The notes under the pieces are model-generated. The model saw nothing but the letters and a program-made list of their open reading frames with translations, was not told where the DNA came from and made no database searches. The position numbers were made by a program, and so were the translations under genes. A stretch of DNA of 64,000 nt from Candidatus Rokuibacteriota bacterium (GTDB lineage: Bacteria > Methylomirabilota > Methylomirabilia > Rokubacteriales > CSP1-6). The number at the start of each line of letters is the position of its first letter. Positions within the stretch are counted from its first letter, which is position 1. Of the stretch, positions 1 through 64,000 are shown one piece after another. The stretch is from positions 15,224-79,223 of the forward strand of contig JACPIQ010000012.1 of the NCBI GenBank assembly GCA_016188005.1, written 5' to 3'.

Positions 1-174
1 TGGCTGCGTACGCGCGGCTCGGTCATCGGGCGGGCGTGATCCGCTGCCTCTCGCAGAACCGGCCGCTGACCTGGCCGATCCGCTCCCGCCGCGGCCCGTG
101 AGCGCGCCGGCGGCCGCGGGACGGGTGCAAGAGTTGCAGCGGTCGTCTGCGGCTCCCTCGGACGGGAGAGCCGG

Positions 175-1527
175 CTACTCGATCTGATACCGGCGCAGCT
201 TGTAGTGCAGGGCCCGCGCGCTGATCCCGAGAGTCTTGGCGGCCCGTTCGCGGTGCGAGGTGACGTCCTGGAGCGTCTTCCGGATCACCTGCTCCTCGAC
301 CGCGTGGAGGGGGAGCCCCAGCGGGATGGTGATGCTTCGCTCCGGCGCTGACCCGGTCATGACGGTGGAGGGCAGGTGAATGGGGCGGATGAGGCGAGCC
401 CCGACGGTGACGACCAGCCGCTCCACGACATTTCGGAGCTCCCGGACATTGCCGGGCCAGGCGTACCCACGGAGCATCTGGAGCGCCGTGGCCGAGAAGG
501 ACTTCTCGGAGCAGCCGTACTGGGTGCAGAACTCCCGAAGAAACACCGTGGCGAGCAGGGGGATGTCCTCGGACCGGTCGCGAAGGGGAGGCAGGGTGAT
601 GGGCACCACGGCCAGCCGGTAGTAGAGGTCCTCGCGGAAGGCGCCGGTCTTCACGGCCTCGGCGAGGTCCTTGTTCGTCGCGGCGATGAAGCGGACGTCG
701 ACCGTCTTCGGCCGGTCCCCTCCGAGCCGGCGGACCTCCCGCTCCTGAAGCGCCCGGAGGAGATCGACCTGTGTCTTGGGGCTCATCTCGCCGACCTCGT
801 CCAGGAACAGGGTCCCGCCGTTCGCCTGCTCGACACGCCCGGCCCTGGTGCCGGCGGCGCCCGTGAAGGCACCCCGCTCGTAGCCGAACAGTTCCGACTC
901 GACCAGCGTCTCCGGCAGGGCCCCGCAGTTCAGCGTCACGAAGGGGCCCCCGCGCCGCGGGCTCCGGCTGTGGATGGCCCGTGCCACGAGCTCCTTGCCC
1001 GTCCCCGACTCGCCCATGATGAGGACCGTGGCCAGCGTGGGCGCCACCTGCCGCACCGTCTCGTGGGCTTTCCGCATCTGCACACTGCGGCCCACGATCA
1101 GGCCGAAGGCGGTCTTGATCGCGACGCGCTCTCGGAGCTCCCGTACCTCTTGCTTCAGGGCCCTGTGCTCCAGGGCCTTCGCCACGAGGTGCAGCAGCCG
1201 TTCCGGATCGACGGGCTTCACGAGATAGTCGTAGGCGCCCAGCTTCATCGCCTCGACGGCGCTCTCGACGCTCCCGTAGGCGGTGAGGAGGACGACTTCC
1301 GCTTCCGGGAAGTGTTGCTTGGCCGCTTTGAGGACCTCGAGGCCCCCGGTCCCGACCATGCGCAGGTCGGTGATCACCAGCTCGACCCCCCCGTCCTGGA
1401 GCGCCGCGAGCGCCTCCTCGCCGCTGGCGGCCGCCCCCACCTCGTGGCCCGCCTTCTCGAGGAGCCTGGCGAGCGCCTCGCGGATGTTGCGCTCGTCGTC
1501 GACGACGAGGACGCGACCGGCCATCAC
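175..1527 (-). CDS. sigma-54-dependent Fis-family response regulator (NtrC-like)
   Basis: N-terminal receiver domain (VLVVDDE...LRMV..GG...KP). Central AAA+ sigma54-interaction domain with Walker A GESGTGKE and GAFTGA motif. C-terminal HTH. 4-nt overlap with the kinase gene. Confidence 0.9.
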
Positions 1528-2903
1528 CCCTCCTCGCGAGGTCTCCCGACCTCACTGAGCGGGAGCCGGATGATCATCGTGGTCCCGCTCCCGAGCTGGC
1601 TCTCGACATCGATGCTGCCCTCGTGCCCCTGCACGATCCGGTGAGCGATGGCCAGGCCGAGGCCGACCCCGCTGGGCCGCGTCGTGAAGTACGGATCGAA
1701 CACGTGGGGAAGAACGTCCTCGGCAATCCCGGGCCCCGTGTCCCTGACGCTCACCTCGGCCCAGCCGCCATCCCGTCGCGTCGTCACCGCGAGGGCCCCC
1801 CCGTTCGGCATGGCCTGTAGCGCGTTGATCATCACGTTGAGGAACACCTGGGAGAGCTGTCCCTCGTCACCGAGGATCCTCGTGAGCGCGGGATCGAGAC
1901 GGCTCTCGATGGCGACGCCGTGGCTGGCAGCCTCGAATGCGACCAGGCCGAGCACACGCTCGACGAGGCCAGCGATCTCCACCGGCTTGAACTCGGGCAC
2001 CAGGGGCTTCGAGAAGCGGAGAAAGTTCTCCACGATTCGATCGAGGTGCTGCAGCTCGGATCGGAGGACGTCGAAATACCCGCGGATCGCGGCCCCGGGA
2101 GGCGGCCCGGGCGCGAGCTCGGCCTGGAGCAGATGGAGGTTCAGGCCCAGGGCGTGGAGCGGGTTCTTCACTTCGTGGGCGACGCCGGCAGCGAGCGTCC
2201 CCAGCGCGGCCAGCTTGTCGGATCTCCGGAGCTGCAGCTCGAGCCGGCTCACCTCCGTGATGTCGCGGAGCAGCACCACCAGGCCGTCCGTCTCGCCGGA
2301 CTCGTCCCGCAGGTCCGACGCCGAGGCGCGCACGGTCGCCCGCCGGCTTCCCTCCGCCGTCAACGCGAAGTCGCGCTCCTGATGAAGGCGATCTCCTGCG
2401 AGGGCGCCGAGGACCCACGCCGTGAGCTCCGGGACGGCCTGCAAGGCCTCGCCCACGGGCCGGCCCCGGATCGCGGAGGCCCGGAGACCCAGCAGGCGCT
2501 CGCCCGGGCCGTTCAGCGAGGTGACGGCGCCGCCCGCGTCGAGGGTCAGGACGCCCGTCGGGATGCTCTCCAGGATGTTCCGCATCAGGCTCTTGACGCG
2601 CTCGAACGTCTCGGCGACAGCCCGGTAGTTCTGGTAGGCGCCGAACAGGACGATGCCGATGGCGGCGAGCACGAGGAGCGCCGCGAAGGTCGCGACCAGT
2701 TCCGGCCAGCTCAGCCCCCGGACGAGGCTGGAGGGATCCGGTGGGGGAACGGGAAGTCCCGAGGCCAGGAGCCGGTGCCGCTCGTACTGGATCCCGACCG
2801 CGACCCCGGCGGCGAGGAGGAGGGCGACGAGGGCGAAGGCCGAGAGCGGCAACCAGACGGGGACCGATCCGAACGAGACACGCGGGGGGCCGGGGCGAAA
2901 CAT
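1524..2903 (-). CDS. sensor histidine kinase (HAMP/PAS, HisKA, HATPase_c)
   Basis: Two N-terminal hydrophobic segments. H-box HEVKNPLHAL. C-terminal ATPase boxes (DTGPGI, GLGLAIAHRIV). Start overlaps the regulator gene start by 4 nt, a classic two-component operon. Confidence 0.85.
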   Translation of the reverse strand: MFRPGPPRVSFGSVPVWLPLSAFALVALLLAAGVAVGIQYERHRLLASGLPVPPPDPSSLVRGLSWPELVATFAALLVLAAIGIVLFGAYQNYRAVAETFERVKSLMRNILESIPTGVLTLDAGGAVTSLNGPGERLLGLRASAIRGRPVGEALQAVPELTAWVLGALAGDRLHQERDFALTAEGSRRATVRASASDLRDESGETDGLVVLLRDITEVSRLELQLRRSDKLAALGTLAAGVAHEVKNPLHALGLNLHLLQAELAPGPPPGAAIRGYFDVLRSELQHLDRIVENFLRFSKPLVPEFKPVEIAGLVERVLGLVAFEAASHGVAIESRLDPALTRILGDEGQLSQVFLNVMINALQAMPNGGALAVTTRRDGGWAEVSVRDTGPGIAEDVLPHVFDPYFTTRPSGVGLGLAIAHRIVQGHEGSIDVESQLGSGTTMIIRLPLSEVGRPREEG

Positions 2904-3074
2904 TCAGCTCGCGCCGGCGGACCGGTCGCTCGCGGCCCGGTCACGGCAGGTCATCGTCCCGATCGGCGCGAGAGTCCAGCGACTGGCTCGTCTCCATCTC
3001 GTCGGCCCATCTTGAGGGGTACTCGCGGCCACTGTAGCACTCGCCTCGGCGTCGGGAAAGGGTGCGGAGGCCGG

Positions 3075-3104
3075 TTGACCGTCTTCCCGCCGGCGTGCTA
3101 GATA
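3075..3104 (+). promoter_or_regulatory. candidate sigma70-type promoter (TTGACC-N18-TAGATA) for the acyl-CoA dehydrogenase operon
   Basis: Hexamers read directly in the 240-bp divergent intergenic region between the kinase and ACAD genes. Spacing is acceptable. Coordinates approximate. Confidence 0.3.
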
Positions 3105-3142
3105 ACGGGTGACCGCGTCCCTCGACACCCAGGAGGCTCCCC

Positions 3143-4360
3143 ATGGATCTCAACTACACCGCCGAGGACACCGCCTTCCGCAAGAAGGTGCGCGCCTGGC
3201 TCGAGCAGAACCTGCCGCGGACGCCGATCCGCACGCTCGACGAGCGGCGCGCCTGGCACCGCAAGCTCTGCGAGGCCGGCTACCTGGGCATGGGCTGGCC
3301 GAAGGCGTACGGGGGAGGCGACGCGCGGCCCATGGAGCAGGCCATCGTGGCCGACGAGCTGGCGCGGGCCTGCGCCCCGGCTCCCACGAACGCCCTCGGG
3401 CTCGGCATCGTGGGCCCCACCATCGTGGTCCATGGCACCGAGGCGCAGAAGAAGCGGTACCTCAGGAAGATCCTCATGGCGGAGGAGCTGTGGTGCCAGC
3501 TCTACTCGGAGCCCAACGCGGGCAGCGACCTGGCCGCGCTCAGGGCCAGCGCCGAGGACAGGGGCGACCACTTCATCGTCAACGGGCAGAAGACCTGGAC
3601 CAGCGCCGGCTCCATCGCCGACTGGGGCCTGCTCCTGGCCCGCACCGACCCGGCCGTGGCCAAGCACAAGGGCATCACGTGCCTGCTCATGAACATGCGC
3701 CAGCCGGGCGTCGAGGTGCGGCCGCTCAAGCAGATCACCGGGTCGTCGGAGTTCTCCGAGGTGTTCATGACCAACGCCCGCGTCGAGAAGTCGGATCAGG
3801 TCGGCCGGCTCGGCGAGGGCTGGGCCATCGCCCAGACGACGCTCGGCTACGAGCGCGGGGGCCGCGCGCTGGCCCGCATCACGAGCTACGCCTCGCAGTA
3901 CGGCCGGCTCGTGGAGGCGGCCCGGCGGATCCGGCGGCACGGCCGTCCGCTCGTCGACGATCCCATCATCCGCCAGAAGCTCGGGCGCATCTGGGCCGAG
4001 CTCGAGGTGGAGCGCTACGGCGCGCTCCGGATGCTCACGCTGCTCGAGCGGGGCGAGCACCCCGGCGCCGGCGGCTCCCTGAGCAAGCTCTCCTACTCGG
4101 AGTTCGAGAAGCGCTTCATGGAGCTCGCGATGGAGATCCTGGGGCCCTACGGCCAGCTCACCGAAGGCGCGCCCGAGGAGCTCCGGCTCGAAATCGACAC
4201 CGCCGTGGGCGAGCAGGGGACCTGGGCCTACGCCTTCCTCTGGTCGCGCGCCGGCACGATCTACGCTGGCTCCTCGGAGATCCAGAAGAACGTCATCGGG
4301 GAGCGCATCCTGGGGCTCCCCAAGGAAACGCGCGCCGACCGCGTCGGAGGCGCCCGATGA
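3143..4360 (+). CDS. acyl-CoA dehydrogenase family protein
   Basis: 405 aa. ACAD N-terminal/middle/C-terminal pattern (WPKAYGG...YSEPNAGSDLA...GQKTWTSAG). Stop overlaps the next start (ATGA). Confidence 0.85.
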   Translation: MDLNYTAEDTAFRKKVRAWLEQNLPRTPIRTLDERRAWHRKLCEAGYLGMGWPKAYGGGDARPMEQAIVADELARACAPAPTNALGLGIVGPTIVVHGTEAQKKRYLRKILMAEELWCQLYSEPNAGSDLAALRASAEDRGDHFIVNGQKTWTSAGSIADWGLLLARTDPAVAKHKGITCLLMNMRQPGVEVRPLKQITGSSEFSEVFMTNARVEKSDQVGRLGEGWAIAQTTLGYERGGRALARITSYASQYGRLVEAARRIRRHGRPLVDDPIIRQKLGRIWAELEVERYGALRMLTLLERGEHPGAGGSLSKLSYSEFEKRFMELAMEILGPYGQLTEGAPEELRLEIDTAVGEQGTWAYAFLWSRAGTIYAGSSEIQKNVIGERILGLPKETRADRVGGAR

Positions 4361-5484
4361 ACTTCTCCTTCAGCGAAGACCAGGTCCTCCTCCGCAACTC
4401 GGTGCGCGCCTTCCTCGACGAGCAGTGCAAGCCCGCGCACGTCCGGGCCATGATGCACGATCCGCGCGGGTACGATCCGGGGCTCTGGAGCGAGATGGCG
4501 AAGCTCGGCTGGCTCGGCCTGCCCTTCCCCGAGAAGCATGGCGGCGCCGGCCTCGGCATGGTCGAGCTGGCGATCGCCATCGAGGAGCTGGGACGCGCCG
4601 CCTATCCCGGCCCCTATCTCCCCAGCGTGGTCCTGGGGGGCGTCGGGCTCCTGCTGGGCGGCTCGGGCGGGCAGAAGGACACGTGGCTCCCGGCCATCGC
4701 GTCCGGCGAGAAGCGCGCCACCGCCGCCCTGATCGAGGAGACGCTCGACTGGGATCCCGCCTCCACGACGGCCACCGCGGTCAGGTCCGGCGACGGCTGG
4801 AAGGTCTCGGGGCTGAAGCGGTTCGTGCCGTGGGCGCATGTGGCCGACGTCGTGCTGGTGCCGGCCCGCGGCCCCGAGGGGCTGTCGCTCTTCCTCGTGG
4901 ACCCGAGGCAGGCGGGCGTCACGCTCAGCCGCATGGTCGGCATCGACCTCGGCAGCCGCTGGTCCGAGCTGCGGCTCGAGAACGTCGGGGTGGGGGCCAA
5001 CGCCGTCGTCGGCCAGCCGGGCGGCGCCGGCCCGCTGCTCGAGGCCCTGCTCCGGCGGGCCGCCGTCTGCGCCTCCGCCGAGATGCTGGGCGCCGCGCGC
5101 CGGTGCGTCGACATGAGCGTGGAGTACGCGAAGGTGCGCGAGCAGTTCGGCCAGCCCATCGGCTCCTTTCAGGCCATCCGGCATCGCTGCGCCGAGATGC
5201 TGCTGGAGACGGAGAACTCCCACTCGGCGGTGTACTACGCCGCCTGGGCGCTGGAAGCGGGGGCCGAGGACGCCGCCGTCGCGGCCTCCATCTGCAAGTC
5301 CTACGTGAGCGAGTCCGCGCGGCGGGCCTGCGGGGACGCCATCCAGGTGCACGGGGGCATCGGGTTCACCTGGGAGTATGATCTCCACCTCTACATGAAG
5401 CGCGCCAAGGCGCTGGAGCCCCTCTTCGGCGACGCCGAGTTCCACCGGGAGCTGGTCGCCCGCCACGTCGCCGGAGCCCGATGA
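4357..5484 (+). CDS. acyl-CoA dehydrogenase family protein (second subunit/paralogue)
   Basis: 375 aa in frame inside a longer artefactual ORF. Starts MNFSFSEDQVLLRNSVRAFLDEQ. ACAD C-terminal region (IQVHGGIGFTWEYDLHLYMKRAK). Translationally coupled to both neighbours. Confidence 0.8.
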   Translation: MNFSFSEDQVLLRNSVRAFLDEQCKPAHVRAMMHDPRGYDPGLWSEMAKLGWLGLPFPEKHGGAGLGMVELAIAIEELGRAAYPGPYLPSVVLGGVGLLLGGSGGQKDTWLPAIASGEKRATAALIEETLDWDPASTTATAVRSGDGWKVSGLKRFVPWAHVADVVLVPARGPEGLSLFLVDPRQAGVTLSRMVGIDLGSRWSELRLENVGVGANAVVGQPGGAGPLLEALLRRAAVCASAEMLGAARRCVDMSVEYAKVREQFGQPIGSFQAIRHRCAEMLLETENSHSAVYYAAWALEAGAEDAAVAASICKSYVSESARRACGDAIQVHGGIGFTWEYDLHLYMKRAKALEPLFGDAEFHRELVARHVAGAR

Positions 5485-6722
5485 AGCGAGCGCCGCGCGA
5501 GACGACATCTCCAGGCCGTCGGCACCCCCTCGCCCGCCGGGGGGGAGCCAAGGGGACAGGGGCCCGGGGCGAGGGGGGCCCGCTCAGGGGCGTGCGGGTG
5601 ATCGACCTCACCTCCTACATCGCCGGCTCCTACGCGGCCATGATGCTGGCCGACCTCGGGGCCGACGTCATCAAGGTCGAGTCGCTCGAGGGCGACTCCT
5701 TCCGCGAGCTGCCGGGCTTCTTCGGCTGGAACCGCGGCAAGCGCTCCATCGCCGTCAACCTGAAGACACCGGACGGCCGCGCCATCGCCCACCGCCTCGC
5801 GCGCACCGCGGACGTGGCGATGGAGAACATGCGCCCGGGCGTGGCCGACCGGCTCGGCGTGGGCTACAGGGACCTGCGCCGGCGGAACCCGCGGATCATC
5901 TACTCCTCCGCCACCGCCTTCGGCTCCGAGGGGCCGTACCGCGACCGCCCCGGCTTCGATCCCCTCGCCCAGGCCATGGGCGGGGTCATGGCGATCCAGG
6001 GCTTCGGGGGGCCGCCGCAGTACATGCGCATCGCGGTCACCGACTACTACACGGCCGCGCTCTCCTGCCAGGCGATCCTGGCCGCGCTCTTCGCCCGCGA
6101 GCGCACCGGCCGCGGCCAGCGCGTCGAGACCTCGCTGCTCCAGGGCGTGCTGGCGCTGCAGTCCGGCAACGTGGTCGACTATGCGGGCAAGCAGCACGTC
6201 TTCCGCGACAACCCGACCTATCGCCTCTATCGCGCGGGCGACGGCGAGTGGTTCTTCCTCGCCTGCGGCAACCAGGCCTTCTGGGGCAAGCTCTGCCAGG
6301 TCATCGGCCGCCCCGACCTCATCGACGACCCGCGCTTCGGCTCCTGGCTCCTGAGACTGGACAACCGCGAGGCGCTCATGCCGCTGCTGGAGGCGACCTT
6401 CGCCTCCCGGCCGCGCGCCGAGTGGCTGAAGGTCCTCGCGGACCACGACATCCCGGCAGCGGGCACCCGGACGCTGCTGGAGTGCATGGACGATCCCGCC
6501 GTGCAGCAGCTCGGGATGATCGTCACCTATGACCACCCGGAGGTCGGCCGGCTGCGCATGATGGGCCCGCCGCTCCGCTTCTCCGACACCCAGGCCCCCG
6601 ATGCCGGCCCGCCGCCCGTGCTGGGCCAGCACACCGACGAGGTGCTGCGCGAGGTCGGCTTCGGCCCACGCGCCGTCGCGGGTCTTCGCCGCCGCGGCAT
6701 CGTCGCAGGGCAGCGGCCCTGA
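5481..6722 (+). CDS. CoA-transferase family III (CaiB/BaiF-like)
   Basis: GVRVIDLTSYIAGSYAAMMLADLGADVIKVE signature and conserved Asp region (AVTDYYTAA). Start overlaps the ACAD stop. Confidence 0.8.
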   Translation: MKRAPRETTSPGRRHPLARRGGAKGTGARGEGGPLRGVRVIDLTSYIAGSYAAMMLADLGADVIKVESLEGDSFRELPGFFGWNRGKRSIAVNLKTPDGRAIAHRLARTADVAMENMRPGVADRLGVGYRDLRRRNPRIIYSSATAFGSEGPYRDRPGFDPLAQAMGGVMAIQGFGGPPQYMRIAVTDYYTAALSCQAILAALFARERTGRGQRVETSLLQGVLALQSGNVVDYAGKQHVFRDNPTYRLYRAGDGEWFFLACGNQAFWGKLCQVIGRPDLIDDPRFGSWLLRLDNREALMPLLEATFASRPRAEWLKVLADHDIPAAGTRTLLECMDDPAVQQLGMIVTYDHPEVGRLRMMGPPLRFSDTQAPDAGPPPVLGQHTDEVLREVGFGPRAVAGLRRRGIVAGQRP

Positions 6723-6871
6723 CGAGCGGAGCCACCGGCCCCGCGCGCTCGCCCCGCACGAGGCGCTTCGCCTACTTCACGAAGCTCACCCGGCGGCAGC
6801 AGGCGATCTACCTCCGGAGCGACGGGATCACGGCCGTCCCGCTGCCGCGGGCCGCCGCGCTCCGGCCGCTC

Positions 6872-7735
6872 GTGACCGAGCTGGCCGAGGCGCTCCGCAG
6901 CGAGGACCGCCCGCCGACCGAGCGGGCGGCTCAGCGGCTCGTGGCGGCCGTGGCCTCGGCCCTCGGTATGCCCACCGTGAGGGTGCAGGTGCTGGCGGCC
7001 CGCCCCCACGCGAAGTGGGGAGAGCTGCACGGGCTCTACGAGACGGGGCGGCGGCCCGGCCAGCCGCCGCTCATCACGCTCTGGATGCGGACGGCCCGGC
7101 AGAAGCGGGTCGTCGCGTTCCGGACCTTTCTCCGCACGCTGCTCCACGAGATGGGGCATCATCTGGACTACACGCTCTTGCGGCTCGGCGACTCGCTCCA
7201 CACGCAGGGCTTCTACCAGCGCGAGTCGCATCTCTTCCACCAGCTCGTCACCGACGAAGGTCAGGCCATGGCGACGATCGAGGAGCAGATGGCGCGGATG
7301 GGGCGGACAGCGGACGACTTCTCGGCGGCCATCAACGGGGTGCCGGAGGCGACCCTCGCCCGGCGGCCCGACCCGAAGAACTGGGCGCCGAAGGAGATCG
7401 TCTGCCACATCCGGGACACCGAGGAGGGGTTCATGGGGCGCTTCCAGGCCATCCTCGCCATGGAAGAGCCGAGGTTCCTCCCCGTGGAGCCCGACCGCTG
7501 GGCCACCGAGCGCCAGTACCTCCGCAACGATGCCGCCGAGGCCCTGGCCGCCTTCCGGGGGCGGCGCGCCGAGACGCTGGCCTTCCTGCGCCATCTCGCC
7601 CCGGATCAGCTGGAGCGGGCCGGAGTCCACGCCACGCGCGGGCGCATGACGATCAAGGACTTCATCGGCATGATGGCGTGGCACGACGACAACCACCTCG
7701 ACCAGCTCAAGCGGGCCCTCGACGGCAAGCCGTAG
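6872..7735 (+). CDS. two-domain protein: N-terminal HExxH-motif metallo-hydrolase-like domain fused to C-terminal DinB_2 (DinB/YfiT-like) domain
   Basis: N-terminal half carries LLHEMGHHLDY (an HExxH zinc-binding-type motif). C-terminal ~155 aa (from internal Met near 7268) has a DinB-like His pattern (HIRDTEE...WHDDNHLDQL). There is no stop between the two halves. The start is uncertain because the reading frame is open upstream to ~6725 with no ATG. Confidence 0.5.
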   Translation: MTELAEALRSEDRPPTERAAQRLVAAVASALGMPTVRVQVLAARPHAKWGELHGLYETGRRPGQPPLITLWMRTARQKRVVAFRTFLRTLLHEMGHHLDYTLLRLGDSLHTQGFYQRESHLFHQLVTDEGQAMATIEEQMARMGRTADDFSAAINGVPEATLARRPDPKNWAPKEIVCHIRDTEEGFMGRFQAILAMEEPRFLPVEPDRWATERQYLRNDAAEALAAFRGRRAETLAFLRHLAPDQLERAGVHATRGRMTIKDFIGMMAWHDDNHLDQLKRALDGKP

Positions 7736-7740
7736 CGGCC

Positions 7741-7887
7741 CTTGGGGTCAGATCTTGCAAACCGACACGGAGCCCCGGCCCCAGTGCCATTACCCTCCGA
7801 GCGGCACACGATGACCAGTCCCTGAGCCGTAGGCCAACGCAAGACCGCACTCCTGCCAATGTCGGAATGCAAGACCTGACCCCAAGG
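7741..7887. repeat. ~145-bp palindromic MITE-like repeat, copy 1 (25-bp terminal inverted repeats GGGGTCAGRTCTTGCAWWCCGACA)
   Basis: The two ends are reverse complements of each other (GGGGTCAGATCTTGCAAACCGACAC ... GTCGGAATGCAAGACCTGACCCC). A second copy lies at 8420-8580, and the ends are conserved between copies while the middles diverge. Confidence 0.55.
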
Positions 7888-8292
7888 TCAGCAGTACAGC
7901 CTCCCGGTCTGGATGGCCCGGTGGTGGTGGAAGAGCGTCCACTCGAGCGCGCGGGGCGTCACCCGCCGCTCGCGGGCGTGGCGGCGCAGCTCACGCAGGT
8001 AGAGGAGCCACTGCTCCACCGTGAAGCCGCGGCCGCGGGGGTTGACGCCCACGGACCGGAGCGCGAAGAGCAGCTGCCAGACGCGGATGTCGAGCACGCC
8101 GTAGCGGATGGGATCGAGCAGCGTCAGGATCGCCGAGGCCATGGCCACGCTGACGCCGCGGAGTCCCACCAGCAACTGCATGCGGCGGCGCTCGCTGCGC
8201 GTCGCCAGGACGTCGCGGGAGACCGCCCGGATCGTGGCCGCCCGATTGCGCCGGCACTGCGGGAGCGCCCGCGGGCTCTTCCAGCGGCACAT
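7888..8292 (-). CDS. small helix-hairpin-helix (HhH) motif protein, EndoIII-like fragment, function unknown
   Basis: HhH-like LVGLRGVSVAMASAILTLLDPIRYGVLDIRVWQLL. Start taken at the internal ATG (MCRWKSP) preceded by GGAG. Alternative TTG start near 8412. The stop codon lies inside repeat copy 1, and the gene is exactly bracketed by the two repeat copies. Confidence 0.4.
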   Translation of the reverse strand: MCRWKSPRALPQCRRNRAATIRAVSRDVLATRSERRRMQLLVGLRGVSVAMASAILTLLDPIRYGVLDIRVWQLLFALRSVGVNPRGRGFTVEQWLLYLRELRRHARERRVTPRALEWTLFHHHRAIQTGRLYC

Positions 8293-8419
8293 GGCGAGGA
8301 ACTCCGCGCGGCTGAAGCCGCTGGCGCTCCTCACGTGGCGGAGGCGGCGGATGAGCGCCGCGGTGTCGGGGTCCTCCTCGACGATCGGCAGGTGCCCGAG
8401 GAGGCCACGCAAGCCCCGG

Positions 8420-8580
8420 CCCCGCCCGGGGTCAGGTCTTGAAAAGCGACACGTGGCCCTGGCCCCGACGCTGCTGCGCCCCCGCTCCAGCTTGATGAAC
8501 AGCGCCGTCACCGATACCACGATGCAAGATCGGGCCCCTGCCGATGTTGGAATGCAAGACCTGACCCCGACGGTCAGGTG
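8420..8580. repeat. ~160-bp palindromic MITE-like repeat, copy 2
   Basis: GGGGTCAGGTCTTGAAAAGCGACACG ... GTTGGAATGCAAGACCTGACCCCGACGGTCAG. Same terminal inverted repeats as copy 1. The stop of the downstream LLM gene falls in its right arm. Confidence 0.55.
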
Positions 8581-9536
8581 GCCGCGCCGGCTTCGAGGGT
8601 CGGAAGATAGTGCCGCGCGTCGGGGAAGCCGATGGGGCGGATGGCCGGCAGGGTGACGCCGGCCTCGCGGTGGGCGGCGACGAAGTCCTGGAGCGCCCGG
8701 TAGTCGCCGACGGCGCCCAGCGCCGCCGCGAGGCGATCGGGCACGGCCTCGGGGCCGGGGGCGCGGTCGTAGGCGGCGAGCTCGGCCGCGAAGCCGCTCC
8801 CGACCAGCATGGCGCGGTAGAAGGGCAGCGCGAGATAGCGCGTGAGCTCCGCCTTGAAGAGCGCCGTCGCCGCCGTCCGCTCCACCGTGAGCGCGGCGGG
8901 CACCGCCGCCACCACCTCGAAGCCGTCCGGCGGCTTCCCCGCGCGCGCGCGCCCGCCCCTGATCGCGGGCAGCGCCACGCGGCGGATGTACTCCGGCGCG
9001 CAGAGCCAGAGCACGACCCCATCGGCGATCTCCCCGGCCAGCTCGAGCATGCGCGGCCCGAGCCCGGCCAGGAGCAGGGACGGCGCGGCCGGCAGCCGTG
9101 GAAGCCCGCTCTGCCACGCCACGCGGTAGCGAGCGCCTGCGTGCTCGACGCGCCCCGTGAGGGCGCTGCGCAGCACGGCGACGTATTCCCGCATCACCTC
9201 GAGGGGCTCGCCCATGGGGAGCCCCAGCGCCTGCTCCATGGACGCGCGGTGGCTCACGCCGATGCCGAGACGGAGACGTCCGCCCGTCACGTCCTGGAGG
9301 GTGAGCGCCTCCTGGGCCAGCAGCACCGGGTGCCGCGGGTAGATCGGGACGACACCCGTCCCGAGCCCCACGTGCGGCGCGACCTGCCCGTAGGCGGCGA
9401 GGACCAGGAACGCATCGCGCCCCAGGCCATGCGTGGTCCAGAGGCTCTCGTAGCCCAGCCCCTCCGCGCGAGCGGCCAGCGTCACCGCGGCGCCGAGATC
9501 GGCGCCGGAGTTGAGGAAGGCCGCGATGCGCGCCAT
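8574..9536 (-). CDS. LLM-class (luciferase-like) flavin/F420-dependent oxidoreductase
   Basis: Real start MARIAAFLNS, internal to a longer ORF. TIM-barrel LLM pattern (GLGYESLWTTHG...LGIGVSH...). Confidence 0.8.
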   Translation of the reverse strand: MARIAAFLNSGADLGAAVTLAARAEGLGYESLWTTHGLGRDAFLVLAAYGQVAPHVGLGTGVVPIYPRHPVLLAQEALTLQDVTGGRLRLGIGVSHRASMEQALGLPMGEPLEVMREYVAVLRSALTGRVEHAGARYRVAWQSGLPRLPAAPSLLLAGLGPRMLELAGEIADGVVLWLCAPEYIRRVALPAIRGGRARAGKPPDGFEVVAAVPAALTVERTAATALFKAELTRYLALPFYRAMLVGSGFAAELAAYDRAPGPEAVPDRLAAALGAVGDYRALQDFVAAHREAGVTLPAIRPIGFPDARHYLPTLEAGAAT

Positions 9537-9546
9537 GGGGGCGCTC

Positions 9547-10176
9547 TCAGGCGGCCGGCGCGACGCCGAGCGCGCCCAGCCGGGCGCGGAGATCGTCGCC
9601 GCGATCCACGCGGAAGAGGACCGCCTGCATCCCCACGCGCTCCGCGGCAGCGACGTTCTCGTCCCAGTCGTCCACGAAGACACAGCGCGCGGGCGCGACC
9701 CCGAGGCGGTCGGCCGCGAGGTGGAAGATGGCGGGCTCCGGCTTGGCCATCCCCACCTCGGCCGAGCAGACGATGTCGTCGAAGAGATCGTGGATGCGGA
9801 TCTCGCGCTCGAGACGGTGACGCAGCGTCGCATCCGCGTTGCTCAGGATGGAGACCTTGTACGGCGGCCGCAGCGCCCGCACCAGCGCCAGCGTGGGCGC
9901 GATGGCGTGCTGCGCCTCCCGCCACCGGTCGTGCAGGGGCGGCAGCGGACGGCGTGCGCGCGCCTCCAGCGCCCGGTGCGCGCTCTCACGCCACGCGGCG
10001 GGATCGCCGACGCCCCGCTCGATCTCCCGCCAGGCGTCCGTCCGGTACAGCGTCTCGAACACGGAGGAGCGCGGCAGCCCGTGGTCGGCGTCCAGCGCCG
10101 AGGCCACGTCCCAGCGCATGTCCCAGAGGACGCCGCCGAAATCCAGGATCACGGCCTCGATGCGGGACGAGGTCAC
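9547..10176 (-). CDS. HAD-superfamily hydrolase, subfamily IA
   Basis: Motif I ILDFGGVL, motif III K...SN, motif IV FVDDWDENV. Confidence 0.8.
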   Translation of the reverse strand: MTSSRIEAVILDFGGVLWDMRWDVASALDADHGLPRSSVFETLYRTDAWREIERGVGDPAAWRESAHRALEARARRPLPPLHDRWREAQHAIAPTLALVRALRPPYKVSILSNADATLRHRLEREIRIHDLFDDIVCSAEVGMAKPEPAIFHLAADRLGVAPARCVFVDDWDENVAAAERVGMQAVLFRVDRGDDLRARLGALGVAPAA

Positions 10177-10207
10177 GGGGCGAGCGGGAAGGTCGGTGGG
10201 CGAAGCA

Positions 10208-10477
10208 CTAGTAGCGTCCCATGGGGCGGGTCCGGGTCGGCGTGGGCTCGGCCTTGGTGGGGGCGATGTCCCCGGACAGCGGCACCCAGCCGCGCGCCTT
10301 CAGACACGCCTCGTCGAGCTTGCGATCGCGCGTGCAGGCCTTCTCGTCGTTGCGGAAATCCGCCAGCGTGTAAGCCCCACCGGGCTTGTACCACTGCTTC
10401 TCTGGGACCGACTCGCAGCCCACTGCGGCGAGGGAGAAGAGGACGAGGAGCGTCAACCGTCGCTTCACGGCGGCCAT
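10208..10477 (-). CDS. small lipoprotein (hypothetical)
   Basis: 89 aa. Signal peptide followed by lipobox LAAVGC. C-terminal portion of a long artefactual ORF. Confidence 0.5.
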   Translation of the reverse strand: MAAVKRRLTLLVLFSLAAVGCESVPEKQWYKPGGAYTLADFRNDEKACTRDRKLDEACLKARGWVPLSGDIAPTKAEPTPTRTRPMGRY

Positions 10478-10495
10478 GATACCATGGCGGTCGCC

Positions 10496-11533
10496 ATGCT
10501 CAAGACCACCATCGCGGGCAGCCTGCCCAAGCCGGCGTGGCTCGCCACGCCGCGGCGGCTCTGGTCGCCGTGGCTCCTCGAAGGGCAAGCGCTCGAGGAG
10601 GGCAAGCAAGACGCGGTGGTGCTGGCGCTCCGCGAGCAGGAAGAGGCCGGCATCGACATCGTCACCGACGGCGAGCAGACGCGCCGGCACTTCGTCTGGG
10701 GCTTCGTGGAGGAGGTGGAGGGCATCGACTTCTCGAAGATGGTGACGATCGGCATCCGCGCCGACCGCTACCGGGCGGAGGTGCCGACCGTGGTGGCCCC
10801 CGTGCGCCGCCGCGGGCCCGTCCACTCCCGCGAGGTTCGCTTCGCGCGCGCCCGCACGCAGCGCCCCCTCAAGTTCACGATGCCCGGCCCCATGACCATC
10901 GTGGACACGATCCACGACGCGCACTACCGGAGCCGGGCCGAGCTGGGCATGGCCCTCGCGCGGCTCCTGAACGAGGAGGCCCGGGAGCTCGAGGCGCTCG
11001 GCGTGGACATGATCCAGCTCGACGAACCCGCCTTCAACGTCTACATGGACGAGGTGCGGGACTGGGGCATCGAGGCGCTGGACCGCGCCGTGGAGGGGCT
11101 CGCCTGCCGGACGTCGGTCCACATCTGCTACGGCTACGGGATCAAGGCCAACACGGACTGGAAGCAGACGCTGGGCGGCGAGTGGCGGGAGTACGAGCGG
11201 ACCTTCCCGCTCCTGGCCCGGAGCCGGATCGGCGGCGTCTCGCTCGAGTGCGCGGCCTCGCACGTGCCCATCTCGCTCCTCGGCCTCCTCGGCGACAAGG
11301 ACATCCTCCTGGGCGCGGTGGACGTGGCCAGCGACCGGGTCGAGACGCCGGAGGAGGTGGCGGCGGTGATCCGGGCGGCGATGAAGCACGTGCGCCCCGA
11401 GCGGATCCACCCCTGCACCAACTGCGGGATGGTGCCGCTCTCGCGCGAGGTGGCCCGCGGCAAGCTGCGGGCGCTGGCCGGGGGTGCCGCGCTGGTCCGC
11501 CGGGAGCTCACGCGGCAGGCTACGCGATCCTGA
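10496..11533 (+). CDS. cobalamin-independent methionine synthase (MetE) C-terminal-domain-like protein
   Basis: MLKTTIAGSLPKP N-terminus typical of the MetE-C/UROD-like family. Zn-ligand region (HICYGY...CGM). Alternative ATG at 10484. Confidence 0.75.
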   Translation: MLKTTIAGSLPKPAWLATPRRLWSPWLLEGQALEEGKQDAVVLALREQEEAGIDIVTDGEQTRRHFVWGFVEEVEGIDFSKMVTIGIRADRYRAEVPTVVAPVRRRGPVHSREVRFARARTQRPLKFTMPGPMTIVDTIHDAHYRSRAELGMALARLLNEEARELEALGVDMIQLDEPAFNVYMDEVRDWGIEALDRAVEGLACRTSVHICYGYGIKANTDWKQTLGGEWREYERTFPLLARSRIGGVSLECAASHVPISLLGLLGDKDILLGAVDVASDRVETPEEVAAVIRAAMKHVRPERIHPCTNCGMVPLSREVARGKLRALAGGAALVRRELTRQATRS

Positions 11534-11556
11534 CAATCCCGGGCTCCACCTCGTCG

Positions 11557-13173
11557 CTAGCAGCCCAGCGCCGCGCCGTCGCTGCGCGGGTCGGCGGCCC
11601 CCAGGCGCGTGCGGCGGTCCGGGTCGACGGTGATGCCGTGGGCGTGCCCCGCCAGCTCGCTCCACGCCCCCCACCGGTTGATGCGGTGGCCCCGCCGTTC
11701 GAGCTCGGCGAAGGTGTGCTCGGGGAAGCGCCCCTCCATGTTGAGGAGGTCCCGCGGGTCGCCGAGGACGAAGCGTCCCGACAGCCAGCGCGGCGAGGCC
11801 AGCGCCTCGGGGAGGCTCCGGCCGAAGTCGATCATGGCGGTATAGGCCTGCAGGTGGATCTGCGGCTGGCCGTCGGCGCCCATGCAGCCGAAGGCCTGCC
11901 AGAGGCCGTCCCCGCGGAAGGCCAGCGAGGCGATGAGGGTATGGAAGGGGATCTTCCCCGGCTCGAGGCGGTTCGGGTGGTCGGGGTCCAGCGAGAAGTA
12001 GGCGCTGCGGTTCTGGAGCACGACGCCGGTGCTCCCGGCCACCACCCCGGAGCCGTAGATCCCGTAGAGGCTCTGGATCAGCGAGGCGGCATTGCCCTCG
12101 GCGTCCACCGCGCAGACGTAGACGGTGTCGCCGGCCAGGCTCCCCGCGGCCGGCACGCCGTCCCACGGCAGGGCCCGCGCGGGATCGATGAGCCGCCGGC
12201 GCTCGTCGGCATAGGCGCGCGAGAGCAAGCGCTCCACCGGCACCCGGGCGAAGTCCGGGTCGGCCAGCAGCCTGTCGCGGTCATGGTAGGCGAGCATCTT
12301 GGCCTGGACGAGGAGATGGACGTGATCGGGGCCCAGGTACTCCATGGCCCCCAGGTCGTAGGGCTCCAGCAGGCGCAGCATCTCGAGCACGGCCAGCCCC
12401 TGGGTGGGGGGCGGCGTCTCGTAGATGGTGACGCCGCGGTAGCCGCCGGACAGCGGCTCGCCCCAGCGGGCTCGCTGGGCGAGGAAGTCCCGCTCGGTGA
12501 AGAAGCCGCCGTGCGCGCGGGCGTGTCGAGCCATCTCCCGCGCGACCTCGCCCTCGTAGAAGGCGGCGCGCCCGCCGGCCCCGATGGCCGTGAGCGTCCG
12601 CGCCAGGTCGGGATTGGCGAGCCGCTGCCCCGCCACCGGCGGCCGCCCCTCCGGCAAGAAGATGGCCGCCGCGCCGGGGTCGCGGGCGAGATCCCCGGAA
12701 GCCTCGCCGGTCCAGCGCGCGAGTCGCTCGGACACCTCGAAGCCGTCGCGCGCCAGCGTGACGGCCGGCGCCAGATCGCGCGCGAGGGGCAGCCGCCCGT
12801 GAGCCGCGTGCGCCTGGCACCAGCTGTCCACGGCCCCGGGCACGGTGAGCGTCGCGGGCACGATGCCGTGAAGCGGGATCTCGTCGAGGCCGCGGGAGGC
12901 GAACCAGTCGAGCGCGGCGGCGGCGGCGGCCCGGCCGCCGCCGTTGAGGAAGCGCACGCCGCCCCGGTGGGCGTCGTGGACGAGCCAGAAGGCATCCCCG
13001 CCCACGCTCGTCATGTGCGGGTAGACGACGCAGAGCACGGCGCTCGTGGCGATGGCGGCATCCACCGCCGAGCCGCCCGCTCCGAGCACCTCGACGCCGG
13101 CCTGCGAGGCCAGCCTGTGAGGCGAGGCGACCATGCCGCGGGGGGCCTCGGCGAGCGGCCGGACCGGGTCCAC
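11557..13173 (-). CDS. ggt: gamma-glutamyltranspeptidase
   Basis: 538 aa. GGT family pattern: N-terminal ...AVDAAIA..., autocatalytic-site region TVYVCAVDAEGNAASLIQSLYGIYGSG, and TGHE/TLIAS-type motifs. Confidence 0.9.
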   Translation of the reverse strand: MDPVRPLAEAPRGMVASPHRLASQAGVEVLGAGGSAVDAAIATSAVLCVVYPHMTSVGGDAFWLVHDAHRGGVRFLNGGGRAAAAAALDWFASRGLDEIPLHGIVPATLTVPGAVDSWCQAHAAHGRLPLARDLAPAVTLARDGFEVSERLARWTGEASGDLARDPGAAAIFLPEGRPPVAGQRLANPDLARTLTAIGAGGRAAFYEGEVAREMARHARAHGGFFTERDFLAQRARWGEPLSGGYRGVTIYETPPPTQGLAVLEMLRLLEPYDLGAMEYLGPDHVHLLVQAKMLAYHDRDRLLADPDFARVPVERLLSRAYADERRRLIDPARALPWDGVPAAGSLAGDTVYVCAVDAEGNAASLIQSLYGIYGSGVVAGSTGVVLQNRSAYFSLDPDHPNRLEPGKIPFHTLIASLAFRGDGLWQAFGCMGADGQPQIHLQAYTAMIDFGRSLPEALASPRWLSGRFVLGDPRDLLNMEGRFPEHTFAELERRGHRINRWGAWSELAGHAHGITVDPDRRTRLGAADPRSDGAALGC

Positions 13174-13353
13174 GAGCCCTCCTTGTCAGGGACTTGCGTC
13201 GTGCGAGGCGCGCGTGCTAAAGCCGAGGCAGTGTAGCACACGACTTCCTCATCTCCGGAGGCCACATGCCCATCGCGCGCGTGAACGGGGTCGAGTTTCT
13301 CGCCGCCGTGGAGCAGGGCCGCTGGGGGACCTGGAAGGGCGGACCGCGCCCCG

Positions 13354-13880
13354 TCAGAGGCGCACTTCCATCCACAGCTCCGCACGCGGGTTGCCGTTGT
13401 AGTCGGCGATCTCGGAGAAGCCGTAGGCGCGGTAGAGATGCACCGCCGCCTCGAGCCTGCGCTCGCTGTCCAGGCGCAGGCGTCGGCAGCCGAGCGCGCG
13501 GGCCACGGCGAGGCAGGCGTCCAGGAGCGGACGGCCGAGGCCGCGCCCCTGATGCGCCGGCCGGATCCACATGCGCTTCAGCTCGCCCACCTCCGGCTCC
13601 AGGCGCCGCACGGCCGCCGTCCCGACCAGCGCTCCTCGAGGGTCCACCACGAGGAGCATCACGCCGCGGGCGCCGTCATAGGCCTCCTGCCAGCGGGCGA
13701 TGTCGCGGTCGAGTCCCTCGCCGTCGAGCGGCTCGCCGAGGAAGTCCAGGTAAGCGGCGAGCTCCCGCGCCACCGCGTCGTGATCCGCAGGGGTCGCCCG
13801 CCGGATCGCGTACCCGCCCGCCCGCCAGGACAGTGCCGCCGCGGCCTGGCCAATGAGTGTCGGGGAACTGGTTGACGCCG
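13354..13880 (-). CDS. GNAT family N-acetyltransferase
   Basis: C-terminal ~170 aa of the ORF. Acetyl-CoA-binding motif RRMWIRPAHQGRGLGRPLL. Start uncertain (no nearby ATG, probably TTG/GTG). Confidence 0.6.
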
Positions 13881-13940
13881 GGGCCCGGGGGGCGCGCCCG
13901 CCGGGCCCCGGCGCCTCACGGCCAACGCCTTCCGCGGGAC

Positions 13941-14555
13941 TCATCGACGCTGGCGTCGCGCATGAGAGGCGAGCCCCCGCTCCCAGAGGAACTCCGTCTC
14001 CCCGAGGCGCAGCCCCACCCAGCGGGAGAGGACGAAGAGCAGGTCGCTCAGCCGGTTGACATACTTGAGCGGCCACTCGCTCATGGGCTCCACCCGCGAG
14101 AGCGCCAGGATGTGCCGCTCGGCGCGCCGGCACACTGTGCGGGCCTGGTGGAGGAAGCCGCCGACGCGACCGCCGCCGGGGAGCACGAACGACTTGAGCG
14201 GGGGCAGGTCCTTCTGGCACTGGTCCATGAGCCGCTCGAGCCCCGTCACCTCGGCCTCGCCCACGCGGTGCATGCCCTCGTAGGCCGCGTCCTCGGGCGT
14301 GGCCAGCTCGCTCCCCAGGTCGAACAGCTCGTTCTGCAGGCGCCGGAGCACCTCGTCGAGCCAGCGATGGTCCTTCCCTCTCTTGAGCCGCTCGGCGTTG
14401 AAGACGCGCGCCAGCCCCACGACGGCGTTCAGCTCGTCCACGGTGCCGTAGGCCTCGATGCGCGGGGAGTCCTTCGCCACGCGCTGGCCGCCCACGAGGG
14501 CCGTGTCTCCCCTGTCGCCGGTGCGCGTGTAGACGCGGGTGATCCGGATCGGCAT
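13941..14555 (-). CDS. ATP:cob(I)alamin adenosyltransferase, PduO-type
   Basis: MPIRITRVYTRTGDRGDT N-terminus and helical-bundle length (204 aa) typical of the PduO/MMAB family. Confidence 0.85.
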   Translation of the reverse strand: MPIRITRVYTRTGDRGDTALVGGQRVAKDSPRIEAYGTVDELNAVVGLARVFNAERLKRGKDHRWLDEVLRRLQNELFDLGSELATPEDAAYEGMHRVGEAEVTGLERLMDQCQKDLPPLKSFVLPGGGRVGGFLHQARTVCRRAERHILALSRVEPMSEWPLKYVNRLSDLLFVLSRWVGLRLGETEFLWERGLASHARRQRR

Positions 14556-14614
14556 GGACGGGCTCCTCCCGCCCTCACGCTATCACAGTCGCGCGGTGAT
14601 GCTAGACTCGTGGC

Positions 14615-15055
14615 GTGGGCGACTGGCGGGAGAACCTGGTGACGGACGCGGACGGCATCGCGCGGATCGTGCGCGGGTGCCGGCGGATCGCCGTGCTCGG
14701 CATCAAGCCCGAGGCGCGGGCGGACCGACCCGCCTTCTACGTGCCGGCCTACATGGCCGCCCAGGGGTACGACATCGTCCCGGTGCCGGTGTACTACCCC
14801 GAGGTGACGGAGATCCTCGGCCGTCCCGTCTTCCACCGGCTCGCGGACGTCCCGGGTCCCGTGGACATGGTCAACGTCTTCCGGCGCCCGCGCGACATCC
14901 CGCCGCATCTGCCGGACATCCTCACCACCAGGCCGCGGGTGGTGTGGTTCCAGCTCGGCATCACCCACGATGCGGCGGCCGAGACGCTGGCCCGGGCGGG
15001 AATAGAGGTCGTGCAGGACCGCTGTCTCCTCGTGGAGCATCAGCGCCTCCGCTAG
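14615..15055 (+). CDS. CoA-binding domain protein (YccU-like)
   Basis: 146 aa. IAVLGIKPEARADRPAFYVPAYMAAQGYDIVPV Rossmann-like CoA_binding_2 pattern. Confidence 0.75.
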   Translation: MGDWRENLVTDADGIARIVRGCRRIAVLGIKPEARADRPAFYVPAYMAAQGYDIVPVPVYYPEVTEILGRPVFHRLADVPGPVDMVNVFRRPRDIPPHLPDILTTRPRVVWFQLGITHDAAAETLARAGIEVVQDRCLLVEHQRLR

Positions 15056-15083
15056 GATGCTCCCCCCCGTGGGGGGGGCGGTC

Positions 15084-17132
15084 TCAGCCCGCCCGCCGGC
15101 GAGCCAGGGCGGCGAGCGAGCCCTCGAGGGCCGCCTCCTCAGCGGCCGTGAGGGTCAGCGCGCCGAAGCGGGCGCGCTCGTAGGCCACGGTGATGGCGGC
15201 GACGGGCTCGGCCCAGCCCGGGACCGCGGCGGCGGCTCGGGCGCAGAACTCGCGCGCGGTCTCCCCCGGCGAGGGTCTCAGCCCCCGCCGGGCCAGGGCG
15301 CGCAGGGCGCGAGCGTAGAAGCGCGGCATCCGGCGCGCGGCGCGGGCGGCCGGCGCCGAGCGGCCCCTGTACAGCACGAGGGCCACTGCCGCGGCCGCCG
15401 CGAGCGCGATGACCGGCCAGACCGCGCGCGGGGCCGGGGTCTCCCGCAACGCGGCCACCCATGTTCCCCAGTTCCCGGCTTGGCGCCTGAGGCCGACGGC
15501 CACCTCGACCTGGTCACGGAGGCTCCAGTTGATCACGTAGCGGTACCAGCGCATGCGCAGGGCGTCGAGATAGAGCGCCAGCGTGCTCCGCCCGGCCTCG
15601 GCCGCAGCGCGCGGCGAGGGGTCGAAGCTCAGCCAGCCGGCGCTCGGGAAATATGCCTCGACCCAGGAGTGGGCATCCCGCATCCGCACCGCGAAGTAGC
15701 GGCCGTAGGGATTCCACTCCCCACGCTGGAATCCCCCTACCACGCGGGCGGGCACGCCCAGCGAGCGGAGCATCACGGCCAGCGAGGCGGCGAAGTACTC
15801 GCAGTTGCCCGCGCGCCGCACGAAGAGGAACTCCTCGAGGGGCGGCAGGGTCGTGCGCCGCTCGAGCGCCAGGGTGTAGGCGAACTCCCGGGCCAGGTGC
15901 TCGTTGAGCCGGCGCGCGGCCTCGTAGGGGCTGCGGCTCCCCGCCGTCACCTCGCGGGCCAGCGCGGGGATGCGCGCGGGAAGCGGCGGCAGCTGGAGGT
16001 AGCGCGCGACGGCCGGGTCGTCGGCGCTGGCGAACCCCCACGCATCCGGCACCCCCGCGCGCGGCGCCTCCAGCTCCGACTCGACGATGTAGTGAAGCCG
16101 CGCCGAGGGCTGGGCGATGGAGACGCTGCCCATGTCGTCCACCGTGATCTCCCGCGCCCGCGCCTCGAGCCGCAGGATGCGGGGCGCCGCGAAGATGACC
16201 TCGGTGCCGATGGGCTCGAGGTAGAACTCCTGCCTGAGGATCCGGCCTTGCCCCCGATAGCCGCCGAGCCGGAAGTCGGCGGTCATCGAGCGGCGGACCG
16301 CCATCCGGTCCGGCTGGCCCACGGTCCACGCCCGCCCGTCGAACTCGTCGAAGACGATACCCCGCCAGCGCAGACCGGGGATCTCCTCCGCCGCCCCCAT
16401 GCCCTCGGGGATGTGCACGCGCATGGCCATGCTCGCGTCGGTCTCGATCTGGCCATAGGCGCCCAGCTCCACGCGATCGGTGAAGCCGGTGACGAGCGGC
16501 CCGAGCTTGGCCCGGAAGGGCAAGGCCGCCAGCCCGACGCGCGGGATGACGAAGAACAGCGCAGCCGTGATCAGGAGCGTGGCGGCGGCGGCGCCGGCGG
16601 CCAGCCCGAGGAGCCCGCGCCCCCAGGCCAGCTGCGGCGGGATGCCGACGATGACGCGGCCCGCGTGCGGCGCCGACTCGGCGAGCACGTGCTGGAGGAG
16701 GAGCATCCACGTGGATAGGAGGAGGCAGGCGACGAAGACGAAGAGGAAGCCCACGCCGAAGGCGCCCGAGGAGGCGGCCACCAGCATGAAGAAGGACAGG
16801 AAGGCCACGACCCGGCTGTCGCCGGGAGCGCGCAGCGTGAAGATCCGGGCCAGGACGAGAAAGAGCAGGAGGTGCACGAGACCGTCCAGGAGCGTGTCGG
16901 CGAGGAAGAGGAGATCCGCCGCGGAGCCGATGGCGGCGGCCGCGGCCAGCGCGGCGCCGAGCCCCCGCGTGTGCACGCGCGCCCGCAGCGGCTCCTGCCA
17001 CCAGGAGAGCGCGAGCGCCGCGCCGACCACCGCGAGCCCCAGCGGGCCGATCAACCCCGCCAGGAAGAGGGCGGCCAGCCCGTCGGCCACGAGGAGATAG
17101 GTGGCGATCCGCACGGCGAGCGTCGGCGACAT
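15084..17132 (-). CDS. transglutaminase-like membrane protein (TgpA-like: DUF3488 + transglutaminase core + DUF4129)
   Basis: Start MSPTLAVRIATYL, multiple N-terminal TM helices. Catalytic Cys region RRAGNCEYFAASLAVMLRSLGVPARVVGGF. Lies 1 nt downstream of the DUF58 gene stop. Confidence 0.85.
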   Translation of the reverse strand: MSPTLAVRIATYLLVADGLAALFLAGLIGPLGLAVVGAALALSWWQEPLRARVHTRGLGAALAAAAAIGSAADLLFLADTLLDGLVHLLLFLVLARIFTLRAPGDSRVVAFLSFFMLVAASSGAFGVGFLFVFVACLLLSTWMLLLQHVLAESAPHAGRVIVGIPPQLAWGRGLLGLAAGAAAATLLITAALFFVIPRVGLAALPFRAKLGPLVTGFTDRVELGAYGQIETDASMAMRVHIPEGMGAAEEIPGLRWRGIVFDEFDGRAWTVGQPDRMAVRRSMTADFRLGGYRGQGRILRQEFYLEPIGTEVIFAAPRILRLEARAREITVDDMGSVSIAQPSARLHYIVESELEAPRAGVPDAWGFASADDPAVARYLQLPPLPARIPALAREVTAGSRSPYEAARRLNEHLAREFAYTLALERRTTLPPLEEFLFVRRAGNCEYFAASLAVMLRSLGVPARVVGGFQRGEWNPYGRYFAVRMRDAHSWVEAYFPSAGWLSFDPSPRAAAEAGRSTLALYLDALRMRWYRYVINWSLRDQVEVAVGLRRQAGNWGTWVAALRETPAPRAVWPVIALAAAAAVALVLYRGRSAPAARAARRMPRFYARALRALARRGLRPSPGETAREFCARAAAAVPGWAEPVAAITVAYERARFGALTLTAAEEAALEGSLAALARRRAG

Positions 17133-17133
17133 C

Positions 17134-18138
17134 TCAGCCGATCCCGACGCGGATCTCGCGCAGCGCCGCGCCCTCCCGGCCTGCCGCGCGGGCGAGGCCG
17201 GTCCCGGCGCGGGCGGGCCGCGGCTCGTACAATGCGAGCGCCGTGAGGATCCGGCGCTCCTGCCCGCGCCCGCGCGCCAGCGGGACGAGCAGGCCGGGAC
17301 CGGCCAGCTCGACCGTGGCGCCGGCGCGGAGGAGATGGCAGGCCAGCGAGGCGGCCTCGGACAGCCCCGTCTCGAGCCGCGCCGGATCCCGCGCGCCGGT
17401 CCCGTCGAGCACGATGCGCGTGTCCGTGCTGGTCTCGGCCTCGAGCTCGCGCACCGTGAGGGCCTGGGTCTTGGCGCTGCTCCGCCAGTGGATGAGCCGG
17501 GGATCGTCACCCGGCCGGTAGTCGCGGAGGTTGTGAAGATCGCTGCCGCGCCCGCGACGGCGCGTCTGCGCCGGACCGCTGCCGCCGATGCGCCGCAGCA
17601 GATGCGCGGGCACGGGAACGAGCGCGGGGTAGACCAGGACCTCCGCCCGGAGGATCACCTGCCCCGCCTTGAGGAAGACGCCGAAGGGGAACCGCGTGGT
17701 GACCCGGACTCCGGGGAGGCGGTGCCGCCCGCGCGCGGCGAGGGTCAGCTCCCAGGTCACCACGCGCTCGTCGCCGGCGGACAGCCGCGGCAGATAGATG
17801 ACGCGGCCGGGCCCGCCCTGCCCCAGGGCCTCGAGGCTGATCGAGTAGGAAGGGATCCGCCGCTTGCGGTTCGCCACGGTGGCGCCGACGAGCGCGGGGC
17901 GGCCCGCGTGGACCTCCTCCGGCAGGATGGCCGTCAGACGCAGCCCGCGCATCACGGCCTCGGACAGGATGCCGGAGACCACCACCAGCCCCAGCAGCAT
18001 CGAGGAGAGGAGGTAGAGGAGGTTGTTGCCGGTGTTGATGGCCGCCACGCCGAGGCCCATCGCGGCGAAGAGGCACCACCACCCGTCCCGGGTCGGCCAG
18101 ATGGTGCGTGCCGGTCTGAGGCGTCGCCAGAGATTCAC
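17134..18138 (-). CDS. DUF58-domain protein (MoxR-associated, VWA-like)
   Basis: 334 aa, GTG start (VNLWRRLRP...). DUF58 motif HWRSSAKTQALTVRELE. Its first ~45 codons are duplicated at 37637-37762 next to MoxR. Confidence 0.8.
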   Translation of the reverse strand: MNLWRRLRPARTIWPTRDGWWCLFAAMGLGVAAINTGNNLLYLLSSMLLGLVVVSGILSEAVMRGLRLTAILPEEVHAGRPALVGATVANRKRRIPSYSISLEALGQGGPGRVIYLPRLSAGDERVVTWELTLAARGRHRLPGVRVTTRFPFGVFLKAGQVILRAEVLVYPALVPVPAHLLRRIGGSGPAQTRRRGRGSDLHNLRDYRPGDDPRLIHWRSSAKTQALTVRELEAETSTDTRIVLDGTGARDPARLETGLSEAASLACHLLRAGATVELAGPGLLVPLARGRGQERRILTALALYEPRPARAGTGLARAAGREGAALREIRVGIG

Positions 18139-18156
18139 GAAAGGCTCTGTTCAGGT
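18027..18156. repeat. ~126-bp direct repeat, copy A (5' end of DUF58 gene), left junction of inserted segment
   Basis: About 96% identical to 37637-37762 (GAGGTTGTTGCC...CAGAGAYTCACGAAAG). Confidence 0.65.
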
Positions 18157-18189
18157 CGCTCGAGTGTCGGACACCTGTGGAGCTAGGAT

Positions 18190-18310
18190 ATCACCAAGCT
18201 GCTCGAACCGGCGAAGTGGGGCTAGTTCTACCTGTACGCCGTGCGCTACGTCTTCAGGCGGTACGTCGTCGGCTGGATGGTGGCCCGCGGCGAGAGTGCG
18301 CTCCTGGCCG
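18190..18310 (+). pseudogene. remnant of IS3/IS481-type transposase integrase-core (rve) domain
   Basis: Frame reads ...KWG*FYLYAVRYVFRRYVVGWMVARGESALLAERC, matching the conserved GW-YL-AVV-D-FSR-VVGW-...-L-V--AL motif of rve domains. It has an in-frame stop and lacks the N-terminal part. Confidence 0.4.
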
Positions 18311-18335
18311 AGCGATGCTCCTCTCTTCATTCGTC

Positions 18336-19301
18336 CTACGTGAGTTGCGGTCTCACCTCCACAGCAAAGCGTTCCAACGTCTCAGCCATCCCCTGAAATG
18401 AATCCATCTCAAGATCAAACAAGAAATGGCTCACTCCCGCCTCCCCATACCGTCTGATATCGTCTGCCACCTTCCCTACCGTACCGGTCAGTCGCTCCCC
18501 CCGATCGGCATCGCTGAATCTCAGCCTGATTCGCAGGCTTACTTCTATCGCCTCGGGATCCCGGCCGGCCGCCTCGACCAAGCGGCGAAGCTCAGCGACC
18601 TTGTCCTTCAGCTCCCCCGGATCCAGCCTGACTGGTTTCCGCATAGCCAAGGGATGCCATCCGTCTCCAAGTCGGGCGACCCTCTTCAGCGTCGACGTCG
18701 TCTGCCCCCCAATCCAGATCGGGGGGTGCGGCTTCTGGACCGGCTTTGGATAACACCCGACGCTCGAGAAGCTGTGATACTTCCCCTCGAAACTCGACAG
18801 TTCGCTCGTCCACAACTCCTTGAAGATCCGCACACACTCGTCTGAGTACGCGCCCCGGTCTCGAAAGAACGGCACTCCGAGCGCGGAAAACTCCTGCGCC
18901 CACCATCCAATCCCTACGCCCACAATCAAGCGGCCAGCCGACAGTACATCCATCGTCGCCAGCATCTTTGCAGTGATGACGGGATTCCGGTACGGAAGAA
19001 TGACCACGCTTGTCCCCAACCGGATCCTGCGAGTGCAGCCGGCCAGATATGCCAGCGACACGAGAGGCTCAAGAAAAGGCCGTTGCGGATGGAGGGGGTA
19101 CGTCCCATCCTCGGTATACGGGTAGCCCTCCGAGGTGGCGGGTATCACGACGTGGTCACTCACCCACACCGAATCAAACCCCAATGCTTCGCCCTTTTGC
19201 GCCAATGCGGTGATGGTGTGCGGGTTCACGATTTCATTGACGTGACGTTCTGACGCATCGAGCCTGGCCATTCGCGTAGGAAGGTCGAAGCCGAATTTCA
19301 T
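18336..19301 (-). CDS. LLM-class F420/flavin-dependent oxidoreductase
   Basis: Start MKFGFDLP. PHPPIWIGG and GDGWHP motifs typical of LLM F420-dependent enzymes. Confidence 0.8.
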   Translation of the reverse strand: MKFGFDLPTRMARLDASERHVNEIVNPHTITALAQKGEALGFDSVWVSDHVVIPATSEGYPYTEDGTYPLHPQRPFLEPLVSLAYLAGCTRRIRLGTSVVILPYRNPVITAKMLATMDVLSAGRLIVGVGIGWWAQEFSALGVPFFRDRGAYSDECVRIFKELWTSELSSFEGKYHSFSSVGCYPKPVQKPHPPIWIGGQTTSTLKRVARLGDGWHPLAMRKPVRLDPGELKDKVAELRRLVEAAGRDPEAIEVSLRIRLRFSDADRGERLTGTVGKVADDIRRYGEAGVSHFLFDLEMDSFQGMAETLERFAVEVRPQLT

Positions 19302-19606
19302 GGCGTTTCTCCTTCGGAAGGCAGCCACTTGGAGCGTGGCGCCGGAGCCACGTGTCGAGTAGGATCGCGTGCGATCCGCACCTTGCGCCATCGGTCCGCC
19401 AGAGTCTTGCGTCTTACCGCAACCCCTCACTCAGCCATGCGCACGGCAACCACTTCCCCTCGCGCGGCAAGCGCTGCGTACGGCTCTCCGCCTATCCCCC
19501 TGGTGGCCCACACTCCACCGCACCTTCAAGCAGTCAGCCACCACCGGCCCACGAACTCGGTCACGACCCTCCCACCCAACCGCGCGCTCCGTGGGTAACG
19601 CTCCGC

Positions 19607-20929
19607 CTATGGCCAGAACAGCTTTCTTGCAGCTGAGCGCAGTTCCGGTCGGAAGTCAGGATGGGCGATGTCTATCAACGCCTCGGCCCGCTCCCGTTGG
19701 GTCTTACCCTGAAGGCTCGCGGTGCCGAACTCCGTGACGACAAAATCCACGTAGTATCGAGGCGTCGTCACCACCGTACCCTCCGGCAGTTGGGGCACGA
19801 CCCGAGACACCTTGCCTCCCTGCGCCGTCGCCGGTAGCGCGATCACCGACCGTCCCCCCGGGGAGTTCACCGCGCCAATATTGAATGTCGTCTGTCCGCC
19901 AATGCCGCTGTATATGGACGGTCCAAGAGTGTGCGCTGCTACCTGGCCCGTGAGATCGATCGCCAGCGCCGTATTGACCGCGACCTGCCGGTGTTGCGCG
20001 GCAATCCTGCACAAATTGTTCGTGTACGTCACGCTGTACAGCTCGAACATCGGGTTCTCGTTGACAAACTGCAAATCGCTGGCCTCGACGAGCATGGCGC
20101 CCACCACCTTCCCCTGGTGCATGGACTTCCGTACTCCGTTAATCACACCTCGCTTTACCAGCTCGACCATGCTGCTCGTAATGACTTCCGAGTGCACGCC
20201 GAGATCATTCTTCTCACCGAGGAACGCGCAGACCGCTTCGGACACCGTTCCCACCCCGGTCTGAATGGTATCGCCATCTCGCACAAGCTCAGCGACCCCT
20301 TTCCCGATCACCTCCACCATCTGCTTCTCCTCTTCGCCAGGTGGCGGCGCCGTCGCCGTCACGTGCCCCTCAGTTTCGATCACGAGGTAGTCGATCTCAT
20401 CGACGTCAAGGAGGTTGTCGCCGCCTGTCCGGATGGTTCCCGGATCGACCTCTGCAATCGTGAGGCGCGCATTGAGAGCAAGCTCCTTCGAATACCAGCG
20501 GTGTACACCGAAGCTCACCTGTCCCTGCCCGTCGGGCGGGCCGACGACACACAAGAACACGTCAGGCACCCACCAACGGTCGCTACGCAACGGATCTTGC
20601 GTCCATGCCGGATACAGCGGGTAATCCACGGGCAGGAAGTCGACCAGACGCGCCTTCATCCCAGGTCGGTTGTACCCGCTGATATACTCGGACACCGGCT
20701 GAAACACTTCGGCCCAGCCCCCGTCGTTCCAGAAGGGCGCCTCATGGGCAGGGTACCCCTGCACGAGCTTCACGTGCTCGAGCCCATGCCCACGCCGAGC
20801 GAGAAGCGCCTTCATGATCGTGAGCGGAACCCGAGCGAGCGGCAACCGCACCACCTGTCCATTCCCGACCAACGATGCCGCCTGTTCGGCCGAGATGATC
20901 TTCTTTGCGTAACGCTCCTGCCAATCCAT
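19607..20929 (-). CDS. acetyl-CoA hydrolase/transferase family protein (succinyl-CoA:acetate/4-hydroxybutyrate CoA-transferase-like)
   Basis: Start MDWQERYAKKIISAEQAASLV. N- and C-terminal AcetylCoA_hydro domains (GVGTVSEAV..., SGIGGQTTF). Confidence 0.8.
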   Translation of the reverse strand: MDWQERYAKKIISAEQAASLVGNGQVVRLPLARVPLTIMKALLARRGHGLEHVKLVQGYPAHEAPFWNDGGWAEVFQPVSEYISGYNRPGMKARLVDFLPVDYPLYPAWTQDPLRSDRWWVPDVFLCVVGPPDGQGQVSFGVHRWYSKELALNARLTIAEVDPGTIRTGGDNLLDVDEIDYLVIETEGHVTATAPPPGEEEKQMVEVIGKGVAELVRDGDTIQTGVGTVSEAVCAFLGEKNDLGVHSEVITSSMVELVKRGVINGVRKSMHQGKVVGAMLVEASDLQFVNENPMFELYSVTYTNNLCRIAAQHRQVAVNTALAIDLTGQVAAHTLGPSIYSGIGGQTTFNIGAVNSPGGRSVIALPATAQGGKVSRVVPQLPEGTVVTTPRYYVDFVVTEFGTASLQGKTQRERAEALIDIAHPDFRPELRSAARKLFWP

Positions 20930-20958
20930 GACACTCCCTCCTGGCCAGCGCGCTCGCG

Positions 20959-22242
20959 CTAACGAACTCCCAGCGCCGCCGGTACCACGGTCGTAATCGT
21001 TGGGACAAAGATCAGGATGCCCAACCCCAGAAGCAACACAAGAAGAAAGGGGACCATCCCCCTGCTCACCTTGTCGATACTCACCTGCCCCACGGCGCAT
21101 CCAACAATGAGACCAACGCCGGCCGGAGGCACGAAGAGACCGATCCCGACCGCGGCGATCACTACAATCCCGTAATGGAGCGGGTTGATGCCCAGCTCTT
21201 CAACCACCGGAAGGAAGATCGGAACAAAAATCATCATGGCCGGAATCCCTTCGAGCAACGACCCGATGAACACGAAGACCAGGGACGTTACCAGCAGGAA
21301 GAACCACGGCCCCGACGACACCCCGGCGATGGCCCGGACGATGATCTGTGGGAGGTGTTGCACCGCCAAGAGGTACGACAGCACCGAGGCGGCTCCGATC
21401 AGCAGCATGATCACTCCCGTGTTCACCCCCGTATCAAGGAGGGCGTGCCACAGATCCCGAACCGTGATTGTCCGGTACACCGCCACTCCGAACACCAGGA
21501 CGTACAGTACCGCCACCGCTCCAGCCTCCGTCGGCGTGAAGACCCCACCCAGGATGCCGCCAAACATGATGACCGGGAGCCCCAGGGGCACCGCGGCTCC
21601 GGAAGCGGCCCTCAAGAACTCCCGCCACGTCGCCCGATCCTCTCGCGCAACGTCCAGTCTCCGCGCCTGCACGTAGACGAGGCCCATGATCAACACGGCG
21701 AGCACGGCCGCCGGAAGGAATCCCGCGAAGAACAACGCCGCCACAGACAACGACATCAGCTCGCCGAGGATGATCATGTTGATGCAGGGCGGGATCAGGA
21801 TCCCCATGGCAGACGCCGCCGAGATGATCGCGACCGAGTGCGGCCGCGCGTATCCTGCCCTCTGCATGGATGGGAGCAACATCGAAGATATGGCTGAGAC
21901 GTCCGCAACCGTCGATCCCGATATTCCCGAAAAGAACATCTCCGCCACGACCACGGCCATCCCGAGCCCACCGCGCAAGTGAGCCACGAGCGCCCGCGCC
22001 AGTGTCAACAGACGATGCGCGATTCCGCTCATCTCCATCAGCGTCCCCGCCAGGATGAAGAACGGAATGGCCAAGAGCACGAAGGAGTCACTTGCCGCTA
22101 CCATCCGACCGGGAATGAGCAGGAGCGGCACCGTCCCCGTCAGGAAGATCGCGATGACGGCGGCCACCCCCATCGTGAAGGCTATGGGGACTCCTAAGAC
22201 GAGCAGCATGACGAACACCACTCCCAGGAGCAGAAGGGTCAC
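20959..22242 (-). CDS. dctM: TRAP transporter large permease (DctM)
   Basis: 427 aa, ~12 TM, typical DctM N-terminus MTLLLLGVVFVMLLVLGVPIAFTMG. Confidence 0.85.
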   Translation of the reverse strand: MTLLLLGVVFVMLLVLGVPIAFTMGVAAVIAIFLTGTVPLLLIPGRMVAASDSFVLLAIPFFILAGTLMEMSGIAHRLLTLARALVAHLRGGLGMAVVVAEMFFSGISGSTVADVSAISSMLLPSMQRAGYARPHSVAIISAASAMGILIPPCINMIILGELMSLSVAALFFAGFLPAAVLAVLIMGLVYVQARRLDVAREDRATWREFLRAASGAAVPLGLPVIMFGGILGGVFTPTEAGAVAVLYVLVFGVAVYRTITVRDLWHALLDTGVNTGVIMLLIGAASVLSYLLAVQHLPQIIVRAIAGVSSGPWFFLLVTSLVFVFIGSLLEGIPAMMIFVPIFLPVVEELGINPLHYGIVVIAAVGIGLFVPPAGVGLIVGCAVGQVSIDKVSRGMVPFLLVLLLGLGILIFVPTITTVVPAALGVR

Positions 22243-22245
22243 TCG

Positions 22246-22707
22246 TTACGCCTCTCTCGCCGCCCGCATCCTCGCCACCACCCCGTAGGCTCTATAGCAT
22301 ACGTACCCAACCATGAGCCCGCCCGACACTGGAACAGCCAGATACTGCCAGCCGATCGAGATTCCCAATCCAGTGAATACCTGCCTGAAAGCGATCTTCG
22401 TCGCCGGAATTCCCTGCATCACCAGCACGGTGGCGAACACCAGCACAAACAGCTCAGTTGTGCCGGCAATCGCTTCCCGGACCCGAACAGGCAGCCGCGC
22501 CATGACCAGGTGGACGCCGAAGTGAGCACCGCGCTTGACCCCGACGGCGCCGCCGGTGAACGCGAGCCACACGAGCAGCATCTTCTGGAGCTCGTCGATC
22601 CCCGAGACCTGCAAGAGAAAGACGTACCTGAACAGTACGCCCGCGTTGGCCAGCACCACGAGCAGGGCGACCAACACGACGACGAGAGCTTCCGGCAGCT
22701 GTTCCAT
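22246..22707 (-). CDS. dctQ: TRAP transporter small permease (DctQ)
   Basis: 4-TM small protein immediately upstream of dctM. Start probably the internal MEQLPEAL (alternative 22794). Confidence 0.65.
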   Translation of the reverse strand: MEQLPEALVVVLVALLVVLANAGVLFRYVFLLQVSGIDELQKMLLVWLAFTGGAVGVKRGAHFGVHLVMARLPVRVREAIAGTTELFVLVFATVLVMQGIPATKIAFRQVFTGLGISIGWQYLAVPVSGGLMVGYVCYRAYGVVARMRAAREA

Positions 22708-22849
22708 CAGAATCCGCGCGCGTCCCCGCCTCACATCGTGACCCGAAGCGCCACTCTCACCCACCCCCATCCTCCGCGCCGTACGCGCCCCCAACCGCTC
22801 TAGAGCCGGCCCGCGCCCCGCCGGAGCCTTCCCCGCATTCCCGCACGCC

Positions 22850-23881
22850 TCACTTGCCAGCCTTCCCGATCTCCTTCACGAGACCCATGTCAACCGTCTT
22901 CACCACTTCCGGTACCTCCCACACACCGACCCCTAGGCTCCTCCACCTGCTCCGCTCCGCTGGCGTCGGCGTGTATACCTTCACACCCTTGTCCACCAAG
23001 TACTTTCGAGAAGTCCGGACGTCGTCCTCGTCCAGCTTCGCCGCGTACTTCGCGGCCTGGTCGGCCTCCTCGGAAATCATCTTCTGCATATCCGCCGGCA
23101 ACGAGCTGAAGAAGGTTGGCTCAACCAGCACCACCCATGCGATCGCGTACAGGTCCAGGTCGAGAGCGTACCGGATCACCTCGTGGTGTTTGAACGGCAC
23201 CAGCCAATTCCACAGCAGCAACTCGCCATCCACGACACCCTGCTGTAATCCGCTGTACGTTTCTCCCCAGTCCACGAACGTCGGAAGCCCACCGAATGCC
23301 CTCACGATCGCCTGTTCGACCGGGGAGGTCGTGGTCCTGATCTTCAACCCCCGCACGTCCTCCGGCACCCGCACCGCCTTCTTCGACGTATAGAGCTGGC
23401 GAAATCCACCGATATCCTGATACCACAGCACCTTCAGCTTGGTGTCCCGCTCGATCTCCCTGTTCATCTTCGTCCCGATCGGGCCCCACAGCACCTCGTG
23501 AAGGTGCCCTCTATCCGTGAACAAGAAGGGCAGATCGAGCACGTTCAGCGTCTTCTGGAACGCGGCAAAGTTCCCGTTCGACACTGCCGCCATCTCCAGT
23601 ACCTTGCTCTGCATGGCCTCGACCGCCGCCCTGGGTCCGTACAATGAATTGCTCGGATACACCTCGACGACTATTCTCCCGCCCGACCGCTCCTTGACCC
23701 TGTCCGCAAACCGCTGCAACACGACACCGGACGCCTGTTTCGCTGCGGCCGGCGAAGCCAGCTTGATCGTTATCGGCTTCTGGGCGAAAACGTCTCGCGG
23801 ACCCAGAAGCGCGCCCATCGTCACGAACACCGCAAACAGCACGCAGAATCCCCGCCTAAGCCCCAAGCGTTCAGTCGTCAT
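22850..23881 (-). CDS. dctP: TRAP transporter solute-binding protein (DctP family)
   Basis: Signal peptide, DctP-family length and motifs (e.g. DLPFLF). Confidence 0.85.
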   Translation of the reverse strand: MTTERLGLRRGFCVLFAVFVTMGALLGPRDVFAQKPITIKLASPAAAKQASGVVLQRFADRVKERSGGRIVVEVYPSNSLYGPRAAVEAMQSKVLEMAAVSNGNFAAFQKTLNVLDLPFLFTDRGHLHEVLWGPIGTKMNREIERDTKLKVLWYQDIGGFRQLYTSKKAVRVPEDVRGLKIRTTTSPVEQAIVRAFGGLPTFVDWGETYSGLQQGVVDGELLLWNWLVPFKHHEVIRYALDLDLYAIAWVVLVEPTFFSSLPADMQKMISEEADQAAKYAAKLDEDDVRTSRKYLVDKGVKVYTPTPAERSRWRSLGVGVWEVPEVVKTVDMGLVKEIGKAGK

Positions 23882-23937
23882 CTTCGCTCCTCCTTAGATA
23901 GCGCTCCGTCCAGCCGCCTGTCACCATTGCCCCGGGG

Positions 23938-25218
23938 TCATCTGAGAAGAACTTCGGGCAACACCGTCGTGAACCACGGAACCAGCGTCAGAACCACCAT
24001 TCCGACCGACAGCACTACGAGAAACGTCACCATCGGCTTGAACACCTCCTGCATGCTGACCTTGCCGATCGTGCACCCTGTCACCAGACCGGCGCCGATG
24101 GGAGGAAGGAACAACCCGATGCCGACCGAGGCCACCACGAGGGTCAGGAAATGCAGCACGTTGATTCCCAGCTTGTCCACTACGGGCAGCAGTATCGGGA
24201 CGAAAATCAGTGCTGCCGGAAGGCCCTCGAGCACGGCTCCGCCGAGCACGAAGATCAGATTCGCCAGTATCAGGAAGACCCACGGGGCAAACGACACCGA
24301 CACCATCACCTTCGCGGCGCTCTCCGGCACGTGTTCCACCGCGAGGAGGTACGAGAAAATCGTGGCGAGCGCCACCAACAGGAGCACGCTCCCGGAGATG
24401 ACAGCGCTGTCGGCCAGAATCCTCGGCAGATCGGCGATCCGCACCTCGCGATAGACGAACACACCGACCGCGAATGCGTACAAGACCGCGACCCCCGCGG
24501 CCTCGGTGGGCGTCGTCGCTCCACTTAGGATCCCGCCGAAGATGATCACGGGCATGCCCAGCGGGATGAGCGCGTCGATGAGGGCGTTCCCCAGCTCGCG
24601 CAGCGACGCCCGCCCCTCCGAAGGCAGCTGGTACCGGCGCGCTTGATAGAACAGCATGGCCATGATGACCAGCGCGAGCACCATCGCCGGAACGACCCCC
24701 GCGATGAACAGCGCGGCAACAGAGACGTTCGCGATGCCCGCCAGCACCACCATCAGGATGCATGGCGGGATCAGGATCCCCATCGCCGAGGCTGCAGCGA
24801 TGATGGCGACCGAATACGGGGCCGGGTATCCACTTCGCCGCATCGCAGGGAGCATCATCGCCGACATCGCCGAGACATCGGCGAGGGTGGACCCGGAAAT
24901 CCCGGAAAAGAACATCTCCGACACCACCACTCCCATCCCCAGCCCGCCCCGAACGTGACCGACCAGGGCCCGCGCGAGACGGACGAGTCGATGGGAGATA
25001 CCCCCGGTATCCATCAGGGCACCAGCCACGATGAACAACGGCACTGCTAGGAGCGTGAAAGAGTCCACACCGGACAGCGCTCTCTCGACGATCAACGAAA
25101 GCCTCAACGCCGGGTGGATGACGAGCACCACGAAGGACGTCACCCCCAGCGCAAAGGCCACCGGTATTCCCACAACGACACTCCCCGCAAACACCACGGT
25201 CAACACGAGCAGAATCAT
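23938..25218 (-). CDS. dctM: TRAP transporter large permease (DctM), second system
   Basis: Start MILLVLTVVFAGSVVVGIPVAFALG. Paralogue of 20959-22242. Confidence 0.85.
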   Translation of the reverse strand: MILLVLTVVFAGSVVVGIPVAFALGVTSFVVLVIHPALRLSLIVERALSGVDSFTLLAVPLFIVAGALMDTGGISHRLVRLARALVGHVRGGLGMGVVVSEMFFSGISGSTLADVSAMSAMMLPAMRRSGYPAPYSVAIIAAASAMGILIPPCILMVVLAGIANVSVAALFIAGVVPAMVLALVIMAMLFYQARRYQLPSEGRASLRELGNALIDALIPLGMPVIIFGGILSGATTPTEAAGVAVLYAFAVGVFVYREVRIADLPRILADSAVISGSVLLLVALATIFSYLLAVEHVPESAAKVMVSVSFAPWVFLILANLIFVLGGAVLEGLPAALIFVPILLPVVDKLGINVLHFLTLVVASVGIGLFLPPIGAGLVTGCTIGKVSMQEVFKPMVTFLVVLSVGMVVLTLVPWFTTVLPEVLLR

Positions 25219-25444
25219 TCCGTGCTCACCTCTTGCGTTCTCCATCTCACCGACAGGCTGCGGACGAAGACATGAACCAGACCGCTTCCAGGGATACGGC
25301 CGACGGGCTTCACCATGCCGCGCCGCGGTCCGCCGATCCGATGTCAGGGCCTGGGCTAGCTGGGCGCGCTAGGGTCACGCGGGCTGCGCCGCCGGGACCA
25401 GCCGTTCATCCGGGCGACGTGCCGAGTGACTCGATCCAGACGAG

Positions 25445-25909
25445 CTACCCTGTGCGCGCGTCATGCCCGCCTGACACAACTCGCACTGCGGCGTAGGTGA
25501 CCATCAGCCCACCGGACACGGGAATGGCCAGATACGCCCACGCCATCGAGATGCCGATCGTGACGTACTGCACAACCACCATCTGTCGGAGAACTACAAC
25601 TCCCACGATCAGGAATACCGCCCCAAACGCCATCATCGCCAGGTTACTGAGCGTGAACAGAGAGCGCCGCAGCGAGTCGGGCAAGGCCGAGACCACCAAC
25701 GCGACCGCGAAGTGACTCCCCCGTCTCACCCCAATCGCCGCCCCCATGAACGTGACCCATATCAGCAGCAGGCGGCTCGCCTCGTCTGACCACATGAGAG
25801 GATCGTTCAGGAGATACCTGAAGACCACCGCGAGATTCGTCACCACAATGAGGACTGCGAACAGCGCCGCCATCACCATCTCCGGAACATTCGCCAGAGC
25901 CCGGGCCAT
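25445..25909 (-). CDS. dctQ: TRAP transporter small permease (DctQ), second system
   Basis: 154 aa, 4 TM. Confidence 0.7.
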   Translation of the reverse strand: MARALANVPEMVMAALFAVLIVVTNLAVVFRYLLNDPLMWSDEASRLLLIWVTFMGAAIGVRRGSHFAVALVVSALPDSLRRSLFTLSNLAMMAFGAVFLIVGVVVLRQMVVVQYVTIGISMAWAYLAIPVSGGLMVTYAAVRVVSGGHDARTG

Positions 25910-25924
25910 GTGCGCGCCGAGGGA

Positions 25925-26935
25925 CTAGCGCTTGAAGGCCTGCACTCGCTTGATCATGTCCGGGCCGACCTGAGCCTTGAATTCGTCCCAGACGGTCATT
26001 GCCTTCTTCTTCCACTGTTCGAGATCCGCCCCCGTGGGCGCATACAGCTTGACGCCGGCTTCAGCCAGCTTCGCCCGGGCATTCTCGTTCTGCTCCTGAT
26101 CGAGCTTGTAGGCCAGCTCGACGGCTTCGATGGCGCTCTTGCGGACGACTTCCTGATCTGCAGGGGATATCTTGTTCCAGGCCTCTCGCCGCATCGACAC
26201 CACCTGGACGTCTGCGGACGCGTTGGGCTCCGCAATGTACTTGATCACCTCGTGATGCTTCGGGAAGTACACCCACTGATGTTGCAGGTATTCGCCGTCG
26301 ACGGTGCCCTGCTGCAACGCCGTGTAGACCTCCGCGAAGCTCACGGGTGTCGGCCTCGCTCCCCACGCCTTCAAGAGCGCGATCTCCACCTTCGAGGAGG
26401 TGGCTCTCATCTTGAGTCCCTTGAGATCGTCCGGCACCCGGACAGCCTTGCGCGCGGTAGCCACGGTCCGAAAGCCCTGTCCCGGGAAGAACATCAGCAC
26501 CTGGACGTTCAGCTCCTTTCCCACGCGTGCCTTGATCTCCTCACCGATAGGGCTGTAGTTGAAGACGTCGACGACATGGCGCAGGTCCTTGAACACATAC
26601 GGGAGCCCGGCAAGGTACAGCGCTTCAGTGAGTGCCCCGATGTTGCTGCTCGAGATCGAGGCGATCTCGATGTTGCCCTGCATCACTCCGCGGTAGGCGT
26701 CCACCTCCAGTGCTAACCGTCCCGCCCCGTATACCTCAATCACCACTCGCCCATTCGTTCGCTCCTTGACCCACGCGGCGAACTGATCGTAGCCCCGGGA
26801 GTACGACATGGCGGGACTTCCTGCGTGCGCGAACTTGAGGATGGCCTGAGCACGCGCCACGCCCGCGCTTCCGATGAGCAGAACCACTGCCGCAAGGATG
26901 ATCGTCCCCAAGGATCTCGCCTTCGCCATGGCCAT
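25925..26935 (-). CDS. dctP: TRAP transporter solute-binding protein (DctP family), second system
   Basis: Signal peptide MAMAKARSLGTIILAAVVLLIGSAGVARA, DctP family. Confidence 0.85.
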   Translation of the reverse strand: MAMAKARSLGTIILAAVVLLIGSAGVARAQAILKFAHAGSPAMSYSRGYDQFAAWVKERTNGRVVIEVYGAGRLALEVDAYRGVMQGNIEIASISSSNIGALTEALYLAGLPYVFKDLRHVVDVFNYSPIGEEIKARVGKELNVQVLMFFPGQGFRTVATARKAVRVPDDLKGLKMRATSSKVEIALLKAWGARPTPVSFAEVYTALQQGTVDGEYLQHQWVYFPKHHEVIKYIAEPNASADVQVVSMRREAWNKISPADQEVVRKSAIEAVELAYKLDQEQNENARAKLAEAGVKLYAPTGADLEQWKKKAMTVWDEFKAQVGPDMIKRVQAFKR

Positions 26936-27368
26936 CGCCCTCCTTTGCGTCTCAGCGCCGACGCATGTCTTCCCTCTCCACCGCGCCCATCCCTGGTGAA
27001 ACCACTATGCCCATCTTCCAATCGCACCCATCACCGAGCGTTACCGCGCACTCCGGTCGGCCTTGCCTGTGGCCTTGAAGGTTCGCCCTACCTTCCTGGC
27101 TTGCCCCCGTGTGGCAGGAGTTGAGGAACAGGCCCCCCGCGCCCGCGTCGCACTCCCCCTCCCGCCTGTCGCGCGCGCGCCCGAATGGCCCGCATCTCGC
27201 TCGTGGCCACCCGAGGAAGCTGTGTGCGGCGATGGAAAGATGGAAAGGAGGAACGGACATGGCGGACCGAGCAGGATTCACGCCCAGCACACCGCAGCGG
27301 ACGCGATCCAGCGCGGCCAGCTGCAAGGCTTCAGCGACCGCAACCGCCCTCCCTGCGACGGTTCACGC

Positions 27369-28442
27369 TCACGCCTGCAGTTTCGACCAGACCTCGGCCG
27401 CAAACAGTCGGATCGAGTCCAACGTCCGCTGGTGCGCGAGCCCTGGGAAACTCATTCGACACACGATGTGACGCACATCCGCCTCGCTCTGATACACCTT
27501 GATCTTGTCCAGAACCTCGTCAGGATCCCCGACGATGAACCGGTCCTCGTTCAGCTCCGAGAAATCTACCGGCCGACCGACATATCGGCTATACAGTTGC
27601 GCCAGCGGCTCCATGACGTCCCGACGAGCCGCCTCCCTGCTCTCAGCCACGTACACTTCCCGGATGGTCGTCATCTCCACATCGGCGATATCCCTGCCGG
27701 CTTCCTGCAGCGCCGCGGCGTAGATCAGGGATGCCTGCTTCACCTCGGCGAACGTCTCTATCGGCGAGACCAGCAACGAGTACCCCCTCTTCGCGGCGAA
27801 CTTGATGCTCTCCTCCGACGAGGCCCCGACCCAGATTGGCGGATGCGGCATCTGGACTGGCTTCGGCGTCACCGGGAGATACTTCGGTCGGACACCACCT
27901 CTCTGCCACTGAACGACGTACGGTCGCACATACGGTTCCACCGAGAACGCTGCCCCTCCCGATCCCAACGCCGCCAGCACAGGAACCTTGTAGTACCGTC
28001 CCGCGTACGCGAACGAATCGTTCGTCCATGCCTTCACAACGATGTCGAGGGCCTCGGAGAATCGCTCCCATCTGTTGCCAAATTCGACGCGGTAGCCGCG
28101 AAACTCCTCCTCCCGATGTCCAGCCCCCACCCCAAACAGCAGCCGTCCATTCGAAACGATGTCGACCACCGCGAAATCCTCGGCAACACGCACCGGATTA
28201 TCGAGAGGTAGCACCTTCACACCGGTACCAATCCGCACACCCTTCGTCGTCGTGGCGATCGCCGCCAGCATGGTCTGCAGCGAGGGCAGAACTTGGTCGT
28301 CGCCAAAATGATGTTCCGCAACCCACACAGAATCGTAGCCGATGTCGTCGGCCACCCTCACCTGCTCCAGCACTTCGTCGTACAGGTCAACAGGCTCTTG
28401 GCGCCCGTCCGTATCGAGGCTGAAGAACAGTCCCGTTCTCAT
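27369..28442 (-). CDS. LLM-class flavin-dependent oxidoreductase
   Basis: MRTGLFFSL...VWVAEHHF...PHPPIWVGA pattern. Confidence 0.8.
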   Translation of the reverse strand: MRTGLFFSLDTDGRQEPVDLYDEVLEQVRVADDIGYDSVWVAEHHFGDDQVLPSLQTMLAAIATTTKGVRIGTGVKVLPLDNPVRVAEDFAVVDIVSNGRLLFGVGAGHREEEFRGYRVEFGNRWERFSEALDIVVKAWTNDSFAYAGRYYKVPVLAALGSGGAAFSVEPYVRPYVVQWQRGGVRPKYLPVTPKPVQMPHPPIWVGASSEESIKFAAKRGYSLLVSPIETFAEVKQASLIYAAALQEAGRDIADVEMTTIREVYVAESREAARRDVMEPLAQLYSRYVGRPVDFSELNEDRFIVGDPDEVLDKIKVYQSEADVRHIVCRMSFPGLAHQRTLDSIRLFAAEVWSKLQA

Positions 28443-28458
28443 CGCCCGCCCCTACTCC

Positions 28459-29418
28459 TCACGCGCCCTGCCCACGGCTCCCCTGCAGCACGGACACGAA
28501 CGGGGACCCTGAGTAGTACACCTGCCCCTCCGAGCGCCCTTCCGCCCGCGGCTCCATGCGCGCACGACCAGCAGGAGCCGCCACACTCACCTCCACCTTC
28601 AGAATGCGGGCGGCATTCCTGAACATCACCTTCTCCCTCACGTCCTCATTGAACGGGAGCTTCTCGTACCGCTTCAAGCTCTCCTTGAAATCAACAAACG
28701 GATGCGCGCTGGCATACAGCACCTTGTCGGCAATGATGGTGTTTGCCGCCTGCACGTATAACTCGGCTCCCGGCATGAGCTCGTACGCGGACCAGTCGAA
28801 GAACACGTTGACATGCCGCATCGCGACACCGACCATCTCCGTGACCCACGGGAATCCCCCATGGCTAACAACAATCGTCAGCTCCGGGAAGTCCGCCGCG
28901 ACTTCATCGATGACTCTCGGCGCCGTGTGCTCCATGACAGACCCGGGCACGAACGCACCCGGTCCACTCGTGAGAATCACCGGAACACCCAGCTCCGCAC
29001 ATTTCGCGTACACCGGATACAGCTTCTTGTCATTTGCGTATCGCCTGTGCATGTACGGATCCATCGAGATCCCCTTGAACTTCAGCTTCTCGATGCACCG
29101 CTGCACTTCCCGGACGGCCTCCATCCCCTTGTTGGGATCAACTCCTCCAAACGCGACAAAATTCCGAGGAAAGCGCTGCACGATGCTGGCGACGTGGTCA
29201 TTGGAGACCTTCCACCCGAACGTCGTCTCGAGATCTCTTCCCTGCACGACGGCCAGCGAAATGCCGGCGGTCTCCATCTCCCTGACCAAGTGCTCCACGG
29301 GCGAGGTCTTCTTTTCGTAGCCGATCCATTTCATCATGTCCTTGAATACCGGATTGTCCGCGATCGACACGAACTCCGCCGTGGAGGGTCGAACGCGAAA
29401 GTCGATAATGTTCGTCAT
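28459..29418 (-). CDS. amidohydrolase_2 (ACMSD/LigW/LigJ-like metal-dependent decarboxylase/hydratase family) with ~45-aa C-terminal extension
   Basis: Start MTNIIDFRVRP preceded by GAGGTGG. TIM-barrel amidohydrolase-2 motifs (VVSHGGFPW, FDWSAY). Tail VSVAAPAGRARMEPRAEGRSEGQVYYSGSPFVSVLQGSRGQGA follows the normal family C-terminus. Confidence 0.8.
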   Translation of the reverse strand: MTNIIDFRVRPSTAEFVSIADNPVFKDMMKWIGYEKKTSPVEHLVREMETAGISLAVVQGRDLETTFGWKVSNDHVASIVQRFPRNFVAFGGVDPNKGMEAVREVQRCIEKLKFKGISMDPYMHRRYANDKKLYPVYAKCAELGVPVILTSGPGAFVPGSVMEHTAPRVIDEVAADFPELTIVVSHGGFPWVTEMVGVAMRHVNVFFDWSAYELMPGAELYVQAANTIIADKVLYASAHPFVDFKESLKRYEKLPFNEDVREKVMFRNAARILKVEVSVAAPAGRARMEPRAEGRSEGQVYYSGSPFVSVLQGSRGQGA

Positions 29419-29428
29419 CTCGCCACCT

Positions 29429-30295
29429 CTAGAACAGCTGTCGGCCGGAGCGCGTTCCAGCCGCCGGCTCGAGCTTGAATAGGTCCGCCGCGTTCTTGTA
29501 CATGACCTTCTCCAGCACATCTGGCTTGAACGGCAGCTTTCGAAAGCGCTGTACCGTCTCCTTCATCGGCGCGAAAGGAAACGCCGTCGCAAACAAGTAC
29601 CGATCTGGAATACACGTGTTTGCCGCCTCCACGCACAGCTCCGCCCCTGGCATGAAGTGATACACGGACGTCTCGAAATAGACGTAGTCGTGCCGAAACG
29701 TGATCGCAACCATCTCCCGGCTGAATGGCCAGCCCCCATGGGAGCACACGATCTTGAGGCGCGAGAAATCGGTCGCGACCTCGTCGATCGGCATGGGCGA
29801 CCCAAAGCTCAGGTACGGGCCGGCGACCGGTAGAGGTCCGATCGTAATGAACACAGGAACATCGAGCTCAGCACAGAGCTCATAGACCGGGTACAGCCTG
29901 CGATCGTTCGCGTACATTCCAACAGCGAACGGGTCGATCGAGATGCCCTTGAGACCAAGCTCCCGGACAGCGCGGAACGTCTCCTTCACAGCGCCAGAGC
30001 CCTTCAGCGGGTCGATGCCAGCCACTCCGATGATGTGAGCCGGGTATTGGGACATCAGACTGGCCACGTAGTCGTTGGTCACCTTCCATCCCCCGGTCGT
30101 CTCGATGTCTCTCCCGGTGCACACGATCCTGGAGATCCCCGCTTCCCTCATGTCACGGATGAACTCATCGATCGGCGCGCTGGCCGGCATCGACGCCCCC
30201 ATCTTCCTGAAGACCATCTGAATCCCCGGGCTCGCCTCAAACAGCGACATGTACTCCTTGGTGTTCGGCCTCGCACGCACATCAATGATTTCCAT
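29429..30295 (-). CDS. amidohydrolase_2 family protein (paralogue)
   Basis: MEIIDVRARP... CSHGGWPF motif. 10-nt gap to the next gene. Confidence 0.8.
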   Translation of the reverse strand: MEIIDVRARPNTKEYMSLFEASPGIQMVFRKMGASMPASAPIDEFIRDMREAGISRIVCTGRDIETTGGWKVTNDYVASLMSQYPAHIIGVAGIDPLKGSGAVKETFRAVRELGLKGISIDPFAVGMYANDRRLYPVYELCAELDVPVFITIGPLPVAGPYLSFGSPMPIDEVATDFSRLKIVCSHGGWPFSREMVAITFRHDYVYFETSVYHFMPGAELCVEAANTCIPDRYLFATAFPFAPMKETVQRFRKLPFKPDVLEKVMYKNAADLFKLEPAAGTRSGRQLF

Positions 30296-30400
30296 TCACT
30301 GGCTCCTATCGGATCCGCCATTGCCGACCCCGACCGACGACTTCCCGGAACCCCTGGCCCGACAGCCTCACAAAGCCCACGGCCTTTCCGGTCGCAGCTT

Positions 30401-31429
30401 CTAGAAATGCGGCATCACTTCCGTGGCAAAGAGTTCCATTTCCGCCAGGATCCGCTCGTTGCGAAAGAACGCAGGGAAGATTCGCGGCATCACCACATCG
30501 ATCCCCAATGCTTGGTACTTCTTGAGTTCCCTTGTCACCTTCTCCGGGGTGCCGACAACAAAGCTGTCAAGCAATCGTCGGTAGAACGGATGCTCCCTGG
30601 GCAGCTTCCGCAACGGATTCCCCGCTTCGTCAAGAATGAACCCAAACCCGACCAGCTGCTCCTCGTACTGCGGAATCAGATCCTCCCGCATGTAACGCTC
30701 GGCCTCTTCTTGGGTTCGGGCAACGCAGACATCTCTCATGACCGCCATCTTCAAGCTCTCTCTCGCAACCCCGCCTGCCTTTGCACCCTTGAAGTACGCC
30801 TCACGGCATGCCGAAACCATCTCAAGGGTCGTAGCCGGACCGTGCCAATACGCCAGCCCATGACGACCCGCTCGCTCGGCGGAAACAATGGCGGTGCCCC
30901 CGGCAAACCAAATCGGCGGGTGCGGCTGCTGGAGCGGCTTCGGTACGACGTGCACATTCTCGTACTGGTAGTGCTTCCCGTGGTGGCTGAAGCTATCCTC
31001 GCTGAGTGCCTTCTGCACGACCGTGATGCCTTCGACAACTCGCTCCCCTCGCGTCCGCTTCTCAGTCCCTAAGCCATCGAACTCCTCGGGGCGGTACCCG
31101 ATGCCTATGCCCAGCATGAGCCTCCCGTGCGACAAGTTGTCGACCACGGCCGCATCCTCGGCCACACGCAGCGGATCATGTAACGGAAGGAGGAACGCTC
31201 CTGTGCCCAATTTGATCCTCGAGGTTCGCCGAGCGAGACCAGCCAGCACAGGGAGCAGTGACGGGCAATACCCGTCATACCAAAAATGGTGCTCCGTGAC
31301 CCAGAAACTGCCAAAGCCAAGCTCCTCGGCCCGACAGGCGTGATCAATGAGTTCTTCGTACATCTTCACGAATGATCTCGGGCATCCACGGGGCCGCTGC
31401 ATGCCATACAATCCGTACCAGAACTCCAT
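30401..31429 (-). CDS. LLM-class flavin/F420-dependent oxidoreductase
   Basis: MEFWYGLYG...FWVTEHHF...PHPPIWFAGG. Confidence 0.8.
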   Translation of the reverse strand: MEFWYGLYGMQRPRGCPRSFVKMYEELIDHACRAEELGFGSFWVTEHHFWYDGYCPSLLPVLAGLARRTSRIKLGTGAFLLPLHDPLRVAEDAAVVDNLSHGRLMLGIGIGYRPEEFDGLGTEKRTRGERVVEGITVVQKALSEDSFSHHGKHYQYENVHVVPKPLQQPHPPIWFAGGTAIVSAERAGRHGLAYWHGPATTLEMVSACREAYFKGAKAGGVARESLKMAVMRDVCVARTQEEAERYMREDLIPQYEEQLVGFGFILDEAGNPLRKLPREHPFYRRLLDSFVVGTPEKVTRELKKYQALGIDVVMPRIFPAFFRNERILAEMELFATEVMPHF

Positions 31430-31432
31430 TCC

Positions 31433-31774
31433 CTAGCTCCCTAACCTCGTGAGGTGATCAGGATCCGGCGGTCCTTCCTCGGCGCCTTCGGCTCGATCAC
31501 CCTGTCCGTAATCAACCCGGTCAACCAGCGCCACGACTGCAGCATCGATCGGGATCCCCGCGTCGCCCACCACCTTCTGCGCGGTCATGCCCTGCACCAC
31601 CAGGACCATCTCCCCTCTTCCGCAGCCCAGAGCATCCATCGCCACAATGACCTCCCCGCGCTCTGCAGCCCCTCGACCAGAACCTACCAGCTCAACAACA
31701 AGGAACCTCAACCCCGTCAGCTTCTCCTGCTTGTGGGTCGCCCATACGGTCCCGATTACCCTTCCGAGGATCAT
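31433..31774 (-). CDS. BMC vertex protein (BMC-P, EutN/CcmL/PduN family)
   Basis: MILGRVIGTVWATHKQEKLTGLRFLVVE...VAMDALGCGRGEMVLVVQG...PIDAAVVALVD matches the PF03319 consensus. ~25-aa C-terminal tail. 4-nt overlap with the LLM gene start. Confidence 0.8.
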   Translation of the reverse strand: MILGRVIGTVWATHKQEKLTGLRFLVVELVGSGRGAAERGEVIVAMDALGCGRGEMVLVVQGMTAQKVVGDAGIPIDAAVVALVDRVDYGQGDRAEGAEEGPPDPDHLTRLGS

Positions 31775-31858
31775 GCGTGCTCTCTCCGGCGCCCTCTTTC
31801 TCTCGCCTCAGCCAGGAGTCCTGAAAGATTCCTCACTCGGACAGCGACACAAGAGATT

Positions 31859-32143
31859 TCATTCCCCTCCGCCCGTGAGACTCAGGAACTTGCTCAGGTC
31901 CGGTGTCGGATTCGCAATCACCGTCGCCCAGACGTCTCCTGATCGCTTGCCGGCCTCGACCCCGGCCTCAACTGCCACCCGCACAGCACCGACATCTCCG
32001 GCCACAGCGATGGCAAGTCGTCCGCCGCCAACCTTTTCGTACTTGATGACCTTCACGTTGGCGGCCTTCACCATCGCATCCGAGGCCTCGATGAGACCCA
32101 CATACCCCCTCGTTTCAACGATCCCCAGTGACATCTCTGCCAT
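31859..32143 (-). CDS. BMC hexamer shell protein (BMC-H, PF00936)
   Basis: MAEMSLGIVETRGYVGLIEASDAMVKAANVKVIKYEKVGGGRLAIAVAGDVGAVRVAVEAG is a near-textbook PduA/EutM-like BMC domain. Confidence 0.85.
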   Translation of the reverse strand: MAEMSLGIVETRGYVGLIEASDAMVKAANVKVIKYEKVGGGRLAIAVAGDVGAVRVAVEAGVEAGKRSGDVWATVIANPTPDLSKFLSLTGGGE

Positions 32144-32213
32144 CACTAAGCCTCCTGTTGGCACGAATGTGAATGCATGGCTCCCAGCAAGAGCAACACA
32201 GCACTATCATCGA

Positions 32214-33212
32214 CTACGCCGTCTGTTCCGGAATGGTCAACCTCCTTGCGCTCGAGGTGAGCGCAGGCCTGCGACCCTCGGCACGCAGGAGAAACGGTCC
32301 CTCAAGGTCTCTCTGAAGTTTGGTCAGCACATAGGTGCCGATCACCTCGCCAACCCGCTGAGCCCCTGCCGCCGCGGTGTCCACTGCGTGTCTCACCGCA
32401 GCGAGCTCTCCGCGTACGATCCCGGTCACCGCGCCTGACCCTGGGTTCTCATAGCCCACGAATGCCACTTTGGCGCTCTTCATCATGATGTCCAGCGCAC
32501 ACACGGCGGTCACCATGCCCTTGGTCTCGATGAACCCCAACGCATTCGGCACTGATGGCTCCGCAGCGTCAGCGGCTCGGGGCTGCTCACCCAGAAAGAA
32601 GGCCATGAGCTCGCGAGCAGGATTCGCGAGGACGGCGGACGCGACCACCTCTCCCACCTGACTGGCGGCCGCGACTCCCGCATCCACGGCGACTCGTGCG
32701 GCGCCGATATCCCCTACGACACACACAGCCACCATGCCTCCGAGAACCTTGTCATATCGCACCAGCGACACATTGGCCGCCTTGAGACACGCGTCCGTCG
32801 CAACGACCAGCGGCAGGAACCCGCAGGTCTCGATGAGACCCAGCGCATTCTTTCCACTCTGCCTTGATGCCTCCAGCGCCTCCGGCTCCAGAAATGCCCA
32901 CGACGACACTTCCAGAGCGGGCACCAGCGCTGACGCGCCCGCGACATCGGGCCCGCTCCTGCCCCCCGGCCCCGCGGTACTCACGCCTTCCTGTCTCTTC
33001 GGCTGCTGAAGCGTTGCCAGATCACTCGTGGCGCTCACCGACTCCCTGGCCCCTTCGGACGGAGGAGATTGTGAGGTGCGCGACTGCTTCCTCATCCCTT
33101 CTGCCATCGCCTCTCTTCCTCCCCTTTGCACCATCCCCACCGCCCCGCGTGTCCGCCCTCCTCGGTCCCGGCCAACCCTCACGCGTGCTACTCGGATCCC
33201 ACCCGCTGTCAC
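32214..33212 (-). CDS. tandem-BMC-domain shell protein (BMC-T) with ~100-aa low-complexity N-terminal extension
   Basis: Two consecutive BMC domains (ALGLIETCGFLPLVVATDACLKAANVSLVRYDKV...VVGDIGAARVAVDAG and ALGFIETKGMVTAVCALDIMMKSAKVAFVGYE...VRGELAAVRHAVD). True start uncertain. Confidence 0.7.
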   Translation of the reverse strand: MTAGGIRVARVRVGRDRGGRTRGAVGMVQRGGREAMAEGMRKQSRTSQSPPSEGARESVSATSDLATLQQPKRQEGVSTAGPGGRSGPDVAGASALVPALEVSSWAFLEPEALEASRQSGKNALGLIETCGFLPLVVATDACLKAANVSLVRYDKVLGGMVAVCVVGDIGAARVAVDAGVAAASQVGEVVASAVLANPARELMAFFLGEQPRAADAAEPSVPNALGFIETKGMVTAVCALDIMMKSAKVAFVGYENPGSGAVTGIVRGELAAVRHAVDTAAAGAQRVGEVIGTYVLTKLQRDLEGPFLLRAEGRRPALTSSARRLTIPEQTA

Positions 33213-33481
33213 TCCGTATTCAACAGCGCCGCCAGACCAGGGCTCGGGTTCGCGATCACCGCGGCCTTCGCCTCTCCGAGTGCCTCCGCGGCTCGGAGTC
33301 CAGCATCCACCGCAACCCGCACGGCACCGATGTCACCCACCACGCACACCGAGACAATCGCATCCCCCACCTTCTCGTATCTGAGAACCCTGACCCTTGC
33401 CGTCTTCACCATGGTGTCAACGGCTTGCGCCAGCGAAACAAATCCCACCGTCTCGATGATCCCGACAGATCCATGCGCCAT
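33209..33481 (-). CDS. BMC hexamer shell protein (BMC-H, PF00936), second
   Basis: MAHGSVGIIETVGFVSLAQAVDTMVKTARVRVLRYEKVGDAIVSVCVVGDIGAVRVAVDAG. Confidence 0.85.
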   Translation of the reverse strand: MAHGSVGIIETVGFVSLAQAVDTMVKTARVRVLRYEKVGDAIVSVCVVGDIGAVRVAVDAGLRAAEALGEAKAAVIANPSPGLAALLNTE

Positions 33482-33593
33482 GGCCGCACTCCACGAGCGT
33501 GATGCGCTCACTCTGGCGTTCTGTACCGCTGACTCGAGTCCTCTGGGACGCTCCCTCACTCCATCGAAGAGCCCGCTGTGACCGAATTGCCCC

Positions 33594-34247
33594 CTATGAC
33601 CCCCACTGGCCCTGTTGGTCCGAAAACAGTGATCGCTCTGTGAGTTCGCCCTCGGACGGTTTCACACGTGTGATCTCGCTGAAAGCCTGCGCGAAATCCA
33701 TCTGCGGGTTCGTGACCAAGTGTGCTCCTACCATCTCGCCGACCCGACTCGCCTCGTGGGCTCCAACATCTATCGCATGCTGCACTGAAGCGATGTCGCC
33801 CACCACACACGCCGTGACAAGGCCGTCCCCGACAAGTTCATGCCCGACGAAGACCACGGCGACCGACTTCATCATCGCGTCCAACGCGAGGGCCAGGGGC
33901 AGAAGGCCTCTCGTTTCCAAGAAGCCCATCGACGCGGACGGACCAATTCGCGCCAAGCCTTCACCGATCTCGGGCCTCGAATGAAGTCCCAATAGGGCAA
34001 GCACCGCGCGACTCGGCGCAGGCAACACCGCCACCGCAATGTGTTTTTCGGGAGCGACTTGGAAGGCAGCGTCCGCTGCGTATTTCACCGCGGAGAGTGG
34101 CCCCTCAACGCACACCATCACGAAGCCGCCCCCGATCTTGTGGTATCTTCCCACCTTGACCGGCGCGGTCTTCACCATCGTATCTACCACTCGTGCCAGC
34201 CCGACAAACCCTCGCGTCTCCACCAAGCCAAGAGAACCGTTCATCAT
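33594..34247 (-). CDS. tandem-BMC-domain shell protein (BMC-T), second
   Basis: Start ATGATGAAC (MMNGSLGLVETRGFVGL...) preceded by AAGGGAAGGG. Second BMC domain MGFLETRGLLPLALALDAMMKSVAVVFVGHE...VVGDIASVQHAIDVG. Confidence 0.8.
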   Translation of the reverse strand: MMNGSLGLVETRGFVGLARVVDTMVKTAPVKVGRYHKIGGGFVMVCVEGPLSAVKYAADAAFQVAPEKHIAVAVLPAPSRAVLALLGLHSRPEIGEGLARIGPSASMGFLETRGLLPLALALDAMMKSVAVVFVGHELVGDGLVTACVVGDIASVQHAIDVGAHEASRVGEMVGAHLVTNPQMDFAQAFSEITRVKPSEGELTERSLFSDQQGQWGS

Positions 34248-34276
34248 TCTTGACACCCTTCCTTACTGCATGAAAT

Positions 34277-34293
34277 CGCCCAACACGTGCCCG
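34277..34293 (-). promoter_or_regulatory. candidate sigma-54 (-24/-12) promoter of the BMC operon: GGGCACG-N4-GGGCG
   Basis: On the minus strand GGCACG (-24) is perfect and the GC of -12 is correctly spaced, but the -12 box is GGGC rather than TTGC. The predicted TSS is ~20 nt upstream of the BMC-T start and its Shine-Dalgarno sequence. Confidence 0.3.
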
Positions 34294-34387
34294 AATCTCC
34301 CGTCTCGATGTATCCGATCTAGCTCACCAACCGTGCCTCTTGTGAGAGATTTCGGAGTATTGATGCTCTATACTGACGAAGTAGCCC

Positions 34388-34419
34388 TTGACTTAGCATC
34401 CCCCGTGGGACTAAGTCAA
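34388..34419. promoter_or_regulatory. perfect 9-bp inverted repeat TTGACTTAG-N14-CTAAGTCAA (candidate operator/UAS) between BMC operon and Lrp gene
   Basis: Read directly in the sequence. Lies ~100 bp upstream of the sigma54-like element in a 670-bp divergent intergenic region of lower GC. Confidence 0.3.
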
Positions 34420-34929
34420 TAGGGAAATGCAACACATCGTCCGAGGTCTCGGAGCGTGAGATCGCCGGGACCTGTCAAACCCATGTGAGACTGTTGCCGG
34501 GCGGGGGGAATCGACGGTGCCGGGTCTCCGGGGCGGGTTTGACGGTCTCAGCACGGGGGGCGGGGATGATCCCAGGCTTTGGGGCGAGGGGAAGCGAGGG
34601 CGTAGATGTGCTCGCGTTTTCGGTCAATGGTGTACTGGCGCTCCCGGGCCAACTGGATCGCCAGACGAAGCTGACGAGGTCCACGCCAGTCAAGCCCAGG
34701 GGTGGTCACACCCCAGTGATGCCGCTTGAGACAGACGTGGCGAATTGATTCGCGTCGGTGAACCCGCACCGCTTTGGCGGCCGCTCACCTCGAGCGTCGC
34801 GACCAGGCCACACTTGTTCAGCGGCTGGTCCGCCGTCTCCGCGACCTCGCCTTCGCCGGGGCAATTCAGCCCGCAGCTTAGGCCCTCCCTGACCACACCC
34901 GCGCGGCCGGGTATGTCTTCTTAGCTCTC

Positions 34930-35997
34930 ATGTCACGCAGCCCGTCGCGCAACAACGAGCCTCAGCAGCTGGACCTGGAAATCATTGCCAGGCTCCAGGA
35001 CGACGCGAGGATGCCGTTCACGGCAATCGCCGAAGAACTTGGGCTGTCTGAATCCACCGTCCGAAAGCGCGTCGCCAGGCTCCAGAAGCTCGGAATCCTG
35101 CACTTCACTGCGTTCGCAGATCCCTTGCGCCTTGGTTTCCAGTACTGGGCCCAGATCCAGGTCATGCTCGATCTCGCGACCCTGGAAACCACGGCTGCCG
35201 AACTCGCGAAGTACCCTGAGATTTTCTTCGTCGGCATCACAGCTACTGAGTACAACCTTTTCCTCGCCGGTATCTTCCGCTCGAACGCAGACCTCTTGAA
35301 CTTTCTCACGAGCCGTTTATCCAAGATGCCGGGCTTTCGAACGTCCATCACCTCAAACGTCTTGAAGATCTTCAAACGTCGTGGACTATTCTTCGCGGAT
35401 CAGCCCCGCCGCGCGCGTCGGCGGAGCCGGATCCTGGCCGGCCCATCAGGTGCCGATAGCGACGATCCGGTGCGTGTTGGGTCGCAAGACAAGATGATCA
35501 TCGCGTTGCTGCAGGCTGACGGCCGAAAGTCCCTTTCGCGAGTCGCAGCTGAACTCGGTATCGCGGAGGCGACGGCACACCGGCGAGTCGCCCGCCTCCA
35601 ACAGCTTGGCATCCTGCATTTTGAGGCTTTCGCGGACCCGCTACGCCTCGGTTTTCAGTACTGTGCGCTGCTCTCTCTTTCGGTGACGCCGAATCGCGTG
35701 AGTGAGGTCGCCGCAAGACTCGCGACGTTTCCTCAGCTGTTCTTCGTCAGTGTGACCACGGGCCAATGCGACATCTTCGTCGCTGGAGCCTTCCGCTCTA
35801 ACGAGGATTTCCTTCGCTTTCTGACCCGCGACATTGCAAACATTCATTGGATCACAGGCGTGTCCGCCACGAACGTACTGAGACTCGTGAAGCGGCAGCT
35901 TCTTTACCCACTCTTGGCCGAATTCGAAGGCAGACGACCGGATTCCGAGAAGGCAGCGAGGCCACCCCGGGCTTCTTCGGCTAGACCGCGTGGCTGA
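34930..35997 (+). CDS. tandem-duplicated Lrp/AsnC-family transcriptional regulator (two HTH+RAM units in one polypeptide)
   Basis: Two repeats of ...LDLEIIARLQDDARMPFTAIAEELGLSESTVRKRVARLQKLGIL... / ...DKMIIALLQADGRKSLSRVAAELGIAEATAHRRVARLQQLGIL..., each followed by a RAM-like domain. Divergent from the BMC operon. Confidence 0.8.
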   Translation: MSRSPSRNNEPQQLDLEIIARLQDDARMPFTAIAEELGLSESTVRKRVARLQKLGILHFTAFADPLRLGFQYWAQIQVMLDLATLETTAAELAKYPEIFFVGITATEYNLFLAGIFRSNADLLNFLTSRLSKMPGFRTSITSNVLKIFKRRGLFFADQPRRARRRSRILAGPSGADSDDPVRVGSQDKMIIALLQADGRKSLSRVAAELGIAEATAHRRVARLQQLGILHFEAFADPLRLGFQYCALLSLSVTPNRVSEVAARLATFPQLFFVSVTTGQCDIFVAGAFRSNEDFLRFLTRDIANIHWITGVSATNVLRLVKRQLLYPLLAEFEGRRPDSEKAARPPRASSARPRG

Positions 35998-36256
35998 TCG
36001 GCGAAGGCATACTCCCTGGGCTGGCCATCGCGGCGCCAAAGGGAGTCTCGCGTGGTCCCAAGACCGCGCACCGTGAGAGGACCAGAACGCGACCATGTCC
36101 TCCGCAGCCACAGCTTCGGCCGCCGCACAACGCTCTTCGAGCAACCCCAGACCTCTGACGTCACCTCCTTCGGGCCGCGTTTGGCCTGACGCTCTTCCCC
36201 GCCACTTGCTCATCCATTTTACTCTCCTCATGTCTTCCTCAAACATGCGGAACTCC

Positions 36257-36440
36257 TCACCTACGTCCAGGATGCTCGTAGCTCCGCCGTCGACGACGAG
36301 ATTCGTGCCCGGCCGCGACCGTTTCAGCTGCCCTGAGATTCACATCGTTCACAGCCACCGCACAGCCTTCGCGCCCGAAGCGCAGAGCGGTCGCCCGACC
36401 TATTCCCGAGCCGCCCCCGGTGATGAGCGCCGTCAAGCAG
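36257..36440 (-). pseudogene. truncated short-chain dehydrogenase/reductase (SDR) N-terminal fragment
   Basis: ALITGGGSGIGRATALRFGREGCAVAVNDVNLRAAETVAAG (Rossmann TGxxxGIG) then divergence and a stop after ~60 codons. No start codon. Confidence 0.4.
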
Positions 36441-36605
36441 AGGTTCACTGCATCCCTCTTCGGCCTCGAGCGGGCGCGGACATCCGGCCCAACCGGGCAC
36501 GAACACTTGGACGCTCGCGCAGATCGCGGTCTATCGGACCTCGATCGACGGGCCCCCGTGCTCCCGCCCCACTTGCAACCTCTCCGTGACTGCTGGCGAC
36601 CGTCA

Positions 36606-37436
36606 TCAACGACGATCGACAAAATCAAGGATCGCCTTGGCCCAGGGTTCTGGATAGAGACGCGGCATCTCGCCGCCTCCCTCAACTCTGATCTCGACTA
36701 GCCTCGCCGCCGGCTGATCGCGCAGCCATTCATCCGAGGCGCTGCAAATATGGACGTCGTCGCTCGCGCGGATGAACAGAATTGGGACGCTGACGAGAGG
36801 TAGCTTCTTCGAGGCATCGTAGGAGAACTGCATAACGTAGGGCTCGAACCGTCGTGAACCAGTCTTGACTTGCTCGAGGAAAAACTCGCTCAGTAGATCG
36901 AGACGATCGGCCGGCAGCCGAGGCTTCCCCCAGTTCGTCTGCAGCCCCTCCCGCCACAGGTCAAGAAGGTGTGTTCCGTCTATCCGCGGCACCGGATCCG
37001 CCAATTTCGATGCCTTCGCATGAAGCTCCCGCAACATCGTCGTATCGCCGACGTATGCGAGACCTGACAAGATTACGCAGCTCACGATATCTGGGCGCTG
37101 CAGCGCAACTTCCATCGCAACATCCGCACCCGAATGGTGACCGGCAACCGCGGCACCCGAGATGCCAAGCTCCGCCAGTGCTGAGCAGATGGCAGAGCCA
37201 TGTTCCTCAAGGGTATACGGTTTCGGCGGTGCGTCGGAATCGCCGCACCCCATCCAATCAAATGCGATGACTCGATGGGATCGGCCGAGAAGGGGCATGA
37301 CGAGCCTGTAATCGAGGGAAGTGCGCAAGATTTGGTGGATCAGCACGATCGGGCTTCCCTCGCCCATCTCACGATAGAACATTTGGCCGTCCAATGTATC
37401 GACGAACCCGCGACGCATTCGAATGTCCGCCACCAC
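36606..37436 (-). CDS. alpha/beta-fold hydrolase
   Basis: 276 aa. Nucleophile elbow GHHSGA. HGW-like oxyanion region. C-terminal His. Confidence 0.8.
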   Translation of the reverse strand: MVADIRMRRGFVDTLDGQMFYREMGEGSPIVLIHQILRTSLDYRLVMPLLGRSHRVIAFDWMGCGDSDAPPKPYTLEEHGSAICSALAELGISGAAVAGHHSGADVAMEVALQRPDIVSCVILSGLAYVGDTTMLRELHAKASKLADPVPRIDGTHLLDLWREGLQTNWGKPRLPADRLDLLSEFFLEQVKTGSRRFEPYVMQFSYDASKKLPLVSVPILFIRASDDVHICSASDEWLRDQPAARLVEIRVEGGGEMPRLYPEPWAKAILDFVDRR

Positions 37437-37626
37437 ATCCCTCCGCGTGATGAAGCACCTATTGGCGCTTCCCGTCGTCAGCGGTTTTCGGACTCTGCGA
37501 GGCCGCGCGGGACTCGAAGGTCGCCGGCCAGTTCCCCCGAGTGCCCTGCATAGCCGCGGTCCGATTGTAGCGAACGCACCGGGCCAGAGTCCCGCTCTTT
37601 TGAGCCGCCCGCCGCCGGATCGCCTC

Positions 37627-37762
37627 TCACCGGCCGAGGTTGTTGCCCGTGTTGATGGCCGCCACGCCGAGGCCCATCGCGGCGAAGAGGCACCACCACC
37701 CGTCCCGGGTGGGCCAGATGGTGCGCGGCGGTCTGAGGCGTCGCCAGAGACTCACGAAAGCT
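37627..37762 (-). pseudogene. truncated 5' fragment of DUF58 gene (right junction of inserted segment), ~126-bp direct-repeat copy B
   Basis: Encodes VSLWRRLRPPRTIWPTRDGWWCLFAAMGLGVAAINTGNNLGR*, which is 96% DNA identity to the start of the intact DUF58 gene at 18027-18156 and then terminates. Confidence 0.6.
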
Positions 37763-37783
37763 GGGGCGTCCGCTCCCGCCCGG

Positions 37784-38734
37784 CTACCGGGGGACGGGAG
37801 TGTCCTGGACCAGCGCACGGATGATCGACTCGCCGTCCGCGCCGCCGCCGGCCTGGCCCAGCGCCGCCTTGACGATCACGCGGTGGGCCAGCGCCGGCAC
37901 CGCCAGCGCCTTCACGTCGTCGGGCACCAGATAGTCCCGCCCGTCGCAGAGCGCCCGGGCGCGCGCCGCGCGCAGGAGCGCGATCGAACCCCTCGGGCTG
38001 ACGCCGAGGCTCAGGAACGGCGAGGCGCGCGTGGCCGCCACCAGCGCCATCAGGTAGTCGAGCACCGACTCCTCGGCCCGCACACGCTCGGCCTCGGCCT
38101 GGAGCGCCAGCACCTCCCGTGCGCTCAGCACGGGCTCGACGCTCTCCTGCGGAGCGCCGCCCGCGCCCCGCAGAATCGCCTTCTCGTCGGGAGCGCCCGG
38201 GTAGCCGATCCGGATCCTGAGCAGGAAGCGGTCGAGCTGCGACTCGGGGAGCGGGAAGGTCCCCTCGTACTCGCGGGGGTTCTGGGTCGCCAGCACCATG
38301 AACGGGCGCGGCAGCGGGTAGGTGGCGTGGTCGAGGGAGACCTGCGCCTCGTTCATGGCCTCGAGGAGACTGGACTGGGTCTTGGGCGTGGTCCGGTTGA
38401 TCTCGTCGGCCAGCACGATGTTGGTGAAGAGCGGCCCGGGCTTGAAGACGAACTCGCCCTTCTCGGGCTGGTAGATGGAGACGCCGATGACATCCGAGGG
38501 GAGCATGTCGGAGGTGAACTGGATGCGCTGGAAGCCGCAGCCGATGGAGCGGGCCAGCGCCGCGCCGAGCGTCGTCTTGCCCACCCCGGGCACGTCCTCG
38601 ATGAGGAGGTGGCCGCGGGCCAGGAGTCCGGTCACCGCCAGGCGCACCACCTCGGGCTTGCCGACCAGGGCCCGGCCGACGCTCTCCTCGAGGCGGCGGA
38701 TCTGCTCCAGGGCACGCTGCATGGCCTCTTTCAT
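37784..38734 (-). CDS. MoxR-family AAA+ ATPase
   Basis: Start MKEAMQRALEQI. Walker A GVPGVGKTTLG. Walker B LLADEINR. MoxR-specific arrangement. Normally followed by DUF58 and transglutaminase genes. Confidence 0.9.
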   Translation of the reverse strand: MKEAMQRALEQIRRLEESVGRALVGKPEVVRLAVTGLLARGHLLIEDVPGVGKTTLGAALARSIGCGFQRIQFTSDMLPSDVIGVSIYQPEKGEFVFKPGPLFTNIVLADEINRTTPKTQSSLLEAMNEAQVSLDHATYPLPRPFMVLATQNPREYEGTFPLPESQLDRFLLRIRIGYPGAPDEKAILRGAGGAPQESVEPVLSAREVLALQAEAERVRAEESVLDYLMALVAATRASPFLSLGVSPRGSIALLRAARARALCDGRDYLVPDDVKALAVPALAHRVIVKAALGQAGGGADGESIIRALVQDTPVPR

Positions 38735-38768
38735 ACTACAACCAAGCCGGCTACTATGAGCGTCACCC

Positions 38769-39599
38769 ATGACTGCCCCACGAGGCGCCGCTGGAACGCC
38801 GCCCCGCTGGCCCCGGGATGCCCGGGCTGCCTGCGCCTTCACCTTCGACCTCGACGCCGAGACCCTCTGGATGGCGCGGGGCATCAGCGAGCCCGTGACG
38901 CTCTCCCAGGGGCGCTTCGGCCCCGTGGAGGCGTTGCCGCGCATCCTCGACATCCTGCGCCTGGCGGGCATCCGCGCCTCCTTCTTCATCCCCGCCTGGG
39001 TCGCCAGCCACTACCCCGACGCCGTCCGGTCCATCGCCGGCGCGGGGCACGAGGTGGGCTGCCACGGGGACGAGCACGAGCGGGTGAGCGAGCTCGGGCC
39101 CGACCGGGAGGAGGCGATTCTCCTCAAGAGCCTCGAGGTGCTGACACCTCTGGCGGGCAAGCGCCCCGTGGGCTACCGCGCGCCGGCCTGGCAGTTCTCC
39201 GCCAGCACCCTCGGGCTCGTCACCCGCCACGGCTTCGACTACTCCTCGAACATGATGGACAGCCTCGCGCCCTATCTCCACCCGCCCGTCGAGGGGCGCT
39301 CGCTGGTGGAGATCCCCGTCTCGTGGGTGCTCGACGACGCCCCGTTCTTCATGTTCACGGGGCAGCGGAGCATCCAGGCGCCGGGGCCGGTGCTCCAGGG
39401 CTGGCTCACCGAGTTCGACGGCATCAGCGAGGTGCATGGCGTGACCAACTTCACCTTCCACCCGCAGATCATCGGCCGCCCCTCGCGGCTGGCCTGCCTG
39501 CGGGAGCTGGTGGACCACGTCCGCCACACCCCGCGCACGTGGGTGGCCACGCTTGGCGAGATCAGCGCCCACTGGCGGCAGCGTGGCGCCAGGACGTGA
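38769..39599 (+). CDS. polysaccharide deacetylase (NodB-homology domain) family protein
   Basis: TFDLD...HGDEHE...YRAPAW NodB motifs. Confidence 0.8.
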   Translation: MTAPRGAAGTPPRWPRDARAACAFTFDLDAETLWMARGISEPVTLSQGRFGPVEALPRILDILRLAGIRASFFIPAWVASHYPDAVRSIAGAGHEVGCHGDEHERVSELGPDREEAILLKSLEVLTPLAGKRPVGYRAPAWQFSASTLGLVTRHGFDYSSNMMDSLAPYLHPPVEGRSLVEIPVSWVLDDAPFFMFTGQRSIQAPGPVLQGWLTEFDGISEVHGVTNFTFHPQIIGRPSRLACLRELVDHVRHTPRTWVATLGEISAHWRQRGART

Positions 39600-39799
39600 G
39601 CACGACCATGGTCCAAGCTCCCGCGTGAACCGCGGCCCCGCCGGCGTCCGTCGACACCACGGTGCCGCCCTGATTCTCGAGGACAGATGCCAGGCCGGCC
39701 AGCGCGGCGTACCCGCGGCGGCGACGCGAGAAAAGGTGGTCGTCGGGTGAAGCGGGGCGACATCTCGGGAGGGTCGGCCATCGGCTAGGGAGGTCGCAG

Positions 39800-40063
39800 T
39801 TGAATCCGACCGCATGGCCGGACTGGTGGGACTGGGAACTGGACCTCAGTCCCCACTTGATCAAGCGGATGGACGATCGGCGCTTCAGCGAGATCGACCT
39901 CCGGCGAATGTTGCAACGGGCGTCCGGCCGTCGTGAAGACGTCGTCGAGGGCCGCTGGGTCATCGAAACACGATACCGCGGGAGGGCATGGGAGGTTATC
40001 GTAGAGCCGGACCAGGAGCGGCAGCTGCTGGTCGTCGTCACCGCGTACCCGATCTGGGAGTGA
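39800..40063 (+). CDS. DUF4258-family protein (putative type II toxin)
   Basis: 87 aa. HLIKRMDDRRFSEIDLRRML...EVIVEPD pattern of DUF4258. 5-nt gap to the DUF2283 gene. Confidence 0.55.
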   Translation: MNPTAWPDWWDWELDLSPHLIKRMDDRRFSEIDLRRMLQRASGRREDVVEGRWVIETRYRGRAWEVIVEPDQERQLLVVVTAYPIWE

Positions 40064-40068
40064 GGGAT

Positions 40069-40338
40069 ATGAAGAACTCGTACTTGGAGGTTACCTTTCG
40101 ACACGGTCAGCCTCTGGCGGCCTACCTCTACCTTCCACGGGGGCCGCGCGACAAGAGCTATCGGACCGAGAGGGCGGCACGCGGCTTGGTGATCGACTTC
40201 AACCGAGGCGGCAAGCCCATTGGCATCGAGATCACGGCACCAGCCAAGCTGTCCGCAGCAGCCCTCAACCGGGTCTTGCGTCGCTTGGGCCTACCGGCCG
40301 TGACGCGCGCTGACCTGGCGCCCCTTCGAGCTGCGTGA
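40069..40338 (+). CDS. DUF2283-family protein (putative antitoxin partner)
   Basis: MKNSYLEVTFRHGQPLAAYLYLP...GLVIDFNRGGKPIGIEI matches DUF2283. Confidence 0.5.
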   Translation: MKNSYLEVTFRHGQPLAAYLYLPRGPRDKSYRTERAARGLVIDFNRGGKPIGIEITAPAKLSAAALNRVLRRLGLPAVTRADLAPLRAA

Positions 40339-40416
40339 CATCCCGCCAACCTGACGACGCCTTCGCCGACTCCGGGAGATTGGCGCGGAGGTTCGAGAAG
40401 CCCCGCAGTCGGCTCT

Positions 40417-41370
40417 CTAGCGGGGGGGGTCGCCCACCGCGCGGAAGGCCGGGGCCACCTCCGAGATGAAGCGGTCGAGGGCGGGGCGCCGGTCGCGGGG
40501 CAGGAACATGGTGGGGACGAAGAGCATGCCCACGCCCGCCTCGGCGAGGCGACCGAGGGTGTCGCGGATCTGGCCGGCGCTGCCCCCGAGCACCGTGTCG
40601 CGGGCCCTGGCCTCGTCGGCGCCGAGGCGGGCCATATAGAGGCGCTGCGCCTTCTCGATCTCCCCGGGATCCTCGGTCATCGCCAGCACCATGTTCGCCG
40701 AGCGCAGGAGCGTGGCGGGATCGCGGCCCACGGCGCCGCAATGCTCCTCGAGGATCTTCCCCTTCTGCGCGAGGGGCAGGGGCCCGCCCCAGACATTCCA
40801 GTGGTCGGCCCAGCGTGCCGCGATGCGGAGCGTGACCTTCTCGCCGCCGCCCCCGATCATGAGCTCGGGATGCGGGCGCTGCACGGGCTTCGGCATGAGC
40901 GGCGCGTCCGCCAGAGTGTAGTACTTGCCCGTGAAGTTCGCCCTCGGCTGTGTCCAGAGCGCCGTGAGTACCTGGCAGGCCTCCGCCAGCCGTCCGAGGC
41001 GCTCGCCGACGGTGTAGAAGGGGATGCCGTAGGCCTGGTGCTCGTTCTCCTGCCACCCCGCCCCGAGGCCGCAGATGAGCCGTCCCCCGGAGATGATGTC
41101 CACGGTCGTGGCCGTCTTCGCGAGGACCGCCGGATGGCGATAGGTGTTGCCGGAGACGATGGTGCCAACGCGCATGCGTGAGGTGAGCGCCGCCAGCCCG
41201 GACAGCGTGGACCAGCACTCGAGCGCATCGCCCTGGCGGTCGGGCGTGTTCGGCATGAAGTGGTCGGTGACGCAGGCGGCGTCCCAGCCAGTCGCCTCAG
41301 CGTGGCGCCAGAGGGCAGCGACGTCCTCCCACGTGGTGCCGGTGAGCCCGGTGAAGATCCCGAATCGCAT
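40417..41370 (-). CDS. LLM-class F420-dependent oxidoreductase
   Basis: Start MRFGIFTGL inside a long artefactual ORF. PHPELMIGGGG. Confidence 0.8.
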   Translation of the reverse strand: MRFGIFTGLTGTTWEDVAALWRHAEATGWDAACVTDHFMPNTPDRQGDALECWSTLSGLAALTSRMRVGTIVSGNTYRHPAVLAKTATTVDIISGGRLICGLGAGWQENEHQAYGIPFYTVGERLGRLAEACQVLTALWTQPRANFTGKYYTLADAPLMPKPVQRPHPELMIGGGGEKVTLRIAARWADHWNVWGGPLPLAQKGKILEEHCGAVGRDPATLLRSANMVLAMTEDPGEIEKAQRLYMARLGADEARARDTVLGGSAGQIRDTLGRLAEAGVGMLFVPTMFLPRDRRPALDRFISEVAPAFRAVGDPPR

Positions 41371-41421
41371 GGACGGCCTCCTCGGTGAGATGAGTGAGGG
41401 TAGCATAGCGGAGGCCCACCC

Positions 41422-42399
41422 ATGGAGCATGCGACCGAGCGGGAGATCCTGGTCATCCACCCCGGGGCCCTGGGCGACGTGCTGCAGGCTGTCCCGGCGC
41501 TCCGGGCGCTGAGGCGTCTCGAGGGCTGCTGCCACCTCGCGCTGGCTGCTCAGCCGCGGATCGGGCGGCTGCTGGCCGGAGCGGGCGAGGTGGACGAGGC
41601 GCTCGCCTTCGACGGGCTCGGCCTCGAGGCGCTCTTCGCGGGCGAGCCTCCGCCTCCCGCCCTGGCGGCCCGTCTCGCGCGCGCCGCCCGCCTCGTCTCC
41701 TGGTTCGCCGCGAGCGACGCGCGGTACCCCGACGGGCTCCGGGCTCTCGCCCACTCCGTGGTCATCGCCGCCCCGGTGCCCGACGACTCGTTCACCGGCG
41801 CCGTCTGGCAGCACCTGCTGGCGACGCTCGGAGCGTGGCACGTGACGGCGGCGCCCCCGCTCTCCCCCATCAGGCTCCCCGAGGCGTGGCGGACGCAGGC
41901 GCGCGAGGCGCTCGCCGGGCTCGGCGCCAGGCCGGGACGCCCCATCCTCGCCGTGCACCCGGGAGCCGGTGGTGCGTGGAAGCGGTGGCCGGCGGGAGAC
42001 CTGGCGCGGGTGCTCCAGGAGGTGGTCAGGAAGACCGGCTGCCAGATCGTCGTCCACGAGGGCCCCGCCGACGCCGAGGCGGCCGCCGCGCTCCTCGGAG
42101 CGCTGGGCGGAGCCGAGAGGGAGGCTCCGGTCCTCAGGCTGGTCGGGCCGGACCTGCCGCTCCTGGCCGGCGTCCTCCAGGCCTCCGCCGCCTTCCTCGG
42201 CGCCGACTCCGGCGTGAGCCACGTCGCGGCGGCTGTGGGGGCCGCGGCGGTGATCGGCTTCCCTGCGGCCACCCGGGAGCGCTGGGCCCCGTGGAGCCCC
42301 ACGGCGCTCCCCCTCCTCGCAGGGGCCCCCGAGGGCGTGCCGGACCGCGTGGCCGAGGCCGTCGTCGCTCGGATTGACTCCTCCCGCAGGCGTGCCTAG
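41422..42399 (+). CDS. glycosyltransferase family 9 (heptosyltransferase-like)
   Basis: ILVIHPGALGDVLQAVPALRAL N-terminus and C-terminal GADSGVSHVAAAVG motif of GT9. Confidence 0.7.
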   Translation: MEHATEREILVIHPGALGDVLQAVPALRALRRLEGCCHLALAAQPRIGRLLAGAGEVDEALAFDGLGLEALFAGEPPPPALAARLARAARLVSWFAASDARYPDGLRALAHSVVIAAPVPDDSFTGAVWQHLLATLGAWHVTAAPPLSPIRLPEAWRTQAREALAGLGARPGRPILAVHPGAGGAWKRWPAGDLARVLQEVVRKTGCQIVVHEGPADAEAAAALLGALGGAEREAPVLRLVGPDLPLLAGVLQASAAFLGADSGVSHVAAAVGAAAVIGFPAATRERWAPWSPTALPLLAGAPEGVPDRVAEAVVARIDSSRRRA

Positions 42400-42421
42400 A
42401 CTTCAGTCACGGGAGGTCACG

Positions 42422-42958
42422 ATGGAGGGGCCGATGAGCGAGTTCATGGACGAGTACTCCGAATCGCTCGATCAGGACTTCCGGAAGATCGGCGGAGCCC
42501 TGCTCAACGACACGGTCCAGTTGCTCGCGCCCAGCGAGCCCATCCGCTTGCTCCCGGATGCCTCGGTCCAGGACGCGATCGACCGCATGGCGGAGAAACA
42601 CCGCGCGGCCGTGGTCGTCGTGGACACCGACGGGCGCCTCACCGGGATCTTCACCGAGCGGGATGTCCTGATCCGGGTGCTGGGTCAGGGGCGCGACGCG
42701 CGCCAGACGAAGCTCGGGGAGATCATGACGCCCGATCCCGAGGCGCTCTCCCCCCAGGACCGCATCTGCTACGCCGTGAACCGGATGAGCACGGCCGGCC
42801 ACCGCACGATCCCGCTGGTGGACGGAGAGCGCCGGCCCATCGGGGTCGTGACGGTCAACGACATCGTGAAGTGGCTGGCCGAGATCTTCCCCGAAGCCGT
42901 CCTCAACCTCCGCCCCGGCGACACGCTGAAGCACCCCCTGCAGATCGACTCGGGATAG
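42422..42958 (+). CDS. CBS-domain pair protein
   Basis: Two CBS repeats (VVVVDTDGRLTGIFTERDVL ; IPLVDGERRPIGVVTVNDIV). Confidence 0.75.
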   Translation: MEGPMSEFMDEYSESLDQDFRKIGGALLNDTVQLLAPSEPIRLLPDASVQDAIDRMAEKHRAAVVVVDTDGRLTGIFTERDVLIRVLGQGRDARQTKLGEIMTPDPEALSPQDRICYAVNRMSTAGHRTIPLVDGERRPIGVVTVNDIVKWLAEIFPEAVLNLRPGDTLKHPLQIDSG

Positions 42959-42982
42959 CGTCAGCGGCCGGCGGCGTCGCGG

Positions 42983-43324
42983 TCAGGACTCGGGCGCGGA
43001 CTCCTCGGCGGTCTCGGTCAGCAGGACCCAGTCGTCGGGCTCGTTCGGGGCGGGGCGGCTCCCCAACGCGGTGGTGACAGTGCGGCTGCGGCTGGGAGAG
43101 AACCACTCCCAGACTCCCTGGGGCGCGGCGGTCGTGGGCGCCTCGCCCATCTCGGGCCCCGCCACCCCTGCCTCGGTCCGCTCGGTCTTGCGCAGCCGCT
43201 TCTCTTCCTGCTTCGCCCGCCGCAGCTGATCCCGCCGCCTTCGCTCGAATCCGTAGTTCTGGCGCGCGCTCATGAGCGCGGCGTCGAGGTCATCCGACGA
43301 GGTGCAGGCACGTGCATCGTCCAC
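42983..43324 (-). CDS. hypothetical protein (charged, RK/E-rich; may be non-coding)
   Basis: ORF only. No recognisable domain. Confidence 0.2.
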   Translation of the reverse strand: MDDARACTSSDDLDAALMSARQNYGFERRRRDQLRRAKQEEKRLRKTERTEAGVAGPEMGEAPTTAAPQGVWEWFSPSRSRTVTTALGSRPAPNEPDDWVLLTETAEESAPES

Positions 43325-43436
43325 TCCTGGCGGTGATGCTGTCGCGTGAAGGCCAATGCGTCCGATCGGTTCCGACCGGACAGGACACGCCGGAGTTTAC
43401 ACGAAGGCCGCGAGGATTGCGAGGGCCTGGCCCCGA

Positions 43437-44747
43437 TCAGATGAAGCCGGGGCGCGGCTTCGGCTCCTGGGTCGGCTCCAGCTCGCGCGTCCCGGGCAAG
43501 GGGCCCGTCGCGGTCCAGTAGCGCGTCCCCGCCACGATCAGGGTCTCGGCGGGGAAGCGCGTCAGCACCTCGTGCCCCGTCTCGGTGACCAGGATCTCCT
43601 CCTCGATGCGCGCCGCCGACCAGCCGTCGGAGGCCGGCCAGAAGTTCTCCAGCGCGAAGACCATGCCGGCCTCGAGCGGCACCGGGTGGTCGAGGGAGAC
43701 GAGGCGGCTCATGACGGGTTGCTCCCAGATGGAGAGCCCCACGCCGTGCCCGTACTGCAGGCCGAAGCAGGCCTCCTCGTCCGGAAAGCCGAACTCCTGG
43801 GCGCGGGGCCACGTGGCGGCGATGTCCGCGGTGGTGATGCCCGGCTTGACCATGGCGATGGCCTGGTCCAGCATGTCGCGGCAGCGCTTGTAGGCGTCCA
43901 CCATGGCCGGCGAGGCGCTGCCCACGGCGAAGGAGCGATAGTAGCAGGTGCGGTAGCCCATGTAGGAGTGCAGGATGTCGAAGTACGCGGGGTCGCCCGG
44001 CCGCAGCACGCGGTCCGAGAAGACGTGCGGGTGCGGGTTGCAGCGCTCCCCGGCGATGGCGTTGACCGCCTCGACGTCCTCGGAGCCGAGGTCGTAGAGG
44101 GTCTTGGCCGCGACGCCCACCAGCTCATTCTCGCGGATCCCCGGCTTGAGCGCGTGGTAGAGGTCCTCGTAGGCGGCGTCCACCATCATGGCGGCGGTGT
44201 TGAGCAGGATGATCTCGTCGCGCGTCTTGATCCGCCGGGCCACCTGCATGAGCTGCTGGCCGTCCACCACCCGGAGCCCTTCCTTCTGCAAGGCCTCCAG
44301 GATCGGCAGCTCGATCACGTCCACCCCCAGCGGCTCGCGGTGGAGCCCCCGCGCCTCCAGTTCCCGCCTGATCTTCCGCGCCAGGTCCTCGGCCCGTCCC
44401 ATCTCGGGCGTCATGGCGCCTCGGAGGAGCGAGATGCCCGCGCGCGAGCGGTCGCCGAGCCACGGGCAGTAGAGCTGATGGTGGCGGGCCGCCGAGCCGA
44501 AGTCCCACATGATCGGGTCGTCGCCACGCGGCAGGAGTGTGAAGCGCGAGAGCTTGTCGCGCGCCCACTCCCCGATGGTCGTGTTCGTGATGTAGCGGAT
44601 GTTGTACATGTCGAAGCAGAGGAGGCCGGCCAGCTCCGAGCGGTCGAGCGCCCCCCGCACCCGGGCCAGGCGCTCGCGGCGCAGCCGGTCGAAGTTGACG
44701 CGCTCTTCCCAGTCCACGCCCATGGTCCCGTAGGTCGGCAGCGCCAT
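43437..44747 (-). CDS. M24-family metallopeptidase (creatinase/Xaa-Pro dipeptidase/ectoine-hydrolase-like)
   Basis: Creatinase_N-like N-terminal domain plus pita-bread C-terminal domain with metal ligands (D...D...H...E...E, e.g. GHGVGLSIWE). Confidence 0.85.
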   Translation of the reverse strand: MALPTYGTMGVDWEERVNFDRLRRERLARVRGALDRSELAGLLCFDMYNIRYITNTTIGEWARDKLSRFTLLPRGDDPIMWDFGSAARHHQLYCPWLGDRSRAGISLLRGAMTPEMGRAEDLARKIRRELEARGLHREPLGVDVIELPILEALQKEGLRVVDGQQLMQVARRIKTRDEIILLNTAAMMVDAAYEDLYHALKPGIRENELVGVAAKTLYDLGSEDVEAVNAIAGERCNPHPHVFSDRVLRPGDPAYFDILHSYMGYRTCYYRSFAVGSASPAMVDAYKRCRDMLDQAIAMVKPGITTADIAATWPRAQEFGFPDEEACFGLQYGHGVGLSIWEQPVMSRLVSLDHPVPLEAGMVFALENFWPASDGWSAARIEEEILVTETGHEVLTRFPAETLIVAGTRYWTATGPLPGTRELEPTQEPKPRPGFI

Positions 44748-44749
44748 GT

Positions 44750-45655
44750 CTAGTCTCCTGTCGTCGGCTTCGGGCTAGGGTTCGAGCCACTCAGGTAGGC
44801 CAGCACGTCGAAGAGCACCGCGAAGTCGTGGCGGCCCAGGCCGAGGCCCTGGGCGGCCGCGAGCATCTCCCCGGTGAGCGCGGTGGTGGGCAGCGGCACG
44901 CCCAGCCGTCGCCCGAGATCCAGCGCGAGGCCCAGGTCCTTCTGCATCATCCCCACGTCGAACCACGCCTCGGCGGGCATGCCGAGGACGAAGGGGCCGC
45001 GATACTTGACCATGGGGGAGGCGATGACGCTCCGGAGCAGCACCTGCACGGCCCGCTCGCGCGCGATCCCGGCCTTCTCGGCCAGCAGCACGGCCTCGCT
45101 GAAGGCCGCCATCTGCACCGCGAGCCCCAGGTTGGTGGCGATCTTCATCGTGACCGCCAGCCCGAGGGCGCCCACGTGCGTGATGGTGGGACCGATGGCC
45201 GCGAGGTACGGGCGCACCCGATCGAGCGCCGCCGGGGCGCCCCCGACCATGAAGGAGAGCTGGCCCTGCTCGAGCGTCGCGACGCTGCCGGACACGGGGG
45301 CGTCCAGCATTGCCGCCCCGCAGGCGGCGACTTGCGCCCCCAGCGCGCGGGTGGCCTCGGGGCTCACCGTGCTCATCTCCACATACACCGCGCCCGGCCG
45401 CAGCCCCGCGAGGATGCCGTCGGCGCCCCCGGTCACCGCGGCCAGCGCCTTCGTGTCGGTGACCATGCTGAAGACGACCTCGCCGGCCTCGGCGACCTCA
45501 CGGGGGGAACCGGCCACCTTCATCCCCGCCGCCGCCAGCCACAGCGCCTTCGCGGGGGTCCGGTTGTAGCCGACGACGGGGAAACCGGCGCCGAGGAGCC
45601 GCTTCACCATGCGGCCGCCCATGGCGCCGAGCCCGACGAAGCCGAGGGGAGGCAT
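44750..45655 (-). CDS. NAD(P)-binding 3-hydroxyisobutyrate/6-phosphogluconate dehydrogenase-like oxidoreductase
   Basis: MPPLGFVGLGAMGGRM Rossmann N-terminus. HIBADH family length. Confidence 0.8.
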   Translation of the reverse strand: MPPLGFVGLGAMGGRMVKRLLGAGFPVVGYNRTPAKALWLAAAGMKVAGSPREVAEAGEVVFSMVTDTKALAAVTGGADGILAGLRPGAVYVEMSTVSPEATRALGAQVAACGAAMLDAPVSGSVATLEQGQLSFMVGGAPAALDRVRPYLAAIGPTITHVGALGLAVTMKIATNLGLAVQMAAFSEAVLLAEKAGIARERAVQVLLRSVIASPMVKYRGPFVLGMPAEAWFDVGMMQKDLGLALDLGRRLGVPLPTTALTGEMLAAAQGLGLGRHDFAVLFDVLAYLSGSNPSPKPTTGD

Positions 45656-45820
45656 GCGCAGTAGACTAGCGCGACTCGAGACGCTCTGCACCCCGTCGGC
45701 GGCGATGCTGGCCGCAGGCGCCCTTGAACGGCGGCACCGGCCGGGAGTAAGCTAGCGCATCGTTTCGGGCCCCGCCCGGGCTCGCGCGGCTATACTCACG
45801 CCCCATGCGGAGGACACACC

Positions 45821-46852
45821 ATGCGGACATCCGTCGGACGCAGGGCGCTCGCCGGTATCACCGCCCTGAGCCTCGCGCTGTGGGCGAGCCCGGCCTTCGC
45901 CCAGGGCCAGGCCGTCAGCATCGGCACCAACCCGCCGGGGTCGGTCTTCTACTCGGTGGGCAGCGGTCTGGCCAAGGTCGTCAGCGATAGCGGCAAGCTC
46001 AAGATGGCCGTCCAGCCCTACGCGGGGTCGAGCACCTTCATCCCGATGCTCAACAGCGGCGAGATGGAGTTCGGCGTCGTCAACGCGGTGGACATGGCGC
46101 TGGCCTATCGGGGCCCAGGCTTCAAGATCGGCGGGCGCAATCCCTTCCCCCATGCGTCGAACGCCCGGCTCGTCATGCGGGGTTCGCCGCTCCTGGTGGG
46201 CCTCGTGGTGCGGAAGGACTCACCGATCAAGAGCGTCCACGACGTCAAGGGCAAGCGGATGACCGGTGAGTACCCCGCGCACCTGGCCGTCTGGTACAAC
46301 ATGTTCGGCCACCTGGCGAGCGCGGGGCTCACCTGGAGCGACGTGAAAGTGGTGCCGGTCCCGGCGATCAACGAGGGCATGGACGCCCTGGTCCAGGGCC
46401 GCGCCGACGTGACCGAGTACGCGCTCAACGCGGCCAAGGTCAAGGAAGCCGACGCGGCAGTCGGCGTTCGCCACGTCTCCATCGACTGCTCGCCCGAGGG
46501 AGAGCGGCGCCTCCGCGCGGCCGTGCCCGGGTACTACCCGCGCGTCGTCAAGGCCGGGACGGCGACCGCCGTCACCGAGGATACCTGCGTCATCGCCTAC
46601 GACCTCTACGTGGCGACGGGCAAGGGCGTCGCCGACGCGCCGGTGGAGAGCACGCTGCGCGCGATCTGGGACGGCGTGGACAGGCTGCCGGCGGCCCACC
46701 CCGTGTTCAGGGAATGGACGCGAGGGCGCTTCGTGGACGTGGATGCGACCCTTCCCTATCATCCCGCCGCCGTCCGCTTCTACAAGGAGCGCGGCGTCTG
46801 GACGCCACAGATGGAGCAGGCGCAGCAGAAGCTCCTGTCGCTGAACCCGTAG
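45821..46852 (+). CDS. TAXI-family TRAP transporter solute receptor
   Basis: Signal peptide, TAXI family (Imp/TRAP-associated) pattern. Immediately followed by the fused permease. Confidence 0.8.
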   Translation: MRTSVGRRALAGITALSLALWASPAFAQGQAVSIGTNPPGSVFYSVGSGLAKVVSDSGKLKMAVQPYAGSSTFIPMLNSGEMEFGVVNAVDMALAYRGPGFKIGGRNPFPHASNARLVMRGSPLLVGLVVRKDSPIKSVHDVKGKRMTGEYPAHLAVWYNMFGHLASAGLTWSDVKVVPVPAINEGMDALVQGRADVTEYALNAAKVKEADAAVGVRHVSIDCSPEGERRLRAAVPGYYPRVVKAGTATAVTEDTCVIAYDLYVATGKGVADAPVESTLRAIWDGVDRLPAAHPVFREWTRGRFVDVDATLPYHPAAVRFYKERGVWTPQMEQAQQKLLSLNP

Positions 46853-46867
46853 GGCCGGGCCGCCCCG

Positions 46868-48811
46868 GTGGCCGACGCCGTCTCCAAGTTCCGGGCGCTG
46901 CGCGGCGCGCCGCGGGGGGTGGAGCGGGCGCTGCTATCGGCGGTGACGCTCCTCGGCAGCCTCTGGGCGCTCGAGGTCCACCACCACCTCCCCTGGGCGT
47001 TCTTCAAGGAGCAGTACCTCGGCCTCTTCCTCGGGGTGAGCCTCGCCGCGGTGTTCGTCGCCGTGAAGGCCCATGCGGGAGGGCGTGAGGACCGCGTGGC
47101 CTGGCATGACTGGGGCCTCGCCGCGGGCGGGCTCGGCGTGGGGCTCTACGTCACGCTGCGCTACCCCGTCATCGCCTATCAGCTCGGTGTGCTCACCTGG
47201 GACAAGGTCGCCCTCGGCGCGCTGGCGATCGCCCTCGTGCTGGAGGCGGCGCGCCGGCTGGTCGGCTGGGTGATGGTGGCGCTGGCGGCCGTCTTCATCC
47301 TGTACGCGAAATTCGCCTGGCTCCTGCCGGGGCTCCTCGCCGGCAAGGGGGCGTCGTGGGAGCGCATCGCCGTCTACCTGTACCTGGACACCAACGGCCT
47401 CCTCGGCCTGCCGCTGGCGGTGACAGCGGGGATGGTCGTGGCCTTCATCTTCTTCGGCCAGGTGCTCTACGCCGTGGGCGGCGACCGCTTCCTCACCGAT
47501 CTCGCCATGGCGCTCATGGGGCGCTACCGGGGCGGGCCGGCGAAGGTGTCGGTGGTGGCCTCCTCCCTCTTCGGCACGGTGTCGGGCAGCGCGGTGTCCA
47601 ACGTGGTGGTGGACGGACCCATCACGATCCCGATGATGAAGCGCAGCGGGTACGCGCCGCATGTGGCGGCAGCCATCGAGGCCGTGGCCTCCACGGGCGG
47701 CCAGATCATGCCCCCGGTCATGGGCGTCGCGGCCTTCCTCATCGCCGAGTTCCTCTCGCTCCCTTACTCCGAGGTGGCGCTGGCCGCTGTGATCCCGGCG
47801 CTCCTCTACTACCTGGCGCTCTTCGTCCAGGTGGACCTGGAGGCAGCCAGTCACGGGCTCGTCGGGCTTCCCGCGCGGGATCTGCCGCGGCTCCGCGACG
47901 TGCTGCGCCGCGGCTGGAGCTTCCTCATCCCGCTGGGCGTGCTCGTCTACACGCTGATGATCGCCTCCTGGGAGGCGGGCAAGGCCGGGATGGCGGCCGT
48001 CATCGCCACGCTCGTGGTGGGCGCGCTCCAGTGGGAGGACCGGCTGACGCCGGCCCGGCTCTGGCGGGCCATCGAGGAGGCCGGGCGCGTGCTGCTGGAC
48101 ATCGTCGCCATCACGGCCGTGGCCGGCTTCGTCATCGGCGTGCTGCAGCTCTCGGGGCTCGGCTTCAAGTTCTCCCTACTCCTCGTCACCGTGGCCGGGG
48201 GAAGCGCGCTGGGCCTGCTCGCGCTCACCGCGGTGGTCTGCATCATCCTGGGCATGGGCATGCCCACGGCCATCGTCTACATCATGCTGGCCGTCCTCGT
48301 GGGCCCGGCCCTCGTCCAGCTCGGGATCGCGCCGCTGGGCGCGCATCTCTTCCTCTTCTACTTCGGGATGCTGTCCATGATCACGCCGCCCGTGTGCCTG
48401 GCGACGTACGCCGCGGCCTCCATCGCGCGCTCCGACTTCATGAAGACGGGGTGGACGGGGATGCGGCTCGGCATCGTCGCCTACGTGGTGCCCTTCGTCT
48501 TCGCCTTTCACCCCTCGCTCCTGATGCAAGGCTCGGTCGCGGAGATCGTGCTCGCCGCCGCGTCGGCGGCCGGCGGCGTGATCCTCCTCGGCACGGGCTG
48601 CGCTGGCCACCTCTTCAGGGCGCTGTCCTGGCCCCGGCGCGGGGCGGCCGCGCTGGCGGGGCTCTTGCTGATCCCCCCGCCGTCGAGCGGCCCCTGGCTC
48701 GCCGCCAATCTCGCGGGGCTGGCGCTCGGCATCGCCTTTGGCGTCTCGGAGTGGACGGCCCACGGGCGGGCGCTGCCCGTGGCCGTCCCCGCAGCGCAGC
48801 GCGAGCCATGA
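46868..48811 (+). CDS. TRAP transporter fused 4TM/12TM permease (TAXI-type DctQM fusion)
   Basis: 647 aa polytopic membrane protein directly downstream of the TAXI receptor. Confidence 0.8.
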   Translation: MADAVSKFRALRGAPRGVERALLSAVTLLGSLWALEVHHHLPWAFFKEQYLGLFLGVSLAAVFVAVKAHAGGREDRVAWHDWGLAAGGLGVGLYVTLRYPVIAYQLGVLTWDKVALGALAIALVLEAARRLVGWVMVALAAVFILYAKFAWLLPGLLAGKGASWERIAVYLYLDTNGLLGLPLAVTAGMVVAFIFFGQVLYAVGGDRFLTDLAMALMGRYRGGPAKVSVVASSLFGTVSGSAVSNVVVDGPITIPMMKRSGYAPHVAAAIEAVASTGGQIMPPVMGVAAFLIAEFLSLPYSEVALAAVIPALLYYLALFVQVDLEAASHGLVGLPARDLPRLRDVLRRGWSFLIPLGVLVYTLMIASWEAGKAGMAAVIATLVVGALQWEDRLTPARLWRAIEEAGRVLLDIVAITAVAGFVIGVLQLSGLGFKFSLLLVTVAGGSALGLLALTAVVCIILGMGMPTAIVYIMLAVLVGPALVQLGIAPLGAHLFLFYFGMLSMITPPVCLATYAAASIARSDFMKTGWTGMRLGIVAYVVPFVFAFHPSLLMQGSVAEIVLAAASAAGGVILLGTGCAGHLFRALSWPRRGAAALAGLLLIPPPSSGPWLAANLAGLALGIAFGVSEWTAHGRALPVAVPAAQREP

Positions 48812-49212
48812 CGCGCGCCAGCATCGACAGCACGGCCGAGGCCTATCTGGAGCTGCTTGCCGCGCGCGGCGTGGAGTACCTCCTCGCCAATGCGGGGACG
48901 GACTTCGCCCCGCTCATCGAGGCCCATGGCCTGCCCGTCCTCTTCGTCGTCTTCAACAACCGCGCGTGGGGCGCCGTGAAGCGCGCCGTCACCTCCCATG
49001 CCCGCGAGGGCTGGGCCGTGAGGGCGGGCGCCATGCCCTTCGTCGATCTCGACCCGGCCCCCGACTACGAGCTGATCTGTCAGGCCTCGGGCGGCCACGG
49101 CGAGCGGGTGGAGGACCCGGCGGCGCTGCCCGCCGCCCTCGCCCGCGCGCTCGGCGTCGTCCGTGACGAGAAGCGCCAGGCGCTCGTCAACGTCATCTGC
49201 AAGAAGCCGTGA
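48808..49212 (+). pseudogene. internally deleted thiamine-diphosphate enzyme remnant (N-terminal ~35 aa fused to C-terminal ~100 aa)
   Basis: MTRASIDSTAEAYLELLAARGVEYLLANAGTDFAPLIEA (ThDP-enzyme N-terminus) joins directly to LPVLFVVFNNRAWGAVK... (ThDP-binding C-terminal domain). Only 134 aa versus ~550 expected. Confidence 0.5.
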
Positions 49213-49234
49213 GAGCCCCGGAGGGACTCGCCCC

Positions 49235-50590
49235 ATGGCACAGGACCTGAGAAGCTACCTCGACCTGATCAAGCGCCGGCGCCCGGAGGACTTCCGGATC
49301 GTCTCGAAGGAGGTGGACCCGGCCCACGAGATCACGGCCATCGTGGCGAAGGCGGAGCGCGAGGCCCGGCAGCGCCCGGTGATGCTCTTCGAGAACGTCA
49401 AGGGCTCGCGCTTCCCGGTGCTCACCAACCTGCACGCCAGCCGCTCGCGCCTGGCCACCGCCATGGGCTGTGCCCCGGAGGAGATGCTCGAGACCTATCT
49501 CCGCGCCATGGAGAAGCCGATCCCGCCGCGCGTGGTGCCGACGGGTCCGGTGAAGGAGGTCGTCCTCACCGGAGCCCAGGTGAACCTGTACGACCTGCCG
49601 CAGATCGTCCACCATCAGGGCGACGCGGGGCCATACCTCACGGCGGCCATCTCCTTCGCCCGGGACCCCTCCGCGGAGACGTGGAACTGCGCCTACAACC
49701 GCCTGATGGTGAAGGGGCGCGACACCACCTCCATCCACCTCACCGCGGGCAAGCACCTCTGGGAGTTCTACCGGATCGCCGAGTCGCTCGGGAAGCCCCT
49801 GCCCGTGGCCTTTGCCGTCGGCGTGCATCCGGCCGTCGCCCTGGGGGCACTGGCGATCGGCTCCATCGACGAGGACGAGCGGGCCATCATGGGGGCGCTG
49901 CTCGGGGAGCCGCTGGAGCTGGTCCGCTGCGAGACCTCGGACGTGCTCGTGCCGGCGCATGCCGAGCTGGTGATCGAGGCCGAGATCCTCCCGGCCGAGC
50001 GCATCCCGGAGGGACCCTTCGGCGAGTTCACCGGCTACAGCCTGGGAGAGCGGCAGCGCGAGGTCGTCCGCGTTCGGGCCATCACCCACCGGCAGGGCGC
50101 CCTCTTCCAGGACATCACCGTGGCGCATCTCGACCACATGCTGCTCTCGACCATCCCCATGGAGGCCAACCTCTACCGCGCGGTGCGCGCCATGGTCCCC
50201 TCGGTCCGGGCCGTGCGGGTGCCGGGGCCCTTCACCTGCTACGTCTCCCTCGAGCAGCGGCTGCCCGGCCAGGCCAAGAACGCCATCCTCTCGGTCCTCG
50301 GCGCCGACCTCTACATGAAGCGGGTCGTCGTGGTGGATCAGGACGTGGACGTGTTCGACGACCGGCAGGTGACCTGGGCCATCGCCACGCGCTGCCAGCC
50401 TGACCGCGACATCGCCATCATCACCGGCGCGCGGGGCTCGGATCTCGACCCCTCGACGCGGGAGGACGGCTACACCGCGAAGTGGGGCGTGGACGCCACG
50501 GCGAAGCCATCGCTGGCGTCGTACACGCCGCGCCACCGCGTGCCGCCCGAGGTGTGGAAGCGGCTCAACCTGAAGGACTACCTGCCCTGA
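49235..50590 (+). CDS. UbiD-family (prFMN-dependent) decarboxylase
   Basis: 451 aa. UbiD family motifs (EGPFGEFTGY, conserved E/R triad region). Confidence 0.85.
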   Translation: MAQDLRSYLDLIKRRRPEDFRIVSKEVDPAHEITAIVAKAEREARQRPVMLFENVKGSRFPVLTNLHASRSRLATAMGCAPEEMLETYLRAMEKPIPPRVVPTGPVKEVVLTGAQVNLYDLPQIVHHQGDAGPYLTAAISFARDPSAETWNCAYNRLMVKGRDTTSIHLTAGKHLWEFYRIAESLGKPLPVAFAVGVHPAVALGALAIGSIDEDERAIMGALLGEPLELVRCETSDVLVPAHAELVIEAEILPAERIPEGPFGEFTGYSLGERQREVVRVRAITHRQGALFQDITVAHLDHMLLSTIPMEANLYRAVRAMVPSVRAVRVPGPFTCYVSLEQRLPGQAKNAILSVLGADLYMKRVVVVDQDVDVFDDRQVTWAIATRCQPDRDIAIITGARGSDLDPSTREDGYTAKWGVDATAKPSLASYTPRHRVPPEVWKRLNLKDYLP

Positions 50591-52014
50591 TGGTCCTCGC
50601 GGAATCCCGCGAGGCCCGGGCCGTGAGCGAGAACTTCGCGGAGCTGCTGGACAGGAGCTCCTGCGCGGCGCCCGGCGCGCCCGCTCTCGTGTGGGAGGGC
50701 GGCGCGCTCACGCGGGCCGAGCTCGCGCTGCGGGCGGGCGGCGTGGCGCGGGTGCTGCGCGAGCGCGGCGTCCGCGCCGGCGACCGCGTGGCGCTGTCGC
50801 TTCCCAACGGCTGGCCCTTCGCCGCGACGCTCTGGGGGGCGCTGAAGCTCGGCGCGACGGTCACCCCGCTGAATCCGCGACTCACCGGCGAGGAGCGGGG
50901 GAGGATCCTCGGCGATCTCCGGCCGGTGACCGTGATCGAGAACGTCGTGGACGCGCGGGCGCCGTGGCCGAGCGCCGAGGCGAGCGCTCCGGCGCTCATC
51001 CTCTACACCTCCGGCAGCACGGGCGAACCCAAGGGGGTCGTCCTCTCGCACGCGGCGCTGACCTTCGCCAACCGCTCCTGGGTGGGTCCTGTCATGGGCC
51101 TCACCGCCGCGGACGTGGTCCTCGCGGCGCTGCCGCTGTCGCACTCCTTCGGCCTCAACGGCGCGCTCCTCGCCCCGCTCCTGGCCGGAGCCTCGGTGGT
51201 GCTCCTCGGCCGCTTCTCGCCGGAAGGAGCGCTCGCCGCCATCGCGCGCCATCGCGTGAGCGTGGTCCCCGCGGTGGCAGGCATGTTCAGGCGGATGCTC
51301 GACGCGAGGACCTTCGACGCCGCCGACCTCGGAAGCCTCCGCGCCGCCGTGTCAGGAGCGGCCCCGTGCCCCTGGGAGCTGGCGCGGGAGTGGCGCGCGC
51401 GCACCGGCGTCAGGATCATCCGCGGCTACGGGTCGACGGAGCTGTTCCGTCCCCTCTCCCACCTCGTCGGCGATCCCCGCGAGGAGCCAGAGGCCGTGGG
51501 GCGCCCCGTGCCCGGCGTCGAGATCGCCGTGATGGACGAGGCGGGAGCCCCCGTGGCGGCGGGGGAGGTGGGAGAGCTCTGGATCCGGACGCCAGCCGCC
51601 ATGGAAGGCTATCTCCACCGGCCGGACGAGACGCGTGAGGTCCTCGTGGAGGGCTGGTTCAGGACCGGCGACCTCGTCATCCGGTCGCCGGAGGGCTACG
51701 TCAGCGTCGTGGGGCGCAAGCGGGAGCTGATCCTGCGGGGCGGCTACTCCGTCGTGCCGGGCGAGATCGAGGCGGTGCTCCTCGCCCACCCGGCCGTGGC
51801 CGAGGCCGCCGCCGTCGGCAGGCCGCATCCCGAGCTGGGCGAGGAGGTGGCGGCCTTCGTCACGCTGCGCCCGGGGGCGGCGAGCAGTCCCGAGGAGCTG
51901 ATCGCCCACTGCCAGGCACGGCTGGCAGGCTTCAAGTGCCCGCGCCAGGTGCGGATCGTCGCGGAGCTCCCGAAGGGCGCCACGGGCAAGGTCCTCAAGA
52001 GCCGGCTCAGCTGA
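50590..52014 (+). CDS. AMP-dependent acyl-CoA synthetase/ligase
   Basis: AMP-binding motif LILYTSGSTGEPKGV, YGSTE, GEL/GWFRTGD, and C-terminal K (PKGATGKVLK). ATG overlaps the UbiD stop. Confidence 0.85.
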   Translation: MVLAESREARAVSENFAELLDRSSCAAPGAPALVWEGGALTRAELALRAGGVARVLRERGVRAGDRVALSLPNGWPFAATLWGALKLGATVTPLNPRLTGEERGRILGDLRPVTVIENVVDARAPWPSAEASAPALILYTSGSTGEPKGVVLSHAALTFANRSWVGPVMGLTAADVVLAALPLSHSFGLNGALLAPLLAGASVVLLGRFSPEGALAAIARHRVSVVPAVAGMFRRMLDARTFDAADLGSLRAAVSGAAPCPWELAREWRARTGVRIIRGYGSTELFRPLSHLVGDPREEPEAVGRPVPGVEIAVMDEAGAPVAAGEVGELWIRTPAAMEGYLHRPDETREVLVEGWFRTGDLVIRSPEGYVSVVGRKRELILRGGYSVVPGEIEAVLLAHPAVAEAAAVGRPHPELGEEVAAFVTLRPGAASSPEELIAHCQARLAGFKCPRQVRIVAELPKGATGKVLKSRLS

Positions 52015-52945
52015 AGATGCTCTCGGGCAGGAAGGCCGAGACGATCCAGTGGGGTGCGTCCACGATCTCGCTGATCCTGAGATCCACGGCCACGCTCGAG
52101 AGGACGTAGGCCTCCTCGCGCGAGAGCCCGCGCTCCTCCACCAGGTGGTCGATCATGTAGCGCGTCGCCTGCTGGGCTGCGGCGAAGAGGTCGGGGCCCT
52201 GCGCCGTCGTCGCGAACCAGGGGCCGCGATGCGTCCCCGGGCCGAGCGCGCCCCGGATGCGCAGCCTCGGCTCCGGCAGCCGCCGGCCCTCGTCGAGGCC
52301 GAAGCGGAGCGTGACCTGTGCCGTCATCTCCACCGCCGTCACGCACACCTCGCCGTCGCCCTGGGCGGCATGGGCATCCCCCACGCTGAAGAGCGCGCCC
52401 TCCACCCAGACCGGGAGGTACAGCGTCGAGCTGGCGGTGAGCTGCTTCACGTCCATGTTGCCGCCGTTCTTCCGGGGCGGCAGGGTGCTGTGGCTTCCCG
52501 GCTCGTCGAGGGCCACGCCCATGACGCCGGGGAAGGCCTCGATGGGCACGGCGATCCCGCGCCCCATGCGCGCGTGGCGGCCGTCGGAGAGATCCCAGAT
52601 CTGCAGGTATGGCGTCGGGAACTCCGCCTCGGGGAGGAGGCCGCGGCCGGGACGGACCGCCGTCCAGCCGAAGGCGGCCGCGGGCTTGACCTCCAGCACC
52701 TCCACGGCGAGGACGTCTCCCGGCTCGGCCCCGCGAACCCTGACGGGGCCCGTGAGCGGGTGGCCGCGGAAGGGCCCACGGGCCAGCACGTCGGCATGGG
52801 AGGACGAGGGCGCGTAGTAGCCGCCGGAGGCATCGCGGGTGTCGAAGACCACCGTGTCCCCGGGATCGATGACGAGCCGGGGGGCCAGCGCGTTGTTCCA
52901 CTCGTAGTGGACGAGGCCGGCGTCGAGCCGATGCGTGCGCGTCAC
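52007..52945 (-). CDS. acetamidase/formamidase family protein (FmdA/AmdA)
   Basis: HRLDAGLVHYEWNN N-terminal motif and NGGNMD metal-site motif. GTG start overlapping the PPOX stop (GTGA). Confidence 0.75.
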   Translation of the reverse strand: MTRTHRLDAGLVHYEWNNALAPRLVIDPGDTVVFDTRDASGGYYAPSSSHADVLARGPFRGHPLTGPVRVRGAEPGDVLAVEVLEVKPAAAFGWTAVRPGRGLLPEAEFPTPYLQIWDLSDGRHARMGRGIAVPIEAFPGVMGVALDEPGSHSTLPPRKNGGNMDVKQLTASSTLYLPVWVEGALFSVGDAHAAQGDGEVCVTAVEMTAQVTLRFGLDEGRRLPEPRLRIRGALGPGTHRGPWFATTAQGPDLFAAAQQATRYMIDHLVEERGLSREEAYVLSSVAVDLRISEIVDAPHWIVSAFLPESIFS

Positions 52946-53361
52946 GGCTCGAGCCCCCACGTGAACACCCGCGCCGGAGTCACCTCGACGATGACCGAGT
53001 CGGACTCCTCGAGCGCGGCCTCGCCGGGGTACTGCGGGTACTTCGCGTAGAGGAGACGCCGGATCCGCCTGAAGGCGGGACCCCGCTCGATGAGCCGCGG
53101 CCGGCCCTGGACCATCACACCCTTGAGCCCGGACCATTGTTCCGTGTACAGATCCACGGTGAGGGCGATCCGGGGATTGGCTCTCAGGTTGAGCACCTTC
53201 CGGCCGCCGGGGCCCGAGGCGAAGTAGATCTTCCCGTCGGTGACCACGTGACAGACCGGCACCACGTGCGGCATGCCGCCGGGACCCGCCGTCGCCACCC
53301 GGCAGACCCGCTCCCAGCGGAGCAACGCTTCCACGCGCTTCGTGAGCCTCACAGGGACCAC
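52942..53361 (-). CDS. pyridoxamine 5'-phosphate oxidase-like (PPOX class, probable F420/FMN-binding) protein
   Basis: 139 aa split-barrel pattern (VATAGPGGMPHVVPVCHV...GKIYF...). Confidence 0.7.
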   Translation of the reverse strand: MVPVRLTKRVEALLRWERVCRVATAGPGGMPHVVPVCHVVTDGKIYFASGPGGRKVLNLRANPRIALTVDLYTEQWSGLKGVMVQGRPRLIERGPAFRRIRRLLYAKYPQYPGEAALEESDSVIVEVTPARVFTWGLEP

Positions 53362-53484
53362 TTATGCCGCAGCGCGGGGGCCTGCGCAAGACACCCTTCC
53401 CGCGGGGCGATGCAGCGGCCGAAGCGGCACCCGATGCCTCACGCCGCGCATCCTGGGGGTAGAATACGGCGCGGGCACCGGGAC

Positions 53485-54147
53485 ATGGCCTTCTCCAACG
53501 ACTGCTGGCGCGCCATCGAGGACGTCTACGGAGCGATCCTCCGCCACCCTTTCCTCGCCGGGCTCACCGACGGCTCGCTGCCGCGCGAGAGCTTCCGCTT
53601 CTACGTCGTCCAGGACGCCCTCTATCTGCGGGACTTCGCCCGGGCGCTCTCGCTGGCCGCCGCGCGCGCACCGCGCGAGGACTGGATCATCATGCTCGAC
53701 GAGCACGCGGCCGGCGCGCTCAGGGTGGAGCGCGCGCTGCACGAGGGCTTCTTCCGCGACTTCGGCCTGAGCCCGGAGGCCGTGGCCGCCACCCCCCTGG
53801 CCCCGACCAACCTCGCCTACACGAGCTACCTGCTGGCCGTGGCCCACGGCGGCCCCTTCCACGAGGCGCTGGCGGCGCTGCTGCCCTGCTACTGGATCTA
53901 CTGGGAGGTGGGGCGGACGCTCGAGCGGCGCGGCTCCCCGGACCCGCTCTACACCCGGTGGATCGCGACCTATGCCTCCGAGGAGTTCGGCGCTGTCGTC
54001 CGCGCGGTGCTGGAGGCGGCCGACATCACCGCCGCGCAGCGCGCCCCGGCCGAGCGAGAGACCATGCGCCGCCACTTCGTCGCCACCAGCCGCTACGAGT
54101 GGATGTTCTGGGACATGGGCTACCGGCGCGAGTCGTGGCCGGTCTGA
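53485..54147 (+). CDS. TenA/PqqC-like heme-oxygenase-fold protein (thiaminase II family)
   Basis: MAFSNDCWRAIEDVYGAILRHPFLAGLTDGSLPRESFRFYVVQDALYL TenA signature. Confidence 0.75.
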   Translation: MAFSNDCWRAIEDVYGAILRHPFLAGLTDGSLPRESFRFYVVQDALYLRDFARALSLAAARAPREDWIIMLDEHAAGALRVERALHEGFFRDFGLSPEAVAATPLAPTNLAYTSYLLAVAHGGPFHEALAALLPCYWIYWEVGRTLERRGSPDPLYTRWIATYASEEFGAVVRAVLEAADITAAQRAPAERETMRRHFVATSRYEWMFWDMGYRRESWPV

Positions 54148-54157
54148 GGAATCCCGA

Positions 54158-54406
54158 ATGATCCTTCGCGAGGACACCAACGACATCGCCGGGCTCACGT
54201 TCGCTCACGGCAAGGTCCATGCCCTCGGCGCTCTCCCTCCGGCCACCTTCCGCCTCACCAAGGCGCAGATCCGCCAGCCCGCGCGCGAGCGCTGGGAGTC
54301 GAGCCGCGCCCGGATCGACGCCCAGGTGGCCGAGATCTGGGCGGAGGCGCCGGCCCGCGAGGCGATCCGGGGCTACGTGGAGCGCACGCTCGGCAAGAGG
54401 AACTGA
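54158..54406 (+). CDS. short ORF, possible enoyl-CoA hydratase (crotonase) C-terminal remnant
   Basis: 82 aa. The C-terminal ...EAIRGYVERTLGKR resembles the crotonase C-terminal helix. Too short for a functional enzyme. Confidence 0.3.
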   Translation: MILREDTNDIAGLTFAHGKVHALGALPPATFRLTKAQIRQPARERWESSRARIDAQVAEIWAEAPAREAIRGYVERTLGKRN

Positions 54407-54409
54407 CCC

Positions 54410-54865
54410 GTGCGAGAGCCTGTCCGCTACTTCGAGGACTTCCAGCCGGGCGAGGTGATCGAGCTCGGCAGCCGCACCATCACGAAAGAGAGCATCGTCG
54501 CCTTCGCCCGCGAGTTCGACCCGCAGGTCTTCCACGTGGACGAGGAGGCGGCGAGGCACACCATCTACGGCGGGCTCCTGGCCAGCGGCTGGCACACGGG
54601 CTCCATCCTGATGCGGCTCCTCTACGACGGGCTCCTCTCACACACCGCGGGCCTCGGCTCTCCCGGCTTCGACGAGCTGCGGTGGGTCAAGCCCGTGCGC
54701 CCCGGCGACACGCTCTCGGGACGCATGACGGTGCTCGAGCGCAGTCCTTCCCGGAGCAAGCCGGACCGGGGCTTGGTCCGCTCGCTGATGGAGCTGCGGA
54801 ACCAGCACGGCGAGGTGGTGCTCACCATCAAGGGGCTGAGCCTGCTCGGCCGCCGGCCCGCCTGA
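54410..54865 (+). CDS. MaoC-like (R)-specific enoyl-CoA hydratase / hot-dog fold dehydratase
   Basis: 151 aa. [23 protein letters not shown] hot-dog motif. Confidence 0.8.
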
Positions 54866-54927
54866 GCGCGGGGCCGGACGCAGGTGCGCGTTGACCGGCC
54901 GCCGACTCCTGTTGTAGATTCTGTCGC

Positions 54928-55170
54928 ATGACAAAGAGGAAGAAGACGGCGAAGGCGGCGAAGAAGACCACCAAGAAGGCGGCGGCCAAGACGCCTGCGG
55001 CGAAGAAGGCACCGGCCGCGAAGAAGGCGCCGACGGCCAGCGCGAAGCCTGCGGCAGGGCCGGCCCGGTCGGCGGGATCCTCGGACGGCGGCCCGGCCCA
55101 GGGGGCAACCTATGCGCCCCAGCCGATCCAGGGCACGGGCTGGGCGCCTTTCAGGTACCCGCCCCAGTAG
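54928..55170 (+). CDS. lysine/alanine-rich histone H1-like small basic protein
   Basis: 80 aa. KKTAKAAKKTTKKAAAKTPAAKKAPAAKKAP repeats. Confidence 0.4.
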   Translation: MTKRKKTAKAAKKTTKKAAAKTPAAKKAPAAKKAPTASAKPAAGPARSAGSSDGGPAQGATYAPQPIQGTGWAPFRYPPQ

Positions 55171-56152
55171 GCGGCCGCCGCGCTCCCCCGCCGCCGCGGC
55201 GGCGGGGGAGCGCGCGAGCCAGCAGCCCCCCAATGGCCTGACGCAGGTGTCCCCGCCCCTCGGGGCCCTGGCAGACCACCACCCCCGACACGGCCAGCAC
55301 TCCTCCCAGGAGCTGAAGCGGCGCCAGCCGCTCGCCCAGGATCAGCCAGGACAGGAGCACCCCTGAGAGCGGGACGAGATTGGTGAACACCGCCGTCCGC
55401 CCCGCCCCGACCCGCCTGAGCCCGACATTCCACCACAGGAAGGCGAGCACCGTGGCGCCCACCGCGAGGTAGCCGAGGCCGCCCCAGGCCTGGGCGCCCG
55501 CGGCGGCCAGCCCGGGCCAGGGTTGCTCCAGCAGGGCCACCGGGATCAGGAGCGCCGTGCCGATCAGGATGCCGTAGGTGAGGGTGGCGGCATTGGAGAG
55601 CCGCTCCATCGTCACCTTCGAGACGTACGAGTAGATCCCCCAGCACGACCCGCCAAGGAAGAACAGGATGTCGCCCAGCAGGGTGGCCCTCCCCACGCCG
55701 ACGGCCAGGCGTCCCGGCTGCACCAGGAGCGCGACGCCCGCCACGCAGAGCAGCATCCCGACCACGAAGCCAGAAGGAAGGCGGTCGCCGCCCACCCGTG
55801 CCGCCACGAGGTTCGTCGACAGCGCGCTGGCGGTGGACGGGATCAGCGCGCCATGCGCCGCGGGGGCGAACCGCAGGGCCGAGAAGAAGAAGGCGTGGTT
55901 GAGAAAGGTCCCGAGGAGGCCCACCCAGAGGAGCAGAACGAGATCGCGCCGGGCGAGGGAGCGTGGGTCGGGGAGCTGCCGCCGGAAGATCGCGACGAGC
56001 AGCACCCCGGCGAGCCCATAGCGCAGAACGCCCGCGGTGAACGGCGCGATGTCGCGGACGACGAGCTTGCCCGCCACCGCCGTGGCGCCCCAGAGAAGTG
56101 CCGTGAGCAGGATCAGGGCGTAGACGCGCGCGAGGGGCTCTCTGGATCTCAT
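55151..56152 (-). CDS. EamA-family (DMT superfamily) transporter
   Basis: 10-TM duplicated EamA architecture. Start at MRSREPLARVYALILL. Confidence 0.8.
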   Translation of the reverse strand: MRSREPLARVYALILLTALLWGATAVAGKLVVRDIAPFTAGVLRYGLAGVLLVAIFRRQLPDPRSLARRDLVLLLWVGLLGTFLNHAFFFSALRFAPAAHGALIPSTASALSTNLVAARVGGDRLPSGFVVGMLLCVAGVALLVQPGRLAVGVGRATLLGDILFFLGGSCWGIYSYVSKVTMERLSNAATLTYGILIGTALLIPVALLEQPWPGLAAAGAQAWGGLGYLAVGATVLAFLWWNVGLRRVGAGRTAVFTNLVPLSGVLLSWLILGERLAPLQLLGGVLAVSGVVVCQGPEGRGHLRQAIGGLLARALPRRRGGGGARRPPTGAGT

Positions 56153-56411
56153 GGGGCGGGCGCCCGGAGGCACCCCATCGAGTGTGCCACGGCTCTGCGC
56201 CGATCTGATAGGCCCGCGCGCGCGACAAGGCTGCGCTCGGGCGGGGCGCGGTCCGCTTGTGGGCTGACGCGGGACCTTCCGCACCCTCGGCATCGCCGTC
56301 GCCGTGTGGGTGATCCCCGCGGCGCGCGTCCTGGTCCGCGACGCCCCCGCGCCCCCGCGGCCAGCCCCAGCCGCTCAGCCCCAGGGCGCGGGGACCGGAC
56401 GAGGCGGACGC

Positions 56412-58544
56412 TCAGCCCTCGTCGGGAGCCTCCTTCCGCCCCACCACCCGCACGTCGATCGCGACTGCACCCTGGCCGTCCTCGAGGGCGATCAGCGGAT
56501 TGATGTCGAGCTCCTCGATCAGGTCACCGGCGGCGAGGGCGAGGTCGGAGAGGCGCAGCGCGGTCTCGACGACGGCCTCCCGATCGCGGCGACACTGACC
56601 GCGGACGCCGTCGAGGACGCGCGCAGCCGCAATCTCGCCGATCATCGTCTCCGCCTCGCGGCGCGACAGCGGCGGCAGACGGTGCGCGACGTCGCGCACC
56701 ACCTCCACCAGCGTCCCGCCCAGCCCGAAGGTCAGCACGCCACCGAACTGAGGATCCCTCGCGATCCCGAGGAGGAGCTCGGTTCCGCCGGTGATCATCT
56801 GCTGGACGAGGAGGCCCTCGACCATGCCGGGGTGGAGCCGCCGCTTGGCGACGTCGAGCAGGTCCGTGGCAGCCTCGCGCACGGCCGCCGCGCCCGCGAG
56901 CCCGATCCGCACCGCGCCGGCATCGCTCTTGTGGCTGAGGGCCGGCGAGAGCAGTTTGACCGCGACCGGGAACCCGATCTCCTCCGCCGTCGCGACCGCC
57001 CCGTCCGGGTCGTCTGTGATCGCCTCGCGAGGTCCAGGTATGCCGGCGTGGAGCAGCACCGCGCGGGCCTCCCGGTACGTCAGGAGATCGCCGCGTGCGA
57101 GCGCGCTCCGGACCAGAGGCGAGAGCGGCGGCACCGGGCGAGTATCCTCGACCGGCGGCGCGGGACGCCCGGCCTGGACGAGGATCTTCAGACCGGCAGC
57201 CATCGCCGGCAGCGTGGTGTAAAGCGGTAACCCCGCCGCGCGGATCACCTCGCGCCCGCCGTCGACCATCGAGCCCCCGAGCCAGCCGATCGCCAGCGGC
57301 TTCCGCGACCCGGGCGCAAAGGCGACGACATCCTCGGCCAGACGCCGCGCGACCGCCGGAGGCAACATCGAGAGCACGAGGGCGATCGCGTCGATGGAAG
57401 CGTCGTTCGCGACCGTCGCGAGCGCCGCGCGAAGCAAGTCTGGCGAGGCGAAGAGCTGCCCGGTCACGTCGACCGGGTTCTGGCAGGCCGCGAACGGCGG
57501 CAAGATCCCGGCGAGCACCGCCACGGTCTCGTCCGAGAGCAATGGGATGTCGAGACCCGCGCGCGCGAAGTGATCGGACGCCAGCACGGAGACGCCACCC
57601 GACCCGGTGATCACGGCCAGCCTGGCTCCGGGTAGCGACATCCCGCGGGAGAGGAGCCGGCAGGCGTCCACCATCTCTTCGATGTCGCCGACGGCGATGA
57701 TGCCTGCCTGCCTGAACGCCGCGCGGTACACCGCGTGGGAGCCGGTGATCGCACCGGTGTGCGAGAGCGCCGCGCGCCGACCCGAACCCGTCTGCCCTGC
57801 CTTCAGGACGACGACCGGCTTGCCGAGGTCACGGGAGAGCCGCCCGATCTTGAAGACCTTGCGCCCGTCTCGAACCCCCTCGATGTATGCGGCCACCACG
57901 CGGGTCCGCTCGTCGAGGAGGAAGGCCTCGATGAAATCGAGGGCCTCGAGGCTCGCCTCGTTGCCGCTCGAGACGAAGAAGCTGAACCCAAGCCCCTCAT
58001 CCTGCATGCGGTTGAACGTAGTGGTGCCCATCGCACCGCTCTGGCTGACGAAGGCGATCGAGCCGGCGAGCAGGTCACCCTCGAGATGAGCCGAGAAGCT
58101 CGCGGTGAGACGCTGCCAGACGTTGATGACGCCGACGGAGTTCGGCCCGCAGAGCAGGATGCCGCGGCACCGGGCGATCGAGGCGATCTCCGCCTGGAGG
58201 CGCGCGCCCTCCGCTCCGGTCTCCGCGAAGCCCGACGACAGGACCACGGCGGCGGGAATGCCGGCGTCCGCGCAACGATCGAGCTCGCGCGGCACCTGCG
58301 CCGCCGGCACGCAGACGACGGCGAGGTCCGGGACCTCCGGCAGACACCCTATGTCGCCGTACGCCGGGAGACCCTGCACCTCGGCCGCGGCGGCGTTGAT
58401 CGGGTAGATCCGGCCGCCGAAGCCGTGGCGCAGCAGATATCGAAGCGGCCGCCCGCTGACCTTCTCGGGATTCGTCGATGCGCCGACGATCGCGACCGAC
58501 CGAGCGTCGAGGAGTGGGCGCAGCCGCGTGGATCGTCCCGTCAC
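56412..58544 (-). CDS. acetate/acyl-CoA synthetase (ADP-forming, NDP-forming; fused alpha-beta)
   Basis: CoA-binding domain (ARSVAIVGAS), CoA-ligase/flavodoxin-like domain and C-terminal ATP-grasp domain. GTG start overlapping the SBP stop (GTGA). Confidence 0.85.
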   Translation of the reverse strand: MTGRSTRLRPLLDARSVAIVGASTNPEKVSGRPLRYLLRHGFGGRIYPINAAAAEVQGLPAYGDIGCLPEVPDLAVVCVPAAQVPRELDRCADAGIPAAVVLSSGFAETGAEGARLQAEIASIARCRGILLCGPNSVGVINVWQRLTASFSAHLEGDLLAGSIAFVSQSGAMGTTTFNRMQDEGLGFSFFVSSGNEASLEALDFIEAFLLDERTRVVAAYIEGVRDGRKVFKIGRLSRDLGKPVVVLKAGQTGSGRRAALSHTGAITGSHAVYRAAFRQAGIIAVGDIEEMVDACRLLSRGMSLPGARLAVITGSGGVSVLASDHFARAGLDIPLLSDETVAVLAGILPPFAACQNPVDVTGQLFASPDLLRAALATVANDASIDAIALVLSMLPPAVARRLAEDVVAFAPGSRKPLAIGWLGGSMVDGGREVIRAAGLPLYTTLPAMAAGLKILVQAGRPAPPVEDTRPVPPLSPLVRSALARGDLLTYREARAVLLHAGIPGPREAITDDPDGAVATAEEIGFPVAVKLLSPALSHKSDAGAVRIGLAGAAAVREAATDLLDVAKRRLHPGMVEGLLVQQMITGGTELLLGIARDPQFGGVLTFGLGGTLVEVVRDVAHRLPPLSRREAETMIGEIAAARVLDGVRGQCRRDREAVVETALRLSDLALAAGDLIEELDINPLIALEDGQGAVAIDVRVVGRKEAPDEG

Positions 58545-60136
58545 TGAGCGATCCACACCTTCGTGTACGTCGTATCGTCGTAGAAGCTCGCCGGGTACTT
58601 GTGGTTCCGCACGCGGCGGTCCTTGTAGAACCAGCCCTGCGGCCAGCCGACGACAACCAGCGGCGGGGCCTCGAGCGTGAGGAGGTGGCGCTGCAGGTTC
58701 CAGTACGCCTTCTTTCGTTTCTCGGCGTCGACCTCGCGGAGGGCTTGGTCGATTAGCTCGGTGGCCTTCGGCTCGGACCACTTGCTGTAGTTGCGACCGC
58801 CCTGAGGCGAGAACAGCAGCGAGAAGACGTCGGCGGGGTTCGACGTCTCCGGCCCGTGGTCCTGCGTCGCGATGAGCTCGAACTCGCCCTTCGCGTAGTT
58901 GGCCCAGCCCACCGCGCTCTCGAGCGACTGGAGCTTCCCGCGCAGCCCGATCCGCCGGAGCTGCGCCAGCACGAGCTGAGCGCGATCGACGTAATCCCCG
59001 CTGACGCGCACCGAGGCGTTGAAGTCGACGCCGCTCGGATAGTGCTTGGCCACGAGCTTCGTGGCCTCCGCGATGTCGGCGTCCTTCGGCTGCCGGCACC
59101 CTGGAAGCCTCCTGACCTCGTCGAGCGGCAGCGCGTAGTCACCGACGAGGTCAGGGTTCAGGACCGCGCACGGCACGGCCGCGCCGTCGAGACCCTTCGC
59201 GACCAGCTCCTGGCGGTCAATCACCAGGTTCACTGCGCGGCGGATGTCGGGGTTGTCGAACGGCGCCTTGCTCAGGTTCATCTGCACGACCGCGATGATG
59301 TTGATCGACACCTGATTCAGCTCGGCTTCCTCGCCGCGCGCCTTCTTCACCTCGTCGGCCTGACTCTTTGTCATGAGCGGCCAGACGGGCGCCATCATCA
59401 CGCGGCCGGTCTTCACCGCCGTGTTCTGCGCCGAAGCATCCTTGAGGATGAAGACCTTGACGCCGTCGAGGTACGGCAGCCCCGGGAGGAAGTAGTGCGG
59501 GTTGCGCTCGAGCTCGAAGAGGTTGCCGCGCACGTACTGCTTGAGCTTGAACGGGCCGGTCCCCACCAGCGCCTCCGGCCGCATCAGGTCGCCGTACTTG
59601 GCGAGGATGTGCCTGGCGGGAACGCGGCACCACGTCGAGGCCATCGACGACACGAACGTGGCCGCGGGGAACTTGAGCTGGAACTTCACGGTGGTCGGGC
59701 TGACGATCTCGACGGCATCGACGATCGGCTTTAGCGCGGCGCCGCAGCGGGGACTGCGAAACGTCGGCTTCAGGATCCGGTCGAACGCCACTTTCACGTC
59801 CTCGCCGCTGAAGGGCGTGCCGTCGTGCCACTTGACGTTCGGGCGGAGCCGGAACGTATACGTCTTAGCGTCGGGCGACACGGTCCAGCTCTCGGCGAGG
59901 TCGCCGACGATCTTCGCCGGGTCGTCCGGGTCATGCTGCAAGAGCCCGCTGAAGACGCCGGCCGTCGCCCACACGAGCTGGCCACCCGACTCCGTCTGGA
60001 AGTCAAGTCGTCCCGGATCGGCGTTGATGAACGTGGTCAGTATGCCGCCCTGTCTCGGCTTCTCCTGCGCCGAGACCTCAACAGCGAGGACGAGCGCGAG
60101 CAATACGACAACAACGATGAGCGACGACCTTTTCAT
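58541..60136 (-). CDS. ABC transporter substrate-binding protein, family 5 (peptide/nickel type)
   Basis: Start MKRSSLIVVVVLLALVLAVEVSA (signal peptide). SBP_bac_5 length and pattern. Confidence 0.85.
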   Translation of the reverse strand: MKRSSLIVVVVLLALVLAVEVSAQEKPRQGGILTTFINADPGRLDFQTESGGQLVWATAGVFSGLLQHDPDDPAKIVGDLAESWTVSPDAKTYTFRLRPNVKWHDGTPFSGEDVKVAFDRILKPTFRSPRCGAALKPIVDAVEIVSPTTVKFQLKFPAATFVSSMASTWCRVPARHILAKYGDLMRPEALVGTGPFKLKQYVRGNLFELERNPHYFLPGLPYLDGVKVFILKDASAQNTAVKTGRVMMAPVWPLMTKSQADEVKKARGEEAELNQVSINIIAVVQMNLSKAPFDNPDIRRAVNLVIDRQELVAKGLDGAAVPCAVLNPDLVGDYALPLDEVRRLPGCRQPKDADIAEATKLVAKHYPSGVDFNASVRVSGDYVDRAQLVLAQLRRIGLRGKLQSLESAVGWANYAKGEFELIATQDHGPETSNPADVFSLLFSPQGGRNYSKWSEPKATELIDQALREVDAEKRKKAYWNLQRHLLTLEAPPLVVVGWPQGWFYKDRRVRNHKYPASFYDDTTYTKVWIAQ

Positions 60137-60193
60137 AGCAGCCTCCCGTTCTCTGACCTCACACGATGCGTCCGCCCTCACGGCAGACGCTTC

Positions 60194-61174
60194 TCACGGT
60201 CCGTGTCGACGCTCACGCCGGGTGCGCGGGTCCGAGAGATCCCGGACGGTGTCCCCGAGCAGGTTCAGGCCCAGCACGGCCACGAAGATGGCGATGGCGG
60301 GGAAGATCAAGAGCCACGGCGCGCGGGCGGCATCGGCCATGCTCGCCGCCAGCATACCGCCCCACGACGGTTCGTCGAGAGGGATCCCGACGCCGAGGAA
60401 GCTCAACGACGCCTCGACCACCACCGCGTACCCCATGTTGATGGTGAAGAGCACGATGTAGATGCTGAGGCAGTTCGGAACGATGTGCCGGCAGACGATT
60501 CGCGCGCGGGAGCAGCCGATCCCTCGGGCTGCCTCTACGAAAGCCGTTTCCCTCATGGAGAGGACAATCGGGCGCACCGTGCGGATCGCGGTAGGAGCGA
60601 GCAGGGTTCCGAGCGCCAGGATCACGTTGTTCGTGGACTGCCCGACGGCCGCCATGATCGAGAGCGCCAGCACGATCGGCGGCAGGGCCATGAGCGTGTC
60701 GACGCAGCGTTGGGTGAGCGTGTCGACGAACCCGCCGATGTAGGCCGTAACGATGCCCCACAGCGTCCCGAGCGTGATCGACACGCCGACCGAGATCACG
60801 CCCACGTAGAGGGTGATCCGCGCGCCCCAGATAAGGCGGCTCAGGATGTCGCGCCCGAGCTTGTCTGTCCCCAGCAGCGCGCCGGAGCCCGGCGCGCGGT
60901 AGGACGCGAGCGCCGTGTCGTTCGGCGGGTACGGCGCGAGCTGAGGCGCGAAGATCGCGGTCGCGACCAGCCCAAGGACAATCACGCCGCTCGCGACCGC
61001 CATCGGCTCGCGGAGGACCGCCGGCGCCGCCGCCATCGTGCGGCGGACCGTCGTGTGCCCGCTCAGGAGCAGCGCCCGCACGCCTCCTGCCGAGGAACCG
61101 ACGAGCACCGATGGCGACCGGGCGCTCACGTCAGGTGTAGCGGACTCGTGGGTCGAGCCGCGCGTAGAGCACAT
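60194..61174 (-). CDS. ABC transporter permease (DppC/OppC-like)
   Basis: BPD_transp_1 EAA-like region and 6 TM. The true start is probably internal (~61036-61100). Confidence 0.75.
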   Translation of the reverse strand: MCSTRGSTHESATPDVSARSPSVLVGSSAGGVRALLLSGHTTVRRTMAAAPAVLREPMAVASGVIVLGLVATAIFAPQLAPYPPNDTALASYRAPGSGALLGTDKLGRDILSRLIWGARITLYVGVISVGVSITLGTLWGIVTAYIGGFVDTLTQRCVDTLMALPPIVLALSIMAAVGQSTNNVILALGTLLAPTAIRTVRPIVLSMRETAFVEAARGIGCSRARIVCRHIVPNCLSIYIVLFTINMGYAVVVEASLSFLGVGIPLDEPSWGGMLAASMADAARAPWLLIFPAIAIFVAVLGLNLLGDTVRDLSDPRTRRERRHGP

Positions 61175-62129
61175 CCACGGTGAGCGTGATGGCCAGGAAC
61201 GCCAGCGCCATGAAGGCGACCACGCCCTGAAGCAGCGGGTAGTCGCGGTACTGGACCGCCTGCATCAGGGTGGAGCCGAGGCCCGGCACCGAGAAGATCG
61301 TCTCGACGATGACGAGGCCGCCGAGCAGCCGGCCTCCCCACCAGCCGATGAACGTGATCACTGGCAGGATCGCGTTGGCGAACGCGTGGCGGTAGACGAC
61401 GATGAGCTCGCCCAGGCCTTTGGCGCGCGCGGTGCGCACGAAGTCCTCGCCCAGCACCCCGAGAACCTGCGACCGCGTGAGGCGCGAGATCGGCGCGCCG
61501 ATGTAGAACGCCTGCGCCAGCACCGGCCACACGAACTGCTTCAGGTTCTCGGTGGGGCTCGTCGAAAAGCTCACAAACTCGATGGGCGGCGACCAGCCGA
61601 ACAGCCCCACCAGGAGGAAGAGCATCAGGACGCCGCTCAGGAAGATCGGCAGCGCGAGGCCGCACACGCTCACCAGCCGCGCGACGACGTCCGCCCAGCG
61701 GTTCTGGTGGGTCGCCGCCACGACGCCCGACGGGACCGCCCATACCACGGCCACCAGCAAGGTCAGCACCGCCAGCTCGAGCGAGCGCGGCACCCGCTCG
61801 GCGAGGATGTCGAACACCGGGCGGCGCTGCGTGTACGAGTACCCGAGGTCGCCGCGGACGGCGCCGCCGAGCCAGTCGACGTACTGCATCAGGATCGGCC
61901 GGTGGAGACCGAGCTCAGCCCGGAGCTGCTGGACTTGCTTCCGCTGGACCTCGCTTGCTTCCGTTCCTGCCTGGAAGACGAGGATCTCCGCGATGTCGCC
62001 CGGCACCACGCGCATCAGCACGAAGATCAGCAGCGAGGCGCCGAGCAGCGACGGCACGAAGAGCGACAGGCGCCGGAGGACGTACGTCAGCACGCCGCCT
62101 GCTTCGCCACGAGGTGGACGACCTCGCAC
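61131..62129 (-). CDS. ABC transporter permease (DppB/OppB-like)
   Basis: VLTYVLRRLSLF typical N-terminus (start probably ~62090). 6 TM. Confidence 0.8.
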   Translation of the reverse strand: MRGRPPRGEAGGVLTYVLRRLSLFVPSLLGASLLIFVLMRVVPGDIAEILVFQAGTEASEVQRKQVQQLRAELGLHRPILMQYVDWLGGAVRGDLGYSYTQRRPVFDILAERVPRSLELAVLTLLVAVVWAVPSGVVAATHQNRWADVVARLVSVCGLALPIFLSGVLMLFLLVGLFGWSPPIEFVSFSTSPTENLKQFVWPVLAQAFYIGAPISRLTRSQVLGVLGEDFVRTARAKGLGELIVVYRHAFANAILPVITFIGWWGGRLLGGLVIVETIFSVPGLGSTLMQAVQYRDYPLLQGVVAFMALAFLAITLTVDVLYARLDPRVRYT

Positions 62130-62530
62130 TCGACGACCGCTTCGCCGCCCTGGTTCAGGCAGGTGCTCCGGTGGACGACGATGCCGCGGCCGCCGGTGCG
62201 GCTCTCACGCTTCTCCACGATCTCCATCATGACGTGAATGGTGTCCCCCGCCATCACCGGCCTCAGGAACTTCACGGCCCTGAACCCGACGAGGCGGGTG
62301 GCGGGCTCCCACTCGAACGCCTGCTCTTCGAGTCCGCCCATCATCATGAGGACCGTGCGCGCGGGGGCGATGAAGCCCGCGGCGCCGGTGGCCCGCGCGC
62401 TCTCCACATCGTTGAAGATCGGGACCGTCATCCCGGCGAGGCCGACGCAGAGCGTGATCGCCGTCTCGGTGATGGTCTTCCGCCGCGTCTCGAACCCATG
62501 GCCGACCTCCAGGTCGTCGTAGAACCTCAC
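62087..62530 (-). CDS. MaoC-like hot-dog dehydratase
   Basis: 147 aa hot-dog fold. Confidence 0.75.
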   Translation of the reverse strand: MRFYDDLEVGHGFETRRKTITETAITLCVGLAGMTVPIFNDVESARATGAAGFIAPARTVLMMMGGLEEQAFEWEPATRLVGFRAVKFLRPVMAGDTIHVMMEIVEKRESRTGGRGIVVHRSTCLNQGGEAVVECEVVHLVAKQAAC

Positions 62531-62533
62531 GGC

Positions 62534-63085
62534 CTACGCCTCGCCCCGGCTCCGGAGCCCCTGCGCGTACGACCAGCCCTCCGCCGCGGCGCGCCGGTTC
62601 ACGGCGAGGAGCCGGCTCGGTGTTCGCGCCTCGATCGCGCGCTCGACGTGCTCGAGTGTGGCGACGCCGGTCAGCGCCGCCACAACGGCGACGCACGCCA
62701 TGTTCGCCGCCTTGGCCGCCCCCGCGCGCTCCGCCATGGCCACCGCGGGGAGCGAGACCACGCGCCGCCCGGCCGCGTCGCGCTCGGGCACCCGCGCCGG
62801 ATCGGCGAGCACGAGCGCGTCGTCCGCCGTGCGGCTCGCGAAGTGATTGAAGGACCGTTGGGTGAGCGCCACCAGCACGTGTGGCCGGACGCCCCACGGG
62901 AAGGCCAGCTCGCTGTCGCTCACGATCACGTCGGCGTACGAAGGGCCCCCGACGATGACCGGCGCGTAGAACTGCGACTGCGACACGTGATGGCCGGCGT
63001 GGACACCGGCTGCTTCCGCCAGAACGATGCCGGCAATGACGAGCCCCTGTCCTCCATCTCCGGCGAACCGCACCTCGGTGCGCAT
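62534..63085 (-). CDS. 2-oxoacid:ferredoxin oxidoreductase gamma subunit (POR family)
   Basis: Start MRTEVRFAGDGGQGLVIAGIVLAEAA (PF01558 pattern). Confidence 0.75.
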   Translation of the reverse strand: MRTEVRFAGDGGQGLVIAGIVLAEAAGVHAGHHVSQSQFYAPVIVGGPSYADVIVSDSELAFPWGVRPHVLVALTQRSFNHFASRTADDALVLADPARVPERDAAGRRVVSLPAVAMAERAGAAKAANMACVAVVAALTGVATLEHVERAIEARTPSRLLAVNRRAAAEGWSYAQGLRSRGEA

Positions 63086-63089
63086 GGCC

Positions 63090-63971
63090 TCACCCCCTGG
63101 CCGCGGCGCCCGCCCGGTCGGCGAGCTTCGCTGCGGTGGCGGAATACATCTCGACGAACTCCGGCTTGTGCTGCTCGTGCAACACGCCGATCTCCCACTT
63201 CCCGCTGTCCGGGCCAACCCGCCCGGATGTCTCCGGCGTCACGCGTACGGTGTTCTCCTTGAAGTGCCGGAGCCACTGCGTGGCCTCGGGCATGCCGTTG
63301 CGCTTGCCGTAGAGCACGTGGCAGTGCTGCAGCGCCTCCACCACCGAGAAGCCCTTATGACGGATCGCGCGCTCCAGCATGTTCGTCATATGCACGGCGT
63401 GGTACGACGTGCTGCGCGCGACGAACGTGGCTCCCGCCCCGATCGCCAGGCGACAGGCGTCGAATGGGTACTCGAAGCAGCCGGCGGGCGACGTCTCGGT
63501 CATCCCGCCGAGCGGCGTCGACGGGCCGTACTGCCCTCCGGTGTTGGCGTAGCCGAAGTTGTTGACGATCAGGACGGTGATGTCGATGTTCCGGCGGGCT
63601 GCGTGGATGAAGTGGCTCGCGCCTATGGCGAGCGCGTCGCCGTCGCCCTGGATCGTGATGACCGTCAGCTTCGGGTTCGCGAGCTTCAGGCCGATGCCGA
63701 CGGCGCACGCGCGGCCATGGGCGCCGTGGATGTGGCTGCTCTGGAAGTACTCCCCCATGATTCCGTAGCAGCCGCTCCCGCCCACCGTGACCACGGAGCC
63801 GAGATCGAGCTCGAGCCGGTACATCGCGCGGGCGAGCGCCGACTGCACGATGCCGAGCCCGCAGCCCGGACAGTACCGTAACGTCTCGCCGGCCTCGGCA
63901 TCCGGCAGCCGCGCGGTCGCGCGGGCCAGTTCGTCCATCGGGATCGCCATCGTCCTCGTCGTCGCCATCAC
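63090..63971 (-). CDS. 2-oxoacid:ferredoxin oxidoreductase beta subunit (ThDP-binding)
   Basis: CPGCG...GxGC and GDGD ThDP motif (TIQGDGDALAIGASHFIHAARRNIDITVLIVNN). Confidence 0.85.
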   Translation of the reverse strand: MMATTRTMAIPMDELARATARLPDAEAGETLRYCPGCGLGIVQSALARAMYRLELDLGSVVTVGGSGCYGIMGEYFQSSHIHGAHGRACAVGIGLKLANPKLTVITIQGDGDALAIGASHFIHAARRNIDITVLIVNNFGYANTGGQYGPSTPLGGMTETSPAGCFEYPFDACRLAIGAGATFVARSTSYHAVHMTNMLERAIRHKGFSVVEALQHCHVLYGKRNGMPEATQWLRHFKENTVRVTPETSGRVGPDSGKWEIGVLHEQHKPEFVEMYSATAAKLADRAGAAARG

Positions 63972-64000
63972 CGAGCCCTCCCAACCGGCGCGTCGAGCGC
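63969..64000 (-). CDS. partial 3' end of upstream gene, probably oxidoreductase alpha subunit (truncated by window edge)
   Basis: The open frame ends in TGA overlapping the beta-subunit GTG/ATG start. Only ~10 codons are visible. Confidence 0.2.

Follow-up and report, generated by a model that had tools for sequence, protein, structure and literature searches.

Two hairpin-forming repeats beside a small gene of a Rokubacteria genome are probably non-autonomous TIR dimers of TIRtrons

The window, i.e. the whole 64-kb stretch of DNA that was analysed, includes two hairpin-forming elements. Each of them is most probably (probability roughly 0.78) a non-autonomous TIR dimer of a TIRtron, spread in trans by a TIRYT transposase via single-stranded DNA. 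The same ends flank TIRYT genes in other genomes, and the copies of the window therefore correspond to the 'dimer' TIR repeats. The pair of hairpins is thus assigned to a little-studied class, the TIRYT inverted repeats, which are far more widespread and more conserved in sequence than the 8-nt motif of the literature suggests. As a kind, the TIR repeats of TIRtrons are already known, and the locus in the window is an ordinary instance of them. The new observations are modest: a 140-nt subfamily present in Rokubacteria, a conservation of 14–24 nt at the ends, and a 5' layout common to 11 units. The family also offers a test of the unproven link between Y1 transposases and dispersed inverted repeats.

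The elements, their arms and the adjoining genes are the following:

7744–7883, no strand assigned: copy 1, a TIR-dimer element of 140 bp which belongs to the 140-nt subfamily of Rokubacteria, with the converging stops of the DinB_2 and HhH genes on its two sides
7744–7767, plus strand: left arm of copy 1, GGGGTCAGATCTTGCAAACCGACA, its outer end fitting the motif GGGGWSAS
7860–7883, plus strand: right arm of copy 1, TGTCGGAATGCAAGACCTGACCCC, including the exact 20-mer found across phyla
8428–8568, no strand assigned: copy 2, a 141-bp TIR-dimer element, between the stop of the LLM gene and the 5' end of the HhH gene
8428–8451, plus strand: left arm of copy 2, GGGGTCAGGTCTTGAAAAGCGACA, the more degenerate of its two arms
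8545–8568, plus strand: right arm of copy 2, TGTTGGAATGCAAGACCTGACCCC, including the exact 20-mer
6872–7735, plus strand: DinB_2 family gene, convergent neighbour, with its stop 8 nt from copy 1
7888–8412, minus strand: enclosed HhH gene, coordinates given with the TTG start, for a putative HhH protein that is small, distantly OGG-like and recorded as a conserved hypothetical of Rokubacteria
8574–9536, minus strand: LLM (luciferase-like monooxygenase) gene, 320 aa, upstream of the HhH gene, with its stop 5 nt from copy 2

The two hairpin copies with inverted ends, already recognized in the preliminary description, were borne out by the analysis, their borders being corrected to the positions above according to the conserved ends. 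Both copies begin with GGGGTCAG.TCTTG... and end with ...GGAATGCAAGACCTGACCCC, and the outer end of every arm fits the motif GGGGWSAS, as GGGGTCAG at 7744–7751 and 8428–8435 and as its complement at 7876–7883 and 8561–8568. In short form the element ends can be written as CAAGACCTGACCCC and the arm terminus as ...CTGACCCC. The arms are complementary at 21 of 24 positions in copy 1 (33 nt at 85% with the flanks counted in) and at 19 of 24 in copy 2; the left-arm consensus proposed earlier thus fits copy 2 poorly. The copies are 69% identical to each other over the whole element and about 56% in their interiors, and the 140-nt subfamily to which they belong includes also a third, internal partial end, GCAAGACC. 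The 20-mer GGAATGCAAGACCTGACCCC had three matches in the window with at most three mismatches, against 0.00 in 100 shuffles, and neither a search with the 14-mer core nor a window-wide search for inverted repeats detected any copies in the 64 kb besides these two. Both are in the same orientation, in adjacent spacers. For the sole pair in the window, adjacent positions of this kind would be somewhat unlikely under random placement.

Long hairpins were predicted from both strands of both copies, with z-scores of -4.0 to -6.5 for RNA and -3.6 to -4.7 for DNA (copy 1 hairpin -4.7 to -6.5), so that the fold check suggested beforehand gave stable structures. Single arms folded at shuffle level (z -0.38 and -0.64), and the idea that a single arm forms a REP-like hairpin was rejected as it folds no better than shuffles. 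Contrary to the first reading of the sequence, the stop codons of the neighbouring genes are not within the elements: that of the HhH gene (7888–7890) is 4 nt outside copy 1 and that of the LLM gene (8574–8576) 5 nt outside copy 2.

The exact 20-mer was searched from contigs representing one genome per species, and it was found at no fewer than 120 loci in many bacterial phyla, the count being a lower bound. The hosts include Rokubacteria/Methylomirabilota, Thermoleophilia, Gaiellales and other Actinomycetes, many Beta- and Gammaproteobacteria, Deferrimicrobiaceae, Nitrospira, Aminicenantales, Thermotogae, Planctomycetales and Verrucomicrobiia, and the G+C content of the host sequences ranges from 42 to 73%. 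At least nine loci with the repeat are present in one Rokubacteria MAG (MGBV01). The commonest form among the loci listed is a hairpin dimer, two inverted arms with a variable loop between them; the 92 dimers counted were 40–150 bp long, mostly 40–89 bp, some of them perfect palindromes of 40–49 bp, and also single ends occur. The 140-nt class of dimers, including both copies of the window, was among the loci listed confined to Rokubacteria-type sequences. Direct repeats abutting the 92 dimers were at chance level, 70 dimers having none against 67 expected from a shuffled control, and no target motif was seen; the check for target-site duplications proposed in the preliminary description thus gave none beyond chance. 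A blastn search of a 49-bp palindrome against plasmids gave only one spurious partial match, and no paper reporting the end sequence itself was found in the literature search. The repeat family is accordingly dispersed, non-autonomous and hairpin-forming, and lacks target-site duplications, and the earlier description of a dispersed hairpin repeat with TIRs was in this respect confirmed.

The transposase was found beside the repeat in other genomes. In at least 11 related loci the repeat is present as two inverted repeats around a gene for a HUH/Y1 transposase of ca. 280 aa with a C-terminal HTH. A Y1 transposase gene adjoins the repeat in L090, L017, L011, L052, L066, L038 and L068, and the repeat is inverted at both ends of the gene in L090, L017, L068, L038, L131, L132 and L135, all from other genomes; several Proteobacteria have a single arm only, adjoining a coding region. 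The protein translated beside the repeat (ca. 280 aa) has the HUH motif NHYHL and the tyrosine region RYVVLNP. It matches Pfam Y1_Tnp (1.6e-13) and, weakly, HTH_23/HTH_28 at its C-terminus (residues 244–276), while its score against NCBIfam REP_Tyr_transpos, 70.9 bits, is below the cut-off of 80, and transpos_IS200 is matched with E = 0.009 only. The arms of the window copies share 14–24 nt with the TIRYT flanks in Proteobacteria, Thermodesulfobacteriota, Nitrospira-type and other contigs. Judged from these sequences, the repeats appear to be linked to the TIRYT class, more precisely to the RAYT-like subclass 2.1.2 with a C-terminal HTH.

The whole TIRtron unit is ca. 0.9 kb, with the TIRYT gene between GGGGTCAGGTCTTGCAWTCC... 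and its reverse complement. GGGGTCAGGTCTTGCATTCCAACA is situated ca. 30 nt before the ATG, and the stop codon is overlapped by the (T)GAATGCAAGACCTGACCCC of the 3' repeat. A metagenome pattern scan, biased towards high GC, detected eight more TIRtrons with GC 0.55–0.71, none assignable to Rokubacteria. In 11 distinct TIRtrons the 5' region has a common layout, TIR(TTGCAw) – 17/18 nt – TAnnnT – 6/7 nt – ATG, which looks like a promoter with its -35 box inside the repeat and a leaderless transposase mRNA; such a layout extending across the repeat could help to account for the strong conservation of the ends. The TIRYT protein family is very large, with no fewer than 8000 members at E < 1e-20, for which 'REP element-mobilizing transposase RayT' is a frequent name. 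The protein search seeded with the TIRYT of L135 gave a Nitrospira clade and no Rokubacteria, and tblastn with five divergent TIRYTs found no TIRYT gene in the 64-kb window, in the sampled Rokubacteria/Methylomirabilota (ca. 45) or in the Actinobacteria loci. A cognate TIRYT enzyme in the Rokubacteria lineage is thus unproven.

The names TIRtron and TIRYT come from Di Nocera, De Gregorio & Rocco 2013 (PMC3733652), who defined the ends by the motif GGGGWSAS and reported 'moderately abundant families of TIRs', in which the repeats stand alone, in dimers or in clusters. The TIRYTs were mostly placed in TnpA-Y1 subclass 2.1 by Quentin et al. 2018 (PMC6006769), with HTH_23, HTH_28 or Bac_DnaA_C tails in group 2.1.2, whose patchy distribution these authors interpreted as horizontal transfer. 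Mobilisation by TIRYT is a hypothesis in both papers, and neither reports biochemistry or an activity test of TIRYT. The present repeats agree with these TIRtrons (PMC3733652; PMC6006769) in the GGGGWSAS outer end, here GGGGTCAG, in flanking a RAYT-like Y1 transposase with a C-terminal HTH_23/HTH_28, the 3' repeat overlapping the end of the gene, and in occurring as intergenic singles, dimers and clusters with a patchy distribution across phyla. They differ in that the identity extends over 14–24 nt, instead of an 8-nt motif, in different phyla and beside TIRYTs which are only ca. 50% identical, and in that the window copies form a 140-nt Rokubacteria subfamily with the third internal partial end, a subfamily of which no report was found.

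The dimers are similar to REPIN-RAYT systems (Bertels & Rainey 2011; Nunvar 2010; Ton-Hoang 2012) in that two inverted units produce a long hairpin, in being non-autonomous, intergenic, often just 3' of genes and without target duplication, and in the link to a single-copy HUH/Y1 transposase flanked by repeats. However, a single arm is not a palindrome as a REP is, and the ends have no GTAG or CGTC tag; for these reasons the arms are regarded as TIRs and not as REPs, even though the dimer is REPIN-shaped. Also the linked enzyme, being below the REP_Tyr_transpos cut-off, differs from that of REPIN-RAYT, and while the part of the REPIN-RAYT literature at hand reports these systems as mostly vertically inherited, the present end sequence is common to several phyla.

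With IS200/IS605 the repeats would share the Y1 HUH chemistry, single-stranded DNA substrates and the lack of target duplication, and the proposed mechanism is modelled on these insertion sequences. The ends of IS200/IS605 are different subterminal hairpins and not inverted repeats, and their TnpA is ca. 130–150 aa without an HTH tail. The marginal transpos_IS200 match of TIRYT is a further difference.

Because no transposase gene is present in the window, we infer mobilisation in trans: the copies would have been spread by a TIRYT whose gene lies elsewhere in the genome or has since been lost. By analogy with IS200/IS605 and with the proposal made for REPIN/RAYT, the route would probably lead through DNA that is single-stranded at the replication fork and in which the two arms could pair into a hairpin, and a single-strand mode of transposition of this kind would leave no target duplication. 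As the copies are located 4–5 nt after the stop codons, the LLM and HhH mRNAs probably carry them at their 3' ends, folded into very stable hairpins. These might pause transcription or stabilise the transcripts, as REPs do, and such effects would then be by-products.

The history of the locus was followed in related lineages. The gene order Meth_synt_2 – 89 aa – HAD – LLM – HhH is common to three related lineages, with or without the elements, and the LLM–HhH synteny is kept in L121, L123 and L128. The relatives are as follows:

L121/L122: HhH 87% identical to that of the window, both spacers without the element
L123–L127: HhH 89% identical, orthologs of both copies present, and a 3.3-kb restriction-modification-like island between the HhH gene and copy 1
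L128: HhH about 80% identical, both spacers with a different palindromic repeat of ca. 150–180 bp, of which there are four copies in 8.5 kb

The insertions are thus common to one related lineage and missing from another. In L123 the DinB_2 ortholog is followed by the ortholog of copy 1 (6469–6609, 82.3% identical), as in the window, and the ortholog of copy 2 (2503–2643) is 95.7% identical. For comparison, the identity between the window and L123 is 88.5% at the third codon positions of LLM and 86.7% over the HhH coding sequence. Copy 1 is 84–85% identical to copies at unrelated loci of other genomes (L004 and L070), which is more than its 69% identity to copy 2.

At the site of copy 2 the element is absent from L121/L122, the whole spacer is different and there is no clean junction with the window. 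Homology between the window and this element-free relative ends directly after the LLM stop and restarts near codon 6 of the HhH gene, and where the ancestral arrangement has a 106-nt LLM–HhH spacer and a GTG start, the window has 5 nt and copy 2. Copy 2 appears, then, to have taken the place of the ancestral spacer and of the HhH start codon. Its insertion would have destroyed the original start, and the only in-frame starts left are TTG 8410–8412, 16 nt from copy 2, and GTG 8518–8520, inside it. Of the earlier statement that the HhH gene starts at the edge of copy 2 it therefore holds that the present candidates are close to or within the element, but the ancestral start itself is gone. The public record HYV93_03685 (hypothetical protein, Candidatus Rokubacteria) uses the GTG at 8518–8520, giving 210 aa, of which the first ca. 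26 residues would come from the copy 2 repeat. This model is probably over-extended into the repeat, and the annotation is flagged here for that reason.

An unlikely alternative to copy 2 as a passive insertion is that it now serves, after co-option, as the 5' region of HhH, contributing a new start or an extended N-terminus and/or a hairpin with a regulatory role between the LLM and HhH genes, or, more broadly, that pairs of dimers delimit a hot spot of gene insertion. Co-option would account for the 95.7% identity of copy 2 while synonymous sites differ by ca. 11%, and this value, from a comparison of 141 nt, hints that copy 2 may be under some constraint. As to the hot spot, one relative has the restriction-modification island inside the bracket.

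Another explanation, which is improbable, treats the elements as selected cis-acting RNAs, such as a small RNA, a 3'-UTR stabiliser, a terminator or an insulator, kept for that role and not for mobility. Very stable hairpins on the coding strand 4–5 nt after two stop codons would suit such a role, as would the greater identity of copy 2 between lineages (95.7%) in comparison to the third codon positions of LLM (88.5%), and REP-type repeats are located mostly 3' of coding regions, where transcript stabilisation or termination has been hypothesised (PMC3733652). Against this, Rfam gave nothing relevant, either for the whole window at the gathering score or for 7600–8700 at E up to 10. In the alignment of nine 140-nt copies the outer stem is invariant and the interior has no compensatory changes; only one of 43 pairs had a double change, the covariation term was unfavourable, and the substitutions break pairs. 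The structured small RNA suggested in the preliminary description is thus not supported, and neither is the transcription terminator, as the stem is not followed by a T-run and the region 7300–9000 had no T-run terminator, no promoter consensus and 0 terminator-like sites. Furthermore, the conserved part is a DNA-level end which also bounds the transposase gene, and copy 1 (82%) diverges faster than the neighbouring genes.

It is highly unlikely that the two elements of the same orientation are, as was also considered at first, borders of a mobile cassette, a composite one which would carry the HhH gene and, in a relative, the restriction-modification island. The position of the sole two copies of the 64 kb in adjacent spacers, the 3.3-kb N6_Mtase/Eco57I island of L123/L124 inside the bracket of the two elements, and the different palindromic repeat which likewise flanks the HhH gene in L128 all favour a cassette. 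But the Meth_synt_2–HAD–LLM–HhH order is unchanged whether the elements are present or not, and HhH homologues in other contexts are in tight operons without repeats, one more distant homologue among them. No HhH homologue was found at the 120 other element loci listed, so that also a general association between HhH genes and the elements was rejected. The copies represent different sublineages and, being only 69% identical, are taken as independent insertions and not as cassette borders, and the four copies of the L128 repeat in 8.5 kb indicate that such spacers are simply repeat-rich. The enclosed HhH gene appears to be a resident gene of Rokubacteria, and the alignments with relatives show the two copies as what are evidently old, independent insertions which entered repeat-prone spacers where the synteny breaks, and not as a mobile cassette.

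The term MITE-like, used for the elements at the beginning, stands in so far as they are non-autonomous and have TIRs. They resemble bacterial MITEs (e.g. Correia, RUP, Nezha) in their size, inverted ends and hairpin-forming transcripts, and differ from them in having neither target-site duplications nor a DDE parent element. A classical MITE, i.e. a deletion derivative of a DDE-transposase IS moved by cut-and-paste via its TIRs and leaving target-site duplications, is for this reason very improbable indeed, although the inverted ends of 24 nt, the small size, the numerous dispersed copies and the variable interiors would all agree with it. The chance-level direct repeats at the 92 dimers argue against a DDE-type MITE and fit HUH/single-strand transposition. 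Moreover, all full-length units between these ends encode a Y1/HUH enzyme, and no DDE gene was present between inverted GGGGTCAGGTCTTGCA ends in any locus examined. Integron-type attC sites separating gene cassettes can practically be dismissed: the elements are imperfect palindromes of attC size, each after a small gene and in the same orientation, and some Proteobacteria have ends of the same orientation 170–800 bp apart, but RYYYAAC / GTTRRRY core sites are missing from the borders (with CCCTT/AAGGT and CGCCC/GACGG as flanks), the proteobacterial end pairs are TIRYT genes and gene fragments, and the genes here are syntenic chromosomal genes.

As for the protein encoded between the TIR dimers, a PDB sequence search with its family gave no match. 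It matches Pfam PF21790 (OGG-like) weakly, under the curated cut-off, as do 13 of the 17 family members compared, which lends the HhH assignment made at first weak support and places it below the level of a curated match. Its 878 homologues are mostly 184 aa long.

Eleven distinct units in which the TIRYT gene, coding for an HUH/Y1 tyrosine transposase, is bounded by the same inverted repeats as the hairpin elements had a common layout, GGGGTCAGGTC-TTGCAw - 17/18 nt - TAnnnT - 6/7 nt - ATG. The comparison was based on loci L011, L017, L068, L090 and L129-L136 from other genomes and metagenomes. As judged from its sequence, the layout is that of a sigma-70-like promoter with the -35 box located within the inverted repeat, and the transposase mRNA of these units would then apparently be leaderless. 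The embedded promoter may be one of the reasons why the repeat is so extremely conserved.

L090 4294-4358: example of the TIRYT unit layout

Tandem arrays were found immediately beyond the outer end of the repeat in L017, L066, L026, L003, L012, L078 and L130, with the terminal 4-7 nt of the repeat (..GACCCC) and 8-18 nt of the flank making up each array unit. Such arrays were present at 8 of the 271 repeat ends, compared to 0.12% at random positions. They might have been left behind by repeated cutting and rejoining where the element ends. Also the last ~100 nt of the TIRYT gene were, together with the 3' repeat, duplicated in tandem downstream of the gene in both L090 and L017, the latter including additional 5' and 3' fragments of the gene.

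L017 about 2230-2360, minus strand: tandem array of eight units
L090 5181-5380; L017 about 3848-4010 and 2277-2556: tandem-duplicated TIRYT gene end with 3' repeat, or gene fragments

The 140-nt Rokubacteria subfamily, to which both copies of the window belong, includes a third, partial and internal copy of the end (GCAAGACCG / GCAAGATCG), which suggests that the subfamily originated from a nested or trimeric arrangement.

Window 7839-7849 and 8524-8534; columns 37-47 of A3, the alignment including 140-nt copies: internal partial end

Between the window and the syntenic Rokubacteria locus L123, copy 2 (window 8428-8568, L123 2503-2643) was 95.7% identical. This exceeds the identities between the same lineages at the third-codon positions of the luciferase-like monooxygenase gene (88.5%), in the HhH coding sequence (86.7%) and in copy 1 (just 82.3%), and therefore suggests possible constraint on copy 2. 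The public model of the HhH protein, HYV93_03685, starts at a position corresponding to a GTG inside copy 2, so that about its first 26 residues (VVSVTALFIKLERGRSSVGARATCRF...) are translated from the repeat. The model has 210 aa while the homologues mostly have 184 aa, and its N-terminus is probably either over-extended or element-derived.

Window 8413-8520, minus strand: part of the HYV93_03685 model at issue

In L128, from another lineage of Rokubacteria, both spacers beside the HhH ortholog were occupied by a different palindromic repeat of ~150-180 bp (arms ...GGGGGCCGCCACGGAAC / GTTCCGCGGCGGCCCCC...), present in four copies within 8.5 kb. In L123, and likewise in L124, the HhH stop was separated from the ortholog of copy 1 by a 3.3-kb island with three small ORFs and a gene for a 569-aa protein of the N6_Mtase/Eco57I type; this island is missing from the window.

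L128 3839-4018, 4551-4730, 6815-6994 and about 6980-7041: palindromic repeat copies
L123 3183-6469: island

Two element-bearing contigs, L031 and L102, were binned as the archaeon Nitrosotalea, yet they have 70% G+C. Because Nitrosotalea genomes are AT-rich, these contigs are probably mis-binned, and archaeal occurrence of the element is therefore not established by them.

Elsewhere in the window, positions 55179-55214 form a perfect GC-rich palindrome of 36 bp, CGCGCTCCCCCGCCGCCGCGGCGGCGGGGGAGCGCG.

Follow-up and report, generated by a model that had tools for sequence, protein, structure and literature searches.

The window, by which we mean the whole 64-kb stretch of Candidatus Rokuibacteriota DNA analyzed here, contains a 19.5-kb horizontally acquired and decayed genomic island (18175-37635) inside a moxR-DUF58-tgpA operon. 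The island is real but fairly ordinary as genomic islands go. Its most likely origin, which we favor with moderate confidence, is Campbell-type integration, in which circular DNA bearing a captured host fragment would have entered the chromosome by a single crossover.

The interrupted operon

The operon comprises three co-oriented genes on the minus strand that are adjacent in relatives and split by the island in the window. The first gene (37784-38734; NCBI MBI2525094) encodes a MoxR AAA+ ATPase with the pfams AAA_3, AAA_lid_2, and bpMoxR. The intact DUF58 gene (17134-18138; MBI2525073; PF01882; 334 aa) lies 19.6 kb from moxR and is followed by the last gene, tgpA (15084-17132), a TgpA-type transglutaminase with the pfams TgpA_N, Transglut_core, and DUF4129; the first-pass annotation had likewise placed a full-length DUF58 gene and its transglutaminase partner 19.5 kb away. 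The same order, with tgpA after DUF58, is found in about 75 relatives, and the GTG start of the window DUF58 gene is that of the 92% identical protein of genome GWC2_70_16. Compared with the related locus L089, tgpA has a dS of 0.18 and a dN of 0.046 over 682 aligned codons, and the dN/dS of ~0.27 for DUF58 indicates that this gene is still constrained. Judged from these substitution rates, both genes remain under purifying selection; based on this selection and their co-orientation with the island genes, their transcription probably proceeds by read-through or starts at a promoter within the island.

The island differs from its flanks in GC content (0.618 versus 0.728 and 0.711), GC3 (0.75 versus 0.91), and tetranucleotide correlation with the flanks (0.76-0.89 versus 0.95-0.99), with GC changing in sharp steps at both junctions. 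In addition to its deviant composition, the locus exhibits other general features of genomic islands, namely presence/absence polymorphism, direct repeats, and a mobility-gene remnant. The earlier proposal of a genuine foreign insertion, with DUF58 kept intact through the distal repeat copy, is confirmed.

Gene content of the island

The leftmost island sequence (18175-18318, plus strand) is the pseudogene remnant of an IS3-family (rve) transposase with two in-frame stops, as suspected when the sequence was first read. What survives is a 48-aa fragment (Pfam rve, E=1.6e-4, profile positions 7-54 of 102) that has lost sequence on its 5' side and is 60-67% identical to IS3-family transposases by tblastn. 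The genes that follow are on the minus strand unless noted. They include a cargo gene for an F420-dependent LLM-class oxidoreductase (18336-19430; Bac_luciferase pfam; TIGR03619, 269 bits, above cutoff), a CoA-transferase of the acetyl-CoA hydrolase/transferase family (19607-21100 as the longest ORF, with the true start probably near 20950), and, by domain scan, two complete TRAP transporter sets (DctM-DctQ-DctP twice; 20959-26935), whose paralogy is also visible as repeat family D1.

The island also encodes a microcompartment shell consisting of two BMC-H, two two-domain BMC proteins, and one EutN/CcmL protein. On the minus strand, the shell genes are a two-domain BMC-T of 217 aa (33594-34247) with only five detectable relatives in 5.8 billion proteins, a BMC-H (33209-33481), a two-domain BMC protein of 297 aa (32214-33107), a second BMC-H (31859-32143), and a BMC-P (EutN/CcmL protein; 31433-31774). 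Genes for putative microcompartment cargo enzymes come next: an LLM protein (30401-31429), two Amidohydro_2 proteins (29429-30295 and 28459-29418), and another LLM protein (27369-28442). The BMC and TRAP cargo reported at first reading is therefore present. Domain scans of the island found no aldehyde dehydrogenase (pfam00171), phosphotransacylase, or alcohol dehydrogenase, the enzymes of the metabolosome core. The LLM pfam (pfam00296) and TRAP genes are absent from all 68 catalogued microcompartment types, and the locus looks uncatalogued in this comparison, outside of which fall the AldDh-less BUF types.

The right part of the island contains a tandem AsnC/Lrp-type regulator (34930-35997), its sole plus-strand gene, and a short-chain dehydrogenase pseudogene (36299-36433), already recognized as a truncated SDR gene, of which only the N-terminal fragment is left (adh_short, E=4.5e-8, profile positions 2-46 of 195). 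The rightmost gene encodes an alpha/beta hydrolase (36606-37436; MBI2525093) with 95% amino acid identity to the copy in lineage J, a second occupied lineage discussed below. The remaining sequence up to the right junction (37437-37635; GC 0.66-0.71) is non-coding; it is conserved in the lineage J variant as far as the same junction and has no match to any host locus. A transposase C-terminal remnant suspected in this segment was unsupported on checking.

That no intact integrase or recombinase is visible had been pointed out from the open reading frames. Searches with Pfam across every island ORF and the large ORFs of the whole window agree, detecting neither such a gene nor its remnant in the island or the rest of the 64 kb; the IS3 rve fragment is the sole recombinase-like sequence found. 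No relaxase, excisionase, tRNA, or terminal inverted repeats are present at the island, and domain scans revealed no conjugation, mobilization, or phage structural genes. There are no replicon genes in the island, no match among 72,556 plasmids, and no episomal contig was recovered; likewise, no circular form or excision product was seen among k=31 contigs, which cannot span the 62-nt exact core of the repeats. A composite transposon or other IS-mediated insertion was rejected, as there is one truncated IS3 fragment at one end only, terminal inverted repeats are lacking, and the duplication measures 125-295 nt versus the 2-15 bp expected of a target-site duplication.

The direct repeat

Re-alignment reproduced the reported 126-bp, ~96% identical repeat as 125 ungapped nucleotides with 96.0% identity (18019-18143 and 37636-37760, both read on the minus strand), but the left coordinates originally given, 18027-18156, are off by about 10 nt. 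The five mismatches fall at 18031, 18094, 18109, 18111, and 18134 in left-copy numbering. The 62-nt exact core is the stretch between mismatches, no shorter identical core stands out, and no other long direct repeat of this kind occurs in the 64 kb. On the minus strand, the repeat contains 5 nt upstream of the GTG followed by DUF58 codons 1-40. The left, distal copy begins the intact gene and carries three private substitutions relative to outgroups; the right, moxR-proximal copy carries two and is a truncated DUF58 pseudogene, with its GTG at 37755 and a stop at 37627-37629. Its reading (...NTGNNL-GR-stop) spans 42 codons, so the truncation and stop after moxR were described correctly but not the length of ~45 codons. 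The moxR-to-DUF58 alignments of relatives end precisely at 37636/37637.

Sequence beyond the repeats had been called unrelated. This holds when the two copies are compared with each other, but the 31 nt next to the left copy (18144-18174, minus strand) match the moxR-DUF58 spacer of relatives. In an anchored register, 18-19 of 31 positions are identical to the spacer of lineage J and of genome G, its sister (p ~5e-5 to 2e-4); in a control, 2-8 of 38,860 island 31-mers score equally well. This segment begins with a GTGTC motif, found also ~10 nt past the moxR stop in G, J, and a third relative, K. It extends the left duplicate to ~156 nt, and its upstream end is the left junction. The native spacer on the right side (37761-37783, minus strand) is a different allele, starting TAGCCGGGCGG as in L097-type relatives and 14 nt shorter than in G. 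The spacers of the two window copies cannot be aligned, although the coding sequence right beside them is 96% identical, and none of the models neatly accounts for so abrupt a boundary.

Both window copies share at least four substitutions derived in the window lineage, and five differences separate them versus 12-13 from J or G. This pattern points to later homologous exchange between the copies or to re-integration within the lineage.

Empty sites and a second occupied lineage

All data compared here are short-read metagenome assemblies. More than 95 related loci have an uninterrupted moxR-DUF58-tgpA operon in which moxR is followed directly by full-length DUF58 and the repeated segment is present once (78 genome loci, 16 JGI metagenome contigs, and the loci L089 and L112). 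These empty sites bear out the proposed insertion into a formerly continuous operon, and the split arrangement is not shared by all relatives; indeed, every examined relative but one has an empty site, leaving two occupied lineages, the window and J. Many empty-site loci share outer synteny, in the order deacetylase (-), moxR, DUF58, tgpA, CoA-binding protein (-), and cob(I)alamin adenosyltransferase. The operon is unbroken in the closest genome, GWC2_70_16 (92-93% identical). Locus L089, with 92-93% nucleotide identity to both flanks, aligns continuously with moxR plus the right copy and with the left copy plus DUF58; it holds the repeat segment (122 nt) once, matching both window copies, as do the 16 JGI loci.

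Lineage J (assembly GCA_040961615.1) contains a second variant of the island at the same locus, diverged by ~8%, pieces of which (L088 and L091) are 91-92% identical to the window island. The right junction in J is known from only 5 nt, where L091 reaches that of the window (ATCTC/GGCCGG), and the moxR-proximal repeat copy of this lineage was not recovered. On the left side, J contig L095 (JBFONE010133595) contains, in order, an IS3 remnant, the last 133 nt of moxR, the spacer, an intact DUF58, and tgpA. The J duplicate is ~295 nt long, starts 133 nt inside moxR, and runs 174 nt further upstream; the left boundary in the window corresponds to ~10 nt after the moxR stop. This difference requires a later deletion of ~250 bp in the window lineage or independent events. 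The IS3 remnants of the window and L095 are 88.6% identical, the latter being ~36 aa longer; both are truncated at the 5' side, indicating that neither junction is an IS end.

Because the J duplicate begins inside moxR and the window left copy runs 31 nt into the spacer, the repeats are a duplicated host segment straddling the moxR/DUF58 junction rather than a copy tailored to a gene end. The first-pass suggestion of an element that integrated into the 5' end of DUF58 with its own copy of that gene segment is not upheld by these boundaries.

The junctions are not an artifact of one assembly: the right junction, from island to repeat, recurs at 100% identity in an independent Logan contig of run SRR12113422, and JBFONE010133595 comes from a different study. 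Between the window and J, dS is about 0.15-0.26 for island genes versus 0.14-0.19 for host genes; by this measure, island and host have co-diverged. Genome G, the sister of island-bearing J (dS 0.036-0.040), has an empty site. This nesting among carriers implies island loss or gain through the repeats. Recombination between direct repeats, the other origin suggested initially, is relevant to loss of the island (G is empty at a dS of 0.04 from J) but not to how it arose.

Origin of the insertion

We propose that a circle carried the island and an earlier captured host fragment (moxR 3' end, spacer, and DUF58 codons 1-40) beside the IS3 element; how the fragment was captured is speculative. One RecA-type crossover between the circle and the chromosomal copy of the host segment would duplicate that segment on either side of the insert, leaving moxR and DUF58 both intact but 19.6 kb apart. 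Later homologous recombination between or with the repeats could account for the co-divergence, for the absence of the island from the sister genome, and for a similarity between the repeat copies greater than expected from the age of the island. Consistent with this model, the duplicated segment is host sequence and single-copy at the empty site. In the window, 40 codons of DUF58 follow moxR, and the spacer and full DUF58 follow the island; in J, the island is followed by 133 nt of moxR and the full DUF58. A single crossover by a circle with a host fragment is predicted to give copies that each contain one gene intact and another truncated. In experiments, single crossovers between a circle and the chromosome produced duplications of the homologous segment of 109-950 bp, whereas HFIR gave deletions (PMC3240628). 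Points against the model are that no circular form, excision product, or replicon or transfer function was seen, that neither junction is an IS end, and that the left boundaries of the two lineages differ.

The same direct repeats, flanking an entire foreign segment next to an intact target gene, could instead be the attL and attR of a decayed site-specific integrative element (CIME-like) that later lost its integrase and transfer genes. Such an element would have recognized an attB within the 5' part of DUF58, and its attP would have borne a look-alike gene start, so that integration restored the gene in the manner of SXT at prfC. Two diverged variants at one locus with apparently the same right junction, evident gene decay (IS3 and SDR remnants), and the absence of the island from a carrier's sister genome, which fits excision, are compatible with such an element. 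There are also precedents in SXT/R391, inserted at the 5' end of prfC (PMC4344509), and in integrase-less CIMEs that keep attL and attR (PMC5704250). We nevertheless consider this origin unlikely. Neither genes nor remnants of an integrase, excisionase, or relaxase were detected in the island or elsewhere in the 64 kb, and no identical core shorter than the 62-nt stretch is apparent. The repeat copies are specific to the host lineage in the window and in J, not to the element, and a duplicate that reaches moxR in one and the spacer in the other mimics no gene end. Left boundaries differ between the lineages where those of att sites would be constant; a later deletion in the window lineage could reconcile this. 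The varying left boundary lies against a truncated IS3 pseudogene and not against the end of an element.

Even more doubtful is an illegitimate or one-sided-homology insertion of linear DNA (HFIR- or end-joining-type), independent in the window lineage and J, with the right junction derived from a donor whose island already lay at DUF58 codon 40 and a new left junction formed in each event. This would fit the constant right and variable left junctions, the differing extents of the IS3 remnants, window repeats younger than the split from J, and the short microhomology (ATC; CGAC.AC) at the junction between the IS3 and moxR remnants in J. The window junction, however, shows no clear microhomology. 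HFIR normally couples insertion with a deletion in the recipient, with 3-10 bp of microhomology at one junction, and the duplications in a systematic test came from single crossovers of circles (PMC3240628); here, there is a duplication. Moreover, an insert of 19.5 kb far exceeds the typical HFIR product of ~1 kb, and island divergence equal to host divergence is not predicted by independent recent acquisitions.

An assembly artifact, with the island being a separate molecule or DNA of another organism that was merged into the contig via the shared 62-nt core, is very improbable despite the short-read MAG source, the breaking of k=31 Logan contigs within the repeat, and a host flank gene that was looked up and not found in runs holding the island, since the core is shorter than a read and is resolved by read threading, mismatches on either side tie each copy to its own flanks, the independent L095 assembly physically links the island IS3 remnant to moxR'-DUF58-tgpA, and a separate molecule carrying a copy of the host segment would still be the circular form of the same element.

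Comparison with known systems

In its cargo, the island resembles horizontally transferred BMC modules (Sutter et al. 2021, PMC8217296), as a compact BMC-H/BMC-T/BMC-P locus with enzymes, a regulator, and transporters in DNA of foreign composition; unlike catalogued BMC loci (PMC8217296), it lacks an aldehyde dehydrogenase, a phosphotransacylase, and a known signature enzyme.

Like CIMEs, which are decayed ICEs/IMEs (PMC5704250), it is a repeat-flanked cargo island with signs of decay and no integrase or transfer genes. In CIMEs, however, the repeats represent the att sites of a site-specific recombinase; their boundaries are fixed and usually lie at the 3' end of a tRNA or protein gene (PMC5704250), while the boundaries of the island vary and reach the upstream gene. 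As in SXT, insertion is at the 5' end of a still functional protein-coding gene, which is parted from its native upstream region, but SXT has a tyrosine integrase, a short att core, and its own conjugation system, and the island has none of the three. With HFIR (PMC3240628) it shares one-sided homology, short microhomology at the other junction, and entry of foreign DNA without mobile-element functions; HFIR typically yields ~1-kb insertions with deletions (PMC3240628), unlike this 19.5-kb insert with a duplication.

Campbell-type integration by suicide or conjugated plasmids (PMC3240628) likewise yields an insert bracketed by a duplicate of a segment that is single at the empty site, and the window and J duplicates of ~156-295 nt fall within the experimental range of 109-950 bp (PMC3240628). 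Unlike those experiments, the present case is a naturally occurring metabolic island of 19.5 kb from an uncultured phylum, its repeat copies are 4% diverged with unalignable spacers, and the circular intermediate and origin of the fragment are inferred. As in Campbell integration, a gene-junction segment leaves one intact and one truncated gene per copy so that both genes survive; such integration needs no recombinase encoded by the element, and it is reversed by recombination between the repeats, which leaves a perfect empty site.

An island within the moxR–DUF58–tgpA operon

The 19.5-kb block at 18175–37635 is an insertion into a moxR–DUF58–tgpA operon. On its right lies moxR (37784–38734, minus strand; Pfam AAA_3/AAA_lid_2), while the intact DUF58 gene (17134–18138, minus strand; 334 aa) and, downstream of it, the TgpA-type transglutaminase gene (15084–17132, minus strand) are found 19.5 kb away, as described in the first-pass annotation. 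A scan of genomes with MoxR returned 80 loci, mostly from Rokubacteria/Methylomirabilota MAGs. Of these, 78 continue beyond moxR; every one has a full-length DUF58 homolog beside moxR on the same strand, nearly all then have tgpA, and island markers are absent from all of them. The same uninterrupted operon is present in all 16 JGI contigs retrieved by the repeat-core pattern, in L112 (a relative's locus), and in Rokubacteria GWC2_70_16. Many loci also share the outer synteny of the window: polysaccharide deacetylase (minus strand), moxR, DUF58, tgpA, CoA-binding protein (minus strand), and cob(I)alamin adenosyltransferase.

GWC2_70_16, the closest relative, is 92–93% identical in nucleotide sequence to both flanks. 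One unbroken alignment covers moxR and the right copy of a direct repeat, with its end precisely at 37636, and another covers the left copy and DUF58–tgpA; both draw on the same 122 nt of GWC2_70_16, making it a textbook empty site. No empty-site relative closer to the window was found: identity is just 89% for P0187/L112 and at most 93% for the 16 JGI contigs. Two other loci are arranged differently. In a Rokubacteria MAG (L019; CAWIZN010000073.1, 8190–19944) the deacetylase–moxR–DUF58–tgpA block is duplicated whole, in tandem, and the second moxR gives split, lower-identity matches (~60%), suggesting a decaying paralog. In a more distant relative (L104; WNEY01002942.1, ~1313–2956) DUF58 is preceded by 130 nt that do not resemble a moxR 3' end, and the deacetylase is ~1.4 kb away; this locus may be rearranged, or its moxR strongly diverged.

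Upon re-alignment the repeat is an ungapped 125 nt, at 18019–18143 (left copy, DUF58 side) and 37636–37760 (right copy, moxR side), with five mismatches (18031, 18094, 18109, 18111, and 18134) and an exact core of 62 nt. Read on the minus strand, it takes in the 5 nt before the GTG together with DUF58 codons 1–40; the left copy continues into the intact gene, while the right copy, adjoining moxR, reads NTGNNL-GR-stop. The DNA between the copies is compositionally foreign: its GC content, 0.618, falls below the 0.728 and 0.711 of the flanks, its mean GC3 is also low (0.75 against 0.91), its tetranucleotide correlation with the flanks reaches only 0.76–0.89 against 0.95–0.99, and the GC step is sharp at each junction, within ~200 nt. 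At its left end is an rve/IS3 transposase remnant (18175–18318; Pfam rve, E=1.6e-4) with 60–67% identity to IS3-family transposases, and near its right end is an SDR N-terminal fragment (~36299–36433; adh_short, E=4.5e-8). No integrase, relaxase, tRNA, or Rfam family was detected in the whole 64-kb window. The repeat, the truncated DUF58, both gene remnants, and the lack of an intact integrase or recombinase, all reported in the first-pass annotation, are confirmed.

The window comes from a MAG that NCBI lists as "Candidatus Rokubacteria", on a contig of 81,659 bp; there, DUF58 is MBI2525073, the last island gene MBI2525093, and MoxR MBI2525094. We regard an assembly artefact as very improbable because independent contigs reproduce the junctions: Logan k=31 contigs from six runs (SRR12113390-432) contain island segments at 100% identity, one of them (L001) spanning 27927 through the right junction and stopping 30 nt into the exact core, where a k=31 graph must break, and a contig of an unrelated assembly (L095; JBFONE010133595) physically links the IS3 remnant to DUF58–tgpA. 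We conclude that this is a genuine, decayed, horizontally acquired genomic island.

The duplicated segment in two lineages

L095 belongs to a second island-bearing lineage, J (assembly GCA_040961615.1), whose island pieces are 91–92% identical to the window. Contig L088 holds the microcompartment region and L091 the right-end hydrolase with the terminal 200 nt. L091 starts ATCTC|GGCCGG and so appears to reach the same right junction as the window; its five extra bases are the AAT-CTC codons of the J/GWC2_70_16-type DUF58. On L095 the IS3 remnant is followed by the last 133 nt of moxR, the spacer, and then an intact DUF58 and the first part of tgpA. Its IS3 remnant is 88.6% identical to 18175–18314 and extends ~36 aa further N-terminally, to '...VHRPNDLWS*NIT...'; from position 382 on, the contig is 97.6% identical to GWC2_70_16, the empty-site genome. 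The duplicated host segment in J therefore begins inside moxR, and its length would be ~295 nt.

In the window, the 31 nt past the left copy (18144–18174) match the GWC2_70_16/J spacer at 18–19 of 31 positions in an anchored register, equaled or bettered by only 2–8 of 38,860 island 31-mers. They open with a GTGTC motif, which GWC2_70_16, J, and a further relative, K, have ~10 nt past the moxR stop. Based on this host-type match, the left duplicate in the window is ~156 nt. The duplicated DNA is host sequence that spans the moxR/DUF58 junction. Its left boundary, which adjoins the 5'-truncated IS3 pseudogene, differs between the two lineages, and the duplicate is neither an element terminus nor a tailored copy of the DUF58 start. 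The first-pass proposal of an element carrying its own copy of the gene segment is therefore partly supported: foreign DNA has been inserted and DUF58 is intact, but a tailored copy of the gene start is not supported, given that the duplicate begins within moxR in J and runs 31 nt into the spacer in the window.

The moxR–DUF58 spacer itself (37761–37783 and 18144–18174 in the window; relatives' loci L003–L112) is hypervariable in length and sequence, with flanking coding DNA 80–93% identical. In L097-type genomes and GWC2_70_16 it forms an open in-frame DUF58 extension from a GTG ~10 nt past the moxR stop; the actual start of DUF58 may therefore not be the same in every lineage.

History of the island

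Between the window's lineage and J, dS is 0.15–0.26 for four island genes, and their dN/dS of 0.08–0.25 indicates that the cargo is under purifying selection. Host genes (DUF58, tgpA, moxR, and deacetylase; window versus J or GWC2_70_16) have a similar dS of 0.14–0.19, which implies that the island has been tied to these hosts about as long as the two lineages have been split. The IS3 remnants (18175–18318; L095 1–385) have decayed independently, with two in-frame stops in the window and one stop plus a frameshift in J, consistent with long residence in both. The dS between J and GWC2_70_16 is only 0.036–0.040, and the empty-site genome falls within the carriers, a pattern most simply read as an old insertion followed by a recent precise loss in GWC2_70_16 via repeat recombination.

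The two window copies of the repeat differ from each other at 5 of 125 sites and each differs from J/GWC2_70_16 at 12–13. When changes are polarized with the K and L003 loci, at least four substitutions derived in the window's lineage are common to both copies; two are private to the right copy and three to the left. The shared substitutions and few differences indicate that the repeats were duplicated or homogenized after the lineages split, through gene conversion or because the island was excised and re-integrated within the window's lineage. The window spacers are different alleles, the right being 14 nt shorter and starting TAGCCGGGCGG, as in L097-type genomes, and the left resembling GWC2_70_16. 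The boundary between these unlike spacers and the similar repeats is abrupt and fits none of the models neatly. As the left copy in J is identical to GWC2_70_16 over 125 nt, with 4 of 172 nt differing in the moxR'–spacer part, it provides no age information.

After insertion, moxR retained its upstream region, and DUF58–tgpA came to lie downstream of 19.5 kb of island genes, almost all co-oriented. The dN/dS of DUF58 and tgpA (~0.25–0.28) shows continued constraint, so both must still be expressed, likely by read-through or from an island promoter. A scan, which is weak evidence, detected no terminator-like site between the last island gene and DUF58; promoter and terminator scans at both junctions, uninformative in themselves, detected nothing.

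A microcompartment cargo

From right to left, the island encodes an alpha/beta hydrolase with the SDR fragment (minus strand), a tandem AsnC/Lrp regulator (plus strand), and, all on the minus strand, five shell genes (BMC-T, BMC-H, a 297-aa two-domain BMC protein, BMC-H, and BMC-P). These are followed directly by an LLM (luciferase-like oxidoreductase class) gene, two Amidohydro_2 genes, and a second LLM gene, shell and enzyme genes together occupying 27369–34247. Further left are two DctPQM TRAP transporters, an acetyl-CoA hydrolase/transferase-family CoA-transferase, and, leftmost, an F420-type LLM (18336–19430; TIGR03619, above cutoff). ORFs at 26952–27326 (124 aa), 35641–36246, 36095–36589, and 34485–34748 have no family match and look spurious.

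The shell set is full, with two BMC-H, two two-domain BMC proteins, and one BMC-P, while no aldehyde dehydrogenase or phosphotransacylase is found in the island. No type in the 2021 BMC catalog and its supplements contains pfam00296 or TRAP genes, and pfam04909 occurs there only in AldDh-containing types. The shell proteins have almost no relatives: for BMC-T, five are detectable in 5.8 billion proteins, namely itself, the J variant (90%), and three at 37–39%. This may possibly represent a new AldDh-less BMC type. In its own right, the cargo is of interest as a complete shell set combined with luciferase-like (partly F420-type) oxidoreductases, Amidohydro_2 proteins, a CoA-transferase, and two TRAP transporters, conserved by purifying selection in two lineages.

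The host flanks (8574–9833 and 40417–42222) also encode LLM-class oxidoreductases, only 30–38% identical to those of the island, and a further TRAP DctM (46853–48811) and UbiD and AMP-ligase genes lie to its right; the island brings paralogs of functions in which the genome already abounds. A 45-nt repeat family (GCAAGACCGCACTCCTGCCAATGTCGGAATGCAAGACCTGACCCC; 7839–7883, 8524–8568, and 39888–39932) occupies host intergenic regions on both sides; its other members are 87% and 62% identical to the reference copy, and it has no Rfam match.

Integration mechanism

When a circle bearing an internal chromosomal fragment integrates by a single crossover, that fragment ends up directly duplicated, once on each side of the insert. 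A fragment covering the junction of two genes leaves both of them whole: a truncated downstream gene closes one copy, and a truncated upstream gene opens the other. The architecture here, DUF58' beside moxR and moxR' or spacer beside DUF58, is of this kind, and Campbell-type homologous integration is the best explanation of the host-segment duplication, one we hold with moderate confidence. Single crossovers in one systematic experiment gave duplications of 109–950 bp (PMC3240628). The island would have been brought from cell to cell, and a circular DNA would have carried it with a captured host moxR/DUF58-junction fragment, the capture perhaps linked to the adjacent IS3; one crossover with the chromosomal copy would then have left the duplication on either side. 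Recombination between the direct repeats, also raised in the first-pass annotation, fits the loss in GWC2_70_16, while the origin is better read as single-crossover integration. The five mismatches, polarized with GWC2_70_16, J, K, and L003, have no switch pattern from which a crossover point could be read. The nearest non-island homologs, of the right-end hydrolase (74%; L092) and BMC-T (39%; L090), are in unrelated contexts and do not identify a donor. A plasmid origin was rejected because megablast, with the whole island as query, matched none of 72,556 plasmids.

Tentatively, the island may be a recombinase-less, homology-addressed mobile cassette, in which a 150–300-nt copy of the moxR/DUF58 junction serves as address label for repeated exit from and re-entry into the chromosomes of Rokubacteria through RecA-dependent recombination, the cassette being transferred by transformation or in trans. 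If so, this would explain why the repeats are kept host-like and why carriers and empty sites coexist among close relatives, and an uncatalogued microcompartment type, with LLM oxidoreductases and amidohydrolases fed by TRAP transporters, would be spreading in this way.

A decayed site-specific element that has lost its integrase is less probable than single-crossover integration and, in our view, unlikely. Cis-mobilizable elements (CIMEs) are a precedent for such elements (PMC5704250), and SXT, which inserts at the 5' end of prfC (PMC4344509), offers a comparison. However, there is no recombinase trace, the left boundary is variable, the duplicate extends into moxR, and the repeats are specific to the host lineage rather than to the element. 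No tRNA or other RNA that could serve as target is present in the window, and searches for terminal inverted repeats or additional direct repeats at the island ends gave chance-level matches only (at most 17 nt). Less probable again is illegitimate insertion, which we consider doubtful; in the same experiment, the products of homology-facilitated illegitimate recombination were insertions accompanied by deletions and by 3–10 bp microhomologies (PMC3240628). Transposition is ruled out by the single truncated IS fragment, the lack of inverted repeats, and a duplication that is far too long. At the right end, the peptide '...RYNRTAAMQGTRGNWPATFE...', which continues the reading frame of the truncated DUF58, resembled an IS3 C-terminus; as a candidate second rve remnant it was rejected, having no Pfam match and no meaningful tblastn match.

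With single-crossover integration as the preferred reading, a 19.5-kb metabolic module would have been gained, and probably lost, without an element-encoded recombinase and without damage to the operon it split, in an uncultured soil and groundwater phylum that has no genetics. Long host-derived direct repeats around islands are usually taken to be att sites left by a lost integrase; the duplicate in J, starting inside the upstream gene, shows that such an interpretation can mislead and that ordinary homologous recombination suffices.

Follow-up and report, generated by a model that had tools for sequence, protein, structure and literature searches.

The non-coding gap between a BMC operon and a divergent gene for a fused double-Lrp/AsnC regulator contains a perfect 32-bp dyad, the arms of which are unchanged in the only diverged ortholog of the locus, and a related element is present at the operon of the closest tandem-Lrp homolog. 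The dyad probably serves as a control site of an ordinary kind, to which the neighboring double-Lrp protein may bind. The sigma-54 promoter that had been proposed next to the BMC operon is a match no better than chance.

Locus layout and conservation of the gap

The features considered here are collected in Table 1, with positions counted along the window, i.e. the whole 64-kb stretch of DNA that was analyzed. The BMC locus, carried on a 19-kb low-GC island, has four PF00936 genes and one EutN/CcmL (PF03319) gene immediately downstream of the gap, which measures 682 bp (34248-34929). Its cargo consists of luciferase-like monooxygenases and Amidohydro_2, with neither an aldehyde dehydrogenase nor a phosphotransacylase; no literature was found on BMCs of Rokubacteria or on BMCs with luciferase-like monooxygenase cargo. 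The ATGATG at 34247..34242 is the start codon region of the first shell protein, whose sole close relative found was P0031 (90% identity). The RBS-like stretch ahead of it, quoted in the original prediction as AAGGGAAGGG, actually reads TAAGGAAGGG (34264..34255), and the strings quoted there for the promoter and the dyad are present about where they had been placed.

Table 1. Features of the BMC/double-Lrp locus and the related element at the L001 locus.
Feature	Position	Strand	Remarks
NtrC-type activator	175-1527	-	GAFTGA motif intact
PAS histidine kinase	1524-2903	-	
First BMC operon gene, tandem-BMC-domain shell protein	33594..34247	-	217 aa; PF00936, two domains
Purine-rich RBS-like TAAGGAAGGG	34255..34264	-	ahead of ATGATG; GGGACGGGG in L009, loosely conserved
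Alternative -24/-12 register TGGGCGATTTCATGCA (TGG-N9-TGCA; TGGGCG-ATTTC-ATGCA)	34267..34282	-	6.0 of 22.9 bits
Sigma-54-like string GGGCACGTGTTGGGCG (GGGCACG-TGTT-GGGCG)	34277..34292	-	8/12 to consensus
Conserved CTCCGAAATC	34348..34357	-	near-inverted partner GATTCGGG at 34297..34290
Perfect dyad TTGACTTAG-N14-CTAAGTCAA (= TTGAC-N22-GTCAA)	34388..34419		perfect 9-bp arms
Conserved block adjoining the dyad	34420..34488		63/69 identical to L009; neighboring non-coding DNA 61-67%
Distal GC-rich stretch, 435 bp	34495..34929		no recognizable feature
Fused double Lrp/AsnC regulator	34930..35997	+	355 aa; two HTH + RAM units
Dyad-related 32-mer TTGACACTGCATCCCGGTTCGGGGTAAGTCAA	L001:1774-1805		TTGAC-N22-GTCAA spacing as in the dyad

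The whole gap, given as 670 bp, had been taken to be regulatory. This description may suit the part adjoining the BMC operon, where the GC content falls to about 50% (34250-34460); AT-richness and an alignment with the diverged ortholog (L009) are confined to 34248-34490. It is not supported for the distal 435 bp, which are GC-rich and show no recognizable feature. They hold a 68-aa minus-strand ORF with coding-like GC3 (34690-34896) and a terminator-like hairpin on the plus strand (34897-34912). None of nine ORFs gave a Pfam match at E-values up to 10, the stretch has no repeats in the window and no Rfam or homolog signal, and the 68-aa ORF retrieved only repeat-protein artefacts among 1.84 billion representatives; a hidden gene or pseudogene was dropped on these empty Pfam, repeat and homolog searches.

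The perfect 9-bp inverted repeat reported at about 34388-34419 is confirmed, with arms at 34388-34396 and 34411-34419, each beginning with a -35-like TTGACT. With conservation left aside, the dyad stands out only slightly (P about 0.05). Shuffling the 682-bp gap produces one or more perfect 9-bp inverted repeats (spacer of 3-20 nt) in 5.4% of cases, shuffling the AT-rich 248 bp does so in 1%, and the window contains 27 such repeats. Another one in the same region (34474-34482/34535-34543) is not conserved in L009.

The dyad stands above chance because it is conserved in L009, the outcome of a check that the original prediction had named. L009 is the only diverged ortholog, all other copies (Logan contigs with the same proteins) being 100% identical to the window; protein-based scans for others, with the tandem-Lrp protein in genome contigs and with BMC-T in metagenome contigs, found nothing. 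The arms are identical at 18/18 positions (P about 6e-4 at a background of 0.66) and the spacer at 9/14, as compared to 61-67% identity in the non-coding DNA flanking the conserved parts and 82-84% at four-fold degenerate sites. Together with the block that adjoins it, the dyad forms a conserved core of about 100 bp (34388-34488), at the edge of which it lies. On the minus strand, this block contains a TTGACA (34478..34473), the palindrome TCCGAG-AC-CTCGGA (34453..34440) and GTTGCATTTCCCT; L009 carries a 6-nt indel after TTGACAGG. The conserved CTCCGAAATC and its partner GATTCGGG are both kept in L009, separated there by a 54-nt insertion. At the equivalent of about 34495, L009 has an inserted ISL3 element followed by the contig end, which confines the comparison to the part proximal to the BMC operon, and the regulator gene is not seen beside its operon.

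The related 32-mer lies inside a 135-nt regulatory gap that heads the operon of the closest tandem-Lrp homolog (L001; 63% identity). It is identical to the dyad at 22 of 32 positions, has the CATCCC spacer start in common with it, and has the same orientation with respect to the regulator gene; about 800 kb of unselected DNA contained a single further independent site with four or fewer arm mismatches. No dyad-like element is present in the tandem-Lrp loci L003, L025, L026, L107 and L108. The exact dyad gave 7 matches in 185,579 species genomes, where about 9 are expected by chance, none of them in Rokubacteria and none adjacent to BMC genes, and no additional half-site was found within the window. 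The k-mer ATTTCGG is common to 4/6 tandem-Lrp locus groups, which is suggestive only, as 8% of shuffles reach this level, and it was discarded as a shared control k-mer.

Readings of the dyad

Whether the core is a conserved operator/promoter region, exerting control of the BMC operon and the tandem-Lrp gene by means other than sigma-54, is in our judgment an even call. On this reading, the working control region would be the AT-rich 240 bp adjoining the BMC operon (34248-34490), of which the core of about 100 bp, dyad included, would be the part under selection. The dyad would be a DNA site read by a protein, namely an operator overlapping the TTGACT hexamers that face both ways, and would control transcription of both divergent units independently of sigma-54. 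Of the proteins that might bind it, the double-Lrp regulator encoded on the other side of the gap is the most likely; in one possible geometry, two single-chain pseudo-dimers would sit on the dyad, one per 16-bp half (TTGAC-TTAGY-C-rich). Lrp-type proteins typically occupy clusters of sites spanning about 100 bp (PMC2995911), and the operator reading is favored by the 69-nt conserved block beside the dyad. The identity of the arms in L009, the loss there of the stem extensions, the related element at the L001 operon, the similarity of the second recognition helix to that of the L001 group and the drop in GC content likewise speak for it. It is weakened by the single diverged ortholog, whose arms never vary from those of the window and so offer no covariation, and next to whose operon the regulator gene is not seen, by the 9-N14-9 layout, which differs from the canonical 13-15-bp Lrp site (PMC2995911), by promoter scores no better than background for TTGACT-N17/18-CTAAGT/TAAGTC, by the five tandem-Lrp loci lacking the element, and by the absence of the dyad sequence elsewhere in the window or in Rokubacteria genomes. 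A more specific version is tentative, and we regard it as possible but somewhat doubtful: the dyad may be the operator of a single-chain, pseudo-dimeric double-Lrp protein, which would place two non-identical HTHs on each asymmetric half, with the chains head-to-head across overlapping divergent promoters, and would switch on an uncatalogued microcompartment on a horizontally acquired island.

The dyad might instead act as RNA, forming a hairpin within a long 5' leader, either that of the BMC operon or that of the regulator transcript, with a role in stability, processing or attenuation. Both strands are predicted to give a stable hairpin (-20 kcal/mol, z about -3.5), the L009 sequence folds too (-15.6 kcal/mol, z -2.7), and conserved arms around a variable loop are the pattern of a stem-loop. 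However, the arms are invariant between the window and L009, so that compensatory changes are absent, and the stem extensions of the window, CCCT/AGGG on the outside and TCCC/GGGA on the inside, are lost in L009, which argues that the sequence is kept rather than the pairing. The arms of the L001 element are complementary at only 6/9 positions, yet the sequence TTGAC...TAAGTCAA is kept. Moreover, there is no T-tract, Rfam searches at E-values up to 10 returned only noise, and the entire leader folds no better than its shuffles (z -0.34). We consider a function as RNA unlikely, and infer that a protein-read site rather than an RNA structure has been selected; the binder and the positions of the transcription starts are put forward here as predictions.

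We also judge it unlikely that the dyad is nothing more than a pair of divergent sigma-70-type promoters that overlap (TTGACT-N18-TAAGTC on each strand), without a site for a regulator of its own. On both strands, TTGACT agrees with the -35 consensus at 5/6 positions, the L001 element reads TTGACA-N18-TAAGTC, L003 has a plausible promoter at the equivalent place (TTGACG-N18-TAGGCT), and among candidates in the BMC direction that are conserved in L009, these are the best. On the other hand, the -10 candidates lack either the A at position 2 or the T at position 6, the consensus scan returned 0 promoters, a relaxed PWM gave 4.6 bits against a background median of 4.3 per 750 nt, and the conserved 69-nt block would be left unexplained. 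No consensus-grade promoter, of sigma-54 or sigma-70 type, could be assigned in the gap by consensus and PWM scans. Two further readings were set aside by eye, a MerR-type promoter, for which the dyad is too long, and an IHF site, the WATCAA-like string being neither consensus nor conserved.

That the dyad is a functionless chance palindrome, conserved only on account of a short evolutionary distance, is improbable. Such a reading would accommodate the abundance of similar repeats in the window, the modest whole-gap shuffle value, the single ortholog with its closely similar four-fold sites and the chance-level number of genome-wide matches. It is opposed by the identity of the arms and of the neighboring block, well beyond that of the remaining non-coding DNA, and by the related element at the L001 operon.

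The proposed sigma-54 promoter

In the string proposed as a -24/-12 promoter (34292..34277), the GG (34291-34290) and the GC (34279-34278) have the 10-nt separation that sigma-54 promoters require. This spacing is commonplace, with 1,605 GG-N10-GC sites within the window, 157 of which equal or better the string's match to 8/12 specified positions of TGGCACG-N4-TTGCW; GGCACG-N6-GC alone occurs 9 times in the 64 kb. Both T's of the -12 TTGC (-15/-14) are replaced by G. PWM scoring, another check named in the original prediction, placed the string at background level (110th among 127,970 positions, with 4.9 of 22.9 bits on an approximate matrix). The counterpart in L009, GGGGGCAGGTTGGGCG, matches at 5/12 positions, GGCACG having become GGGGCA, and the -24 hexamer, with 3/6 bases changed, is the least conserved portion of the proximal block.

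The NtrC-type activator and the kinase predicted near the start of the window are indeed encoded there, but the suggested link with the gap is not supported. The activator gene lies at a distance of 31 kb, in DNA of another base composition; it is the sole sigma-54 activator gene in the window, and the 19-kb island contains none. As for the dyad being an enhancer or activator site, it is a genuine conserved cis-element, but nothing marks it as a sigma-54 enhancer. NtrC-type dyads are about 17 bp long and the NifA site is TGT-N10-ACA, as compared to 9-N14-9 here, and to our knowledge the dyad does not resemble any known activator site.

That the overlapping register (TGGGCG-ATTTC-ATGCA, 34282..34267) is a sigma-54 promoter is very unlikely. 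This register matches the consensus at 7/12 positions in the window and L009 alike and is conserved at 14/16, TGG and TGCA being kept and both changes falling at spacer positions that sigma-54 leaves unspecified. Both elements lie in the proximal block, which in L009 has kept its place beside the gene even with the 54-nt insertion and has no conserved -35 for sigma-70. However, the C and A at -23/-22 are missing, the window has about 70 sites with scores as high, and 14/16 falls short of significance if the background is 66% (P about 0.05, binomial estimate). A start at about 34256 would shorten the leader to about 9 nt and destroy the RBS-like stretch, and no activator gene is nearby. The original model, a promoter at 34292..34277 with the dyad as upstream activator site of an NtrC-type enhancer-binding protein, would give a start at about 34266 and a 19-nt leader containing the RBS-like stretch. 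The center of the dyad, about 112 bp upstream, is as far away as enhancers usually are, and the activator of the organism has its GAFTGA motif intact. Even so, for this model, given the poor and unconserved match, the remote activator gene and a dyad-to-promoter distance shifted by 54 bp in L009, the verdict is that it is highly improbable.

The double-Lrp protein and known systems

The claim that the regulator carries two complete Lrp/AsnC units in one chain, an uncommon arrangement, is borne out by Pfam, PF13404 (HTH_AsnC) and PF01037 (AsnC_trans_reg) each being matched twice. Solved Lrp structures were retrieved with each of the halves (E-values 3e-19 and 2e-18). In having two units within 355 aa, the protein departs from the dimerizing single-unit chain of about 150 aa. 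A search of 5.8 billion proteins yielded about 23 clusters with the fused architecture, and an alignment-based metagenome scan only 3 true tandem-Lrp loci along with 77 generic single-unit ones. No solved structure with a double unit was found, all 22 PDB matches being single units of 141-190 aa, and a literature search on fused double Lrp proteins found nothing. The recognition helix of the second HTH is EATAHRRV in P0001, the closest being EATVHKRL of the L001 group; those of more distant tandem-Lrp homologs, whose loci have no dyad-like element, differ.

Like the sigma-54 (RpoN) promoters glnAp2/NtrC and nifH/NifA, the gap has GG and GC 10 nt apart, a dyad about 110 bp upstream and a GAFTGA activator in the organism; unlike in them, the resemblance to the consensus does not rise above background and is not kept in the ortholog, and the locus is without an activator gene. 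Characterized BMC loci (pdu/PocR, eut/EutR or EutVW) show a divergent arrangement of regulator and operon with a shared intergenic control region. The present locus is similar to pdu and eut in this shared region and in the dedicated regulator at its edge, and differs from them in the regulator family, a double Lrp, and in its cargo. In general terms, a dedicated regulator at the locus edge is described for BMC loci (PMC8217296).

As in autoregulated Lrp/AsnC regions (Ss-LrpB, LrpA, Ptr2, FL11, E. coli Lrp), the regulator is adjacent and divergent to its presumed target, palindromes are present, and the conserved stretch, about 100 bp long, is in keeping with a nucleoprotein complex on several sites (PMC2995911). 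Known sites of this family, however, are AT-rich semi-palindromes of 13-15 bp bound by homodimers, whereas here the unit is fused and double, and the putative site is a 32-bp dyad with a GC-rich center.

A divergent regulator with a conserved palindrome is in itself an ordinary architecture, and as a sigma-54 case the region is of no consequence, because the evidence goes against sigma-54. If the dyad is the operator of the double-Lrp protein, a 32-bp site and a purifiable protein would offer a handle on the switching of an unstudied BMC locus in an uncultured soil phylum, and fused Lrp proteins of two units would gain a first DNA target.

Genomic setting and extent of the proposed control region

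The BMC operon lies on the minus strand and comprises four PF00936 shell genes and one EutN/CcmL gene, with genes for luciferase-like monooxygenases, two Amidohydro_2 proteins, two TRAP transporter sets and an acetyl-CoA hydrolase/transferase downstream of the shell genes. Its GC content places the entire locus, with the two TRAP transporter sets, the divergent tandem-Lrp gene and an alpha/beta hydrolase gene, in a compositional island (0.60-0.64 at about 18.2-37.6 kb vs. 0.70-0.75 on both flanks), which was probably acquired horizontally. The NtrC-type activator (GAFTGA present) and PAS kinase expected near the window start were found there, at 175-2903, outside the island.

The first shell protein had only one close relative among 5.8 billion proteins searched (P0031, 90% identity), carried on a 2.4-kb contig, L009, the only diverged ortholog. 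The gap between the operon and the divergent gene measures 682 bp. The original prediction considered about 670 bp of it as regulatory; 34248-34490 is the only part that is AT-rich (about 50% GC) and alignable to L009. The GC-rich distal 435 bp (34495-34929) gave no Pfam, Rfam or repeat signal. In L009, an ISL3-family transposase gene with the terminal repeat GGCTCTTCC occupies positions 1-283; the IS end abuts the equivalent of about 34495. Some 310 nt separate the insertion from the first shell gene downstream of it; it adjoins the conserved block directly, and the contig terminates within the IS. The dyad region and the block beside the shell gene are further apart in L009, by an insertion of 54 nt.

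The quoted -24/-12 string, the ATGATG start and the perfect dyad are all present in the sequence (minus strand ...GAGATTCGGGCACGTGTTGGGCGATTTCATGCAGTAAGGAAGGGTGTCAAGAATGATG...), and the RBS-like run, slightly mistyped in the original prediction, is listed with its correct spelling in the table. The 68-aa ORF in the gap had no Pfam match and no genuine homolog in 1.84 billion representatives, its three matches being repeat-protein artefacts. No sigma-70 consensus promoter was detectable in the gap. The regulator ATG has no obvious Shine-Dalgarno sequence, and the hairpin preceding it may be due to chance, as shuffles of the region average 0.6 such hairpins.

Features in and next to the gap, and dyad-like sites elsewhere (window coordinates unless a contig is named)
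Feature	Position	Strand	Remark
ATGATG	34247..34242	minus	start of 217-aa protein with two BMC domains
RBS-like run TAAGGAAGGG	34264..34255	minus	read in sequence
Overlapping -24/-12 register TGGGCGATTTCATGCA	34282..34267	minus	TGG and TGCA present in window and L009
Predicted -24/-12 string GGGCACG-TGTT-GGGCG	34292..34277	minus	read in sequence
Perfect dyad TTGACTTAG-N14-CTAAGTCAA	34388-34419	both	read in sequence
68-aa ORF	34690-34896	minus	coding-like GC3, within gap
Terminator-like GC hairpin, then T-rich run	34897-34912	plus	directly upstream of regulator ATG (34930)
Asgard 32-mers	L017:1003-1034, L018:1302-1333, L021:2155-2186		happen to fit dyad pattern

The dyad and its conserved core

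The dyad is conserved at the orthologous locus: its arms are identical in L009 at 18 of 18 positions and its spacer at 9 of 14, and the adjoining block (34420-34488) at 63 of 69. Between the same two sequences, identity is 82-84% at four-fold degenerate sites and 61-67% in unconstrained non-coding segments. The best-supported reading is that the conserved 100-bp core would be a control region for the divergent gene pair, with the dyad as a putative protein-binding operator overlapping -35-like hexamers.

An RNA hairpin at the dyad is a rival explanation, and the predicted fold reaches -20 kcal/mol. The window's stem extensions, CCCT/AGGG on the outer and TCCC/GGGA on the inner side, are gone in L009; thus it is the arm sequence, rather than the pairing, that is visibly conserved between the two, the invariant arms leaving no variable positions to compare for covariation. 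Bare overlapping promoters are another rival: of the candidates in the BMC direction that are conserved in L009, the dyad arms (TTGACT-N17/18-CTAAGT/TAAGTC) are the best, with background-level scores. As for a chance palindrome, a perfect 9-bp inverted repeat, taken alone, is not remarkable, since the window holds 27 with spacers of 3-20 nt and 5.4% of gap shuffles contain at least one; it is the conservation of its arms in L009 that raises the dyad above this level.

The gap also holds, at 34474-34482 / 34535-34543, a second inverted repeat with perfect 9-bp arms (GTCAAACCC / GGGTTTGAC) and a 52-nt spacer, its distal arm past the ISL3 junction of L009.

The proposed sigma-54 promoter

The original prediction of a sigma-54 promoter upstream of the first shell gene did not hold up. 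The string matches TGGCACG-N4-TTGCW at 8 of 12 specified positions, with G at both T's of the -12 box; 157 sites in the whole window are equal or better with GG and GC held fixed, and GGCACG-N6-GC occurs nine times. Under an approximate PWM after the promoter compilation of Barrios et al. (1999), it scored 4.9 of 22.9 bits (window maximum at most 11.3 bits) and ranked 110 of 127,970 positions; therefore, about one such site is expected per 1.2 kb. The alignment with L009 is the decisive test: there the -24 hexamer GGCACG, the least conserved stretch of the block beside the shell gene, reads GGGGCA (three of six bases differ), and the site scores 5/12. The overlapping register matches the consensus at 7/12 (6.0 bits) and is identical to L009 at 14 of 16 positions, no significant excess over the local background; transcription from it would be predicted to start near 34256, with loss of the RBS-like stretch. 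The string of the original prediction has the bare GG/GC spacing, but it neither stands above background nor is conserved in L009. Taken together, the sigma-54 readings in both registers are quite improbable.

Two small MITE-like elements of about 145-160 nt (7735-7892 and 8427-8569) gave spurious sigma-54 PWM matches. Their terminal inverted repeats are built on GGGGTCAG(G/A)TCTTG, span about 24-33 nt and vary at the inner end.

The double-Lrp regulator and related loci

As predicted, the divergent gene encodes a single chain (355 aa) in which the complete HTH_AsnC + RAM unit occurs twice. The protein is 100% identical to an NCBI entry for Candidatus Rokubacteria, the group of the MAG that contains the window, and represents a fused form within the Lrp/AsnC family, whose solved relatives are all single-unit proteins of 141-190 aa. 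This architecture was found in about 23 clusters from soil/sediment metagenomes and MAGs; the first recognition helix, ESTVRKRV, is near-invariant across the tandem-Lrp family and the second is variable.

The closest homologs (55-63% identity) do not neighbour BMC genes. They lie in or beside Fer2 / molybdopterin-hydroxylase / FAD-binding clusters (last gene in L001 and L003, first in L025), near luciferase-like monooxygenase genes. Across L001/L002/L024, L003-L005, L025 and L104, homologs with 52-64% identity are embedded in such operons, with luciferase-like monooxygenase and hydantoinase genes, not BMC genes, on the flanks. This setting suggests an N-heterocycle-type or related substrate as the signal sensed by the family.

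At the closest homolog, the regulatory gap of 135 nt contains an element, TTGACACTGCATCCCGGTTCGGGGTAAGTCAA (L001:1774-1805), which shares with the dyad the TTGAC-N22-GTCAA spacing, the CATCCC spacer start, the orientation relative to the regulator gene and 22 of 32 positions. Unselected DNA totalling about 800 kb contained only one other independent site with at most four arm mismatches, and the chance of such a site within about 1.2 kb of tandem-Lrp-associated control regions is roughly estimated at 0.005. The element is absent from the more distant tandem-Lrp loci L003, L025, L026, L107 and L108, whose second recognition helix is unlike the one shared by the group of the window and L001.

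Exact matching of the dyad across 185,579 species genomes gave seven hits, about the number expected by chance, and none in Rokubacteria. Three MAGs of Asgard archaea (Odin-, Hod- and Promethearchaeia) share a near-identical 32-mer, TTGACTTAG(G/A)ATTCTTAAAATCTCTAAGTCAA, at sites with neither a tRNA nor an Rfam family; it has no relation to the window. ATTTCGG/CCGAAAT recurs in the control regions of four of six tandem-Lrp locus groups (window 34348-34357; L003 2122-2156, as an inverted pair; L025; L026), which is only suggestive, being equalled by about 8% of shuffles.

Lrp-type regulators often autoregulate and cover site clusters of about 100 bp (PMC2995911). For the putative operator, the likeliest binder would be the adjoining double-Lrp protein, and the arrangement would work like many divergent regulator/operon control regions. 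The cargo-like genes of the BMC locus (18336-34247) encode PF00296 luciferase-like monooxygenases (3-4 copies) and two Amidohydro_2 proteins; neither an aldehyde dehydrogenase nor a phosphotransacylase was seen in it. None of PF00296, 'luciferase' and 'Rokubacteria' occurs in the 2021 BMC catalog (PMC8217296), whether in its text or its supplements. The locus may represent an uncatalogued BMC type, and the double-Lrp protein together with this unusual cargo lends the control region a modest added interest.
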